Source: Macrostomum hystrix (taxonomy: Eukaryota > Animalia > Platyhelminthes). Taken from it: a DNA stretch of 64,000 bases. Below are positions 1 to 64,000 of this stretch, piece by piece. The stretch is from NCBI GenBank assembly GCA_950097015.1, contig CATNEN010000034.1, positions 4,526,001 to 4,590,000 of the forward strand. Direction: 5' to 3'. The notes beneath the pieces are model-generated. The model was not told where the DNA came from. It did not search any database and was given only the letters and a program-made list of their open reading frames with translations. The translations under genes were made by a program, and so were the position numbers. Each line of letters opens with the position of its first letter. Positions within the stretch are counted from its first letter, which is position 1.

Positions 1-1084
1 CGGGACGCGAAAGACGCAGAACACAGAGCGATTAACAGTACAAAGACTACGGGGGATTTCAAATAGCCACATTTTCATTTTCTTCTGTATCTCTTAAAAT
101 ATTCAACCAATCGGCATGAAAATCCAGAACACGGGCTAAAATTTCCGCTCTTATCCGATGAAACAACTTGCAGATGCAGAGTCACAAGACATCGGCATCG
201 TCGAGTTATTCAACGATTCTCGCCGGTGTGTCTTGGTGGCAAAAACCACCAATGTAGGGAGCTATCTTGAAGTTGGCAGTGGGCATTTGAAATACCCCGT
301 GGGTCTTTGCCTATGGGGGGGAAGCGTGGTCAAGAACCAGAGGTTCTTTGCGACAAAAGTAATATAACAAAAGGGAAAATTATAATCGCACTTGTTGATC
401 TGCGCTCATACATAAATAGATAATTCACGCATGCGCTGGTTTCAATTGACTGCAGTCTACAATCATGTCATTTTGTGACAGTGAACCCGCAGCCAATGAG
501 GAGGCAATTCCGCCCACCCGCGGATTCGAACTCAAGGACCTTGGTGCGTTAGACCGCTCAGCCACTGACCCCTATTATGTTACCTTGGATTGTTTGTTAC
601 TAATCTATTTGAAAACAATGGTCTATCAAAGCCAGCACAAGGGTATTACTCAAAAGAAAATGTGAGTCCTTTCTAGCATGCGCGGAGGGGTGGTTGGTTT
701 TTTGATGGAAAAAATTGGGTTGAGGAAAAAGCCAATCGTAGTAAATAGTAATGGTTTAGGTAAAATAAAAAAACAATGCCATTTGCGTGCTTTTCAAACG
801 AAATTGGCCTCAGTAATTGTATAAGGTTAGATGATTTTAATTATGTCATGCAGAACTAGTTCCTGGATAACAATGTGAACAAAAAAGGATAATAAAATGT
901 AAAAAACGGAACTACATAAAAAAACTTAAAAAGAATAGAATTTTCAAGATAAGCTAGTGTTGCTCTAACTAAGATAGAGTAAATTAAAATTTTCTATAGT
1001 TTTCCCTAGTCAAGCAGATTCTAATTGGCTGTAGGCTAAAAAACTGTGTTAACCAAGTCTGACACCCACCTTACGCCAGAGTCT

Positions 1085-1510
1085 TCTGATTGGCTTAGTG
1101 TCAGAAGATTTTCTGCCCAAGTCTAACTGCTGCCCCACTCCGGCGCTCTAATAGTTATAGCCAATTTAGAGCTTCGCGACTTTTCATTGGCTGGAGCAAT
1201 GTACGATTTTTCTAGCCCAGTTTGACAGCCACCTCACGCCGGCATTTGAAATCTAATATAATACTCAAAGATTCCCAGCTTCTGATTGGCCTAGGGTCTG
1301 AAGATTTTCTGCCCCAGTTTAACAGCTGCCCCACTCCGGCGCTCTAATAGTTATAGCCAATTTAGAGCTTCGCGACTTTTCATTGGCTGGAGCAATGTAC
1401 GATTTTTCTAGCCCAGCATGACAGCCAACCCAAGCCCGCTTTTGAAAATCTTGGGGGACTAATAGATTCGAGCTTCTGACTGGCTTAGGGTCGGAAGATT
1501 TTCTATCCCG
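1085..1510. repeat. About 2.2 copies of a ~195-bp tandem unit rich in ATTGG/CCAAT motifs
   Basis: ttctgattgg...ccccactccggcgctctaatagttatagccaatttagagcttcgcgac...ttctagcccag occurs at ~1085 and ~1281, with a partial third copy at ~1473. Confidence 0.85.
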
Positions 1511-1649
1511 GAACGACGCCACGTCACGCTGGCCCTTTAATAACCAGATTGAATTAAAAGCTATAAGACGACGAATTAAGAGACTATGTGTGCGGATTCA
1601 AAGCAAAATCAACACAAAAATGTGTAACTAGCTCGCAGTTTCTACTCAC

Positions 1650-1962
1650 TGAACTCCATTGTACGGCAGACTACAGTCTCAGGTAGACATGCCCCGGCTG
1701 CCCTGCACATTAATTGGAGTCAGCTGCAGGTGATAACTAGTGCTCGGCCTCAAGTCCTTGAGCTTATAGCCGGGCTCCGGTTTGGCCTCGATTGCGATTT
1801 CCACCTCTTCTCGTTGGGTATCATCGTAGCTAGCGGACGATTTGTAGGAGAGCATGTAATTGGCGACGCGGCCGAGGTCCTGGTTGAGCAGGGGGTCCCA
1901 GTACAGCTGGAGAGTGTTGGCATCCAAAGCCAGGCATTGGAAGCCCTTCGGCTGAGAGGCCA
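1650..1962 (-). CDS. Lar: Exon for third FN3 repeat (MASQPKGFQC...LRPSTSYHLQLTPINVQG...ETVVCRTMEF); contains an apparent +1 frameshift near 1692-1697
   Basis: Acceptor ccttcacctgcag at 1963-1964 and donor GTGAGT at 1649. FN3 motifs W, Y, L-x-P-x-T-x-Y and N-x-x-G are present. The exon is 313 nt, one more than phase 1-1 symmetry requires, and has an in-frame TGA at 1679-1681. Confidence 0.88.
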
Positions 1963-3307
1963 CTGCAGGTGAAGGAGAGAGAGAGTGAGGTGGGTGCTGT
2001 GAACTGTTCGTATCAATCTTGAGTCTTGACTAGAATATCGATCCTTGAGATTCCTTCTCAGTGCTTTCACGAACAACAGCTAAAAAACCAGAGTTAACGG
2101 TATGTGGAAGTGAGTCAGCTTCAGATTATCTCTCAGTAATATGCAATTAAAACTTTTTTAAACTACCTGACTAAGTACATCACAAATCCCATTGCGAAAC
2201 CTCCCCCACGTGCCTTTTTGGGTCATTGTTGAAAATAACGAGCTTGGCTGAAATCGCTGCTAAAAATAATCATTAAGAAAATAACTAATAAAAGTACATC
2301 GCGCGCCAAATTAAGATTTAATTCTGTTTCTCAGCTCGCGCGCAATGTGACTTTTGTTTTTATCGGCACTCTTTGCTATCACATAATTTTAGCAGCGCTC
2401 GCGCAGCCGCAGGCGCATGTTTGCATCATGCTACTGCCTGGCAGTTGGGCAGTAGAGTAGTACGCGCGTGAATGCTTAGAAATCAGGTTAATATTTTTTT
2501 CTGTGTCACTGTGAAAACTTTTCAATAAGATATGCTTGTTTGTTTCTCTAGAGTGCCTGAAAATGTGCTAACCATTTTGAGTATTCTAAAATGTAATTCT
2601 TGATAAACATAACCTCGTTAAATAAAAGCTTTTATTCTAGGAATATTTTCTAAAGAAAAACATGTGTTAGTAAATGGAGTTAAATGCATAGCTCGTAAAC
2701 ACTTACATAGATAAACAAATTGATACTAAAAAGCCAGACTTAAAATGTAATAGTACAACATTCGCCTCTTTATTTTCTAATCATACTAAAAAGCAAAACC
2801 ATGGAACTAAACGAACAGACCTAAAGTAGTTTGAAGATTGGAAAAATAAATCTAAGTTCTAGCTAGTAAGTTCATTCCTCCCTAAAGACTACAATGTTAA
2901 GCTAGGATAGCAATTCTAAAAAAGGAAAGTTGTTGAGAAAAAATATCTGTGTGTACTTCGGTTCGCAGATTTTTGGCAAATCGATTGATTCATCATGTCC
3001 AACCGTAACATAAGTGTACTCCATAATTGAAACAACATCTAAAACTGTTTTGGTGCAAAATAAATAAAAACTCAAACAATTATTGTGCAAAAACACGCAT
3101 GTGCATTACTACTGACTAGAAAATAAGTAGTAGAATAGGAAAATGTTTATGTAAAAGTAAAATGCTAATCATGTCTAGTGCTGCTTCGATTTACCAGCTA
3201 TAGCAGGAATGTATTAGAAATTCGCTAACTATAGGGTGGGGTTTTCTGTTCATAAATTGGGGAAAGCAGTCTTGACTGGTTTGTGTCGATGGTGGCGGCG
3301 CGCTTAC

Positions 3308-3316
3308 CGTGCTGGT
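3308..3316 (-). CDS. Lar: Candidate 9-nt microexon ACCAGCACG in the FN2-FN3 linker
   Basis: Context ttgcgtttattttttcctaaacccccattttatag|ACCAGCACG|gtaagc. In frame with no stop: LLG-N-Q-H-V-ASQP. Confidence 0.62.
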
Positions 3317-3807
3317 CTATAAAATGGGGGTTTAGGAAAAAATAAACGCAAATATAGCACACGGATTGAGACAGGTGGTACGCGAAGGAAAGGTTAACAT
3401 TGCGCTGCGGCTTCTGGGGTCATCATAAATAGTTTTTTTATTATCTGTTTAAGATGAGGAATTAAAAAATGGTCAATTGCGCAAGTCAGCAATAGGGGTT
3501 GGTTTGATAAAAGAGGGATTGATAAATACTTTCTTCAGTCGCGCAAATGAGAAGAAGTCTGTACGCTATTCTTCTCTTTGTATTTAAGGAAAAGGTGCTT
3601 CAGAAGGTAAAAAGATAAGCGCGGCGTATTTGCGAATGATGTTCGAGTAAAAACTTCCGGGTCTAGGATAAGAACAGGTAGGATATAAACAGGTATAAAA
3701 TATCTTTAAGGATTTTTTATCCTCCTCAAGCCTCTTCAGGTCTTAAGATGTTACTACGGGCCGATAACTGCATTTGGTTCCTCTTCCAAAACTAGTAAAA
3801 ATAGATT

Positions 3808-4985
3808 GAAGCGGGCACTTGTAGGTTGGAGTGGAACTCGTCCTTCGGAGGAAGAATTGGTTGGAGCGGGCACTTGTAGGTTGGAGTGGAACTCCTCCTT
3901 CAGAGGAAGAATTGGTTGGAGCGGGCACTTGTAGGTTGGAGTGGAACTCGTCCTTCGGAGGAAGAATTGGTTGGAGCGGGTACTCTGGGTTGGAGTGGAA
4001 CTCCTCCTTCAGAGGAAGAATTTGTTGGAGCGGGCACTCTGGGTTGGAGTGGAACTCGTCCTTCGGAGGAAGAATTGGTTGGAGCGGGCACTCTGGGTTG
4101 GAGTGGAACTCGTCCTTCGGAGAAAGAATTGGTTGGAGCGGGCACTCTGGGTTGGAGTGGAACTCGTCCTTCGGAGAAAGAATTGGTTGGAGCGGGCACT
4201 CTGGGTTGGAGTGGAACTCGTCCTTCGGAGGAAGAATTGGTTGGAGCGGGCACTCTGGGTTGGAGTGGAACTCGTCCTTCGGAGAAAGAATTGGTTGGAG
4301 CGGGCACTCTGGGTTGGAGTGGAACTCGTCCTTCGGAGGAAGAATTGGTTGGAGCGGGCACTCTGGGTTGGAGTGGAACTCGTCCTTCGGAGGAAGACTT
4401 GGTTGGAGCGGGCACTCTGGGTTGGAATGGAACTCGTCCTTCGGAGGAAGAATTGGTTGGAGCGGGCACTCTGGGTTGGAGTGGAACTCGTCCTTCGGAG
4501 AAAGAATTGGTTGGAGCGGGCACTCTGGGTTGGAGTGGAACTCGTCCTTCGGAGGAAGAATTGGTTGGAGCGGGCACTCTGGGTTGGAGTGGAACTCCAC
4601 CTTCAGAGGAAGAATTTGTTGGAGCGGGCACTCTGGGTTGGAATGGAACTCCTCCTTCGGAGGAAGAATTGGTTGGAGCGGGCACTCTGGGTTGGAGTAG
4701 AACTTCTCCTTCGGAGAAAGAATTGGTTGGAGCGGGCACTCTGGGTTGGAGTAGAACTTCTCCTTCGGAGAAAGAATTGGTTGGAGCGGGCACTCTGGGT
4801 TTGAGTGGAACTCGTCCTTCAGAGGAAGAATTGGTTGGAGCGGGCACTCTGGGTTGGAATGGAACTCCTCCTTCGGAGGAAGAATTGGTTGGAGCGGGTA
4901 CTCTGGGTTTGAGTGGAACTCGTCCTTCAGAGGAAGAATTGGTTGGAGCGGGCACTCTGGGTTGGAATGGAACTCCTCCTTCGAG
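3808..4985. repeat. Minisatellite, 54-bp unit, ~22 copies
   Basis: Unit gagcgggcactctgggttggagtggaactcgtccttcggaggaagaattggttg. It generates the 18-aa-periodic ORFs in several frames. Confidence 0.97.
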
Positions 4986-5989
4986 GGGACAATAAAATAG
5001 ATTATAACTCTTCCGACTAAAACAAATAAGACGCACCCCACATCGCTAAACTATAGTACGAGTATCATAAATCCGATAACATGAATCAGAAATCGCTTAA
5101 AGAATTATGTTTAGTTTTAGTTCCTTAATGCTTGAAAAGGGTGTTCAGAAATAAAAAGAGCGATTCGCGCAAATTTAAAATAAAATGAAATTTTGACACG
5201 ACGTTAAAACGTTTGTCATGGAGTTGATAATGTACGAAATAGGTTATGTCACTATATGAGTAAGGTGTGGCAGGCACAGGTAGGGTTCAATAAGTGATAC
5301 CAAATTGCGGTTTGAGTGGTATGATAGTATTAAGGTATGTATTAAATTAATTTAAAATTGGTCTGCTTATAAATCCTTACACCTAATACGTATTTCTCGT
5401 GTCAATGAAAAGTGCATCTTCAAAAACCATGAGTATCAGTTTGACAGTTCGACGAAAAAACCTGGTCGCGATGCATGCAAAACACGCAAAAATATGAAAA
5501 TATAAAGATAGATCGATAGTTGATAAAAAGAACCAGCCGTGAAAGGTAGTTTGGTACTCTTGGTAGTTTGGTCTCATGCAAATTACATTAAATTTGAATT
5601 TTTGAGCAAATATTTTTTGTGACGCGCAAAAATTGCGCTGAGAATGCACTCACTCACACACACAGCGCATGCTTGAGAAAACGCTTCAAGAACTTGAAAG
5701 CTTATAATTAACACGCAGTGATAGACGCACACTTAGAGAAAGAGAAAGTAACTTTAGGAATCTGGGGCTTGGCTTACTTAAAAGGAAAAACATTTATTTG
5801 GGTAAGAACACGGATAACACTTTGTCAACTGATAACGCTTGACTTGCGAACAAATTCAACGTAAAACTGAAATCAGTCTAACTTCTACTTTCCAATTATC
5901 ACTATCATCAAGACAGTTTGCCACACCTGCCACGTGATTAGAAATCCTAGCTGAGGGGGCAAACCATCTAGATTAAATCTTATGAATGA

Positions 5990-6815
5990 TTGAGCAACCT
6001 TCTAGATCATTGGCAAACCTTTCAGTTACTTGGACAACCTTCCAGTCCCTTAGGCAACCATATATTCATATTGACAACCTTCCTTTCACTTGGGCAACCT
6101 TCTATTCACTTCATCAAACTTCCAGTCACTTAGGCAACCTTCCTGTCACTAAGGCAACCTTCCAGTCACTAAGGCAACCTTCCTGTCGCTCATGCAACCT
6201 TCCAGTCACATAGGCAACCTTCCTGTCACATAGACAACCTTCCAGTCACTTAGGCAACTTTCTATTCATATAGACAACCTTCCAGTCACTTAGGCAACTT
6301 TCTATTCATATAGACAACCTTCCAGTCACTTAGGCAACTTTCTATTCATATAGACAACCTTCCAGTCACTTAGGCAACCTTCCAGTCACTAAGGCAACCT
6401 TCCAGTCACTAAGGCAACCTTCTAGTCACTTAGGCAAACTTCCTGTCACATAGACAACCTTCCAGTCACTTGGGCCTCTTTCCAGCCACTTAGGCAGCTT
6501 TCTAATCACATAGACAACCTTCCAGTCACTTAGGCAACTTTCTATTCACATAGACAACCTTCCAGCCACTTGGGCAACTTTCTAGTCACTCAGGCAACCT
6601 TCCAGCCACTTAGGCAACTTTCTAATCACATAGACAACCTTTCAGCCACTTAGGCAACCTTCCTGTCACTCAGGCAACCTTCCAGCCACTTAGGCAGCTT
6701 TCTAATCACATAGACAACCTTCCAGTCACTTAGGCAACTTTCTATTCATATAGACAACCTTCCAGCCACTTAGGCAACTTTCTAATCACATAGACAACCT
6801 TCCAGTCACTCAGGC
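5990..6815. repeat. Minisatellite, 20-bp unit (with 40-bp dimers)
   Basis: Unit ggcaaccttccagtcactta and variant agacaacc/ggcaactttctattcata. Confidence 0.95.
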
Positions 6816-6891
6816 GATCACTCTCTAAACTGGTTGAATTAAGCAACTGTTTTTATGTGCGGAAGTGGTTAAAAAAACGGTGGTCAAGTCT

Positions 6892-7172
6892 TTATAAACA
6901 GATTTCATGCAAGATAGGTAGATAAGGAAGAATCGGTAAGTCTCTCTTTAAGGTGGTGAGGGATTCGGTTAAAAGTTGTTGGGCAATAGATAGAATTATC
7001 AAAATACAGGCCAGCAGTCGGCTTGACTCAAGATATAAAAAGGTAAATAATTGGCAACTTTTCCGGCTGTCTTCGGCTCCATGTTGAAAAGCACAATGGG
7101 ACCGTAGAGTAACATGAGATTCGGATAAAAGAACTGACTCTAAGCACGACTCATTGTGACAGCCAGTGACTG
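6892..7172 (-). CDS. Candidate alternative terminal exon (TVTGCHNESC...SRLLACILIILSIAQQLL...HEICL*)
   Basis: A long pyrimidine tract and a tandem TAG/CAG acceptor at 7170-7174 lie 111 nt downstream of the 48-nt exon donor. The phase-1 frame is open to TAA at 6892-6894 and contains a hydrophobic segment. Confidence 0.38.
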
Positions 7173-7283
7173 CTAGGTGGTGGTAGTAGTAGAAGAAGAA
7201 GGAGAAGAAGAAGATAAAGAGGCCATTGAAGCAGACAACGCGCTTGCTGAGGCGCCAATTGAGAAAACGGCTCATCAACTTAC

Positions 7284-7331
7284 TGTGTGCGGCGGCAGCG
7301 TAGAGGGCATTTTCATGAATTTGCCCTGAAT
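7284..7331 (-). CDS. Lar: Candidate 48-nt cassette exon (NSGQIHENALYAAAAH) in the FN2-FN3 linker
   Basis: Context ctattctctttttacag|AT TCA GGG ... GCA CAC A|gtaagt. Phase 1-1, open frame, GC-richer than its flanks. Confidence 0.68.
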
Positions 7332-7681
7332 CTGTAAAAAGAGAATAGAAATAGCATCGGCGTGCCACAAGGATGAGGATGGTTTAGACTTTCATTTTGC
7401 CCGAACGAATTGCTGCAGACCATGCTGTCTGTTATTTTCGCTGTCCGAATCGCGTCGCACATTTGCGGTGCGAGAAAAGAGTAGCTAGTTTATAAGACAA
7501 CTTAATTTTCTTTAACAGAAAAAATCTATAGGCAAAATCATCTCAAAGGGCTCAGCCCAATATAAGACGATTGTAAAAAACTCACAATGTGGGTAGCTAA
7601 AGTTTCTCCAGGATTTCAAAATAATGAAAATTTGTTTTCATAAATAAAATAAGAAAAAACTAGGGCTAGGAATTTTATTGT

Positions 7682-7945
7682 AACTATAATAATTGCAGGG
7701 GGCATCATTTGGTGACACTAGACCTGCAGGCCAGCGAGAAGGCTAATTACTGCCCAATTCGTTGACTCCTGAGCACACGCGCACACGGATACGAGTACTG
7801 TACGCAGGCATGCACACGCTCACACAGTTGTGTACATCTGCCCTGACTTTCTCATCGTCAGGCTGTGAACAATTTCACTGTGTCCTAAATAAATGTGGCC
7901 TCGACTCGGAATCGAACTGGCGAGAGAGGCAAACGCGTTAACGGA
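7682..7945 (-). mobile_element. tRNA-derived SINE family A, internally deleted copy
   Basis: Shares gactcctgagcacac...ctcacacag..gtgtacatctgccctgactttctcatcgtcagg and aatgtggcctcg with the reverse complement of 40387-40747. The tail taataattgcagg is at the left end. Confidence 0.8.
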
Positions 7946-8951
7946 TCTGCAATTGATTCCTTCTACAAGTGATTAATGTTAAGCCGTTGTGGGTGAAGGG
8001 TTAACATTAATCACGTTAATCCTAAACTGTGCTCCCTCCCAAGTCCCTCCTACCTGATGGATTCTAGATGGTGATTTTTGCTGCGGCCTTTTAAATCTCA
8101 GGAGAAGGACAAATGAAGGTCAACTTTAAATTTCCTGGCGATTGCGTTTTCAGTCGAATATTTTAAAATCGCGCGCAATTTTTTGAGTTGCAACAAGCGG
8201 GGTGATAATTAACCTGTTATCTACACAATAAAGTTTATATATTTAGCTGCATAAAATAAGCAGTTTTGTTTTAACCGATCACGATGAGCGATCGTGAGGA
8301 TCGAATCTGATTCGCGCGGCAGTCCAGCAAGTAATATAATAGTAAGCATAGCTAATTAGTAGTAATGCGAATTATATAATTAAATAATCATTTACTCGCT
8401 GTGTTGACGTTCGCGCGCGGTAAACATTTTTTATGACTTTCTTTTATTATAAAAGTAAGAAATGATAAAAAAAATAATGAATAACTTTAATAAAAATATA
8501 AATATATGTAAATACAATGGGTACAAACGGGTATGACCCAAAACGGACAAAAGGCTACAGCTTGGTTGCATATGTCATTAAAGTCTTACCTGTTCAAATA
8601 ATCTGGCACGCTCTTTAAATTATGGTTTCTATTTTCTATCAAGACTACTGTGAGTAGAAAATCTAGGTGCAAAAGGACCTCATTTGATTTTAAAGTGATA
8701 GTTTAAATATAGAATAAAATTACTTAACTAAAATTTCACGCACCCATCGATGCAAACATAAAACCCTCCACCCACAGCTACAATAAAGGCGAGCAGTCGG
8801 ATGCAATGGTGGATATTCAATTTAGCAAAACACACCTTTGGTTAAAAAGGCATGCCAATTTAATGCAGGGGATTTATCCCATCAGGGTATTAGAGTGTCA
8901 TCTACGTGAGTAGGCTGGAATCAAGAACACGCAAATATCTCAGCAACTCAC

Positions 8952-9150
8952 TGCCTAGGAGCGTCACGAACGGAAAGACATCGCTGACGGGACCTTCTCC
9001 CGCTTCGTTGAATGCGCTCATGCGAATGTAGTAGGTGACATTAAAGTCCAAGTTGCTGATGGTGTGCTGACGAACTTCTGGCTTCAGGGTGACTTTGGTG
9101 TACGTGCTGATCTCCGCCGAACCGAATGTCGTGTAGTAGATGTAGAAGCC
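8952..9150 (-). CDS. Lar: Exon, second half of FN3 repeat 2 (GFYIYYTT...LDFNVTYYIRMSAFNEAGEGPVSDVFPFVTLLG)
   Basis: Acceptor acacag at 9151-9152 (phase 0) and donor GTGAGT at 8951 (phase 1). It is 199 nt and carries the FN3 motif AFNxAGEGPxS. It is missed by the ORF track because it has no start codon. Confidence 0.93.
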
Positions 9151-9259
9151 CTGTGTGTGTTTAACGAAATATATTAAAATGTCTTCCAGTGTAATCTGCT
9201 ATCGAATGCTGATTACCTGTCTTCAAGTGTAATCCGCTATCGAAAGAGAAAAAACTCAC

Positions 9260-9360
9260 CTGAATAACCCCGTAGACGTCAAGCGGCTCGTCCCAGCTGA
9301 TGACAACGGATGCCCTGGATGTCATGGTCACTTTGATATTCTGCGGCGGCGAACCCGGGG
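9260..9360 (-). CDS. Lar: Exon, first half of FN3 repeat 2 (APGSPPQNIKVTMTSRASVVISWDEPLDVYGVIQ)
   Basis: Acceptor ctctctgcag at 9361-9362 (phase 1) and donor GTGAGT at 9259 (phase 0). It joins the next exon across a 109-nt intron. Confidence 0.93.
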
Positions 9361-9803
9361 CTGCAGAGAGCAACAATTTTTTTGACGAGTAAATTTAAAA
9401 TAGAGGAAAGCTTAGAAGACTACTACTCGTAGTAAGTAGGCTCCATATACGGAGATATTCTTGCTAGATATGCTCGTAATATCGAAAAAAAATACTATGA
9501 TGGAGCAAATACTTCGGGGGAAAGATCTTGTGAGATGATTTTCTGAGCGGAAATGACTAGAATTAATATTAACAAACAAAATTTTTATGCGTATTTTTTA
9601 TGTAATCGACATGCAAGATCTATGGACATAGTTATGGCATTGTTAACACTTTGTGTAATAAAAAATAACCTAAAGACTGTAAATACGACTGTGAACAGCA
9701 AATATTGTATTAAGTCTATTTGTACTCGTACAAATAAGTTACAATATATGCTGGCGTTAGCCGAGAGAAATGTAAACATAGAATTTTTTCAAGAATTTCA
9801 GGA

Positions 9804-10351
9804 CTTGAAAATTTTTATTGGCTAGATAAGGTTTAATCCAACTATACTAAATCTCTAAAGTCTGTCTGTCTGTTTTTTATTGGCTAGATAAGGTTTAATA
9901 TGTTGCTATTTTTAGAACATGATTGGGAGCCCCCCGTTTAACCACACCCTCGCTCTGTTCAAGCTATACTTAACATCTAGCAAGGACTTAAAAGTTTGAT
10001 TAGCCAATGAGAGTTAAGGTGCTGCTATTTTTAGAACATGCTTGGGAGCCCCCAGTTTAACACCACACTCGCTCTGTTCAAGCTATTCTGAACATCTAGC
10101 AAGGACTTAAAAGTTTGATTAGCCAATGAGAGTTAAGGTGTTGCTATTTTTACAACATGCTTAGGAGCCCCCAGTTTAACCACACCCTCGCTCTGTTCAA
10201 GCTATTCTTAACATCTAGCAAGGACTTAAAAATTTGATTAGCCAATGAGAGTTAAGGTGTTGCTATTTTTAGAACAACTTATAGGGACTCCCTTAGTTGA
10301 ACTATCCTCAGTCTAAGCACGTGACTACTCCTAGCCAATCAAATTTTCAAG
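9804..10351. mobile_element. MITE/foldback-like element: ~21-bp terminal inverted repeats enclosing three-plus ~119-bp tandem units
   Basis: Left end cttgaaaatttttattggctag (9804-9825) is nearly the reverse complement of right end ctagccaatcaaattttcaag (10331-10351). The internal unit is gctatttttagaacatg...gattagccaatgagagttaaggt. No TSD was found. Confidence 0.55.
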
Positions 10352-11985
10352 ATTATTAAAAGCAAACACTGAACACTAAAATCTGAATCCTTGGAGACAA
10401 GCTTGCAGGCATGCGATCTAAACGAACAATTACTTATTTAAATTTGAACTAAAAACTACAAATCTATACTAAGAATGTACTAAAAGCTCATTAGAAAATA
10501 TATTCTTAAAATGAAAAAAGCACATAGATTCTCCTAGGTACGTTCAATTTCCAAATAAGTACTAGTTTAAATTTTTCAGCATAAATTAATATGATGCTTC
10601 TACAATCTAAAGTATGAGTGTAATGCTATAATATAATTTACTATAGTTTACTAGTGTCATTAAATCGATAAACATTGCTGCGATTCCCTCACGTTCCATG
10701 GCGGTGATCAGTGACAACCGACCACTCCAGACCGATGCTTGTGTAAAACAAAATTTCGTAACGATTTTTTGCAAACAAACTTAGAAATCTAAGTTCTTTC
10801 TGCATTTTAAATTAGCTTATTTGTTTAAGATTTCGTATAGAAAAAATATGCTATCTAATCTGTGACTTGGTTAGTAGAAAATTATTTCATCGAAAAGGAA
10901 ATATTCGAGGGAAATCAATGTGAGATTGTGACGAATTGAAATTGGTTGTCTAAAAAAGTGTTTAACAGAGTTGCACGTAGTTTCTAGCTAATTTCACTGG
11001 ATTTTTTATTTTAGATTATCTGTAAGAGTTTAGGAGAAAACTAATGGGTCAGTATTTTTGGGATTTCGGATTTTTGGAAATTTCGGAATGGTAAAATAAA
11101 GAAAAAAATCGGGACTCGATCTTAAAGATTTTTAAGGGAGTTTTTTTCTCGAAAAACTAGTTGCCTAAGCCTTTGCTTTGTGAGGAGAAATGCTGTATTA
11201 AAAACGAGCTATTCTGTTGTATAATCCTACAGAAGTAGTAATTTTCCTAATCTAAATCCGAGGAACAGCATCTTACGAAGTGGCAGCGCATGCGGCAACG
11301 AATTAGTGTCGCCCTGCAGCGGCAGTGACTGCCCATAGACAGTCGCTGTGTTGGCGCAGCGGCGGAAAAACAAAATGAAATAATTAGTAATTCACTCACA
11401 CTTTTTTATCTGGCAATAAACTGACCAATCTACTCACACTTTGGTTAGTAGTGTGTTAGTAGTAATAAACGCAAATTAAATTAAAGTAAGGAGAAAATAG
11501 CGGCATCGTGAGTAGAAATGCGAATATTGCGCAGCGCCAGTCAAATGATGGCAGATACATGATTTGGTAGCCGGAAGTTATGATGAAGCATTCGATTATC
11601 GTTTTGTGACCCGGTCGCATATGCATATATATGTATGTACATAATTAGCAATACCTTCACCTATTTCGGTTTGATCAAATTGCTAATCGTGCCTATATGA
11701 GTTTTTCTATTCCAGCTGTATTAGTTAAATCAAGCCGCTATACAAACAGTCACTTACTGGGTCAGTACCCGTGCCGCTAATGCAGGCGCACACACTTCAG
11801 ATATAGCCAACGTGAGCACACTTAAAATATCTGTTTGTCTCGGATAAATATTGGACAATATCTGGATGCTTGAAAGAAGAAACCTAGCTCAATTCGCTAT
11901 CTATTTTTTGTCTAAAATGCATACATTTTTTTCCTTACAATAGCGGTCCGATCGATTTAAATGTCGCGGTCAAGATCACACTCAC

Positions 11986-12591
11986 CCAGCTCCTTGGTAG
12001 TGAACTCAATGATGCTGTTATTCTTGGCATTCACCGAGCTGGCATTGGTGGTGACAGAGTTCACCTTCAGCTGGTACTTGGTGAACGGCTTCAGACCACG
12101 GATGGTGGCCCTGATGAGTCTGTCGCCAGCCCTGGGGTCGGGCCGGTTCGGCACTCCCTCCATCTGGATCCAGTTGTGACTGGCGCCAACGCTGATGGCC
12201 GCCTCCTCCCGATAGCTGATGGTGTAGGAGCGCACATCCGGGGTGACCGACTGGCGAAACTCGAGCACTGCCGAGCGCGGCTCCAGTTGAACAACGCGAA
12301 GGTCAGTCGGTGGCTCCGGCATCTTCAGCACGCGAACCAGCACCATCCACTGGATGCGGCCCAAGCTGTTCTCAGCGACGCAGGTGTAGTTCTCATCGGC
12401 TTGAATGTCCGTGAGGCGGAGCACGTTCTTGCCTACAACCGACCTCTCGTCGAGATCCACTCCGTGAGAATCGAACCAGCGGACTACGGGCATCGGGGAG
12501 CCGACGGCGATGCACGTGATGTTGGCGCTGCTGCCGGGAGTGACCTCCACGTTGGACGGGCGCACAGAGAAGTGCGGACTGATTGTGCGAA
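11986..12591 (-). CDS. Lar: Exon, Ig3 plus FN3 repeat 1 (VRTISPHFSVRPSNVEV...NYTCVAENSLG...MPEPPTDLRV...GLKPFTKYQLKV...TTKEL)
   Basis: Acceptor ccccgcag at 12592-12593 and donor GTGAGT at 11985. It is 606 nt, phase 1-1. I-set C-W-C and FN3 GLKPFTKY motifs are present, and it is GC-rich. Confidence 0.96.
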
Positions 12592-12744
12592 CTGCGGGGC
12601 GTGTGTGAAATCAGGTAGCGGAATGAGAACTGTGCTCACCTGGCGTTAGGTACAGTTCTATTGCCCGGCTGTTGAAAGAGCGCCAGCTATTGACCATGGC
12701 AGGGGCCGGCAAACTTATGCGCCTCGGGCTAAAGAGAGTCCAAG

Positions 12745-13325
12745 AGATAATAAGAGATTAGACTGGTGAGAGATGAGACACTGGAAAGATTAGACTGGTG
12801 AGAGATGAGACACTGGAAAGATTAGACTGGTGAGAGATGAGACACTGGAAAGATTAGACTGGTGAGAGATGAGACACTGGAAAGATTAGACTGGTGAGAG
12901 ATGAGACACTGGAGAGATGAGACTGGTAAGAGATAAGACACGGGAGAGATGAGACGGGGAGAGATGAGACACTAGAGAGATGAGACGGGGAGAGATGAGA
13001 CAGAGGAGAGATGAGACAGAGAAGAGATGAGATATGGAAGAGATGAGACAGGGAGAGATGAGATTTGGGAGAGATGAGACAGAGGAGAGATGAGACAGAG
13101 AAGAGATGAGACAGAAGAGAGATGAGATATGGAAGAGATGAGACAGAGGAGAGATGAGACAGAGGAGAGATGAGACGGAGGAGAGATGAGACAGGCGAGA
13201 AATGACACAGGGAAGAGATGAGACAGAGGAGAGATGAGACGGAGGAGAGATGAGACAGGCGAGAAATGACACAGGGGAGAGATGAGACAAGAGATAGATG
13301 AGACAAGAGATAGATGAGACAGGGA
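12745..13325. repeat. GA-rich minisatellite (gagagatgagacag family, 15-31 bp units)
   Basis: Direct inspection. The same family occurs at 29110-29820 and 51840-52590. Confidence 0.95.
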
Positions 13326-14529
13326 GAAGTATTGAAATATGCCTTGATCACCAGGGCGGCGGAGTCAGGATCAGGATGGCGCGCCTCAGTTTGCCAACCC
13401 CTACTCGATGGTGCAACAGTCATATTCTAGCAGGTACCCTTTATTAGACAATGGAAACACGAACCACAGGTAAAAGCTCCGTGGAGTTTTCTTTGTAAAA
13501 AGCGCATGCAGACACTTCAAACTGCGTTTTTTTGTTGCGCTTATTTTTAAAAGTACACTTTCACTATTAGGACAGCGGAATCTACTGCGGAGACAGGGCA
13601 AGACTAAAGAAGTGGCGGAATTTCTTCAGGAATTCAACTGCTGCATGGCAGAGTCCGGGAAAGCAGAGATTCAAGAACGGAGACTCAAAAGCCAAAAAAT
13701 CATACTTTTTAGTCTTAAAAAACAGTTGAAATAGCTTTGTCAGCCAAACAATAAGGCATAGACCGACGAGTGTATTCATGTAATAAGTATGCATAATAAT
13801 AAAGAAATGATCATTTTGTATGTTGTATGTGGTCACAGCCCCTCTTAAATCTCTAATTGTTTCTGAATCCTACCACAATATATGCTAATAAATGATTACT
13901 TCAATATTTATAATATGATTTCAGAGCAAAACTGGAAAATCTGAATTTCATTGGCCATAAAAACTTTTTGTCCTAAAACACTTTTTTATTTTATGAGCCT
14001 GCGAGAGCCATAAAAAGTCGATGATATTGTTAAACGCTAAAAAATGGCTTAAATAAGGCTAGACAATTAAATGACAACTTTGCTGTGCTATAGCCTAGGC
14101 CTCATAAATCTTTGTCAATGAGTAGGAATTCTCTAGCTGATAAATATTTTTTAATACTAACAATTAAGAAAACCAATAAGAAGTGACAGAAGTAAAAATA
14201 TCAAATTAAACAAATAGCTGCCTATGCCGACAAAGATTTCTAAACGATATTTTATAACGCATAGATAAATACAATAGATCAGATTTTACTAGTTATAAAA
14301 TTCGTTGATTTAATAAATAAAATAAATTCAAATGTTAGTACGAATAATAATATGAATAACAACTGTCTGATAACAGACCCAGAGATAGCTAGTAGATAAT
14401 TCACTATAGTTTACTATTCGAATTTCAGCGTCTGCACCAGAGCTTCCAGTATTAAATTCACAACTGATAATAAGCTCGCTAGAGAGTAGAAAATGTTTTG
14501 TAGCCGAGTCGAACAGGTACAGTGTTGAA

Positions 14530-15410
14530 GAGTATTGAGGTAGAGTGGTGGATCACTGAGGGTGAGTATTGAGGGAGAGTGGTGGATCATTGAGGGAGAT
14601 TATTGAGGGAGAGTGGTGGATCACTGAGGGTGAGTATTGAGGGAGAGTGGTGGATCACTGAGGGTGAGTATTGAGGGAGAGTGGTGGATCATTGAGGGAG
14701 ATTATTGAGGGAGAGTGGTGGATCACTGAGGGTGAGCATTAAGGGAGAGTATTGAGGGAGAGTGGTAGAGCATAAAGGGAGAGTGGTAGATCATTGAGTG
14801 TGAGTGGTAGATCATTGAGGGTGAGTGGTAGATCATTGAGGGAGAGTGGTAGATCATTGAGGGAGAGTGGTAGATCATTGCGGGAGAGTGGTGGATCATT
14901 GAGGGAGATTATTGAGGGAGAGTGGTGGATCACTGAGGGTGAGTATTGAGGGAGAGTGGTGGATCATTGAGGGTGAGCATTGAGGGAGAGTATTGAGGGA
15001 GAGTGGTAGATCATAGAGGGAGAGTGGTAGATCATTGAGGGTGAGTGGTAGATCATTGAGGTCGAGTGGTAGATCATTGAGGGAGACTGGTAGATCATTG
15101 AGGGAGAGTGGTAGATCATTGAGGTCGAGTGGTAGATCATTGAGGGAGAGTGGTGAATCATTGAGGTCGAGTGGTAGATCATTGAGGGAGAGTGGTAGAT
15201 CATTGAGGGAGACTGGTAGATCATAGAGGGAGAATGGTAGATCATTGAGGGTGAGTGGTAGATCATTGAGGGAGACTGGTAGATCATTGAGGGAGACTGG
15301 TAGATCATTGAGGGAGACTGGTAGATCATAGAGGGAGAATGGTAGATCATTGAGGGAGAGTGGTAGATCATTGAGGGAGACTGGTAGATCATAGAGGGAG
15401 AATGGTAGAG
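14530..15410. repeat. Minisatellite, 21-bp unit gggagagtggtagatcattga
   Basis: Direct inspection; gives the 7-aa periodic ORFs (MIYHSPS). Confidence 0.95.
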
Positions 15411-15807
15411 TAAAGCAGCACTTTAGCCAAATGAGACATCTAGAGGCTACTGTCTATTGTGGGTTAGATTCGTATATGGCACAGATAGCCATCTAGTAGA
15501 TTTAGCGAGGTCAATGAGACTTGAGTAAAGAAAGAAAGCAAATGAAAATGAAATGAAAAATATGAGGCTTGGAGAATTTCAAATTGTTTTTAGTACTTGG
15601 TGAAGATTGTCGGGCAAGTTATGATTAATATGATTTATAATAAGTAACAATTATTACAAAACGAAAAAAATATGTTCAGATAATTATAGACTTCAGAGAA
15701 AAACTCAATGCAGTTTATCTAACGGCGTAGGCACAAAGCTGGTAATGCGAATATGACCCACATGGTATTTCATTCCATTGTGTGTGGCTCAGGTAAATGC
15801 GACATAT

Positions 15808-15950
15808 TTAGGCTATATCGTTATTAATTGTTACTTTACAGGTGATTAGCGGTTGTTTCTGCTTCTTCATTGTTTGACAAAGCAAAGAAAGTATCTGAAC
15901 AGAAATTGAGAGAGAACTAAAAAAAGCGGCAGTATTTCCATTTTTATCCA
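15808..15950 (-). CDS. Candidate alternative terminal exon after Ig2 (DKNGNTAAFFSSLSISVQILSLLCQTMKKQKQPLITCKVTINNDIA*)
   Basis: Acceptor tctgttacag at 15951-15952 lies downstream of a pyrimidine-rich tract. The phase-1 frame is open for 46 codons, with a hydrophobic stretch followed by KKQK. Confidence 0.28.
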
Positions 15951-16128
15951 CTGTAACAGACCAATAGAAGCGATTTTGTTAAAGGACCAAGTGGAATAGA
16001 GGGAGGGAGGCAGAGAGAGATGAAGATAAGGTGCGGGATACGGATGACAGGTTTGTTACGTCTTGAATGAAAGTTATTTATGTATTTTATTTCCACGAGC
16101 ATTATTACGGGCTGTTGAACTGACTTAC

Positions 16129-16134
16129 ATTTGG
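16129..16134 (-). CDS. Lar: Candidate 6-nt microexon CCAAAT at the Ig2-Ig3 junction (meB position)
   Basis: Context catttttgcccttcactctctctctcctcgtttcag|CCAAAT|gtaagt. In frame: FVR-A-K-F-RTISP instead of FVR-V-RTISP. Confidence 0.7.
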
Positions 16135-19100
16135 CTGAAACGAGGAGAGAGAGAGTGAAGGGCAAAAATGAACAAACTTTGAACCTTGAGTTCTGTTCTT
16201 CATAACAGAGAACATTGTATAGAGTAAATATCATGATTTAAAGTGCATTCTCGCAGCGCAACAGACACTTTGTACTCGTATTAGACTAATATCAACAGGA
16301 AACTCTTGAAATATTCACAAATCCGATGCAGCCAAATGGCAAGTTTTGGCACAAATAATTAAAAAATATAATTATAACATTGACAAAATCGAAGCGGTAC
16401 TCACTTTTGAAGCCAAGTGAAAAAAAACGTTGAAAAAAACAAAGAGTCTTGTGAAATAAATAAAGTCTGTGCCATACAAAGTTATGCATTAATAGTTTCT
16501 TGTCAACCGACGTGTTCTATTTTTAGACGGGGTAATCCACCAGAAAATATGTACAATAGAAGGGGTAAGAGTTTGGCCGCGCGGGATTGGTGCACATAAG
16601 GCGAGAGATGTACATAAGGGGACAGGAATGTAGTCAAGAGAGTGTGTGGATGGGTGCTGATTGGTTCTGGTTTACTCGCGAGTCAAGTGTACTTCAAGCT
16701 TCTGTTCTCAAAGGATATTTGCTCAACCGTAAATGAGCAATGAATGATGGATTCATCCAGCAGATATCGTAGTGATTGTTGTATGTATTTATATCAAATC
16801 TGTCTATAGACCACATTTTTAGGAGAAAACACTCGGCCAAATCACAGCGCAGCCAATACTCGTATGATATTTAATATTGAATCCGACTTTCTGTTTAAGA
16901 CAAACAATGTGTGGAATAGTACTATGCTATGGCAGTGTGTAAATTTCTTGTGACATTCCAGCACTCCAGCAGCAGCTCAGTTGACAATATAGAAAAAATA
17001 TTAGCTCGTAAACTAATTCAATTTAAAATAACAAATAAAAAGAAATGCAGCATGCTTTTCATAGACAGGCCTGCATTTAGGTATGGGTTTCTGGCTTTCG
17101 TACTTGGACCTTGAGGACTCCAACTCGTGGCGACTGAAAGTTCGGTTGTTGTCCATTATTTAACTGAGTAAGCAGATGGTCTTGTTAAATTAAACATTCT
17201 ATTGGAATACTTGGCTGGTAGGTTTCATTGATCCTTTGTGTACTTCAGTGACTAGAGTTGGTGAGTAAGAAGCAAAAATAAAAAATTATGGAACATGTAT
17301 TCTTGGTATCTGACTTAATGAAATCTACCTTAGCTAGCCAATAGTATAGGATATTTCCAATTTTGCCATCAGCCTACGCAGCACCATTGTCCTGTGATTA
17401 TCATTCAGTCCGCATAGCGAAAAAAAGTAGGATACAAATGTAACGAAAACAAAGTTATTTATTTTGAGCATAATTCCAACTGACGACACACTATGAGTTA
17501 AGATACATATGGGCCTTTTTCATGCCTTCATATTTACTCGTGCTATGAATCGCTTTACACTATCCTAGCCTGCCTCCCGAAGGAGAACAGAGAAGAGGGT
17601 TGAGTAGGGTTGAGTAAGGCAGCAGACAGAAGGAGTGGCTCTTCTGCATAGAACTGTAAATGTAGGAGAATGGACTCAAGCGAGCCAACGCCCTCTTCAG
17701 TGCGTGAAGCGGTTCTGCAAGAGTCAGAAATTGAGCGAGAGGCAGGGGCGAAAAGCCCTGGAAGAGAAATGCGTGTGCGCGCGTGTGAAGGAACTGCTGA
17801 CACTGAGACCCTTCTCGACATTGAGAAGCTATGACGCAATCAGCAGCCAGCTAATCAGGCCCCAAGCCTGAAAATTCGTTGCTTCAAGAATTATTTTCCC
17901 TCCCCACTTTGGTCTGGAAATATTCGAATGAATCTCCAAAGAGTTCCTAGTTTAAACGGTGGGAAATCTACAGCATAAATTTGCTGGGCCATTTCACCAT
18001 AGCTTATTTTTGCTCTATATGGCAGGTAAAAAAACAAACAAGACCAACTGGAGTAGGTACCGTGCTTGCGTGACTGGCATAGGCTCGAGGACCTCGCCAT
18101 AGTCTCTCCTGTCACTCTTCCCCAACTCTCTTCAAACCCAATGAGACATGAATATCGAAAATTGAGACACTGTTCTATAATAGAAAAGCCATTGATTCTT
18201 TTCTTTTATGTATTTTCTCAGATTGGAATCTGCCAGTGTGTTCTGTAATCCCACATATTTTTCGCTTAAAAAAACTACAGAAGGTACGTGGCCTATAGTC
18301 TTGGTTGCACCAGGGGGAGCTTGTGGCCCCAAGAGGATCAGTGGCAGATCGGCACTATTGTCTCTGAGACTAGATTTATAGTCTCTTCTATAAATTCTAT
18401 TGAGAATATATTTTTATTTTATCTATTTAGTTATTATTTCGGTGGTAAAGAGGGTTTTTAGGTAGCAGACCGGAGAATTGAGGTTAGAGACTAGGTCGAA
18501 AGAGCATAACCAAGCTGAATGCTTAGCAGTTGACAAATTTTTCGGGTCCACATCCGGAGACGAGAGGAGAAGCTGCGGGCAATCGGAAGTGATTGCGTAA
18601 GAGTATTAGCCAAGCCCGAGCCAATGTCTCTCCGTGCCCAGGACAACTAATTCACTTTGTAGCGCAGACTAATAACAAAGGCAGAAAAATGGTGAGTTTA
18701 ACACGACCGTGAATCGCAGTTCCTGTCCCAGCCTTGTCAGTCTGACTATTGCCTGTCAGCAGAAATCAGTTCCGTGTTTCTGATGCAATACTGCGTAAGA
18801 AAAGTTTTAGTCGAGGCAGCACTTAAGTTTTGTTAACCAGATTACAATTTCTGTGCTGCCCTTACAATCTTATCCCAAATCAGTGGGCTGCAATTCATTT
18901 GTAAACTGTTCAGCTCACAACAAACAATTCATAGCGTCATCGCACAATGCCGCTTCCTGAAGATGCACCGCTTCTAAAATACCTTTGACTAGCTATATGC
19001 AGAAGTGAGTTCCAGGTGCCGGGCATGTTATGAAGAAAAAATGTGGCTGCTCTGCTCAAAAAAGACATCCTATGCTCTGACGGCCTAATTAGTGTTAGCT

Positions 19101-21781
19101 CCGGCTCTTGTCTCTGAGTCCTCCCCTGCTTCTTCTGCTCCCATCTCCTTCGCCGTCTTTGACTGCAACTCTTTAATTAGGTTCGCGGCGGGGCCGAGGT
19201 CAGGTTGTCGCTATGGGAAGAGCACCCATAGGGGCTGATCTCAAGCCTATGTTTCTGCTGAGCAGTGCTCAAATAGTTCAGCGCCGGATTCTAAGCAAGC
19301 TCCTGCTTTAGAAGATGCGCAGTCTTGCACGACAGAAATTTTATTTCCAGGTCACAATTTCGCGGGACTATTTGGTATGCGAAGGTATGAAGATATTTTG
19401 AATAACATGTTTTTTGCTTTTCTTCTGATTAACAGTAGAACAGTGGGAGCGATTTCCCCCCCCCCGAAAATTTCCGTGTTGCACCCTAACGTAGCAACGC
19501 AAGCACACGAAACTAAAAAACAATGGCCAACTTTTTGTTGCGCATCTTCTTAAATAAGAAACAAGTAGCCAGCTTTTCTGACCGTCGAGATATTCAATGG
19601 TTCTGGCCGAAGGTCGGATTTTTCCTATAAGTGCTAGTGTATTTCATACACCCCTATACACGAATTTGCACTGCGCCTCAGCGCGGCCTTGTCAGGCCTT
19701 CAAAATTTATCAGCATGTCACTCGAATGTGCCTGCATCATCTGTGTCCTCGGTGGTCACCTACCTTTATCTAGACGGACTGCTGGACCTTCAATGGCTAC
19801 AACAGGTGGAAATAGGCCACTATGGACACCCTGACACGAATTTCACCGATCAAGCCTAAATATTAGGCGCAGCTCAACCACAGGACACCATCGCCTAGTC
19901 TGTCAAACAAACAGTCACTACCCATCGCTGTTAGCATTCGGGCGCTGCCAAAATTTTTTTCAAGGAGGCCCTTGGTATAAAAACGGCCGGCTGTCCTACT
20001 GTTAAAGGTCGTGAACATATCTAGAGAGACAAATAGACAGGCAGAAATGTACGGAGACAGGTAGATGGACTAATAAAAAGAGTGCAAGGTTAGACAACTT
20101 CCTAATAACAAATAATTTACACATGGCTACTTTCAATATGGCAGTCCCTTGTCCTCACCTACCCTCTCTAGCTCTGCATGGGATTCTGTAAGTCAGCCTC
20201 ATCAAAGGGATATAACAGCCTGTTTATCCTCTCGCCAAGTGCGCCCTTTCACTCTCGCTCACCCAGCAATCTCCGCCCCAGCCTTCAATACCTATGCCTG
20301 CATGCTCTTATCAGGTAGAAAATATCGCAACCGTTAATCATTCGAGTCGAGTCCCTCCTTCCTCCTGTCCCCGGCCTCATCCATCTTTGATCCCCCTTTA
20401 TTCTGATTCTTGCCTCGCATTCATGCTCAGAACTTTGCAAAGCAAAGAGCTGAGCTTAATTCGCAGCTTTAAAAAATAACCAAAAAATAAGCTAGACATG
20501 CCACATCAACACCAAAGAATGGCTTGATTATACGATGACGTAAGACTCTAAAGCTTGGTGGAAATCTGAATTCGAATTTCATTGGTTAAGGCCAATCACG
20601 TGCTAGGGTTGGGGGAGGAATTTTTCTAAAAATAGAAACAAATGTCAACCCTCCTAGCCAATCAAATTCCGAACGCTCTCCTTTCTTAATTTGGAGTCTT
20701 GTGTCCTCTTTTCGCTAATTAAATTCCTTGATCAGAACAAATGAGTGCAAAACTGCGATTAAATCGAGTCCAGGACCTATGAGCTGGTCGCTAGTTACTC
20801 AACTGCTAAATATTTTCAGTTCACAGCACAAAAAACTCAGTAAAGAAGCGAACATAACTGCCAAGCATGCCATGCTCTGTGCGTCCTGTTTTCCTCTGTC
20901 AGCCGGCTGAGTGCCAGGCCGCATAGAGAATTGTTTGAGAGCGCATCACAGCCCAAACAGCTGCGGTCAGGCCACTTCCGATGTGTCAATTTGCCAATTG
21001 GCGAGACGGCGAGAGGTATTACACGTCAAGAGCTGGAAACTGAGGCACACTCGCGCACTGCTCATGCGGCCATGCTGCTCAAAAACAGACACACTATTAT
21101 TACGCATCTTCGCTTATTCCTCTCATGGAGGGGACAATTGATTAATTTAATTTTTATCCCCTCGATGCTGAAATGGTTATTTACCGCCATACTTCAGCAG
21201 CCATTCCAATGTGAGGGCGACGTCGTCTGCGTGTGTATGTATGCGTTTGGTTGTGTGTGTAGCATTGGTTGGTGAAGCCTACGCATTCTTAGAAAAAGGC
21301 TCTGCTAGGCGCGGGCGCGCAGGTTAGCCAGTTGTTTTTGTTAAAATTCAGACAGAAAAGGTAACAAAAGTTTACAACACGACAGGCCAGGACTAATAGA
21401 TAGAAAATAAGATAACACCTGGACTTTTAATTACTGAGGTGTAAGTAAGAACTCTAGGTTCCAAGCCTAGAAATCTCAGGTGTATCCTATTGCTCCTTAT
21501 TTCATTATTTTTACCTCGTAATTGAAAAACTTCTAACAAAAATACACGTGAGAAAAAAGTCTAACTATGAACACAATAATACAACTGTGCTGCGTATGTA
21601 AAAATAACAGTGAAACAAAGTTGATTAAAGTGAATTTAACGTTGGGGCATAGTGGGAATTTTGTATCTGTAATAAAATAACTATTCTGACATCTAAACAA
21701 ATATTTAAAAATTAAATTGAAAGTTTATGAGAGCTATCTAAGTTCAGAATGTGTCCTATTAAGAAAATTTGCGTGCCTCAC

Positions 21782-21892
21782 CTCTAACAAACAGGTGCGC
21801 GTCCGTGGACTCGGCCGAGCCGAATTCGTTCCTTGCTATGCAGGCGTATTTGCCCTCGTCCTGAGTTTGAGCCTGAGCAATCTCCAGGTCCC
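21782..21892 (-). CDS. Lar: Exon, C-terminal half of Ig2 (GDLEIAQAQTQDEGKYACIARNEFGSAESTDAHLFVR)
   Basis: Acceptor cacaacag at 21893-21894 and donor GTGAGG at 21781. It is 111 nt, phase 1-1, and contains the DxGxYxC motif. Confidence 0.95.
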
Positions 21893-21954
21893 CTGTTGTG
21901 AGGATACAGGTGCCAATGTTGCAGAAGCAATTAATAGCCGACTGTACTGGGTGG

Positions 21955-22572
21955 GGCATAGAAGCAGGGGTCAGACAAGTGGGTCATTGTGGGGCATGGA
22001 TGGAAGTAGGGGTCAGACAAGTGGGTCATTGTGGGGCATGGATGGAAGTAGGGGTCAGACAAGTGGGTCATTGTATGACATGGATGGAAGTAGGGGTCAG
22101 CCAAGTGGGTTATTGTGGGGCATAGATGGAAGTAGGGATCAGACAAGTGGGTCATTGTGGGGCATGGATGGAAGTAGGGATCAGACAAGTGGGTCATTGT
22201 ATGACATGGATGGAAGTAGGGGTCAGACAAGTGGGTCATTGTGGGGCATAGATGGAAGTAGGGATCAGACAAGTGGGTCATTGTGGGGCATAGATGGAAG
22301 TAGGGATCAGACAAGTGGGTCATTGTGGGGCATGGATGGAAGCAGGGGTCAGACGAGTGGGTCACTGTATGACATGGATGGAAGTAGGGGTCAGACAAGT
22401 GGGTCATTGTATGACATGGATGGAAGTAGGGGTCAGCCAAGTGGGTCATTGTGGGACATGGAAGCAGGGGCCAGCCAAGTGGGTCATTGAGGGACATGGA
22501 AGCAGGGGCCAGCCAAGTGGGTCATTGTGGGACATGGATGGAAGCAGGGGTCAGACAAGTGGGTCATTGTGA
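21955..22572. repeat. Minisatellite, 42-bp unit, ~14 copies
   Basis: Unit ggaagtaggggtcagacaagtgggtcattgtggggcatggat. Confidence 0.96.
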
Positions 22573-23499
22573 GCATGAAAAATGCACTTAGATATCCCCA
22601 TCTGCAAAGGATGATACAGCATACAGCCATAGAGACGTTGCGCAGGTAGACAATAACCCACAGAGTGATAAAAAACTATTTTTTTCGCGATGAATTGCGA
22701 ATAGATTACAACGAATGAGAGGCTTGGAAAATATTCCTGGTAATGACCAGCAGGGAGTTGGGCAGATAAAGGATCCGATAGAGACGGAAAGCCCCCGTAC
22801 CCAGTGCGGAATCGATATCAGCTATCCAGCGCCTTCACAAATCGAGAATGATCAAGCTGAGTCTCTCTTTAGCAACAACCCCAACTGCAGCGCTTCGGAT
22901 TACCAGCGTGGAAATTTCTTCACTAAGGAGAGAGAGAGAGAGAGGAAAATGATGGAGAGAAGAAGGGGAGGAGGGCACGGGAGATAAGGTAAAAGAAATG
23001 GCACTTCGCGATAAGACTAGAGAGACGCAAAGGATAACTGTTCCTTAGGACTGCGGATAGGGGCGACGGTAGAAGAGAGTAATGCAAAAGCGTCGATGAT
23101 GAAATATACTCGATTATGAGAAGGTTATTAGGAACTGATGAAAGTTTTGCGTTCCAGTTAAATTTCGGTGTTGCCAAGCTTCAGCATGTCCAACTTTCTG
23201 TGTCGTCTTATTTCAATGCAATAAAGTTTCGGCTTTTTTCAGTTTATGGGTTGTCAACGTTCGGTATTTTAATCGTCTAATTTCGGTATTGTCATTGTCA
23301 CGTTTCGGAACAAGGACATCTGGAATTCTAAGGACGTAAAACTCAAAGATCGTGTAAATTTCATTGAAGACGCTTTTCCTGGAAAATTTACACTGTGTAG
23401 ATAGGAGATATTTCTTTTTTTCACATAAAATATGAGATTTTGATTGATTCTCAATAAAGTATAAGTGTTAGTGTAAACAATATATATGCTTGTTTCGGT

Positions 23500-24955
23500 G
23501 TTGTCTTTGTCAAGTTTCGGCATTGTCTTTGTCAAGTTTCGGCATTGTCTTTGTCAAGTTTCGGTATTGTCTTTGTCAAGTTTCGGTATTGTCTTTGTAA
23601 AGTTTCAGCATTGTCTTTGTCAATTTTCAGTATTGTCTTTGTCAAGTTTCGGTATTGTCTTTGTAAAGTTTCGGCATTGTCTTTGTCAAGTTTCGGTATT
23701 GTCTTTGTCAAGTTTCGGTATTGTCTTTGTCAAGTTTCGGCATTGTCTTAGTCCATTTTCGGTATTGTCTTTTCAAGTTTCGGTATTGTCTTTGTCAAGT
23801 TTCGGTATTGTCTTTGTCCATTTTCGGTATTGTCTTTTCAAGTTTCGGTATTGTCTTTGTCAAGTTTCGGCAATGTCTTTGTCAAGTTTCGGCAATGTCT
23901 TTGTCAAGTTTCGGCATTGTCTTTGTCAAGTTTCGGCATTGTCTTTGTCAAGTTTCGGCATTGTCTTTGTCAAGTTTCGGCATTGTCTTTGTCAAGTTTC
24001 GGTAGTCTTTGTCGAGTTTCGGTATTGTCTTTGTCAAGTTTCGGTATTGTCTTTGTCAAGTTTCGGTATTGTCTTTGTCAAGTTTCGGCATTGTCTTTGT
24101 CAAGTTTCGGTATTGTCTTTGTCAAGTTTTGGTATTGTCTTTGTCAAGTTTCGGTATTGTCTTTGTCAAGTTTCGGTATTGTCTTTGTAAAGTTTCAGCA
24201 TTGTCTTTGTCAATTTTCGGTATTGTCTTTGTCAAGTTTCGGTATTGTCTTTGTAAAGTTTCGGCATTGTCTTTGTCAAGTTTCGGTATTGTCTTTGTCA
24301 AGTTTCGGTATTGTCTTTGTCAAGTTTCGGTATTGTCTTAGTCCATTTTCGGTATTGTCTTTTCAAGTTTCGGTATTGTCTTTGTCAAGTTTCGGTATTG
24401 TCTTTGTCCATTTTCGGTATTGTCTTTTCAAGTTTCGGTATTGTCTTTGTCAAGTTTCGGCAATGTCTTTGTCAAGTTTCGGCAATGTCTTTGTCAAGTT
24501 TCGGCATTGTCTTTGTCAAGTTTCGGCATTGTCTTTGTCAAGTTTCGGCATTGTCTTTGTCAAGTTTCGGTAGTCTTTGTCGAGTTTCGGTATTGTCTTT
24601 GTCAAGTTTCGGTATTGTCTTTGTCAAGTTTCGGTATTGTCTTTGTCAAGTTTCGGCATTGTCTTTGTCAAGTTTCGGTATTGTCTTTGTCAAGTTTTGG
24701 TATTGTCTTTGTCAAGTTTCGGTATTGTCTTTGTAAAGTTTCGGCATTGTCTTTGTCAATTTTCGGTATTGTCTTTGTCAAGTTTCGGCATTGTCTTTGT
24801 CAAGTTTCGGTATTGTCTTTGTCAAGTTTCGGTATTGTCTTTGTCAAGTTTCGGTATTGTCTTTGTCAAGTTTCGGCAATGTCTTTGTCAAGTTTCGGCA
24901 ATGTCTTTGTCAAGTTTCGGTATTGTCTTTGTCAAGTTTCGGTATTGTCAAGTTT
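23500..24955. repeat. Minisatellite, 22-bp unit ttgtctttgtcaagtttcggta, with a 590-bp higher-order duplication
   Basis: Variant blocks recur 590 bp apart (ORF starts 23721/24311 and 23830/24420). Confidence 0.96.
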
Positions 24956-25323
24956 CTGCGGTCATCATATTCTACGAGCGTATACTCATGGCCTATGCTA
25001 TGATCTGATGGCTTGACCATCAGGTGCAAATGCCCCCCTCCCCTAAAAAGAGCAATTATTGCCTATTAATTAGAGTTGCTACGGTGAATTCAAATCTATT
25101 TAATTTTCCCTAGGGCGTAAAAGCAATAAAAGTTCTCAAATTGAGGTTGTAAACTGAACCCATACTGGCGGAACAGGTAGCGCGGCTTTTTGAGACAAAC
25201 TAAAAGCTACAATGCAGCCGGCAGAATGGAAGTACTAAGCCAACCGTAAAGCTTATCACGGCCTCAATGCCCGGTTCTCCGTGCTTCCATTTATTTGTGC
25301 CAGAACTTTTTTCTCTACCTCAC

Positions 25324-25329
25324 AGAATC
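25324..25329 (-). CDS. Lar: Candidate 6-nt microexon GATTCT within Ig2 (meA position)
   Basis: Context ctgatatttctgcttgcatcctatttttag|GATTCT|gtgagg, with two TGC motifs just upstream. In frame: SPT-G-F-W-DLEI. Confidence 0.58.
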
Positions 25330-26159
25330 CTAAAAATAGGATGCAAGCAGAAATATCAGGCATTTAAAAGCCTGGCTGCTTCATTGTTTTTCATTGTTCT
25401 GTTCTTGAGCGTTCTAATCCGCAACTCGGATTAGGTCCTTTGAGTCCTCTCTGTAGTTTCTTGCTTAATTTCCTCACATGGCGCTTTCACCTCGCCATCA
25501 TCTCTCGATGCTTAATTGCAGTCTAGGAAAAAATCCATCCTAGAAAGTCTCGCCTTCTCGCTGCTCAATTTTTTCTCCTCGGAGACATTCATTACTCATC
25601 TCGGCCTACTCATCCTTTCAAGCAGGTGCTGCTTGAGTACCGACGGCTGCGCAAAAGTCATTAGGACTAAAAGTCAGCCGGGTCTAGAGAAGCAGATGCT
25701 ATGAGAAACACACGAATTACAAAAACTGGTTCAAGTCAGATGAAAAACTTTGCCGAAGTTAGCACGCAACTCGGAATCGAGAGACCCGGGGACAGGTGGT
25801 GCCATGCAGGCCTGTTAGTCAAATATTTGTTCGGCATCTCAGCTCTCAGTGATCGCATGAATTTGTGTTTCGATTCGAGTCCCTCAGTGGATGACTGTTG
25901 ACTCGTGCGCTTGGCGGGGAGGTCACTATTTACCAATTGTGCAGCACCCGGTGTAGTCCGTAACTAAATTGCCATGGCAACGCAACTCTAGGGGCGACAG
26001 AGACACAGAGAGACACATGATGGGGAAGGACAAATTTGGGGCAAAAACGATACTTCAGGTGGCAATGATTGCTTCCAAGCGATCTGTTAACAGGATTCTG
26101 TTAGAAGGGCGGGGGTTCATTCTTGGGTCATTGGGACAGCAAAGCAGGGGTCATTCAAG

Positions 26160-26925
26160 CGTCATTGGGACAGGTAGACAGAGTCATTCTGATAGGTCAT
26201 TGGGACAGCTAGACAGAGTCATTCTGATAGGTTACTGGGACAGGTAGGCAGAGTCATTCTGATAGGTTACTGGGACAGGCAGACAGACTCAATCTGGAAG
26301 ATCATTGGGACAGGTAGACAGAGTCATTCTGATAGGTCATTGGGACAGGTAGACAGAGTCATTCTGGAAGATCATTGGGACAGGTAGACAGAGTCATTAT
26401 GATAGGTCATTGGGACCTACAGACAGAGTCATTCTGATAGGTCATTGGGACAGGCAGACAGAGTCATTCTGATAGGTCATTGGGACAGGCAGACAGAGTC
26501 ATTCTGATAGGTCATTGGGACAGGTAGACAGAGTCATTCTGATAGGTCATTGGGACAGGCAGACAGAGTCATTCTGATAGGTCATTGGGACAGGTAGACA
26601 GAGTCATTCTGATAGGTCATTGGGACAGGTAGACAGAGTCATTCTGATTGGTCATTGGGACAGGTAGACAGAGTCATTCTGATTGGTCATTGGGACAGGT
26701 AGACAGAGTCATTCTGGAAGATCATTGGGACAGGTAGACAGAGTCATTCTGGAAGATCATTGGGACAGGTAGACAGAGTCATTCTGGAAGATCATTGGGA
26801 CAGGTAGACAGAGTCATTCTGGAAGATCATTGGGACAGGTAGACAGAGTCATTCTGGAAGATCATTGGGACAGGTAGACAGAGTCATTCTGGAAGATCAT
26901 TGGGACAGGTAGACAGAGTCATTCT
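26160..26925. repeat. Minisatellite, 35-bp unit cattgggacaggtagacagagtcattctgataggt
   Basis: Direct inspection. Confidence 0.96.
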
Positions 26926-27524
26926 AGTACTCGTAGGTTACTAACAATTTCGTATTTTTTAGTAATCGAGTGCAACAGAAGTACGCCGGGAACAGTGATT
27001 CGTGAATACTTGTGCACCAATAAATGTAAACAAAATTGACTAATTTATTCATGCTGACTGCGAACTGCTAACAAGTTGGCAACAAGTCCGATGGACGCTA
27101 GCCAAAACGGAGATGAATAAGAGGTGAGAGACGATGCAAGATTGTCGGATCCTCCCACACTTCGTCCGCTGTCACAAATCCCAAATATGGCTAGCAGTCC
27201 AACTAACAAAGGAGAAGCTATCCTACTTTCGCTTCATGTTGTTCTTGTTAATGTAGCAACTGTCTAGCTAGGCAGTCTAGGGCTGGGTGGGCTGGTGCCA
27301 TAGTGGCATAATGAGAGGCTGACCTAGCTGCACGATATAGAATTACCGAAAGCTTTTATTTTCTTCATCTCATTTCACTCCGGGGAGACTTGGGGGCAGG
27401 AGCAACACGGAATAGGAAGTGACAGGTAGTCTTGACTACTTAACCAGCTGAACATAGTTCAAGCCTAACTGTTTCGTTGGCAAACAAAATTAAACTAATG
27501 TATAGAATGACAAGCTTAGAAGAT

Positions 27525-27960
27525 GGTATTAGAAGTAGGCATTAAGGTAGGGATTGAAGTAGGGATTGAGGTAGGGATTGAGGTAGGGATTGAGGTAGGT
27601 ATTGAGGTAGGGATTGAGGTAGGGATTAAGGTAGGTATTGAGGTAGGTATTAAGGTACGGATTGAGGTAGGGATTAAGGTAGGTATTGAGGTAGGTATTG
27701 AGGTAGGGATTGAGGTAGGGATTAAGGTAGGTATTGAGGTAGGGATTGAGATAGGGATTGAGGTTGGGATTGAAGTAGGGATTAGGGTAGGGATTGAAGT
27801 AGGGATTGAGGTAGGTATTGAGGTAGGTATTGAGGTAGGAATTAAGGTACGGATTGAGGTAGGGATTGAGGTGGGATTAGGGTAGGGATTGAAGTAGGGA
27901 TTGAGGTAGAGATTGAGGTAGGCATTGAGGTAGGGATTGAGGTAGGGATTGAGGTAGGGA
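27525..27960. repeat. Minisatellite, 12-bp unit gggattgaggta
   Basis: Direct inspection; gives the GIEV-periodic ORF. Confidence 0.95.
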
Positions 27961-29109
27961 TCTGGGCACTGACTAAGGTAGGTAGTGTGGAGATTAAGGT
28001 AGTTAAGAGTTGGGACAGAGGTAGTTGTGAAGAGGCCAGATATGTTAAACTAGCCAGTTGCCAGAGAATGGGTCTCCATCTACTAGAAATAACTTCAGCA
28101 GCGATTCAGCACACAAAGGCCGCCCGCCTCTCGCACTTCTGTTTGCTTCAATCTGTTTTGCTTCTCAGCTTTCAAAGCGAGAGTCCAGACAGGAAAAATG
28201 TTGAGTTGAAGGTGAGAAAAGAATCCGTTAACACCATGAGAAGGCGACAAAGTTTAAAGGAAGAATAGGAGGGAAACTGGCGAACTTGAACCACCTGTCA
28301 ATATCCGGGTTGGTGTCGCAACCTGGCCTGACAATTATCCCTGCAAACAATGCGCACTCCACAAAAATAGGGGGAATTTTTTCTTAAAAACTAGGATCTT
28401 AAGCTCGACATCATTACTGGCAAGGTGACACCCGTCAGAGCTGCTCCTGCTTGAAGGCAAGACAGTACTGTACTATAGGATAAATTTGAACCGTACAGTA
28501 CTAGGGCCGAGTGCCAAGCAGCCTAAGAAACTAAAAAACCGCTAGCAATGCAAGTGCTGGTCGTTCAACTGTGAAGCGTATCCCAGCCTAGCGCAGTGTT
28601 AATGCTTATCCCCTAGTTAATCCCCTAGATGTAGCCGGTTACACATAGATGCTGTTGGCTGCAGTGGAAAACATTAGGACAGCTCCTTCAGTGCATGCAT
28701 ATCAGACACTAATGTTTCAAGCCCTGCAGTAGCAGAAACTTTAGCCAGTCAAATAAATTAGGCAAAGTGAAGAACAAGAAGACGAGGAAGAGGAAGAGGA
28801 AGCAGAAACGTGCTAAAACAAACAGGTGCACACACACACACACAAACACACCAGAACCCAGAAAAAATGTTTAACACTGTCCAAACTAGAAAAAAAGTTA
28901 GATTTGGTAGGTGAACATTTACACAGGCAGACTGACTGGCAGACCGGGCGTTAAAGAACTGTTGCTTGCCTTATGATCTGTTTGTGAAGGGGTTTCGAAA
29001 CTCGAGGCTTGTATGTTGTGCTTGGAGTTTGATTTTTAAGACGACAAAATGATGACGGACAGTGCTACATAAATAAGATTGCACAAACAGGGATAACAGG
29101 TATATCTTA

Positions 29110-29820
29110 GATGGCGAGACAGGCGAGAGAGGGTGAGACAGGCGAGAGAGGGTGAGACAGGCGAGAGAGGGTGAGACAGGTGGGAGAGGGGGAGACAGGT
29201 GGGAGAGGGTGAGACAGGCGAGAGAGGTTGAGACAGGTGGGAGAGGGTGAGACAGGTGGGAGAGGGTGAGATGGGCGAGAGAGGGTGAGACAGGCGAGAG
29301 AGGGTGAGACAGGTGGGAGAGGGTGAGACGGGCGAGAGAGGAGAGAATAAGATAGGCAAGACAGGAGGTGAGACAGGTGAGAGAAGATAAGACAGATAAG
29401 AAGATAAGAGAGCGGGTGACACAGGTAAGAGAGCGGGTGACACAGGTAAGAGAGAGGGTGAGACAGGTAAGAGAGCGGGTGAGACAGGTAAGAGTGAGGG
29501 TGAGACAGGTAAGAGTGGGTGAGACAGGTTAGAGAGCGGGTGAGACAGGTTAGAGAGCGGGTGAGACAGGTAAGAGAGCGGGTGACACAGGTAAGAGAGG
29601 GTGAGACAGGTTAGAGAGCGGGTGAGACAGGTAAGAGTGAGGGTGAGACAGGTAAGAGTGAGGGTGAGACAGGTAAGTGAGGGTGAGAAAGGTGAGAGAG
29701 GGTGAGACAGGTAAGAGAGCGGGTGAGACAGGTAAGAGAGCGGGTGAGACAGGTAAGAGTGAGGGTGAGACAGGTAAGAGAGGGTAAGGTGAGAGGGTGA
29801 GACAGGTTAGGAGCTGAGAC
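29110..29820. repeat. GA-rich minisatellite (gggtgagacaggtaagaga family, ~20 bp)
   Basis: Direct inspection. Confidence 0.93.
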
Positions 29821-30399
29821 GGGATACCAAAGACTGGAATCAGACAGGAAAAGGCAAAGATAGACAAAAACTCATCTCCAAGCAGTCTTATATGCTAAGC
29901 TACAAGGCAGACAGCTGTAACTGGAGAAACAAATAATTATCCATCAGTCACGTCCGAAAGTCGCGCAGTTGAGTTCTAATGTAACGGAGCACATATCCCA
30001 GGCCAGTCAGCAGCGCGAGTATCAGGGTAGGCTTATAGGGGGCCCAGCATACAGCAGGATTAATTGTTGACTTATCTACCATCGCAGGGGAGGAAGCATG
30101 CTGCTCAATCATTGTCAAATTATTCCAACCAAGCAAAGGCAAAGAGTCCTGACAGCTGACACAAGAGTGACACATAATTCACAGACATTCAGGTAAGTTA
30201 GGTAGTCTGATTAAAGCTAAGAGGAAAGGTGAATAATGCTCTTTACTATTTTTCTTCAGCTAGAAGAGATTGAGTGTTCATGGTTCATCAAAGCTTGACG
30301 CCGGAAGACCCAATGCAGGCTGAAGAAAGTACATTGAAAAGGCTTGGAAATGTCCAGAGACTTAAGCAGATGCGACAGCAGTCATAGACCAAGTCTAAG

Positions 30400-30632
30400 G
30401 ATCTGTGACTTCAAAATGTGAGGATCTGTGACTTCTAAATCTGAGGATCTGTCACTTCTAAATATGAGGATCTGTGAATTCTAAATATGAGGATCTGTCA
30501 CTTCTAAATGTGAGGATCTGTGACTTCTAAATATGAGGATCTGTCACTTCTAAATCTGAGGATCTGTGACTTCTAAATATGAGGATCTGTGACTTCTAAA
30601 TCTGAGGATCTGTGACTTCTAAATTTGAGGAT
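30400..30632. repeat. Minisatellite, 23-bp unit gaggatctgtgacttctaaatat
   Basis: Direct inspection, ~10 copies. Confidence 0.93.
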
Positions 30633-31714
30633 TTGTGAGCATGAGTTTCGTCTCTGAGTCTAAAGCCATACACGCAGGCCATAGACCACAAAGAGTAAAT
30701 GCTGATGCATTTGCTGGGATGCACAATCAGGCGGGACACACAGGGGAACTGAGGAAGCGGGCGGTCAAAGAGTGAACAAATGCCGCTCATCATATGAAAG
30801 GGTCGGGGCCGGGGCAGATTAAAACTAACCCGACTGTATCCAAGGCGCAGACAAAGGCGGCCCAAATGAGGGAGGCCGCGCTGCTAATGTGGAATTATTC
30901 AGATTAATTAAGTCGGCACAAAGTGAAGTCTAAAAGGTTCTGCTTCCTCAGCCGTCTTGTCAGGTTGCTGGCGGCGAGGCGAGTTCCAAACGGGGGTAGG
31001 GCTGGATGACAAATCCACATCAGATCCACATAGAGAGATGAGGCAGTGGGAGACTGATGCTTTTGGGTAAGTAAATTGAGCAGACGATTTTTTTGAGGAA
31101 ATCAGATTCACTGAGGCCATCGAGTTCAGATGGATAATCTTTTCTATATGGCCTGTGCAACACCACCAGCCAAGGAATAAGCCCATTTTGACTCCATTTG
31201 ACTAGTCTAGCGAAATCTGAAAAAAATAATGTAGAAAAAGCTTTCACTGATTTTCGGTAGAGCGGACAGAAGCAGGGGGGGAGCTGCCTCATCAGTGAAG
31301 GCGCGGATGAGGGACGCACAGACAGACACTGAGCACGCTTGAACTGCTGCTACACGCAAAGGCCAAGCCAAGCGGCTACTGAGGATGTAAGGGATAAATA
31401 AAAAAAGAGACACAAGAAGATAAAGCAGAAACGCCAACGGCGGTGGGGAATTTTAGCGCCGTTGGGAAATTCAATTTGCAACTAGCCCGGGCTGAGATAG
31501 AGGAACAGAACTTATGAAGACACACAATTCTTTTAAGGATAACAAAAAGCACAAAATTTTTTTCGCTAACAGATAACCTAGCGGAGAATGGGAGCTGTTG
31601 GATTGCAGATGGACTCGGTAGTTTTAACAGGAAGTTGGAACCATGAATTGATAAAAAAGAAGATGGACTAAGAATGTAAGGACAATGAGGCTGGTGTGAT
31701 ATAGTGAGAAAATG

Positions 31715-32942
31715 TATGGCAGAGAGACAGTGGGGGAGAGACAGTGGGGCAGAGACAGTGGGGGAGAGACAGTGGGGGAGAGACAGTGGGGCAGAGACAG
31801 TGGGGCAGAGACAGTGGGGGAGAGACAGTGGGGGAGGGACAGTGGGGCAGAGACAGTGGGGGAGAGACAGTGGGGGAGAGACAGTGGGGCAGAGACAGTG
31901 GGGGAGAGACAGTGGGGCAGAGACAGTGGGGCAGAGACAGTGGGGGAGAGACAGTGGGGCAGAGACAGTGGGGGAGAGACAGTGGGGGAGAGACAGTGGG
32001 GGAGAGACAGTGGGGGAGAGACAGTGGGGGAGAGACAGTGGGGGAGAGACAGTGGGGCAGAGATAGTGGGGGAGAGACAGTGGGGGAGAGACAGTGGGGC
32101 AGAGACAGTGGGGGAGAGACAGTGGGGCAGAGATAGTGGGGGAGAGACAGTGGGGGAGAGAAAGTGGGGGAGAGACAGTGGGGGAGAGAAAGTGGGGGAG
32201 AGATAGTGGGGGAGAGACAGTGGAAGACAGTGGAGCCGAGACAATGGGGGAGAGACAGTGGGGGAGAGACAGTGGGGCAGAGATAGTGGGGGAGAGACAG
32301 TGGGGGAGAGAAAGTAGGGGAGAGACAGTGGGGGAGAGAAAGTGGGGGAGAGACAGTGGGGGAGAGAAAGTGGGGGAGAGACAGTGGGGGAGAGAAAGTG
32401 GGGGAGAGACAGTGGGAGACAGTGGAGCCGAGACAATGGGGGAGAGACAGTGGGGGAGAGACAGTGGGGGAGAGACAGTGGGGGAGAGACAGTGGGGGAG
32501 AGAAAGTGGGGGAGAGACAGTGGGGGAGAGAAAGTGGGGGAGAGACAGTGGGGGAGAGAAAGTGGGGGAGAGACAGTGGGGGAGAGAAAGTGGGGGAGAG
32601 ACATTGGGAGACAGTGGAGCCGAGACAATGGGGGAGAGACAGTGGGGGAGAGACAGTGGGGGAGAGAAAGTGGGGGAGAGACAGTGGGAGACAGTGGAGC
32701 CGAGACAATGGGGGAGAGACAGTGGGGGAGAGACAGTGGGGCAGAGATAGTGGGGGAGAGACATTGGGAGACAGTGGAGCCGAGACAATGGGGGAGAGAC
32801 AGTGGGGGAGAGACAGTGGGGCAGAGATAGTGGGGGAGAGACAGTGGGAGACAGTGGAGCCGAGACAATGGGGGAGAGACAGTGGGGGAGAGACAGCGGG
32901 GGAGAGACAGTGGGGAGAGACAGCGGGGGAGAGACAGTGGGG
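31715..32942. repeat. G-rich minisatellite, 15-bp unit agagacagtggggg(g/c)
   Basis: Direct inspection. It is the source of the 597/441/435-aa SPTVS-type ORFs. Confidence 0.97.
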
Positions 32943-32991
32943 GATACAAGCAGGAATCTTAATATTATAGGCCAAATATCAGACCACTCAC

Positions 32992-33168
32992 CAGTGGGGC
33001 TCATTGACAGTCGCGGTAGGCTGATGTCCAGTGGTATGTAGTCCTTGGTCCATGTGATTCTGGGCCGAGGCTCGCCAGCTACCTGACAGGTCAGCTTCAC
33101 ACGCTCGTCCTTTTCAACCACCTGCATGCCTGGTGCCTTTACAATGCGCGGAAACCCGAGCGGAATCA
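32992..33168 (-). CDS. Lar: Exon, N-terminal half of Ig2 (VIPLGFPRIVKAPGMQVVEKDERVKLTCQVAGEPRPRITWTKDYIPLDISLPRLSMSPT)
   Basis: Acceptor tcccacag at 33169-33170 and donor GTGAGT at 32991. It is 177 nt, phase 1-1, and resembles LAR Ig2 (GFPxI..P..KVVEK....C...G.P.P.I.W.KD..P.D). Confidence 0.95.
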
Positions 33169-33195
33169 CTGTGGGATAGTTGAAATTTTACTTTC

Positions 33196-33915
33196 AGAGC
33201 ACTGATGGATCTGGAGGGTATATTGGCATCAGAGCTGATGGATCTGGAGGGTATATTGGCATCAGAGCTGATGGATCTGGAGGGTATATTGGCATCAGAG
33301 CTGATGGATCTGGAGGGTATATTGGCATCAGAGCACTGATGGATCTGGAGGGTATATTGGCATCAGAGCACTGATGGATCTGGAGGGTATATTGGCATCA
33401 GAGCACTGATGGATCTGGAGGGTATATTGGCATCAGAGCACTGATGGATCTGGAGGGTATATTGGCATCAGAGCACTGATGGATCTGGAGGGTATATTGG
33501 CATCAGAGCTGATGGATCTGGAGGGTATATTGGCATCAGAGCTGATGGATCTGGAGGGTATATTGGCATCAGAGCTGATGGATCTGGAGGGTATATTGGC
33601 ATCAGAGCTGATGGATCTGGAGGGTATATTGGCATCAGAGCTGATGGATCTGGAGGGTATATTGGCATCAGAGCACTGATGGATCTGGAGGGTATATTGG
33701 CATCAGAGCACTGATGGATCTGGAGGGTATATTGGCATCAGAGCTGATGGATCTAGACGGTATATTGGCATCAGAGCTGATGGATCTGGAGGGTATATTG
33801 GCATCAGAGCTGATGGATCTGGAGGGTATATTGGCATCAGAGCTGATGGATCTGGAGGGTATATTGGCATCAGAGCACTGATGGATCTGGAGGGCACATT
33901 GGCACCAGAGCACTG
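33196..33915. repeat. Minisatellite, 33/35-bp unit ctgatggatctggagggtatattggcatcagag(ca)
   Basis: Direct inspection. Confidence 0.97.
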
Positions 33916-34289
33916 ATGGCTTAATCAGATGTTTTCACGGCTTCACAAATTGCACTAAATCGTTAAAAAAGTGAAGCTGGAGGATAATTTTCTATATATA
34001 AAAAAAATTAAAGGTGAAAATCGATATAATGACAGAAACAATTTTCCAGTCTGCATTAGAGCAAGCACTTTAGCAGCTAACATCTGTGAAAAAAAACTTT
34101 GCACTTAGCTTATTGCCTGTTGCTTTCTGTATGAATATTAAATTACAAATAATGCACTCAGCAACCTACAGGTGGGCTACTAAAGTTCTTCACGCTACGG
34201 CGCGGCTAAGAGCTACCTAGAAACTCTAGTATTGCCTCTGATTTTACAATAGCCACAGGTGGGATCAAAGAGCATGCAGTTAACTGACT

Positions 34290-34702
34290 GAAATACTGTG
34301 TCAGTTTACTGACTGTCAGGCTGTCAGTTAGATGACTGTGAGACTGTGTCAGTTTACTGACTGTCAGACTGTCAGTTTACTGACTGTCAGACTGTGTCAG
34401 TTTACTTAATGTCAGACTGTGTCAGTTAGCTGACTGTGAGACTGTGTCAGTTTACTGACTGTCTGACTGTGTCAGTTTACTGACTGTCTGACTGTGTCAG
34501 TTTACTGACTGTCTGACTGTGTCAGTTTACTGACTGTCAGACTGTGTCAGTTAGCTGACTGTGAGACTGTGTCAGTTTACTGACTGTCTGACTGTGTCAG
34601 TTTACTGACTGACAGACTGTGTCAGTTTACTGACAGTCACACTGTGTCAGTTTACTGACTGTCAGACTGTGTCAGTTTACTGACTGTCACACTGTGTCAG
34701 TT
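34290..34702. repeat. Minisatellite, 25-bp unit actgtgtcagtttactgactgtc(a/t)g
   Basis: Direct inspection. Confidence 0.94.
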
Positions 34703-34722
34703 AAGTTATGCAGTTTACTCAC

Positions 34723-35028
34723 CGGAAGTCCTTGAATAGACGTACAGTCTGGCAGTCTGGGTGACTGAAACAGACGTGACGGCATTCTTGGCCACGCAGG
34801 CAATCAGGGTGTTGTTGTCCTCGCTGGCTCGAGCGGGGTCGATGCGAAGCACTTTGCCGAACGAGATGGCGAAAGAGAAGAATCGCGTCAGGGCCTGCGT
34901 CGGACGCTGGTCGTTCACCAGCCATTCAATCTCGGGAGCGGGACTGCCCTCAGCACGACAGATGAACAGGGCTGCGGTGTTGTCAAGGACGCTGATGGTT
35001 TCTGGGCCTTGCGTGATGCGGGCTTCCT
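34723..35028 (-). CDS. Lar: Exon, Ig1 (EARITQGPETISVLDNTAALFICRAEGSPAPEIEW...VLRIDPARASED...CVAKN...TARLYVYSRTS)
   Basis: Acceptor catcaacag at 35029-35030 and donor GTGAGT at 34722. It is 306 nt, phase 1-1, with Ig C-W-C and the LAR-like A.F.C.A.G.P.P.I.W and VLRI.P motifs. Confidence 0.95.
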
Positions 35029-35066
35029 CTGTTGATGACGGGTGGTTTGGTTGAGGCTTAATTATA

Positions 35067-35680
35067 CTAGTCTGTCCTGAGGATTCCACTAGTCTGTCCT
35101 GAGGATTCTACTAGTCTGTCCTGAGGATTCTACTAGTCTGCACTGAGGATTCTACTAGTCTGTCCTGAGGATTCTACTAGTCTGTCCTGAGGATTCTACT
35201 AGTCTGTCCTGAGGAATCTACTTGTCTGTCCTGAGGATTCTACTAGTCTGTCCTGAGGATTCTACTAGTCTGTCCTGAGGAATCTACTTGTCTGTCCTGA
35301 GGATTCTACTAGTCTGTCCTGAGGATTCTACTAGTCTGTCCTGAGGAATCTACTTGTCTGTCCTGAGGATTCTACTAGTCTGTCCTGAGGATTCTACTAG
35401 TCTGTCCTGAGGATTCTACTAGTCTGTCCTGAGGATTCTACTAGTCTGTCCTGAGGATTCTACTAGACTGTCCTGAGGAATCTACTAGTCTGTCCTGAGG
35501 ATTCTACTAGTCTGTCCTGAAGAATCTACTAGTCTGTCCTGAGGATTCTAGTAGTCTGTACTGAGGATTCTACTAGTCTGTCCTGAGGATTCTACTTGTC
35601 TGTCCTGAGGATTTTACTAGTCTGTCCTGAGGATTCTACTAGTCTGATTTGAGGATTCTACTAGTCTGTCCTGAGGATTC
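35067..35680. repeat. Minisatellite, 22-bp unit ctagtctgtcctgaggattcta
   Basis: Direct inspection. Confidence 0.96.
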
Positions 35681-35897
35681 TCTACAAAATCTCTACAAAA
35701 GTGGCCCAGACTGCCGTGAGCAGTGATCACAAGGCGAGGCCATAAAAGTACGCCAGCAGATGGTCTCCGGACTGTCCAGGGAACGGCAGACAATAAAGAG
35801 AGTGACAGGCGGTTCGTGGGACGTTGGGAGGGCTGGACCACATTAATTCGATGCCTAGCCACAGTCTCCAGGCAGGGCTTTATTTTGTTCAACTTAC

Positions 35898-35907
35898 TGC
35901 CCGCAAT
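35898..35907 (-). other. Candidate 10-nt microexon ATTGCGGGCA between the signal-peptide exon and Ig1 (not frame-preserving alone)
   Basis: Context catgcgaaagtttgctttcttttag|ATTGCGGGCA|gtaagt: TGC plus pyrimidine tract plus a perfect donor. Confidence 0.5.
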
Positions 35908-36575
35908 CTAAAAGAAAGCAAACTTTCGCATGAAAACTTCCCCCCCCCGCTTATTTTTCCCTCCACCCTCTGAGCAGTGGTGCACTGGAAATTCTAAAGC
36001 CTACGGCAACAACGCTTGGCTCCGACCAACCCCACACCCTGAAGCAAATCAATAAGCTGCGGGACAGTGGACTTCAAATATAGAAAGTGGACTTTTTTAT
36101 GAAGAGAGAGCCTAGCCTAAACCCATGAACTACTCAAGTACCAGCCGTCTGTATTGTGCTACCTATAATCTACCTGCATTAGCAGGCTTCAATAACACGC
36201 CTGTCAAGCATAGTAAAAGAACAGGCCTATTTAGATAACTAAAATAGCGGTCGATGAAGTAGACCTCTTTGAAAATGTGAGAATACACTAAATTTGACTG
36301 GCGTCTCCAGTTGATCCCACTCGGGAGCCGATTATTGATCCGGGGGGGAAATGTTTTTGTTTCCTTTTTTAACGAAAGCAAAACAGGTGCACAGAAGTTC
36401 CTGGTAACCAGCCGGGCTTTAAAACTCATCGTCATTTATTCACGCGATCGAATTTATAATTCTCATTCTTAAACGCCAAGCCTGTCTTTCAGTCCTGGCG
36501 AGTCTAGCCAAGCCGGGTAAGACAATTTTCCTTCCTCCTCCCACTCACTTCTCAGTCAAGCTGGGAGAAAGTGAA

Positions 36576-36576
<1 letters not shown>

Positions 36577-36606
<30 letters not shown>

Positions 36607-36800
36607 AGGAAGTAGACGGGCATTGGGGAGAGGTAAGGGAGTGCAGTGAGACGGGATGTAGGAAAACCTGCGGCGGATCTTGGCCGGATTGGAAGGAAAG
36701 TGGAAGGAATGAGTGGGCTGGTCTGACTACTGGACTGTGTGCGGGAACCACATACTTCAAGTTCTTTCACAGGCGGCTGTGGAGTAGCTTTTCGACTACT

Positions 36801-36837
<37 letters not shown>

Positions 36838-36838
36838 T
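36577..36838. repeat. Two opposed trinucleotide tracts: (CTG)8 at 36577-36600 and (CAG)~13 at 36800-36838
   Basis: Direct inspection. Further CTG/CAG tracts lie near 38116, 41520 and 62008. Confidence 0.9.
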
Positions 36839-38283
36839 CCAGTTCCAGCTGCCTCTGGTGCGTTTATAAGGGTCGCTCTATTGGCTAGCAAAGGTGCAAC
36901 GGCTGCTAAATAGTAAGCCGCTATGCAATGAGCAACTGTAGCTGCCGCTGCCACTACGGGGTGCTACAGGAGAGAGTTGAAGAGTGGGCGCGTGTGTGAG
37001 ATTGTAAAATCTGAAAACTCCCACACCGAGCCACTGCACCCCGGAGGGTGTAGGATTTCCATCCCACTAACCTCCGCTTCGCTCCCATGGGGAGACGAGG
37101 GATTTCTGTAGTTCTGTGGCCGCCGAAGGATATTTGAGGGATCCGGCATCCAAGGTTCCTTTCCAAGCCAGCTTTTATCCAGTCAGCCCTCTAAATCTCT
37201 TTCTTCTGCGCTCTTAAACTCTTTAAAGCTGCCTCTCATATTTTTATCCTAGTTGGTTGCTTCCCCCATCTCCCATTCTCCTCTTAACCTAGGTTATCAA
37301 AATTTTGGCTCACTCTAACAAAAAACTGGCACTCCGCTGGTTGACCTCCGCGCTTTCTTCTCGGAATGAGGATGAGAAGTAGGGCAGACTGGGGGGATTG
37401 CTTCGCGCGAATTTCGTCTGATTCCGTCTGACAACTAAGCCACTGCGCCCACCAAAAGAACTCGATGCTCACTCATTCTCAGCCTCTCCGATCAGTTCAA
37501 ACTGGCCACTAGGAACAAATGAGCGATGAGCGGGCCCGGGCCCATGGGACCCCGCCGCTACCGGCTGTGAACAAAATAAAAATAGTTTAAGAGAAGACGT
37601 GCTGGTAAGGGAGATGAGAAGGGGCAGAGACAGATAGAGAAAGTGGATGCCAGGGCGGCGGTTGTGTTTGTCAGTGCGTGCTTGCTCTAGTTAGCGGCAG
37701 GCGCCACGGAGTCCCTGAGAACTGTGGCCATCTCAGCCATCCTTATGTGTCTGTGCGTGTGCGCGCGCCTGCCTTTAATCCAGCCCTGATCCCGAGGAAA
37801 AGCTTCCAAGCGACGCGAATGCCATATACGATAGCAGGCCGCTTCTTTGCCAACTTTCTCCGACAGTAGCGCCCAAGTAAGTAAAAAAGAACGTCATTGG
37901 AACTTAACGCTAGCAACAAAAAACCTCCTGCGACGGCCATGGAGGAGTTTGGAGGAGGAGAATACGGGCGGGGGCTTGGGCGGGAATTTGCGACCGCTGA
38001 AATCCCGGTGGCACGCGAACGCGCCCAAGCCCTGCTTAATTAATTATGCATCGGTCACCAACCCCCGGCCCGGGACCAACTGCAAAACCGATGAATGCAG
38101 CTAAGCTGTAGTGTCTTCTGCTGCTGCTGCTGCTGTTGCTGCCGTTTCAAATAAAGCCAAGAAAGAGAAGGACCGACTACAGCCAACTGTCTCACTTCCT
38201 TTAGTTCACTCTATCCGAACCAAACCGCAAGAAGATGGCATTGTGATCTGTTTCATAGCAGGCCCGAGTCTTTTGAAGTACTC

Positions 38284-38822
38284 CCTCAACAAAGACTCAC
38301 TCTCATCATAATCTATGAAATAGTATTTCGTCAACGCCTCGGCCCTCAACAAAGACTCACTCTCATCATAATCTATGAAATAGTATTTCGTCAACGCCTC
38401 GGCCCTCAACAAAGACTCACTCTTATCATAATCTATAAAATAGTATTTCGTCAACGCCTCGGCCCTCAACAAAGACTCACTCTCATCATAATCTATGAAA
38501 TAGTATTTCGTCAACGCCTCGGCCCTCAACAAAGACTCACTCTCATCATAATCTATGAAATAGTATTTCGTCAACGCCTCGGCCCTCAACAAAGACTCAC
38601 TCTCATCATAATCTATGAAATAGTATTTCGTCAACGCCTCGGCCCTCAACAAAGACTCACTCTCATCATAATCTATGAAATAGTATTTCGTCAACGCCTC
38701 GGCCCTCAACAAAGACTCACTCTCATCATAATCTATGAAATGGTATTTCGTCAACGCCTCGGCCCTCAACAAAGACTCACTCTTATCATAATCTATAAAA
38801 TAGTATTCGTCAACGCCTCGGC
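38284..38822. repeat. Near-perfect tandem array, 60-bp unit x9
   Basis: Unit ggccctcaacaaagactcactctcatcataatctatgaaatagtatttcgtcaacgcctc. A two-SNP variant occurs in copies 3 and 9. Confidence 0.98.
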
Positions 38823-39124
38823 TAATTTTTTTAGGCGCCAGTTGCTGTTGAAACATCGCCGCTGACGATTGCCGAAGGTCCGTTATGGACTCTTGAGTGA
38901 AGGAAAATTTAATTGCAAAATTGCACAACAAACATAACAAGGTTAATTAATAAATAACTTATGGCACAAATGACAGGCATTCAATCAATGTCACACAAAA
39001 AACAGATTGAAACACTTTTTTATAAAAATGCTTTTCTGGCCAAAACATCAACCACATTTATCGCTATCAATCAGCTAACGTCTGTCTGATGGTCTGATAA
39101 GAGGAGATATTACGCAATGCAGAG

Positions 39125-40468
39125 AAATTTTCTAACAAAATAAATCAATAAAAATCTGTCAGCAAAACGTTTGATGGTCAAAAAACAGAATAGCTCAGCA
39201 GGTCAAGTGCGGGTCGTTGAGAGGAAATTGCGAAAGCGAAGAAAGGCAAACGATTAGCATCAAACAGATGGACAAGGCGGAAGGCCATGAACTCAATTGG
39301 TGTGTCGCCTGTGTGATTTCTGATCCGCATGAGAAGACAGCCCGGCCACCACCCGGGCCAGGGACCGGACAACAATCGATGGCTTCTTGTGCCGATGACC
39401 AAAGAGAGGAGACCGGGGAAAGCTGAGATGGACACACTCGGATTCAGGGGGGTGAGTGGCATCAGATTGCTTATGATGCAGAATTTGAGCATTATAGAGG
39501 CCGCACAGTAGGAAAAAGAGAAAGGTTGAAGAGACAGGTCGGCTCCAAAACACGCATTGGCTCGAAAAATGAAAATGTCGCGGCATTTTTGTGTCTTATA
39601 CCCACATAACTCTTTTTTCTGTATCTCCCAAAATATTCGCCCAATCACCAATCAATCAATATAGGCATAGTTTTTCTGCTCACAAAACTTCATCATGAAA
39701 CTATGTCGGCTGTCGGTGGTCGGTGGCAGAGCGGTTATCGCGTCTGCCTCTCGCACCACGGTCCCTAAGTTCGATTACACGGCGAGGCCACATTTAAATT
39801 TTCTAACAAAATAAATCAATAAAAATCTGTCAGCAAAACGTTTGATGGTCAAAAAACAGAATAGCTCAGCAGGTCAAGTGCGGGTCGTTGAGAGGAAATT
39901 GCGAAAGCGAAGAAAGGCAAACGATTAGCATCAAACAGATGGACAAGGCGGAAGGCCATGAACTCAATTGGTGTGTCGCCTGTGTGATTTCTGATCCGCA
40001 TGAGAAGACAGCCCGGCCACCACCCGGGCCAGGGACCGGACAACAATCGATGGCTTCTTGTGCCGATGACCAAAGAGAGGAGACCGGGGAAAGCTGAGAT
40101 GGACACACTCGGATTCTTGGGGGGTGAGTGGCATCAGATTGCTTATGATGCAGAATTTGAGCATTATAGAGGCCGCACAGTAGGAAAAAGAGAAAGGTTG
40201 AAGAGACAGGTCGGCTCCAAAACACGCATTGGCTCGAAAATTTGAAAATGTCGCGGCATTTTTGTTTCTTATACCCACATAACTCTTTTTTCTGTATCTC
40301 CCAAAATATTCGCCCAATCACCAATCAATCAATATAGGCATAGTTTTTCTGCTCACAAAACTTCATCATGAAACTATGTCGGCTGTCGGTGGTCGGTGGC
40401 AGAGCGGTTATCGCGTCTGCCTCTCGCACCACGGTCCCTAAGTTCGATTACACGGCGAGGCCACATTT
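39125..40468. repeat. Tandem segmental duplication, ~671-673 bp x2
   Basis: aaattttctaacaaaataaatc starts at 39125 and 39796, and both copies end in ggcgaggccacattt. The ORF track shows duplicated peptides 671 bp apart. Confidence 0.97.
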
Positions 40469-40747
40469 ATTTGGGGCGCAGCCGCGGAGAGAAGGCTTGG
40501 GGACTTGTCGTGCAATTGACGCCCTTGAGGGCCAACCTCCAAGGCACAGTGAGAGTGTACACTGCCTGACGATGAGAAAGTCAGGGCAGATGTACACACC
40601 TGTGTGAGCGTGTGCCTGCTTACAGTATCTGTGTGCCTGTGTGCTCAGGAGTCAGCGAAATGGGCAGAATTGCCTCCTTGCTGGCTGCGGGTCTAGTGTC
40701 ACCAAATGATGTGCCACTGCCCGCAGCCCTCCTGCAATTATTATTAT
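40387..40747 (+). mobile_element. Full-length tRNA-derived SINE family A with 12-bp target-site duplication and (TTA)n tail
   Basis: A-box-like ggtggcagagcggtt, B-box-like agttcgattac and tail cctgcaattattattattat. The TSD tatgtcggctgt is at 40375-40386 and 40748-40759. Confidence 0.88.
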
Positions 40748-41521
40748 TATGTCGGCTGTTGATGTTGAATATTTGGATTGTCAAATAAATCGTTTTTTTC
40801 ATTTTTACCCAATATGGACTCGCTAAAGAGGTTCATACAGAGCGGTCATTCGGTTTGGGAGCTATCGTGAAGTAGTCAGTGAGTATTTTGAAATAGCACC
40901 GTGGTGTTTCCCCAGAGGCTAGCGAACGCACCAGATTTTTAGGGTGCTAGAAAACAAAGAAAATTTTCAAGAAAAATTAATCCCATTTCGCAAAACCGGT
41001 TTTAAGATGCGGAACTAATGGGGCAAAGTCGATGGGATAACGCAGAATGTGGGGTGGATATTGGCAATCTTCTAAATGGATGTCGATTGAGCAATCTGAC
41101 TATGAAAAAGTGAAGTGGATGCTCTATGTAAAGATGATTCTACTGTTAGACCCGACTGGCCCTGAGTATGCAAATCGCAAACTGATGGACTCCCGCCCCA
41201 ACTCCCTCGGGAGTTGCATCCCCTCATGAAAAATTGGGGAAACAATTAAGGACCCAAGAGATATGCCGTGCATGCGGACACACACAACACAGGCAGACAC
41301 TGGGTGAATTGATTTTAAAACAGTGGCTTCAGACTCAAAAACAGATTTAATTCAGAGAATTAAAGCCTTCCATTGGATAATGAGAAAGTAATTTCCAAGA
41401 ACAGAGACAGATAGTGGGAGTTTCAATTTAGAAATAATAAGAGCCATTGCATCAGAGCCTCGGCCTACAGACTAGACCCAATCACACTGCCTCCTTAATG
41501 TAGACCTGGGCATTACTGGCA

Positions 41522-41556
<35 letters not shown>

Positions 41557-42269
41557 ATCAAAAATCGTCTCAGGTTTCGTCTTGGCAGGCACGCAGGGGA
41601 GCAGAAGCTGAGAAATCTGTTCGATTTCTGTTCTCCAGTTCTCACACTGGGGGGAGGGGGCGGGATGACTCACCCACTGAGCCTCCCCTTCAAACCGAGT
41701 TTACTCACATTCCATTTTCTCACCTTACCCCCAGTTTCTCGCCATTTTCTCACCCTATTTCTCACATTCCTACCCGCTCAGTAGCTTGAAACAGTTCAAT
41801 CAACAGTATGCAAAAACTGACTCAGTTTTTATCTTGGAATATTTTGGGTCGAACGCTCGATCAACCAGTGGACCCCTTTTTTTAGATGACCGAACCACCA
41901 GATACCCACACTGCGGCACAATAATAAGTATATCTCTCAAGTACGAGCTCAAAGCACACTCGAGGCAGAATATCTTTTTTCACTTCTGTCAGTTGATTTA
42001 AAAAAACTAGATCGAATTTAGGAAGGGGAGGCAAGGGGATTTTTCGGGAATGTAGGCCAAAAAAATAGGCAGATGAATGGAAAGAAAAACATCAGACAGG
42101 TGGCTGAATTTCCATCGCCTGCCTGAACAGTGATCTCGTATTGCTCTGTCACACAGAGCCTGTCTATAATATACCTTTGTCTCTTGTCTTAGTCTTACTT
42201 CTGTACTTATGTCTACTGAAGACCCTTCGCCGTATCTCACTGTACCTTATCCTGCCTGTGCCTCTGTCC

Positions 42270-42450
42270 TTTTATGTCTGTCTCTGTCTGTCCCTGTGTC
42301 TGTACCTGTGTCTGTCCCTTTCTGTCCCTGTGTCTGTACCTGTATGTCTATATGTGTCTGTACCTGTGTGTCTATATGTGTCTGTACCTGTGTGTCTATA
42401 TGTGTCTGTACCTGTGTGTCTATATGTGTCTGTACCTGTGTCTGTCCCTA
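42270..42450. repeat. Low-complexity TG/TC minisatellite (24-bp tgtacctgtgtgtctatatgtgtc)
   Basis: Direct inspection. Confidence 0.88.
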
Positions 42451-44829
42451 TCCTAATTTCTATTCCTCGTCTAACATAGTATATTTTCACTAGACAGGTA
42501 ACAATCATTCTACTGTGCCTATGTTTATCAGTGTTTTCTATAATTTCCCTCTCTCTTCTCAGTTCGTCTCACTTCCTCACCGTCAGGCAGCGATAACTAA
42601 TCCCATAGCATTGTTAACTGCCAAAGATCAGCACTCTACTCTATCTCCCATGCTTGGCATCCCAACCCCAACTGCGTCAGGGAGCTCTCAACAAACTGGC
42701 CAACCAACGATGACACGGCAGTGATTGATGGGGCTTTAGCAGCCGCTGCAGCCTCCACCAGGAAAGTCAAACGCGTGACGGACAGGGCGCCGACTCGGCA
42801 ATTTGAAGCTGCATGCGGAAAATTGAATTGAAAGAGGGGGGGGGCAGAATTGGAGTAGAATGGGACGATGGTTACACAGCCGATGGGTGCGGGAGCTGCT
42901 GTGTGGAAGGGCGGCGACCCTCAAAGCCATTGAATTCGGTTTGGAGCACGTCAGGCTTGCCTCCTGCCCCCTCTTATCGCCGCCTCGCCTTATTTATCCA
43001 TCAACCTCATCTCAGCCATAAACCGATGAAGAAAGAAGCAAAAGCAACTAGGAAATTTTGTTGAAGTGTGGCCCCCGGGCAAAGCCAGACCTAGTCTTTG
43101 AAGAAGCAAATGTTTTCCTTCAGTTTCTTACTTTTTTCCAATTCTGAAAGCCGCCGCTATGCTACACTTGTTGTTTGCTCCCACCTGCACAAATCCTTTC
43201 CACAATCCCCTCTCCCCGTCGCTCTGTCCGTCAGTCAACGACACTTATCCCCAACACTTTGCTCCACCCACGCCTTGAAGAAAAAGTTGCAAAATATAAA
43301 AAAACGGCAGCAAGAGGACCAAATACAATGTCTACGATCGGCCAAGCAGGTGGTGGCGGTACCGCCTTCAACTTAGCCTTATCTCGTGGGAATTCAGAGG
43401 CACTAAACAAGCAGCGGTTAGTCATACACCTGAGAGGGAAAAATAACTAGTTTGGAGAGCGCAGTCGCGGCTGCAGTGACAAAAAGGTGCTATAGAGAAA
43501 AATCACAGGGTCTCATCCTTGGACGGATGTCAACAATTTTCTCCTTTCATCCCATCGCACTGTGTGCCGCTAGACCCTCCAACATAGGTATGTGGTGGGG
43601 GTGGGTGTGCAAGGCCTGTTCGGCTCGTCAATCGGTCGATAACGGACACTCCCACGTTGCAAAATAACGCACCAACACTATGATAATCGAATAGTTAAAT
43701 GAACTATTAGTTTGTATAGTAAAAATATGTTCCCCCCTTCCAAAAATACGTCGGATGAGTCCTTCTAGACACTCTTGGTGATGTAGAAGCAACGGATTAA
43801 CCGGAAGACTCCCGGCTTAGGACGAGTAAAAGGGGAGGACACATAGAGAGAGACTGCGCTAAGCTTGGGAAATTCAATTACGAAAGGCGCCTGCCTGCCT
43901 CTCAGACTTCTCCTCACCTCTCGCGCTCAACCTAGTCTCCTCTCCCTGTTCGCTCTTTAAATCCTTCGAAACGCAAAAGTGTGCGAGAAATATTCAACGC
44001 ATGTACTGTATCTATTGCGCAGTCTTCAACAAAGCCTCTAACATTCTCCAGCACTAAACTGGGATAAATTTCAAACTGAACTAATGAGGATAAAAATACG
44101 ATAACAAAACAAAAGAATGGAATTTGAAGGGGATAAATCAGGGGTAACATTGCCGCTTTACCCCCATTTTCGCAAGGGGGTCTTTACGTCTAGTTCAATA
44201 TACTATTTATATAAGGCGAAATTATGCAGAAACTTCTAAATTATGCAGTCCAATTGTAGAAACTTTGAAAGAAAACAACTGAAATAAAGCTTGCAGAAGG
44301 TCGAATTCGACCCGACATCAAATTCTAGAGTATAGCCGCCAGTTAAGAGGGAAATCATCGTGAGCAGTCCGATTTCAGAGGCCTTCATATCTCTCTTGTC
44401 CACTTCTGTCATTCAATCTTATAGAAAATGCATAGTAAAGTGAAGCTTAAACTGACCCAAATTGGTAGTGACAACTTGGGCGCCTGTAGGCAACAAGAAA
44501 TCTTCTAGGAAACTGCCCGCTAGAGTAAAATCTAGGGAAGAAAGGAAAATTATAGAGAACTAGAAAATGAGAATTGCAGAATTGCGTTGCAAATATTCTT
44601 GGCTGGAGAATGTGCAAAAAGCTCTGATTCAATCAGATAGGAAACGCGACCGGTTCCTATGGTTGGCGTATATCCCATCAAATTTAATCCATCGCTGCCG
44701 CACACACCCAGATATTGGAGGAGATGAGGATCACAGCAACGACAAAGAAACCTAAGCGAAAGTTCATCTGAGGATTTTTGAAAACCTTCCAGTCTTATGG
44801 AAAAAACTTTGCCCAAAAAGTCCAAACAG

Positions 44830-45610
44830 ATATCTGGGATATTGGTGACTGAACCTGAGGATCTGGGATATTGGTGACTGAACCTGAGGATCTGGGATAT
44901 TGGTGACTGAACCTGAGGATCTGGGACATAAGTGACTGAACCTGAGGATCTGGGATATTGGTGACTGAACCTGAGGATCTGGGATATTGGTGACTGAACC
45001 TGTGATCTGGGATCTGGGGTACTGGTGACTGAAGCTGAGGATCTGGGATCTGGGATATTGGTGATTGAACCTGGGATCTGGGATCTGGGATATTGGTGAC
45101 TGAACCTGGGATCTAGGATCTGGGATATTGGTGACTGAACCTGGGATCTAGGATCTGGGATATTGGTGATTGAACCTGGGATCTGGGATCTGGGATATTG
45201 GTGACTGAACCTGGGATCTGGGATATTGGTGACTGAACCTGAGGATCTGGGATATTGGTGACTGAACCTGGGATCTGGGATATTGGTGACTGAACCTGGG
45301 ATCTGGGATATTGGTGACTGAACCTGGGATCTGGGATCTGGGATATTGGTGACTGAACCTGGGATCTGGGATCTGGGATATTGGTGACTGAACCCGAGGA
45401 TCTGGGATATTGGTGACTGAACCTGGGATCTGGGATATTGGTGACTGAACCTGAGGATCTGGGATATTGGTGACTGAACCTGGGATCTGGGATATTGGTG
45501 ACTGAACCTGGGATCTGGGATCTGGGATATTGGTGACTGAACCTGGGATCTGGGATCTGGGATATTGGTGACTGAACCTGAGAAACTAGGACATTGGTGA
45601 CTGAACCTGA
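44830..45610. repeat. Minisatellite, 28/35-bp unit gatctgggatattggtgactgaacctg(a/g)g with variable extra gatctgg heptamers
   Basis: Direct inspection. It supplies the repetitive tail of the 262-aa ORF. Confidence 0.96.
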
Positions 45611-45711
45611 AATCACAGATGATCTAATTAACCTTTTTCTTATCCCTTGGGATAGTGGAATGAATGTGCATGCAATAAAAACTCCCAAGCACAGGTAAAC
45701 TTCCGTCTTAC

Positions 45712-45868
45712 GCAGCTTGTCTATGAGTTTGTTAGCCGACGATATAATCTCGTCCATGCTGTCCAGAGCGCCGGCGGACGCAAATAAAGTACAGTTTAGC
45801 TGAGTTATGAGCGGCAGTAGTGACCAAAGCAGCAGCAGCAGTGGCTGCGGCGGCCTCTGTGTCGGCAT
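45712..45868 (-). CDS. Lar: Signal-peptide exon 1 (MPTQRPPQPLLLLLWSLLPLITQLNCTLFASAGALDSMDEIISSANKLIDKL)
   Basis: ATG at 45868, a leucine-rich h-region and an ASAG-type cleavage region. The phase-1 donor C|GTAAGA at 45711 splices in frame onto Ig1 (...IDKL-Q-EARITQG). Confidence 0.75.
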
Positions 45869-48800
45869 CTTTTGATGTCCGCAATAAAATTTCTGTGACA
45901 ATAATAGCCAACCGAATCGGTAAATTGAGCCGATTAGAACTTCCGACGACGGAAATATTTGCGCGTACAGCTCATGACGTTTTTCTTCTATGAATGACAG
46001 ACTTTTATTGCTTTAATTCGGTCTTTGGTGGAATTATTTAAGTTTCTGATGCGACAGATACCCGGTGCGCCGCTTCCATGCCGTGAAATTGTGTGGCACA
46101 CAAAACACAAAACTTGGATTGTCTGACAATGCCGCGACCTAACCAACAGTAATAACTATAATAACTATGATGCTAATGAATCAATTCTAGACAATGCCTT
46201 CATTGGCCGATAAAAGGAGATGAGGCTAAATTCACGGCGAGGGTCAAATAACCTCTACGCTGAGTAGGCTGCAGGGGGGTGGGGCACTGGAAGCCACTGT
46301 GGGGTTGGTTGCAATGCGAATGGGGGGATAGAAATCTAGGGGGGTGGCAGGGTAGGCTGGGAACTCAAACAAAAAAATAGCAGACTGCCAGGTCGACCTT
46401 CGCCTCCACCCAGTCAGAGCTCTCCCAGCCAATGAGAGTGCAGCTTTCAGCGACTATCCCAGTGTGTAGGCGCGGTCCCATCCTACCTCAGGCCTAAGGC
46501 TTGCAACCGCAGCATCTGCTGGGCCGGGCACTTCTCCAGCGTCTCCGCCCCTCTCTAAAGTGTCCAAAATGCTTGCATCTGGGCCTGTGGTAGTGCAGTG
46601 GCTCAGCACAATGGGATGTTGGGGCGGGTACAGACGGCGATGGAAGAAGACAGAAAATTGGAAGTCTTACACCAATGGAAGTCATTGGTAAGAGGGAAGA
46701 AACTTTGCTATACCCCCCGGAAGCCAAATAGCGAGCCGCGTGTTAAGAAAACGCCAGCAGGCAACATAGCCGACTGGGTCCCAACAGAAGCTGAGGAAGA
46801 AAAGAGGAAAGGGGAAGTGCAAGACCAAATTGTTCTTCTCGCCCAACTCTTCCCCTACGACCAGCTTCCCATCCACCTGGCACATCTGCTAAGTTGTCGT
46901 TGTTCTGCATTTTTTAGCCGGAATTCTTAACAATCTGAGAATGGGGAGATGGGTTTGCAAAAATGAGGAATTAGCTCAACCACCTCTTCTTCCTCCCTCT
47001 ACACACTTTAGGTGTGTCCGCGTGGGATGTAACGGGATTTGAATAAGGGCGTAGATGATTTTGTTCCCCACCAGAATAGGTGGCTAGCTGACAGTTAGCT
47101 ATAACTTCTCAGTGGGGAGACAGTGGGGAGTGGGCCAGCGCTAGTATCAATAATCCAACCGCGGCTGTACACTGCTCAATGCATTCAATTCCCATTATCT
47201 TTTTCTGCATTGGCATATCGCACTCTGGACTGTATTACAGGTAAACTGCTTTCGTAGAATGGACGAGGCTTCGGGAGGATTCTGGGGAATGGGATGGGGG
47301 ATATTTTGCCAGCAACCAGGCCAACTGGCCAATCTTCTGGTCCAGAGAATTCTGGCCAGCATGCTCAAAGCTCCCAGAGTCTGCATACCCGTCCCGACCC
47401 CACCTTTCCTAACCTAAACAGAAAGGGAAAAAACACGCACACACACACAAGCCAGCGCACACAGACGCGAGAACTGAGAGAGAGAGAGAGAGAGAAAGCA
47501 TGAGGGAAGATACAGGTAAACACCGGTCAATAAATCCCACCGCCTGGGCTCTCTCTCTGCGGAGGCCCGAAAAGACAAAAAATGCGAATCGGCGAGGCGC
47601 GGGGACCAGTGGGGTGAACTGGGGTGGCACCTTGGCCAGGTCTACCTCCATTTCGACACAAACTAGCCCAAGATGTTATCCCTCGTCATCTTGCTGCTCC
47701 ATCATCCTTTAGCCTCGATTCCCCACTCCCCCCCCACAGCTCAGCGGGATTAGGGAGCGCGCATTCTCATACGTCATAACAGGATGTTTATACACTATCC
47801 TACGCGAATCCACAGACGAAAGCTTGAAAAGATGAGACAGAAAAAAGTGAATGAATAAATGAGTAAAAAAATCTAGCCGCTGTAAAACACTGCAAAAAGA
47901 TGGTTAAAATAGAGACCATTAAAATGGTTCTAACTGGCACCCACGCAGCCATATCGACCCATAATAAAAAATGTGCTTTTAAATATCTAGACATGCTTAA
48001 CTAGAGTTAAATCTCTCCAAGCACAGACAGAACAGACAGAACAATAAAGAGAGAACAGAAATCTAGTCTGCTAGTCTACAATTGAATATTTGTTATACTG
48101 AGCCTCATTAATAATGTCTAGTAGAGCTTTGCCTTACATACATACCAATGTGAAGTCAAATTTTTGCCCAGCTAGAGGATCGGAATGCGTTTATGGCTAC
48201 TTTGGCATGATTTTTAGTCCCTCCTATGGTTGCCACGATGAGTGCAGACGGTGTAGGAGGTCAGGCCGCAACTAGAAGTTAAGGAGCAGCCGAACATGGA
48301 CCGTGAGTTGGAGAAAGCTTGAGAACAGGGAGGTGAGGGACAGTGGGAGCGATAGGAAGCTAGGCAGACACACCTGGCCACAGTGCTGCAGCTGCAGGAA
48401 GTGCTGCTCCAGGCTGACATTTGCTACAAGCTAGGCTAGGAGCTAGGAAAAGCCTCACGGGCGAGTAGAAGTCACATGATGGAGAGCACTATGGCCCACT
48501 TAAAAAGCTGCGGCAAAAAAGCCTACTCAAAGGGTAATCGTAGGTACACCTGAACTGCAATAAGAGAGCGACAGGGGAAGAGGAAAGTGTGTGGGAGGCG
48601 GGGCAATCCGTGATCCCCTTGGATCCCATTGGGTTAGGAGCTCAGGCCGCGTAGTGAAAGGAAAAAGTGCCGGCATCTTGTAAAAATATGAAAAGGGCAT
48701 TGTGAGAAAAGAAAGGGTGGAAGTGGAGGAAACTCAAGAGAAAAAATGGGCTACACCGCTTCGCTTTGAGCTGGGCAGTCTGAGGCCTTCAGCCTCTTGA

Positions 48801-49186
48801 GCTGGGGCCACTCTAATTAACTGCAGTCGGCTGGTCGCTGAGCTTCTCACTCTACCTTTTCAATGCTCAGAAAATAATCAAGAATTTTTTTAGAAGTGAA
48901 AAATGAAGAGCAGGAAAGTCAGTTAGTTGCAAAAAAATAACCCACTGAATGCTTGAATTTTGAGCTCGAAAATTATATTTAAAAAGATTAACAAGGACAG
49001 CCTATGAGCAGGGCACATGAACTACAAAGAAGTCCCAAGACTGCAACTTATTTTTGGCATCAGAGAAATCACTTATTAGTAGGAATATTAGACATATTTC
49101 AATCAGTTTTAATTAATTTAATTTCTGACTGCACAGAATTCATCATTTAATCTCCCGCCCTCTCCTTAATTTCTACCCCAGCTAAG

Positions 49187-49455
49187 ATTGCAGGAGGGCT
49201 GCAGGCAATGGCCCATTATTTCGCTGACTCCTGAGCACACACTCACACAGGTGTGTCCATCTGGCCTGACTCTCTTATCGTCAGGCAGTGTACACTATCA
49301 CTGGGCCTTGAAAGCTGGCCCTCTAGGGCGTCAATTGCACGACAACCCCCCAAGTCTTCTCTCCGCGGCTGCGCCCCAAATGAATGTGGCCTCGCCGCGG
49401 AACCGAGCTCAGGGACCTTGGTGCGAGAGTCAAATGCGTTAGACCGCTGTGGCCC
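49187..49455 (-). mobile_element. tRNA-derived SINE family A copy
   Basis: Colinear with the reverse complement of 40387-40747 (attgcaggagggctgc...gactcctgagcacac...gcgtcaattgcacgac...ctctccgcggctgcgccccaaatgaatgtggcctcgccg...). Confidence 0.85.
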
Positions 49456-49540
49456 CGGTTAACGTCTTGCTCAAAGATACAGATAGGTTCCCTTTGGTCG
49501 AGATCGAACTCAGAACCTCTGGGCTGCAAGCTCCCTAGTT
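49456..49540 (-). mobile_element. Truncated second SINE (tRNA head plus start of a CORE-like domain) abutting the family A copy
   Basis: B-box gagttcgatct on the minus strand. The segment tgtatctttgagcaagacg resembles CORE tgtgtccttgggcaagaca. Confidence 0.55.
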
Positions 49541-50477
49541 GAAGCTCTCTAAACGTGAGAAAATGCTGTATAATTTTTCACCCATCCCATGAGTTTTGCA
49601 CTCTCTACTCGTTAAAGAAAATGCTCAGCATTTTGCTGCTGCCAAGCAATGCGCATCAATTATTAAACACAGCGCAAGTGGCAGGTGGAGGTCTGCTACT
49701 CAACTAACTTTTGGCACCTCTCCCGGCCAGAAAAGGTGAGGCTTGGATTGGAGAAAAATGAGCAGATTTTCTACAGCTGGGAAGCGGAAACTCATTTGGC
49801 GATAATTTGCGAAAGTTTGCGATGGAAAAAAGTAAACAGAGACAGTAAAATTAGGAAAGAAAAAACGTGTGTCCTTTTTTGTTCTGAAAATTATTTATGC
49901 ATACGCATATGCTTATATTGCTACTCATAGTAGAACAAAACATTTTAAGGGGACTTATTAAAACACGCTAAATAAAATACGCTTTTACTTCAAATAAAAC
50001 TGCGTAATATTGTTGCTATGTAAAAATTTGGTGAATAAAATGCATTAATATTTCCAAATTGAAGACCAGTACACGGGCCAACAAAAAAAGGAAAAGTACA
50101 ATTAAAAAACACGGTCTCGTACCTATCAGTTAAGACAAAATCAGTCGAGTGAAATGAAACGAAAATAAGAAAAATAAACAGACGCTATAAAAAAGACTAG
50201 AGGAAAATCTTAACACATGTGCGATGTGAAACTATGTACTGCTATCTGAGAAAACAGCATTGTAAATACTTCCGAGAGCCAGTCAATAATTATTGTTCGC
50301 TCAGTCTAGTGTGAAATCGCAGCAATGATACTAACCTGATCCTTTGTGGCATTACAAGTTATAAAATGTATATTATGAAAAAATAATTAAATGTTCATGA
50401 TATGTTAACTTTCTAAGCCTACTGAACTACAGATTAACTAACCGCTTAGTATTAGGCTGTCATTTTTGGCTTTAACA

Positions 50478-51160
50478 CTAAGAATCCCAAACTCCAAGAA
50501 TCCCAAACTCTAAGAATCCCAAACTCTAAGAATCCCAAACTAAAGAATCCCAAACTCCAAGAATCCCAAACTCCAAGAATCCTAAATTATAAGAATCCCA
50601 AACTCTAAGAATCCCAAACTCTAAGAATCCTAAACTCTAAGAATCCCAAACTCCAAGAATCCCAAACTCTAAGAATCCCAAACTCCAAGAATCCCAAACT
50701 CCAAGAATCCCAAACTCCAAGAATCCCAAACTCTAAGAATCCCAAACTCTAAGAATCCTAAACTCCAAGAATCCCAAACTCTAAGAATCCCAAACTCTAA
50801 GAATCCCAAACTCCAAGAAACCTAAACTCCAAGAAACCTAAACTCCAAGAATCCCAAACTCTAAGAATCCCAAACTCCAAGAATCCCAAACTCCAAGAAT
50901 CCTAAACTCCAAGAATCCCAAACTCCAAGAAACCTAAACTCCAAGAATCCTAAACTCCAAGAATCCTAAACTCCAAGAATCCTAAACTCCAAGAATCCTA
51001 AACTCCAAGAATCCTAAACTCTAAGAATCCCAAACTCTAAGAATCCCAAACTCTAAGAATCCCAAACTCCAAGAATCCCAAACTCTAAGAATCCCAAACT
51101 CTAAGAATCCCAAACTCCAAGAATCCCAAACTCTAAGAATCCTAAACTCTAAGAATTCCA
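50478..51160. repeat. Minisatellite, 16-bp unit ct(a/c)agaatcccaaact
   Basis: Direct inspection. Confidence 0.96.
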
Positions 51161-51839
51161 AAGCATCACAAACTATTTACTAAAGCTAGTTTAGAGTAAA
51201 ATATCGACATTCAATCGAAAAACAAAGACCAGCAGATAAATAAAAAAGACTTGGCATAGAAGACCTAATACTTGATTGACAGTGGCAACACTACCTCAGC
51301 AACAAGAATTCTCAATTCTGCCTATCAAATTTCCCGGCAACCATCGATAGTGGGACCAGGGCATACGAAAATACGGGACAGGTGTATTTGGACACCGTTT
51401 AACTTTGAGTAGGTCTTCGTTTTGAACATCTTTCAATTCAACAATGCCGCCACTTGAGACAAAAAACTTGAAGACGACAGCATTGAATATGAGAATAAAT
51501 ATTGGCTCCTTTTTAATATACTGCATTGAGAATATAAAGAGGCCCAACTTGTGATTAATCCTCACAGAAGAGTAACTCAAGCTACTCAGCAGCCAGTTTT
51601 CTGAGAACCCACCACTAGGAGACACGTGCCGCTCTGTCAATGCATTTTTAATATCCCAGTAATTGCATGCGCCTGAGATAGACGCGCTCGGGCGATGACA
51701 TAATGACGGGAGATTGGAGAAAAGCCAGGTGGAAATTTGGAGTATATAGAAAATAATTATTCAAAACACAATAATATGATGACGGCTACTTAATATGGCA
51801 AGCGGATGATGTAAGAAACAAGACACAGGGCTGGATTGA

Positions 51840-52590
51840 CAGGTGAGACAGGTGAGAAATCATATAGGGGAGAGATAAGACAGGGTGAGACAGGTTAGAC
51901 AGATGCGACACGTGAGAGATGAGACAGGTGAGAGATGAGACAGGTGAGAGATGAGACAGGTGAGAGATGAGACTAGGGAGAGATGAGACAGATGAGAGAG
52001 GAGACTAGGGAGAGATAGGACAGGTAAGAGATGAGACAGGTGAGAGAAGAGACTAGAGAGAGATGAGACACGAAAAAGATGAGACACTGGAGAGATGAGA
52101 CAGGGTGAGACAGGTGAGACAGATAAGACAGGTGAGATATGAGACATTTGAGAGATTAGACAAGTGAGATACTCGTATGAGACAGTAGAGATATGAGGCA
52201 AGGGAGAGATGAGACAGGTGTGAGAGATGAGACACGGGAGAGATAAGACACGGGAGAGATGAGACACGGGAGAGATGAGACAGGGGAGAGATGAGACACG
52301 GGAGAGATGAGACACGGGAGAGATGAGATACGGGAGAGATAAGACACGGGAGAGATGAGACACGGGAGAGATGAGACACGGGAGAGATGAGACAGGGGAG
52401 AGATGAGACACGGGAGAGATGAGACACGGGAGAGATGAGACACGGGAGAGATGAGACAGGGGAGAGATGAGACAGGGGAGAGATGAGACACGGGAGAGAT
52501 GAGACACGGGAGAGATGAGACACGGGAGAGATAAGACACGGGAGAGATGAGACACGGGAGAGATGAGACACGGGAGAGATGAGACAGGGG
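51840..52590. repeat. GA-rich minisatellite, 17-bp unit gggagagatgagacac/ag
   Basis: Direct inspection; same family as 12745-13325. Confidence 0.95.
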
Positions 52591-53734
52591 AGATATTTCC
52601 CATCCATACTTGTATATCAGGAAGTATTAATAAAATTATAATAGCGGCACTATAGCACCTGTAGAATATGTAACGATGATCAACACACAATATACCTGGG
52701 TATGATCAGTTTCAGGCGAGTAAATATCAAGCAAATGAAGCATACACCAGTGCAACTCAAATCAATGCAAAGGCTAATGTTAAGGCTAGCTAATTTCTAG
52801 TCTCCACTCTACCCAGTGTCGCCAGTGCGTTAGAGCAGCTAAATTGGGGAGGTGGTAAAAAGGACCAGAACCGGATGCAAAGCTCCCAACCCACCATGAA
52901 TGAATGCGAAATGGTCAACGCTGAGCAGACTACAATGCAGCCCCATCTCAACCAATGTGAATTAATAATTTGGCAAGCAGTCTGCTGTAAGCTGGCTGCA
53001 GCGAAAATTAACAATGAGAGCTTGAGAACTCAGTCTACAATATAGCGAGAGTGTGGCTAGAGATTGCGCGCGAACAAAAATTGGTGTTCATCTTGAAAAC
53101 TGAGAGTCTTTGTTAGCCAAGTTGATGAGTGGGCTTATATGGCTATATGTGCTCATGAGAACCAGCGGGAAATTGAGATATGCTGCTAAGCAAGGTGGCG
53201 GAGGCAGCTGGGAGAGTCGAAAGTTTACTCTAAGCATCCACAGAACAGCTACTATGCTCGCCACGCTACAGTGCCTACGGATCTTCTACTAAAAGGAAGC
53301 CAGATAAACAGCTCCCTGGCTTCAGTCGCTCTCCCCGCGTCTCCTTCTCAGTTTCTGCAATGAGCTATAGGCCAGCCATAATAATAGTTCAAAGCTCAAC
53401 AGTTAACAATGTGACAAAAATGGTAGGAGATCCTTTATGCGGCCAGTGCACAATGCCTTGATTTACTTTTAATAGCTGCAAAATCTGAGAACAATGGAGA
53501 TCGGAATAATCCTTTGCATCTAAAGTTCTCTTAAAAACCAACTTTTACTCATATCAAATTTTTGTGCAACACAAAGTTCATAAATCCCAATTTTTTTTCT
53601 ATTGAAGAGTTAAAAATCCTAAAGTTACCGATAACGAAATCCTACCGTTATTTTGAACGAATCGTAAATTAAACAAAGTCTAAATTTTAAACTGTTACGA
53701 GTTGGTCAAACGGACCCAAGCCGGTTTTCATTCG

Positions 53735-54480
53735 TCAGCTTTGGTCATTATTGGTCAGCTTAAGTTCATTATTGGTCAGCTTTGGTCATTACCGGTCAGC
53801 TTGGGTCATTATTCGTCAGCTTGGATGATTATTGGTCAGCTTGGATGATTATTGGTCAGCTTTGGTCATTATTGGTCAGCTTGGATGATTGTTTGTCAGC
53901 TTGGGTCATTATTGGTCAGCTTTGGTCATTATTTGTCAGCGAAAGTAATTATTGGTAAGCTTGGGTGATTATTGGTCAGCTTGGATGATTATTGGTCAGC
54001 TTTGGTCATTACCGGTCAGCTTGGATGATTGTTTGTCAGCTCGGGTCAGTATTGGTCAGCTTTGGTCATTATTTGTCAGCGAAAGTAATTATTGGTCAGC
54101 TTGGGTCATTTTTGGTCAGCTTGGGTCATTTTTGGTCAGCTTGGGCCATTATTGGTCAGCTTGGATGATTATTGGTCAGCTTGGGTCATTACTGGTCAGC
54201 TTGGGTGATTATTGGTCAGCTTGGGTCATTATTGGTCAGCTTGGATAATTATTGGTCAGCTTGGATGATTATTGGTCATCTTGGATAATTATTAATCAGC
54301 TTGGATGATTATTGGTCAGCTTGGAATTTGATTGGTCAGCTTGGGTCATTACCGGTCAGCTTGGGTCATTATTAGTCAGCTTGGTCATTACCGGTCAGCT
54401 TGGGTCATTACCGGTCAGCTTGGGTCATTATTGGTCAGCTTGGATGATTATTGGTCAGCTTGGGTCATTATTGGTCAGTT
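53735..54480. repeat. Minisatellite, 20-bp unit ggtcagcttgggtcattatt
   Basis: Direct inspection. Confidence 0.95.
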
Positions 54481-55404
54481 TTTCAGATTGGTAAAAACCG
54501 AGGCAATAACAAAGATAAAGCGTTGCTCGATGGACTTTTAAGCGCGAGCTGAAGAGACAAGTTGATTTATACTCAACACCTTCACTCTAAGCGAAGAACT
54601 CTCGCAGGCTCTGGGGCCCAGAGCAAATTGAAATTACGAACAGGGAGAAGGGACACTGAAACCCATTCATTGCCTTGGGAGTTTTCTGGTGGACTAAGAG
54701 AAGAAAACGATATATAGTGTGAGAACTAGTGGGAGCAGGCGGAAAAGACGGACCATTTTTTAAACATATTCATACCTCCAGCAGAACTTCGATCCCCTGC
54801 GAAACGGCTGGCATAAAGCAAGTCAGCCACATCGGATGGGACAGGAGGGGAGGAGGCAGGCATTGAGAATCGATGGGACAAAACCCACCAAAAATATGCG
54901 CATAATGCTGCCACTCCCAACTGTACCTTGTGGCTGCGCAGTGCCTGTAAGTTTTGATAAGACAAGAACGAGGTCGGCCTATAATGTAGAAAGGACACAC
55001 AAATACACAGCTAGGGCTTTCTTGGAAACCTAATAGCTTGCAACTCATCTCATATTATATGTAGATATAGATAGACCCAGAGAGAGAGGGAAGGCACAGA
55101 AGTTAATTTAAAGTGAGACCAAAAGATAATTTTGAAGAGGTCGCTAGACGTATGGTTACAGCTATCGGGTATTTAGGGCCCCTTGCGATTGCGTGCAAGT
55201 GTGCCTGGATAAAGCTCTACCCTTTACGGTTAATGGTTGGCTTGTTCCTTTAAAATCCTCACAGTTCAGGCGTGGACAGTTGCTTGGTCGACGAATCTGA
55301 CCTATTTAGGGATAAAAAGAAAAGAACAGAAATAATACGAGAGATGGCTTGGACCGAGAAGCTAGAAAATACAAAAAGATTGACTTTGTATGACTTTGTA
55401 TGTC

Positions 55405-56372
55405 ACTCTGTGAGTGTCTGTGAGTGTCTGTGAGTGTCTGTGAGTGTCTGTGAGTGTCTGTGAGTGTCTGTGAGTGTCTGTGAGTGTCTGTGAGTGTCTG
55501 TGAGTGTCTGTGAGTGTCTGTGAGTGTCTGTGAGTGTGTCTGTCAGTCATAACTGATCATCTGTGAGTGCCTGTCAGTCATAACTGATCATCTGTGAGTG
55601 TATCTGTCAGTCATAACTGATCATCTGTGAGTGTCTGTCAGTCATAACTGATCATCTGTGAGTGTGTCTGTCAGTCATAACTGATCATCTGTGAGTGTCT
55701 GTCAGTCATAACTGATCATCTGTGAGTGTGTCTGTCAGTCATAACTGATCATCTGTGAGTGTGTCTGTCAGTCATAACTGATCATCTGTGAGTGTGTCTG
55801 TCAGTCATAACTGATCATCTGTGAGTGCCTGTCAGTCACAACTGATCATCTGTGAGTGCCTGTCAGTGAGTGCCTGTCAGTCACAACTGATCATCTGTGA
55901 GTGTCTGTCAGTCATAACTGATCATCTGTGAGTGTGTCTGTCAGTCATAACTGATCATCTGTGAGTGCCTGTCAGTCACAACTGATCATCTGTGAGTGCC
56001 TGTCAGTGAGTGCCTGTCAGTCACAACTGATCATCTGTGAGTGCCTGTCAGTCATAACTGATCATCTGTGAGTGTGTCTGTCAGTCATAACTGATCATCT
56101 GTGAGTGTGTCTGTTAGTCACAACTGATCATCTGTGAGTGTGTCTGTCAGTCATAACTGATCATCTGTGAGTGTGTCTGTCAGTCATAACTGATCATCTG
56201 TGAGTGTGTCTGTCAGTCATAACTGATCATCTGTGAGTGTGTCTGTCAGTCATAACTGATCATCTGTGAGTGTGTCTGTCAGTCATAACTGATCATCTGT
56301 GAGTGTGTCTGTCAGTCATAACTGATCATCTGTGAGTGTGTCTGTCAGTCATAACTGATCATCTGTGAGTGT
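55405..56372. repeat. Compound array: 10-bp tgtgagtgtc (55405-55540) grading into a 33-35-bp unit tgtcagtcataactgatcatctgtgagtg(tg)tc
   Basis: Direct inspection. Confidence 0.96.
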
Positions 56373-58149
56373 CTGCGACTGGGAACATTCGGCGGATCTG
56401 CCACCCTGTTCCTCACAACAGCGGCCTAAGGGTTAATGAAATACGACTTACACATGGGCAAATACAGGCCCATGTCTCATTTGTATTCCATTAAATTTTG
56501 CTCCGAATAAAGTCAAACAAATTTATGGCTCATTGCGTAATACACTCAGACACTCGATTTTTTTGCGATAAACTAAGTAAAAAATAAAGTTGCTGAATTT
56601 ATAGAATAGGAGAAATAAAAATACAGAGCAACTGCTATACAACTAGCTATAGCTATCCTGTTCTACATTGTAAGAGAAGTATTATGTTGACAAAAATAAG
56701 GAATTAAAAATAAGAAATTTGATACATAGCTTTTGGTATCAGTATTCCAGAGCAGGAAAACTGCAGCTTGATCATGATCGATGCTGGAGAATGGGACAGA
56801 GGTAGAGAAATAAGATATATATAAATGTATATCTACTGGCAAACAAACCCATTGCCAATGTTTTGAGTGGGGATAAAATAAAAACGATAATGGATCGCAT
56901 GGTCACACGGTCAGTTTAGTCAGCAATAGATAGATAAAAGAGAGACAGAGCACATTGTTGAATAGTTGCACAGGTGACCCACTTAACATTGATATCACAA
57001 TTCATTGGATATCAATAGCCAAAATGTAAATAGTATAGCAAGTAACAAGCTTTGGTATATCCACACAAAAATAATTAGCAATGTAGGATGAAAGAGCTGA
57101 TTATTGGCACTAACATAGCCTCACAGTAGAATGATAGCCGTGATAGGTGTGACCAAAAGAGGTGTTAACAGAAAACAGGCAACCAAAACGCATTTACCCC
57201 GGCATGACACCTTGCTTAATGTTGTAGGATTGCAGAGAGAGATGTACATCACACACACACTATTCAACAATGCCACTGTAGTTTTAAAATGGGACGACAA
57301 GGTAGGGCCGGTGGATTTCTGCATCAGTTTTTTGTTGAACCATAGACTGCCTTGGCTATAGCATGAGGATGCATAATTTAGTACGCCCGGGCAGCCGTAT
57401 TCATTGGAGCACACACACTCACTCTCTCTCTCTGTTCCTCTGTTCACAATCGACACCTATATTTTCTCATGGACGGCCACAAGGTACCACAATAGCCCAA
57501 TCTACAATGTTTAGCCAACCTGTTCAGTTTTATTAAAACTGTCTTTTTAAAACTTTCTTTTTTAAAGATAATAAATGCCTGCGCAATAAAGTTGGGACAA
57601 TGCCTATGTTTCTTAAATACAATACAAACAAGCCCCATGTGGTGCTTTTGACAGCGAAACACTAGGCCTTAGGTAGAATAACTAAACAGAGAGGCAATAG
57701 TACACGCGCGGGTGTAACAGAAAGTGTCAGAATGAGTTTAGAAATGGTAGAAGAACGTAGTGTTAAAGTTAATTCAATTGAGGCCAAGATACAAGGCTAC
57801 AGGGGCATGAGTAGTAAGATTGCATCGATATTTTACCCACCTGCTCATTCAGACATTCTCTCTGTCACCCTCCCCCCCTCTTCCTTTCAGGTGCTGCTGC
57901 AGCAACACACACATTTCCAGGCACTTGATCGTCATCAACGAGAAATTGGTCGTTACAACGAGACAGCCTCTAGGATGCAAAGTTGAAAAAATGACCATGT
58001 TTCATTCGTATAGCCAACTACCGAGGACGACGATTACGTGCACAACATCGCAGAATAATGTTAACGGAATATTGAGTTCATACTTTATTTCAATTTTAAT
58101 TCTATGCTGGTTTGAACTTATATTTACTGCCTGTTTAAATTCAATTACA

Positions 58150-58720
58150 CTGCCAGTTTAAACTTCGATATTGTGCCAGTTTAAACTTCGATATTGTGCC
58201 AGTTTAAACTTCGATATTGTCCCAGTTAAAACTTCGATATTGTGCCAGTTTAAACTTCGATATTGTGCCAGCTAAAACTTCGATATTGTGCCAGTTTAAA
58301 CTTCGATATTGTGCCAGCTAAAACTTCGATATTGTCCCAGTTTAAACTTCGATATTGTGCCAGTTTAAACTTCGATATTGTGCCAGCTAAAACTTCGATA
58401 TTGTGCCAGTTTAAACTTCGATATTGTGCCAGTTTAAACTTCGATATTGTGCCAGCTAAAACTTCGATATTGTGCCAGTTTAAACTTCGATATTGTGCCA
58501 ATTTAAACTTCGATATTGTGCCAGCTAAAACTTTGATATTGTGCCAGTTTAAACTTCGATAATGTGCCAGTTTAAACTTCGATATTGTGCCAGTTTAAAC
58601 TTCGATATTGTGCCAGTTTAAACTTCGATATTGTGCCTGTTTAAACTTCGATATTGTGCCAGTTTAAACTTCGATATTGTGCCAGTCTAAACCCCGATAT
58701 TGTGCCACTTAAAACCCCGA
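58150..58720. repeat. Minisatellite, 23-bp unit gtgccagtttaaacttcgatatt
   Basis: Direct inspection. Confidence 0.96.
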
Positions 58721-60014
58721 TGTGAACCGTCAGCTCAGGTATATTACATTTTTAAACAAATACGGCATTAAATAATGATTTAACCTGAAGTAGATACCCT
58801 ATAAAAATAATTTGGGATTATTTGAGATATTAATTGCACGAGTTAGTTGAGCATATTGACAGCTCAGTAAAATAACTGTGCCCTGATAATAATATAATCC
58901 AAAGCCCAATGTAAAAGGAAATCACATGCTGTAAGTCTGACGTGATTTAATCTGACATGCCAGTCAAAAAATAAAATGAATGCACGCATTGAAACTTGGC
59001 TAAACCTGGCTAATGCTTCTAAACTTTCAACTCCGCGGGATTAAAGGAGGCTAAAACTAAAAGTTGTTTATAGAATTTCTTACTAAAATATCATCAACTA
59101 CACTAATAGGTCGAACTGGTCTTCCTAAAAGTACACTCAGGGAATACCTACTAGGAAGTATGTACCATAGACAAAAGAAGTTCTGCGACTGTTCTGTTCT
59201 GTTCTGCGACTACGTTATGGGCATTTTTCCCTGTCGGATTAATTCCACTGTATGTGTGCTCAGAAACAAAAAATTACAGGCGCGTGTTTAAAGCGTGTTT
59301 CAAAGGTTGGATGTAAAAGTATTTTTTATTGACTATCTACCTTTATCGCTACTTGAGCAGCGACATCCAAAAACCCAAACCATTTGGGATAGTCTAGGTG
59401 GAGTAGACGACGGGGCGGACGAGACTGGGAGACGGCAGGGAGAGAGGAATGTGTCCTGTAGTCATTCCCTCCACCCTATTGTACACGCATAGCAGCTAAG
59501 CAATAAATAATGAATGGTCCACTAGCCAATGCCCACATTGAAGACTATGCTAAACTGTATCTGGGCATAGCAGCACCGCACTTACAAGCTCTCCACCTTC
59601 TGTCTATCCAGTTACATTGTCATATCGACATCCACTCAGTGCGACTGGAGCAGCAGCAGCAGCAAAAAACACGTGGCTTACGCATTTTCAGATTTTTTTA
59701 CTTTTATACAATTGTCGATTTAATTTTAAATGGATAGAAAATTATAGAAATAGCTCAGAATTGTTTGAAATGAGCGGTGATCCAATGACGATTGTCTTTG
59801 ATAATCGATAAACATTGACTCTGATGCACAACCAAAATGTATAAATTACGAGAGATATTAAAACGAACTTAATAATAATTATTTACACCTGCCCCTATTG
59901 GCCCAGTTGTGCAGCCGACAGCACAGCCGCAGCTATTTCGCAGCGCATCTGAAGGCTGCGTACGGCTGTTCAGTCCATGGACTGGGGGGGGGATGCCACA
60001 CCCACCCAAAATTA

Positions 60015-60169
60015 AGCCCAGCTAATGCTGGTTCTAATTCAGCAGCTGGGTGAACTGAAGCAATGGATAATCAAGTGCCTTATTAAGGGACACAAATTTC
60101 CAGTGGAGACAGGAATCAAACCCCCGACCTTCAATTTGTGAGTCGGGCGCTCTAACCACTAGGATACCA
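60015..60169 (-). mobile_element. tRNA-headed CORE-type SINE (degraded)
   Basis: The minus strand reads tggtatcctagtggttagagcg (A-box)...ggtttgattcc (B-box)...tgtgtcccttaataaggcacttg..cattgcttcagttcacccagctg, resembling the CORE-SINE central domain from memory. Confidence 0.7.
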
Positions 60170-60275
60170 ATAATTAAACTTGACCCTCAAGTCATTTTCA
60201 AATGTTTTGGCCAGAAGCATCAAATAAAAAGTGTTTCAAAAAATAAATAGTTTAACAAATGAAAAGTCTGCTTAC

Positions 60276-60393
60276 CGGCAGTGGCGCCGCCGCCGCACAG
60301 CAGCAGCATCAACAGCACCATCGGTGGCATTGCAAACTTGACAGTGACAGACAAAATGGCTGGGTTGCGGCCCATAACTAGCTGGCTTGGCAT
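60276..60393 (-). CDS. Lar: Alternative signal-peptide exon 2 (MPSQLVMGRNPAILSVTVKFAMPPMVLLMLLLCGGGATA; could also start at ATG 60375 or 60330)
   Basis: Hydrophobic VLLMLLLC followed by an A-T-A cleavage motif. The strong phase-1 donor G|GTAAGC at 60275 is in frame with Ig1 (ATA-E-EARITQG). It lies in a locally GC-rich island. Confidence 0.62.
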
Positions 60394-61279
60394 ACCTGTG
60401 TGTTGCGGTGCGATCATTCGGTGGTGTCAGCTTGTTGAAGAACTCTCACACTACCTACCTACTCTTGGACCTAGTTAGAGTCATCTCAATCCGGACCGCA
60501 CTCAAACAGATCAACCAGACAGAAATACAGTCAGACAGGCAGCCAGACAGACAGACACACAGACAGACAATCGTTAATAAATACTTGTTTTTTAATAGTT
60601 GAAAAAAGGATTCAATAAGACTGCCGAAGAAGAAATTATGAATGTAGAAAGCGGCTCAGACGCCTGCTCAAAAGATCTCTAAACTGGTGGACTCAGCTTC
60701 AGAAACTTTCTGCCTACGCATTAAGCCCACAAGACGGGGCTCCACAGCTTGTCCGGTATAAATTCTCCAACAGCCAATCAGCGCAGACTAACTCGGATTA
60801 AGTCCCACTCTGGCAGAGCCAAGCCCCATTGGTCCGTGCAGCCAAATACGAAATTCCAAGTAAATACTAAACACCTGCCCTCCACTAAGGAGGCCAATTT
60901 CTTCAAAGCTCAAAGTTGGCAGCAAACTTGACCTGTCCATCAACACCCAAGTGTTCTTACATGCGTCAATAAAGGCCGGTCTGAACTTAAGCATCGGCAA
61001 CTGAATCTGTCAAACTCGCTTCATCCAGCTGTCACTCTCCATCTCACTAGCTCAGTCACATGAGTACCGTATGTCTTGGCATGGAGTAACAGACCAGCTC
61101 ACATGCACATACTGTAGCACAAATAAAGGAGTTGAGAATACTTAAAGATTGACATTGCTGAAGCACCATACTTGGAGAACTGATCAGATAATAAAACAAT
61201 AGAAATTACCTGAATCTAAGGTGTTTAAACAGATAAACTACCGTTTTTAGGACTTGGGTAGCTGCAATTCACGATTTGG

Positions 61280-61875
61280 ATAGTACTTCGGGTTTTAGTT
61301 CAAGGGTTGGGGTAGTAGTTCAGGGGTTGGGATAGTAGTTCAGGGGTTTGGGGTAGTAGTTCAGGGGTTGGGATAGTAGTTCAGGGGTTGGGATAGTAGT
61401 TCAGGGTTTTGGATAGTAGTTCAGGGGTTGGGATAGTAGTTCAGGGGTTGGTGTAATAGTTCAGGGGTTGAGGTAATAGTTCAGTGTTGAGGTAGTAGTT
61501 CAGGGGTTGGGGTAGTAATTCAGGGTTTGAAATAATAGTTCAGGGGTTGGGATAGTAGTTCAGGGTTCGGGATAGTAGTTCAGGGATTGGGATAGTAGTT
61601 CAGGGGTTGGGATAGTAGTTCAGGGTTTGGGATAGTAGTTCAGGGGTTGGTGTAATAGTTCAGGGTTCGGGATAGTAGTTCAGGGGTTGGGGTATTAATT
61701 CAGGGTTTGGAATAATAGTTCAGGGGTTGGGATAGTAGTTCAGGGGTTGGGATAGCAGTTCAGAGGTTGGGATAGCAGTTCAGAGGTTGGGATAGTAGTT
61801 CAGGGTTTGGGATAGTAGTTCAGGGGTTGGGATAGCAGTTCATGGGTTGGGATAGCAGTTCAGGGTTCGGGATAC
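61280..61875. repeat. G-rich minisatellite, 20-bp unit tcaggggttgggatagtagt
   Basis: Direct inspection. Confidence 0.95.
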
Positions 61876-62729
61876 TTACTTAAACTAAAAATTACTAACA
61901 TAACTTCTATCATACCACATAAAGAGTTTGCAAGGCTTAGAGCTTGTTCACAGTCCAAACACGCGAGCCCCAATTCCTGAAACTTGTGCACAAATTGGCG
62001 TCTAACTAGCAGCAGCAGCAGCAGCAGCAGCCAGCAGTCTGGATACTCGTTAGTGTGCTAAGATCAATTCTAGGCTAAGGGTGCGGAGCGTGGCGGGGCA
62101 GAACAGAAATCAAATCTGCCAGTACTGGAGAAGACACCGCTAGTGTGAGAAGCGCGAACTTGAGACCAGCTCAAAAAGTGTCGCCTAATCTCTTTCACAT
62201 TCTCTCCCGTGAGATAGTCGGCCAATATCAAGGCTGACTGGGAGTCTTGGGAGTCTGCCACGAGGCGTGGGGCATTGGGGGGGGGGGTAGGGGATAAATT
62301 CATTTTCCCCGCATTAATCCGCAGTCTCCAATTGCAGGTCTCGTCCGAGCAAGATCCCCAGTAGCTGCCCGGATCCCCGTAGACAAGCCTTTCGGAAATA
62401 TTGCAAACAATTCCACAGAGAGAGAATTATCTAAATCTCAAAGGACTCGATAAAGGTACTAAAACTGTACCTCTGGGCGTCATCGGCGCAAAGCTATTAG
62501 TGCGACAAGCAATAAGCTCAATCGTGTTGACAGAATGGCGAGGATAAATGAGGATAGAAAGTGTCAAACGTTCACATATCATCAGTGTTCTACTGCCGTG
62601 AAAGCTCTCTCGACTACTGTTAAATTAGCCAGTGGGGCAGGCTAGTTAACAGTGGGAAGTGCTTAAACAAGCCTGAATATATCGACACTCACTAGCCCAA
62701 TACCAGAGGCTAAAAACATTACATGAGCT

Positions 62730-63525
62730 GAATCAAACTGTCAGCTGAATCAAACTGTCAGCTGAATCAAACTGTCAGCTGAATCAAACTGTCAACTGAA
62801 TCAAACTGTCAGCTATATCAAACTGTCAGCTGAATCAAACTGTCAGCTGAATCAAACTGTCAGCTGAATCAAACTGTCAGCTGAATCTAAATGTCAGCTG
62901 AATCAAACTGTCAGCTGAATCAAACTGTCAACTGAATCAAACTGTCAGCTATATCAAACTGTCAGCTGAATCAAACTGTCAGCTGAATCAAACTGTCAGC
63001 TGAATCAAACTGTCAACTGAATCAAACTGTCAACTGAATCAAACTGTCAGCTGAATCAAACTGTCAGCTGAATCAAACTGTCAGCTGAATCAAACTGTCA
63101 GCTGAATCAAACTGTCAGCTGAATCAAACTGTCAGCTGAATCAAACTGTCAGCTGAATCAAACTGTCAGCTGAATCAAACTGTCAGCTGAATCAAACTGT
63201 CAGCTGAATCAAACTGGCAGCTGAATCAAACTGTCAGCTGAATCTAAATGTCAGCTGAATCAAACTGTCAGCTGAATCAAACTGTCAGCTGAATCAAACT
63301 GTCAGCTGAATCAAACTGTCAGCTGAATCAAACTGTCAACTGAATCAAACTGTCAACTGAATCAAACTGTCAACTGAATCAAACTGTCAGCTGAATCAAA
63401 CTGTCAGCTGAATCAAACTGTCAACTGAATCAAACTGTCAACTGAATCAAACTGTCAGCTGAATCAAACTGTCAGCTGAATCAAACTGTCAGCTGAATCA
63501 AACTGTCAACTGAATCTAAATGTCT
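62730..63525. repeat. Minisatellite, 17-bp unit tcagctgaatcaaactg
   Basis: Direct inspection; highly homogeneous. Confidence 0.97.
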
Positions 63526-64000
63526 GTTGAACTTAAAAATTTAGAGGGGTGAAAAAAACAAAATGATTCAGCTAAAAATGTCAAAATTAAAATTCGAATT
63601 TCTAATCGATAAATTTCCTGAATGGCGAAAGCCACAGCGCAGACATGCCTGAGTGTGATAAGAGCCATTTTATGGCCAGCTGAATTGCAGAGAATGTACA
63701 GTGAAGGCCTATCGATTGAATCCAACTGTTAATAAGCAGCAGGATGCACCACAGTGAACCTCTAAGATGTGTGTCGCCTCAACTCCAGAGACAACAGACT
63801 CAACGAAATCGAAATTATGCATTCAACGAATGTATGTAGACCCAAGGCTTTGTTGCTCATAAAATAGTTTCATGTTTTAGCTAGACAGACGGACTTTGAC
63901 TTAATAATCAAAGCGATTGTCGTGTTTAATAATTTACTGTCACCTACTAGGACAGGTGTAACCGAAAGCTAGCGACTACTTCAAGTAGTTTATTAATATA

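What the first reader, a model, noticed from the sequence alone, without database searches (positions are those of the whole stretch)
3308..35907. A hidden microexon splice code in an invertebrate LAR-type receptor phosphatase, including the two sites used by vertebrate meA and meB
Seen in the sequence: five tiny segments in the 7-11 kb introns are each bracketed by a pyrimidine tract plus AG and a consensus GTRAG donor. They are 10 nt (35898), 6 nt (25324), 6 nt (16129), 48 nt (7284) and 9 nt (3308). Four are frame-preserving and stop-free in the gene's phase 1, and most have TGC upstream of the AG. Established knowledge: vertebrate PTPRD/S/F carry mini-exon meA inside Ig2 and meB between Ig2 and Ig3. 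These control binding to IL1RAPL1, Slitrks, TrkC and SALMs, and UGC near the 3' splice site marks SRRM4/eMIC-regulated neural microexons. Inference: the 25324 and 16129 candidates sit in exactly the meA and meB introns but encode unrelated residues. This would be either a deeply conserved position with turned-over sequence or a convergent code, plus new insertion sites in the FN2-FN3 linker. Four independent in-frame cassettes alone would give 16 ectodomain isoforms.
Basis: partly seen in the sequence, partly recalled or inferred. Interest (0 to 1): 0.85.

Follow-up and report, generated by a model that had tools for sequence, protein, structure and literature searches.

The report
Conserved mini-exons in flatworm LAR phosphatase
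A flatworm gene for a LAR-type nerve-cell receptor hides several tiny optional exons in its long introns, one of them at the same spot where vertebrates use a mini-exon to tune synapse partner choice; three of the five proposed ones are conserved in a sister species and one is seen in RNA.

Summary
The window carries, on the minus strand, the Ig1-Ig3/FN1-FN3 part of a LAR-type receptor tyrosine phosphatase of a Macrostomum-like flatworm. The closest relative is M. lignano (88% protein identity).

All five segments exist as described. Their number is not above background: the same rule gives 11 hits on each strand.

Comparison with the orthologous M. lignano locus separates real from chance.
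- **48 nt (7284-7331):** 86% identical, with only synonymous changes plus one whole-codon indel. It is annotated in M. lignano protein A0A1I8J799, and spliced to the FN2 exon in RNA contigs of 2 of 4 runs.
- **6 nt (16129-16134, meB position):** conserved with its splice sites, and the one change is synonymous.
- **9 nt (3308-3316):** conserved 9/9 with its splice sites.
- **New 45-nt exon (10693-10737, FN1-FN2 linker):**

The dominant transcripts skip all four, so they are optional cassettes.

The meA-position 6-mer (25324) and the out-of-frame 10-mer (35898) could not be tested. I found no support for UGC/eMIC control. The intron positions and phase do match vertebrate meA and meB.

Verdict: partly supported, a new member of a known kind.

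The parts
34723..35028 (-). Ig1 exon (306 nt, phase 1 to 1)
   Evidence: Pfam I-set hit, E 3.5e-09. Splice sites CAACAG| and |GTGAGT.
35898..35907 (-). 10-nt candidate in the intron before Ig1 (intron 38780-35029); out of frame; unverified, probably a chance pseudo-exon
   Evidence: The signals are present. The length is not a multiple of 3. No orthologous sequence or reads were available. The two other out-of-frame hits (12640, 2707) are not conserved.
32992..33168 (-). Ig2 first-half exon, ending ..SPT + G (phase 1): the meA-equivalent boundary
   Evidence: tblastn to vertebrate P0120 residues 171-219.
25324..25329 (-). 6-nt candidate GATTCT in the meA-position intron (G to GFW); untested
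   Evidence: Good signals, 12 of 15 pyrimidines, TAG, GTGAGG. It is the only hit in this 11-kb intron. There is no M. lignano sequence for this intron.
21782..21892 (-). Ig2 second-half exon, ending ..HLFVR + G (phase 1): the meB-equivalent boundary
16129..16134 (-). 6-nt microexon CCAAAT in the Ig2-Ig3 linker intron (V to AKF)
   Evidence: The M. lignano orthologue TTTTCAG|CAAAAT|GTAAGTCA lies at L001 3335-3340, 29 of 35 identical and collinear. It is the only AG-N6-GTRAG in that intron, p = 0.0046. The one exon change is synonymous (GCC to GCA). It is not in the dominant RNA contigs.
11986..12591 (-). Ig3 + FN1 exon (606 nt)
   Evidence: RNA contigs of 4 runs. Pfam Ig_3 and fn3 hits. 82% nucleotide and 88% amino-acid identity to M. 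lignano.
10693..10737 (-).
   Evidence: AG and GTGAG flank it in both species. Twelve codons are identical in protein, with six synonymous differences. It is skipped in all four RNA runs.
9260..9360 (-). FN2 exon a
   Evidence: RNA joints 9360>11986 and 9149>9259 in 4 runs.
8952..9150 (-). FN2 exon b, ending ..TLLG + A (phase 1)
   Evidence: RNA contigs. The main contigs of X3 and X5 end exactly at 8952.
7284..7331 (-). 48-nt cassette exon in the FN2-FN3 linker (NSGQIHENALYAAAAH)
   Evidence: Conserved from TTTTTACAG to GTAAGTTG. M. lignano has 51 nt, with 4 of 4 substitutions synonymous and one added codon. RNA joint 8952>7331 in X3 and X5. The peptide is present in M. lignano A0A1I8J799 and absent from PAA53983.1.
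3308..3316 (-). 9-nt microexon ACCAGCACG in the FN2-FN3 linker (M to NQHV)
   Evidence: Exact orthologue TAG|ACCAGCACG|GTGAG at L001 13869-13877. It is the only AG-N9-GTRAG in that intron, p = 3.8e-6. No RNA evidence was obtained.
1650..1962 (-). FN3 exon (313 nt; one base longer than in M. lignano)
   Evidence: Pfam fn3 hit. Alignment to L001.

Best explanation
The window holds the ectodomain half of a LAR-type (type IIa) receptor tyrosine phosphatase gene of a Macrostomum-like flatworm. Its long phase-1 introns carry at least four short, frame-preserving cassette exons kept by selection. These are a 6-nt microexon in the Ig2-Ig3 linker (the vertebrate meB position), a 45-nt exon in the FN1-FN2 linker, and a 48-nt exon followed by a 9-nt microexon in the FN2-FN3 linker. 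Each is recognised by its own strong 3' and 5' splice sites. Each inserts 2-16 residues at a domain boundary without changing the frame, so combinations give ectodomain variants with different linker length and surface. The bulk transcript of the whole animal skips all of them. Inclusion is therefore optional and presumably limited to some cells or stages. Shown: conservation of the four exons with their splice sites, coding-type substitution patterns, RNA use of the 48-nt exon, and skipping in the major isoform. Inferred: inclusion of the 6-, 9- and 45-nt exons in mRNA, cell-type specificity, and an effect on ligand binding. The meA-position 6-mer (25324) remains an open candidate at about 0.4. 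The 10-mer (35898) is probably chance.
For: Introns are otherwise unalignable between the window and M. lignano, and third codon positions of the Ig3-FN1 exon are only 59.9% identical. Even so, the YAG+exon+GTRAG cores of 16129, 7284 and 3308 reach 0.73-0.88 of the maximum alignment score in the orthologous intron. All 20 other sense or antisense AG..GTRAG hits reach 0.16-0.48. The matches are collinear. M. lignano has exactly one AG-N6-GTRAG in the partial Ig2-Ig3 intron and one AG-N9-GTRAG in the FN2-FN3 intron, and they match 5/6 and 9/9. In the 48-nt exon, 4 of 4 substitutions are synonymous and there is one codon indel. The 45-nt exon has 6 synonymous changes across 12 conserved codons. 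In the 6-nt exon the single change is synonymous. RNA contigs join 8952 to 7331 with GT..AG ends in 2 of 4 runs, and the main contigs of those two runs stop at 8952, as expected at an assembly branch. M. lignano A0A1I8J799 reads ..TLLG-NSGQIAHENALYAAAAH-MASQ.., while PAA53983.1 reads ..TLLGMASQ...
Against: No read or contig showing the 6-, 9- or 45-nt exon in mRNA was obtained. All four main contigs join FN1 directly to FN2a. They also extend 2 nt (AG) past the Ig3 acceptor, which fits a direct Ig2b-Ig3 junction. Both M. lignano protein models lack insertions at the meA, meB and FN1-FN2 sites. By signal counting alone the set is not enriched over the antisense strand. Only one other species was available, so conservation rests on a single pairwise comparison.
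Confidence: 0.72

Rival explanations
1. The tiny conserved islands (6 nt and 9 nt) are not coding cassettes. They are intronic processing elements: paired 3'/5' splice sites used as stepping stones or decoys to remove 7-9 kb introns in pieces, and they are themselves spliced out of the final mRNA.
For: They lie in the longest introns. Conservation is centred on the splice signals. The dominant transcripts do not contain them.
Against: Recursive sites need AG directly followed by GT. Here 6 or 9 frame-preserving, stop-free bases lie between them and are themselves conserved (5/6 with a synonymous change, and 9/9). The neighbouring 48-nt exon of the same type is demonstrably included in RNA and in a protein model.
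Confidence: 0.13
2. All the segments other than the 48-nt exon are chance AG...GT pairs, and their matches in M. lignano are coincidence.
For: Equal numbers of hits occur on the sense and antisense strands. There is no RNA evidence for them.
Against: The probability of the observed matches at the only comparable sites in the orthologous introns is 0.0046 and 3.8e-6. The matches are collinear with other islands. The control hits show no such conservation.
Confidence: 0.05
3. For the two untested segments only: 25324 (GATTCT) and 35898 (10 nt) are chance pseudo-exons, and the meA-position intron has no microexon.
For: Non-conserved sense-strand hits occur at about 0.13-0.3 per kb, so 0.4-1 frame-preserving chance hit is expected in an 11-kb intron. 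The 10-mer breaks the frame, like the non-conserved 19- and 29-nt hits. M. lignano A0A1I8J799 has no insertion at ..SPNG|DLII...
Against: All three frame-preserving hits that could be tested turned out to be conserved. 25324 has a strong tract (12 of 15 pyrimidines) and a consensus donor.
Confidence: 0.6

Closest known systems
Vertebrate LAR-RPTP mini-exon meB (PTPRD/PTPRS ELRE, PTPRF DQRE)
   Same: It sits in the same place: between ..YVR and VRR.. at the Ig2-Ig3 boundary, in a phase-1 intron. Compare Solea PTPRS ..NLYVR-ELRE-VRRVPP.. with P0120 ..NLYVRVRRVAP.., and the window's ..HLFVR|V|RTISPHF. It is an optional, frame-preserving microexon that lengthens the linker.
   Different: It is 6 nt rather than 12 nt, and encodes AK(F) rather than ELRE or DQRE, with no sequence similarity. 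Inclusion in RNA, neuronal regulation and a ligand effect are not shown here. The vertebrate ligands named in the literature (IL1RAPL1, Slitrks; PMC8711739) were not looked for in flatworms.
Vertebrate mini-exon meA (meA3 ESI, meA6 GGTPIR) inside Ig2
   Same: The window has a phase-1 intron splitting Ig2 at the homologous point..SPT|G|DLEIAQ.. against vertebrate ..LRS G ALQIE... I recalled the exact vertebrate insertion point from memory. PMC8711739 only says that meA is inserted in Ig2.
   Different: Only an unverified 6-nt candidate (GATTCT, giving G-F-W) lies there, with no conservation or RNA evidence.
Macrostomum lignano A0A1I8J799 / PAA53983.1 (orthologous gene models)
   Same: A0A1I8J799 already contains the 17-residue orthologue of the 48-nt exon, and PAA53983.1 skips it. 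The gene structure and phases are the same.
   Different: Neither model contains the 6-, 9- or 45-nt exons. The window comes from another species, with 88% protein identity in Ig3-FN1.
Flatworm and bilaterian microexon programmes (planarian vast-tools survey, PMC4978528; eMIC/Srrm234 programme, PMC8797185)
   Same: These are short (3-27 nt), frame-preserving cassette exons with strong own splice sites and conserved flanks, in a synaptic adhesion gene. In planarians, 262 microexons are documented.
   Different: The regulator is unknown. UGC near the 3' splice site is not conserved between the two Macrostomum species. The mouse and fly eMIC programmes share only four exons, and Lar is not one of them (PMC8797185).

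Membership tests
[quoted passage not shown] | Three N-terminal Ig domains followed by fibronectin type III repeats | tested here: met
   Pfam I-set, Ig_3 and fn3 hits on exon translations. The spliced translation aligns to LAR proteins of fish, fly and horseshoe crab.
[quoted passage not shown] | Transmembrane segment and two tandem cytoplasmic PTP domains | tested here: inconclusive
   This part of the gene lies beyond base 1 of the window. In the orthologous M. lignano locus, L001 37925-41183 encodes D1 and D2 at 73-79% identity to a vertebrate LAR-family protein.
meB-type mini-exon of LAR-RPTPs | Microexon in the phase-1 intron between Ig2 (..YVR) and Ig3 (VRR..) | tested here: met
   Position and phase are identical. 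The segment is conserved with its splice sites in M. lignano.
meB-type mini-exon of LAR-RPTPs | 12 nt encoding ELRE or DQRE (sequence homology) | tested here: not met
   The segment is 6 nt, CCAAAT or CAAAAT, giving V to AKF.
meB-type mini-exon of LAR-RPTPs | Alternative inclusion in (neuronal) mRNA | tested here: inconclusive
   The major contigs of four whole-animal RNA runs fit the skipped form. Minor forms could not be inspected.
meB-type mini-exon of LAR-RPTPs | Inclusion switches binding of postsynaptic ligands | not testable with these tools
   This needs binding assays.
meA-type mini-exon of LAR-RPTPs | Microexon(s) used inside Ig2 | tested here: inconclusive
   The intron is at the right place. 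The candidate 25324 has signals only. No orthologous intron or reads were available.
eMIC/SRRM-dependent neural microexons | Length 3-27 nt, frame-preserving | tested here: met
   The 6- and 9-nt exons meet this. The 45- and 48-nt exons are longer.
eMIC/SRRM-dependent neural microexons | UGC motif close upstream of the 3' splice site | tested here: not met
   It is present in the window. It is absent within 30 nt upstream in M. lignano for the 6-nt and 51-nt exons, and present only for the 9-nt exon.
eMIC/SRRM-dependent neural microexons | Neural-specific inclusion that depends on the eMIC domain protein | not testable with these tools
   No tissue-resolved RNA or knock-down data were available.

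The most novel reading that the evidence does not exclude
An alternatively spliced microexon at the Ig2-Ig3 linker of LAR-type phosphatases dates back to the bilaterian ancestor, with the site and phase kept and the sequence turned over. Alternatively, it has arisen independently at the same linker in flatworms and vertebrates. Either way, that linker would be a recurrent evolutionary handle for tuning trans-synaptic recognition, with further flatworm-specific handles in the FN1-FN2 and FN2-FN3 linkers.
Probability: 0.2. Interest if true: 0.8.

Novelty: new member of a known kind. Interest (0 to 1): 0.6.

Why it matters
LAR-family mini-exons are among the best understood cases in vertebrates of a few residues deciding synaptic partner choice. 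Microexon programmes are reported to have been almost wholly rewired between phyla: mouse and fly share four exons, none in Lar (PMC8797185). A conserved flatworm microexon at exactly the meB position, plus three further linker cassettes, gives a concrete and testable case for separating deep ancestry from convergence. It would also provide a tractable invertebrate system, since M. lignano is transgenic-capable (PMC5173321), for asking what linker insertions do to LAR function. The analysis further shows that signal-based prediction of 6-9 nt exons can be checked by one well-chosen sister genome.

Tried and rejected
- **Counting signal-defined pseudo-exons.** Sense and antisense gave no excess (11 against 11), so this test cannot decide.
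- **The search for homologous proteins, 217-aa Ig3-FN1 exon as query.** No hits.
- **The search for homologous proteins, P0005 and P0152 residues 1-240 as queries.** They returned only the two M. lignano models and distant Ig proteins. There were no transcript-derived fragments of the window's species and no M. lignano protein covering Ig1-Ig2 with a contig on record.
- **The look-up of encoding contigs for P0152 and P0151.** Not on record. The M. lignano introns before Ig1 and inside Ig2 could therefore not be fetched.
- **Read laying.** The single call went on 7150-12740. The loose-end letters at the Ig3 acceptor were not among the rows shown, so the meB junction could be read only indirectly, from the 2-nt overhang.
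- **Other conserved islands in the Ig2-Ig3 intron (18578-18622, 17787-17802, 17046-17057).** I examined them as possible exons and rejected them. They lack an AG/GT pair in one or both species.
- **The 19-nt hit at 2707-2725.** Rejected, because M. lignano has no donor there.
- **The listing of cluster members on fly, snail and horseshoe-crab LAR proteins.** No isoform sets came back to test for meB-site insertions in other phyla.
- **The high-depth spot at 7700-8000.** Rfam and tRNA scans found nothing.


Full report
**What is in the window**

Translating the minus strand gives a series of phase-1 exons:
- Ig1: 35028-34723
- Ig2 first half: 33168-32992
- Ig2 second half: 21892-21782
- Ig3 + FN1: 12591-11986
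- FN2 in two exons: 9360-9260 and 9150-8952
- FN3: 1962-1650

Pfam confirms I-set/Ig_3 and fn3 domains.

An exhaustive profile search with the Ig3-FN1 exon found two kinds of hit. One was Macrostomum lignano proteins. The other was LAR proteins of fly, horseshoe crab and fish among the non-giant Ig proteins.

The orthologous M. lignano genomic locus was fetched as L001 (NIVC01002990.1:1-41382). It continues downstream into two PTP domains that are 73-79% identical to a vertebrate LAR-family protein. So this is a LAR-type receptor phosphatase of a Macrostomum-like flatworm. In Ig3-FN1 the window is 88% identical in protein and 82% in DNA to M. lignano. Third codon positions are only 59.9% identical, which points to a different species at substantial neutral distance.

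**Checking the observation**

All five segments lie on the minus strand with the described signals. The Ig2a|Ig2b intron interrupts ..SPT|G|DLEIAQ... The Ig2b|Ig3 intron interrupts ..HLFVR|V|RTISPHF.., both in phase 1.

A fish PTPRS isoform reads ..NLYVR-ELRE-VRRVPP.., where another vertebrate protein reads ..NLYVRVRRVAP... The second intron is therefore exactly the meB site. The first corresponds to the meA site inside Ig2. PMC8711739 gives the general location; the exact residue is from my own knowledge.

Counting gives no support. The same signal rule finds 11 hits on the gene strand and 11 on the antisense strand.

**Conservation**

blastn of the window against L001 aligns the exons and only three intronic islands.

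Identity starts at TTTTTACAG and ends at GTAAGTTG. M. lignano has 51 nt. All four substitutions are synonymous in phase 1, and the length difference is one whole codon: NSGQIHENALYAAAAH against NSGQIAHENALYAAAAH.

It has AG and GTGAG on both sides in both species. It encodes ..WSGRLSLITAME identically despite six synonymous differences.

*The 6-nt and 9-nt candidates.* Local alignment of the small candidates against the orthologous introns found TTTTCAG|CAAAAT|GTAAGTCA for the 6-mer at 16129. This match is 29 of 35 identical, and the exon change GCC to GCA is synonymous. It found TAG|ACCAGCACG|GTGAG for the 9-mer at 3308. Both matches are collinear with the other shared words.

*Control.* The cores of these three candidates reach 0.73-0.88 of the maximum score. 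All 20 other sense or antisense AG..GTRAG hits in the comparable introns reach 0.16-0.48.

*Uniqueness.* M. lignano has exactly one AG-N6-GTRAG in the available part of the Ig2-Ig3 intron, and it matches 5/6 (p = 0.0046). It has exactly one AG-N9-GTRAG in the FN2-FN3 intron, and it matches 9/9 (p = 3.8e-6).

**RNA and protein evidence**

Four runs of one study hold the Ig3-FN1 exon completely. Their contigs are spliced, with joints 9149>9259 and 9360>11986 and GT..AG ends in all four. They are therefore RNA.

Two runs (X3, X5) contain a joint from the FN2b donor (8952) to the acceptor of the 48-nt exon (7331). In exactly those two runs the main contig stops at 8952, as expected at an assembly branch. 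In X2 and X4 the main contigs pass 8952 without touching 7284-7331.

The 45-nt exon is skipped in all four runs.

The main contigs extend two letters (AG) past the true Ig3 acceptor. This fits the end of Ig2b (..TTAGAG) and not ..CCAAAT. I therefore infer that the major isoform also skips the 6-nt exon. Minor forms could not be inspected.

In M. lignano, A0A1I8J799 contains ..TLLG-NSGQIAHENALYAAAAH-MASQ.. and PAA53983.1 does not. That is independent evidence that the exon is optional there. Neither model has insertions at the meA, meB or FN1-FN2 sites.

**What could not be tested**

The M. lignano contig begins inside the Ig2-Ig3 intron. No other M. lignano record could be reached. Neither 25324 (meA position) nor 35898 therefore has any comparative or RNA evidence.

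| Segment | In its favour | Against it | My estimate that it is real |
|---|---|---|---|
| 25324 (6 nt) | All three testable frame-preserving hits proved conserved | About 0.4-1 frame-preserving chance hit is expected in an 11-kb intron | about 0.4 |
| 35898 (10 nt) | Signals present | Breaks the frame; resembles the two non-conserved out-of-frame hits (12640, 2707) | about 0.15 |

**Mechanism**

Shown:
- There are four short exons with their own strong splice sites.
- They lie in phase-1 introns at domain boundaries.
- They are under purifying selection in the coding frame.
- One is used in RNA.
- All are absent from the major isoform.

Inferred:
- They are cassette exons included in a subset of cells.
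- They insert AK(F) in the Ig2-Ig3 linker, 15 residues between FN1 and FN2, and 16 and/or 3 residues between FN2 and FN3. This would change linker length and surface.

The proposed UGC/eMIC control is not supported. TGC upstream of the AG is present in the window. In M. lignano it is missing within 30 nt for the 6-nt and 51-nt exons.

A conserved GCATG lies about 0.9-1.2 kb upstream of the 6-nt exon. This is only a hint of Rbfox-type control.

**Comparison and novelty**

LAR mini-exons meA-meD are well described in vertebrates (PMC8711739, PMC10883964). Microexons as a class are documented in planarians (PMC4978528). The mouse and fly eMIC programmes share only four exons, none in Lar (PMC8797185).

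I found no description of a microexon at the meB position in an invertebrate LAR in the papers I searched. That search was limited.

The 48/51-nt exon is already in a public M. lignano model. The 6-, 9- and 45-nt exons appear in neither of the two M. lignano models I could retrieve.

I file this as a new member of a known kind. It has the same site and logic as meB but no sequence homology, so ancestry and convergence both remain open.

Noticed in passing
window 1650-1962 (around 1683-1688), minus strand: The FN3 exon is 313 nt, one base longer than its M. lignano orthologue. Read in the gene's frame it hits TGA at 1684-1682, and after a +1 shift it continues ETVVCRTMEF up to the donor at 1649. 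This is either an assembly indel or a real frameshift allele.
   Followed up: partly
window 18578-18622, 17787-17802 and 17046-17057, minus strand: Three further collinear conserved islands lie in the Ig2-Ig3 intron, and none is an exon. The first is AATACTSTTACGCAATCACTTCCGATTGCC. The third contains GCATG, an Rbfox-type motif, about 0.9 kb upstream of the 6-nt exon. They may be splicing control elements.
   Followed up: partly
window 38284-38891, minus strand: The exon before Ig1 ends ..FIDYDK+A|GTGAGT at 38781, matching M. lignano ..YYFIDYDKKEARITQ... It is followed by eight more 60-bp tandem copies of the exon end plus its donor site.
   Followed up: partly
window 7700-8000 (core 7808-7881): An interspersed repeat has copies at 40399-40711, 39726-39796 and 49220-49409. 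In the RNA runs its summed contig depth is in the thousands, from many 90-95% identical contigs. There was no Rfam or tRNA match.
   Followed up: partly
window 21893-21946, minus strand: The reading frame stays open for 18 codons upstream of the Ig2b acceptor, behind a second CCCACCCAG acceptor-like site. An alternative 3' splice site there would insert VQSAINCFCNIGTCILTT at the meA position. There is no evidence that it is used.
   Followed up: no
window 12285, runs X2 and X5: A contig of lower depth follows the FN1 exon down to 12285 and then continues with unrelated sequence. It may come from a paralogue or be a chimeric contig.
   Followed up: no

Follow-up and report, generated by a model that had tools for sequence, protein, structure and literature searches.

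A conserved candidate 6-nt microexon at the Ig2–Ig3 hinge of a LAR-type receptor phosphatase gene in Macrostomum

The long intron that separates the Ig2 exon from the Ig3 exon in a LAR-type gene of Macrostomum hystrix contains a 6-nt unit, CCAAAT, which has strong splice sites on both sides, keeps the reading frame and is conserved with these sites in Macrostomum lignano. We interpret CCAAAT as a real, mostly skipped alternative cassette microexon that would lengthen the Ig2–Ig3 hinge by two residues, a reading to which we assign a probability of about 0.6. Cross-species conservation strengthens, and does not prove, the view that this is a microexon at the position of vertebrate meB; RNA-like contigs show the skip junction only.

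The hinge intron and its 6-nt unit

Within the window (the whole stretch of DNA that was analysed, 64 kb), minus-strand open reading frames carry Ig and fn3 (FN3) domains across four exons. The 201 residues encoded by 11987–12589 have the ectodomains of PTPRS (PTPsigma) and PTPRD (PTPdelta) as their best PDB matches (E 9e-33), and the orthologues carry the names protein-tyrosine-phosphatase or Lar. Judged by its predicted ectodomain, the gene belongs to the type IIa RPTPs (LAR/PTPsigma/PTPdelta); the phosphatase domains lie beyond the window. The features of the hinge region are as follows.

21782..21892, minus strand: upstream constitutive exon, second half of Ig2; ends ...FVR + G, phase 1, donor gtgagg
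16135..16175, minus strand: 3' splice region with ttcag acceptor, alternating CT-rich polypyrimidine tract and one TGC; 42-nt AG-free zone
16129..16134, minus strand: candidate 6-nt cassette microexon CCAAAT; phase 1, Val to Ala-Lys-Phe
16121..16128, minus strand: 5' splice site gtaagtca; the same 8 of 8 bases in M. lignano
11986..12591, minus strand: downstream constitutive exon, Ig3 and first FN3; starts TT CGC ACA ATC

The Ig2 exon ends at 21782 as ...TTTGTTAGAG/gtgagg (codons CTG TTT GTT AGA G), and the Ig3 exon starts at 12591 as cag/TTCGCACAATC, in phase 1. Between them lies a phase-1 intron of 9,190 nt (12592–21781). Residue 1 of the Ig3 exon aligns to chain residue 202 of PTPsigma/PTPdelta, in the block RRV(A/P)PRFS, immediately after the meB site. 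Its flanking exons place this intron at the position that the meB intron has in vertebrates. The 6-nt unit lies where a hinge microexon has to lie, intronic and flanked by the Ig2 and Ig3 exons, and keeps the frame (phase 1, no stop). Its placement at the meB position, as claimed by the original prediction, is thus borne out both by the frame of the unit within this intron and by the point at which the Ig3 exon alignment begins.

Read on the minus strand, positions 16134 to 16129 of the window are CCAAAT, in the context ...tttttgcccttcactctctctctcctcgtttcag/CCAAAT/gtaagtcag, and are bracketed by an acceptor AG at 16136–16135 and a donor gtaagt at 16128–16123. All elements that had been described from the letters of this genome, namely the pyrimidine tract, ttcag, CCAAAT and a perfect gtaagt, are present on this strand. 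In the 20-nt stretch ahead of the acceptor region, 18 bases are pyrimidines, the closest AG upstream is at 44 nt, and a single TGC lies ∼31 nt 5' of the unit. The final three bases of the exon (AAT) match the donor consensus poorly. Inclusion would create the codons GCC AAA TTT (G+CC AAA T+TT) and the peptide F-V-R-A-K-F-R-T-I-S, with no stop, whereas skipping yields F-V-R-V-R-T-I-S; the net gain is two residues. The change from R-V-R to R-A-K-F-R is the one originally proposed, and it fits the phase-1 flanking exons, the borders of which are confirmed by spliced RNA-like contigs.

To see how unusual such a unit is, the intron was scanned for AG followed by 3k nt (k up to 10, i.e. up to 30 nt) and GTRAGT, with no stop in phase 1. 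The CCAAAT site was the sole match in the 9,190 nt and, when at least 80% pyrimidines were required upstream, the sole site across both strands of the 64-kb window (128 kb). By a rough splice-site score, which was built from approximate consensus frequencies (general knowledge) and serves for ranking only, the unit came first of 189 AG...GT candidates, and its acceptor outscored the acceptors of the neighbouring real exons. The second-ranked candidate in the window, at 12640–12657, is without a counterpart in the M. lignano locus.

The introns of this gene are filled by minisatellite arrays (12753–13324, 14530–15409, 21961–22571, 6016–6815 and 9901–10276; units of 16, 21/34, 42, 20/40 and 119 bp), which result in long spurious ORFs on both strands. 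A 60-bp tandem array at 38206–38940 (minus strand) has an ORF that repeats ...YYFIDYDESESLLRAEALTK, and an M. lignano orthologue model (P0152) begins MMRDEYYFIDYDKKEARITQGPE. From these two observations, at least one unit-like segment seems to be used as coding sequence that splicing joins to the Ig1 exon.

Conservation in Macrostomum lignano

Whole-library HMMER search led to a close relative, P0005 (PAA53983.1) of Macrostomum lignano, encoded at a locus (L001) of assembly GCA_002269645.1. The conservation comparison covers one other species, and L001 begins inside the intron, downstream of the counterpart of 20159–20173. Exons of the window and L001 share ∼82% nucleotide identity and introns are mostly unalignable; for the Ig3 exon, identity is 88% at the protein level and 55% at fourfold-degenerate sites, which shows that neutral positions have changed a great deal between the two species. 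At 1.25 kb upstream of its Ig3 exon, L001 reads ...tttttttcctcttttcag/CAAAAT/gtaagtcacc, with CAAAAT at 3335–3340. The aligned block is one further feature of the window.

16121..16146, minus strand: conserved 26-nt island (acceptor, exon and donor); 24 of 26 bases identical to L001 3323–3348

This block has the form TCCTC(G/T)TTTCAGC(C/A)AAATGTAAGTCA, and the sequence on either side of it does not align. The last 12 nt of the 3' splice region (TCCTCGTTTCAG) are identical at 11 of 12 positions. In a sensitive intron-versus-intron comparison, the island (E 7e-5) was outranked by a single HSP, and it is colinear both with the Ig3 exon and with three further short islands; none of 100 shuffles of L001 gave a comparable match. 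As fourfold sites of the adjacent exon are only 55% identical, the 92% identity of this intronic island is not neutral. The conserved islands make up <1% of the Ig2–Ig3 intron and the candidate had been picked from one genome, blind to conservation, so by our own estimate its chance of falling on an island by coincidence is ∼1–2%.

Within the exon, CCAAAT and CAAAAT differ by one synonymous change: it affects a third position (GCC to GCA), and as the L001 Ig3 exon likewise starts TT, the M. lignano unit would read GCA AAA TTT, again Ala-Lys-Phe. When the same candidate scan was applied to the M. lignano intron, the CAAAAT unit ranked top. Its pyrimidine tract is also long (19/20). The TGC that the original prediction had stressed fared less well, as it occurs once in the window, at the distance given above, but no TGC lies within ∼60 nt of the M. 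lignano acceptor. In this one other species, splice sites and coding potential are thus conserved above the neutral level, as in conserved cassette exons in general. Conservation that runs from the pyrimidine tract and acceptor through six coding-compatible bases to gtaagtca is what would be expected of a selected, used microexon.

Annotated M. lignano proteins all have the skip form YVRVRTISPHF (YVRVRKISPHF in the paralogue), which counts little against inclusion because 6-nt exons escape gene predictors. Whole-library HMMER and word searches recovered only two M. lignano orthologue models and one paralogue, all in the skip form, and no Logan transcript ORFs of other Macrostomum species. P0091, P0151 and P0056 represent a second, more divergent LAR-like paralogue of M. 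lignano, which is ∼57–63% identical in Ig3.

Conservation in the intron is highest at another island, 18578–18616 (minus strand), which matches L001 467–506 at 37 of 40 positions around the core TTACGCAATCACTTCCGATTGCC. It is without an exon-like AG...GT frame and may have a regulatory role within the intron. Smaller islands, also colinear, occupy 17787–17806 and 15838–15857.

RNA-like contigs and competing explanations

A run search found no sequencing runs recorded as RNA. However, contigs from three assemblies of one study (X2, X3 and X4; depth 9–16, tissue unstated), compared over the repeat-free interval 10300–12752, cover just 11986–12593, with zero depth in the intron on both sides. Before 11986, they run on into the exon at ∼9362; beyond 12593, they go on with CTAACAAACAGGTGCGCGTCC... 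(plus strand), the end of the Ig2 exon, and positions 12592–12593 coincide in the contigs with the last AG of that exon. As coverage is confined to the exon and the loose ends are the neighbouring exons, these contigs are RNA-like. In all three, ...TTTGTTAGAG is joined directly to TTCGCAC, the skip junction, such that the 3' end of the Ig2 exon was recovered as a loose end joined to the Ig3 exon. X1 contributed merely a 222-nt exon fragment. Together, the X2–X4 contigs confirm the Ig2 and Ig3 exon borders and identify skipping as the major form.

The original prediction had called for comparing the two junctions in RNA. One of them, the skip junction, is present in three RNA-like assemblies; inclusion of the 6 nt was seen in none of these, which come from one study and whose contigs keep the major path only. 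With a single path kept, a depth of 9–16 and tissue unstated, minor or cell-type-specific inclusion is compatible with the contigs.

Skipping alone is also what would be seen if the unit were a conserved intronic element that is never included as an exon. Such an element might act as a decoy or pseudo-exon, drawing U2AF and U1 so that excision of the long intron is aided or regulated; alternatively, it might be an enhancer or protein-binding site that resembles splice sites by accident. The intron does hold other colinear conserved islands without exon form, 18578–18616 being an example. However, the conserved block at CCAAAT stops exactly at the functional limits of the 3' and 5' splice sites and its only change within the six nucleotides is synonymous; moreover, the intron gave no Rfam match and self-BLAST found no repeat copy of the region within the window. 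We consider a non-included element possible, although unlikely. One specific version is disfavoured: classical recursive splicing needs GT right after AG, and here CC follows, so that a recursive splice site is unlikely and use of the acceptor would retain six bases in the mRNA. At ratchet points, AG/GTAAGT are directly juxtaposed. The unit resembles recursive splice sites in its long pyrimidine tract, in the proximity of cag and gtaagt and in its conservation within a long intron, but in the flatworm the two sites are six bases apart, the first two of these bases not being GT, and no 5' splice site is regenerated.

A 9-kb intron supplies many AG/GT pairs, the pyrimidine tract is in part a simple (CT)n run, and several introns had been screened for such motifs, all of which would favour functionless splice-like motifs that arose by chance beside a CT microsatellite. 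Against this stand the uniqueness of the candidate in 128 kb and the retention of 24 of 26 bases in M. lignano, compared with 55% identity at fourfold sites; chance is already disfavoured, and we regard it as very improbable. It is somewhat less far-fetched, yet still improbable, that the true meB-like exon of the intron is instead a 15-nt candidate at 20159–20173 (minus strand), cag/AGCTAGAGAGGGTAG/gtgagg, which is in frame and would place E-L-E-R-V before Val. Its donor is of the kind used by the real Ig2 exon, and its peptide recalls the vertebrate E-L-R-E. In contrast, its pyrimidine tract is weak, its acceptor scores 1.65 on the rough scale compared with 3.5 for the CCAAAT unit, and it is missing from the major RNA form. 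The 15-nt candidate and the 6-nt exon are also not mutually exclusive.

If CCAAAT is a cassette microexon, as we favour, the spliceosome would define it in some cells, most plausibly neurons, via its two strong sites and include it. Inclusion would swap the hinge Val for Ala-Lys-Phe, which adds two residues and introduces a basic and an aromatic side chain. If vertebrate meB is a guide, the insert would alter how Ig2 and Ig3 are placed relative to each other, and hence the binding of extracellular partners. Overall, gene family, position and frame stand as originally interpreted and conservation has been added to them; inclusion in RNA and a conserved TGC did not emerge.

Relation to vertebrate meB and evolutionary meaning

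In vertebrates, meB is described as a four-residue extension of the Ig2–Ig3 hinge that gates ligand binding (PMC12598525, PMC12075705, PMC10883964), and the hinge microexon as selecting the postsynaptic partners of the LAR family and shaping circuits and behaviour (PMC12075705, PMC13080001, PMC10883964). The flatworm unit has in common with meB of PTPRD, PTPRS and PTPRF the gene family, the Ig2–Ig3 intron, phase 1 and the junction at which the Arg closing Ig2 meets the Val-Arg with which the Ig3 segment begins; both are microexons, the flatworm one putative, that keep the frame and make the hinge longer. In sequence, they are not alike: meB has 12 nt and adds Glu-Leu-Arg-Glu before a Val that is kept (compare YVRELREVRRV in P0154), whereas the flatworm unit has 6 nt and replaces Val by Ala-Lys-Phe. 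Inclusion, neural regulation and ligand effects belong to vertebrate meB, whereas the flatworm unit is known from its sequence. A role as a linker-length switch for ligand binding is therefore carried over from vertebrates by analogy, and neural specificity and homology to meB are likewise conjectural. We know of no described flatworm counterparts of the meB-dependent partners (Slitrks, IL1RAPL1, IL1RAP and SALMs).

Comparison with eMIC (Srrm234/SRRM3/4)-dependent neuronal microexons of bilaterians gives a similarly mixed picture. Fly eMIC exons are characterised by long pyrimidine tracts rich in UCUC, by AG exclusion zones and by a UGC close by (PMC8797185). Like these, the flatworm candidate is very short, keeps the frame and belongs to the gene of a synaptic adhesion receptor, with a long alternating-UCUC tract, an AG exclusion zone of ∼40 nt, a strong 5' splice site and conserved flanks. 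Unlike them, it has UGC near the 3' splice site once in the window and not in M. lignano, so that a conserved UGC, as in eMIC/SRRM-dependent microexons, is lacking across the two sequences.

Literature searches turned up no account of meA or meB in animals other than vertebrates. At the hinge itself, inserts do occur elsewhere. ELRE is found at the same R/V position in a fish PTPRS (Solea, isoform X7, a database isoform), and a LAR-like isoform X3 of the nemertean Lineus longissimus (P0192) has a 20-residue insert, DKPVIFKPIIRYLRLKREKD, at residues ∼263–282. The latter lies at the meB position of a lophotrochozoan LAR, exactly between YVR and VRRVPPHF, but at ∼60 nt it is no microexon, its sequence is unrelated, and it is known as a database isoform model only. 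All other invertebrate representatives among those listed are without a hinge insert. The inserts of Solea and Lineus longissimus show that the hinge tolerates inserts elsewhere, which fits a hot spot and suggests that alternative inserts arise repeatedly at the R/V junction.

Neuronal microexon programmes are reportedly rewired almost completely between phyla (PMC8797185), which makes an independent origin at a permissive hinge likelier than common descent. That the flatworm 6-nt exon, the nemertean cassette and vertebrate meB all stem from one ancestral bilaterian alternative exon is, in our view, improbable; if it were true, the extracellular splice code of LAR-RPTPs would be older than vertebrates and than the known meB-dependent ligands. 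Transgenesis and RNAi are available in M. lignano, a laboratory model, and the question of the microexon is therefore directly testable. Given the reported rewiring between phyla (PMC8797185), a conserved flatworm microexon at the same hinge would mean either that this is a rare, deeply shared site or that it is a recurrent hot spot for the tuning of linker length.
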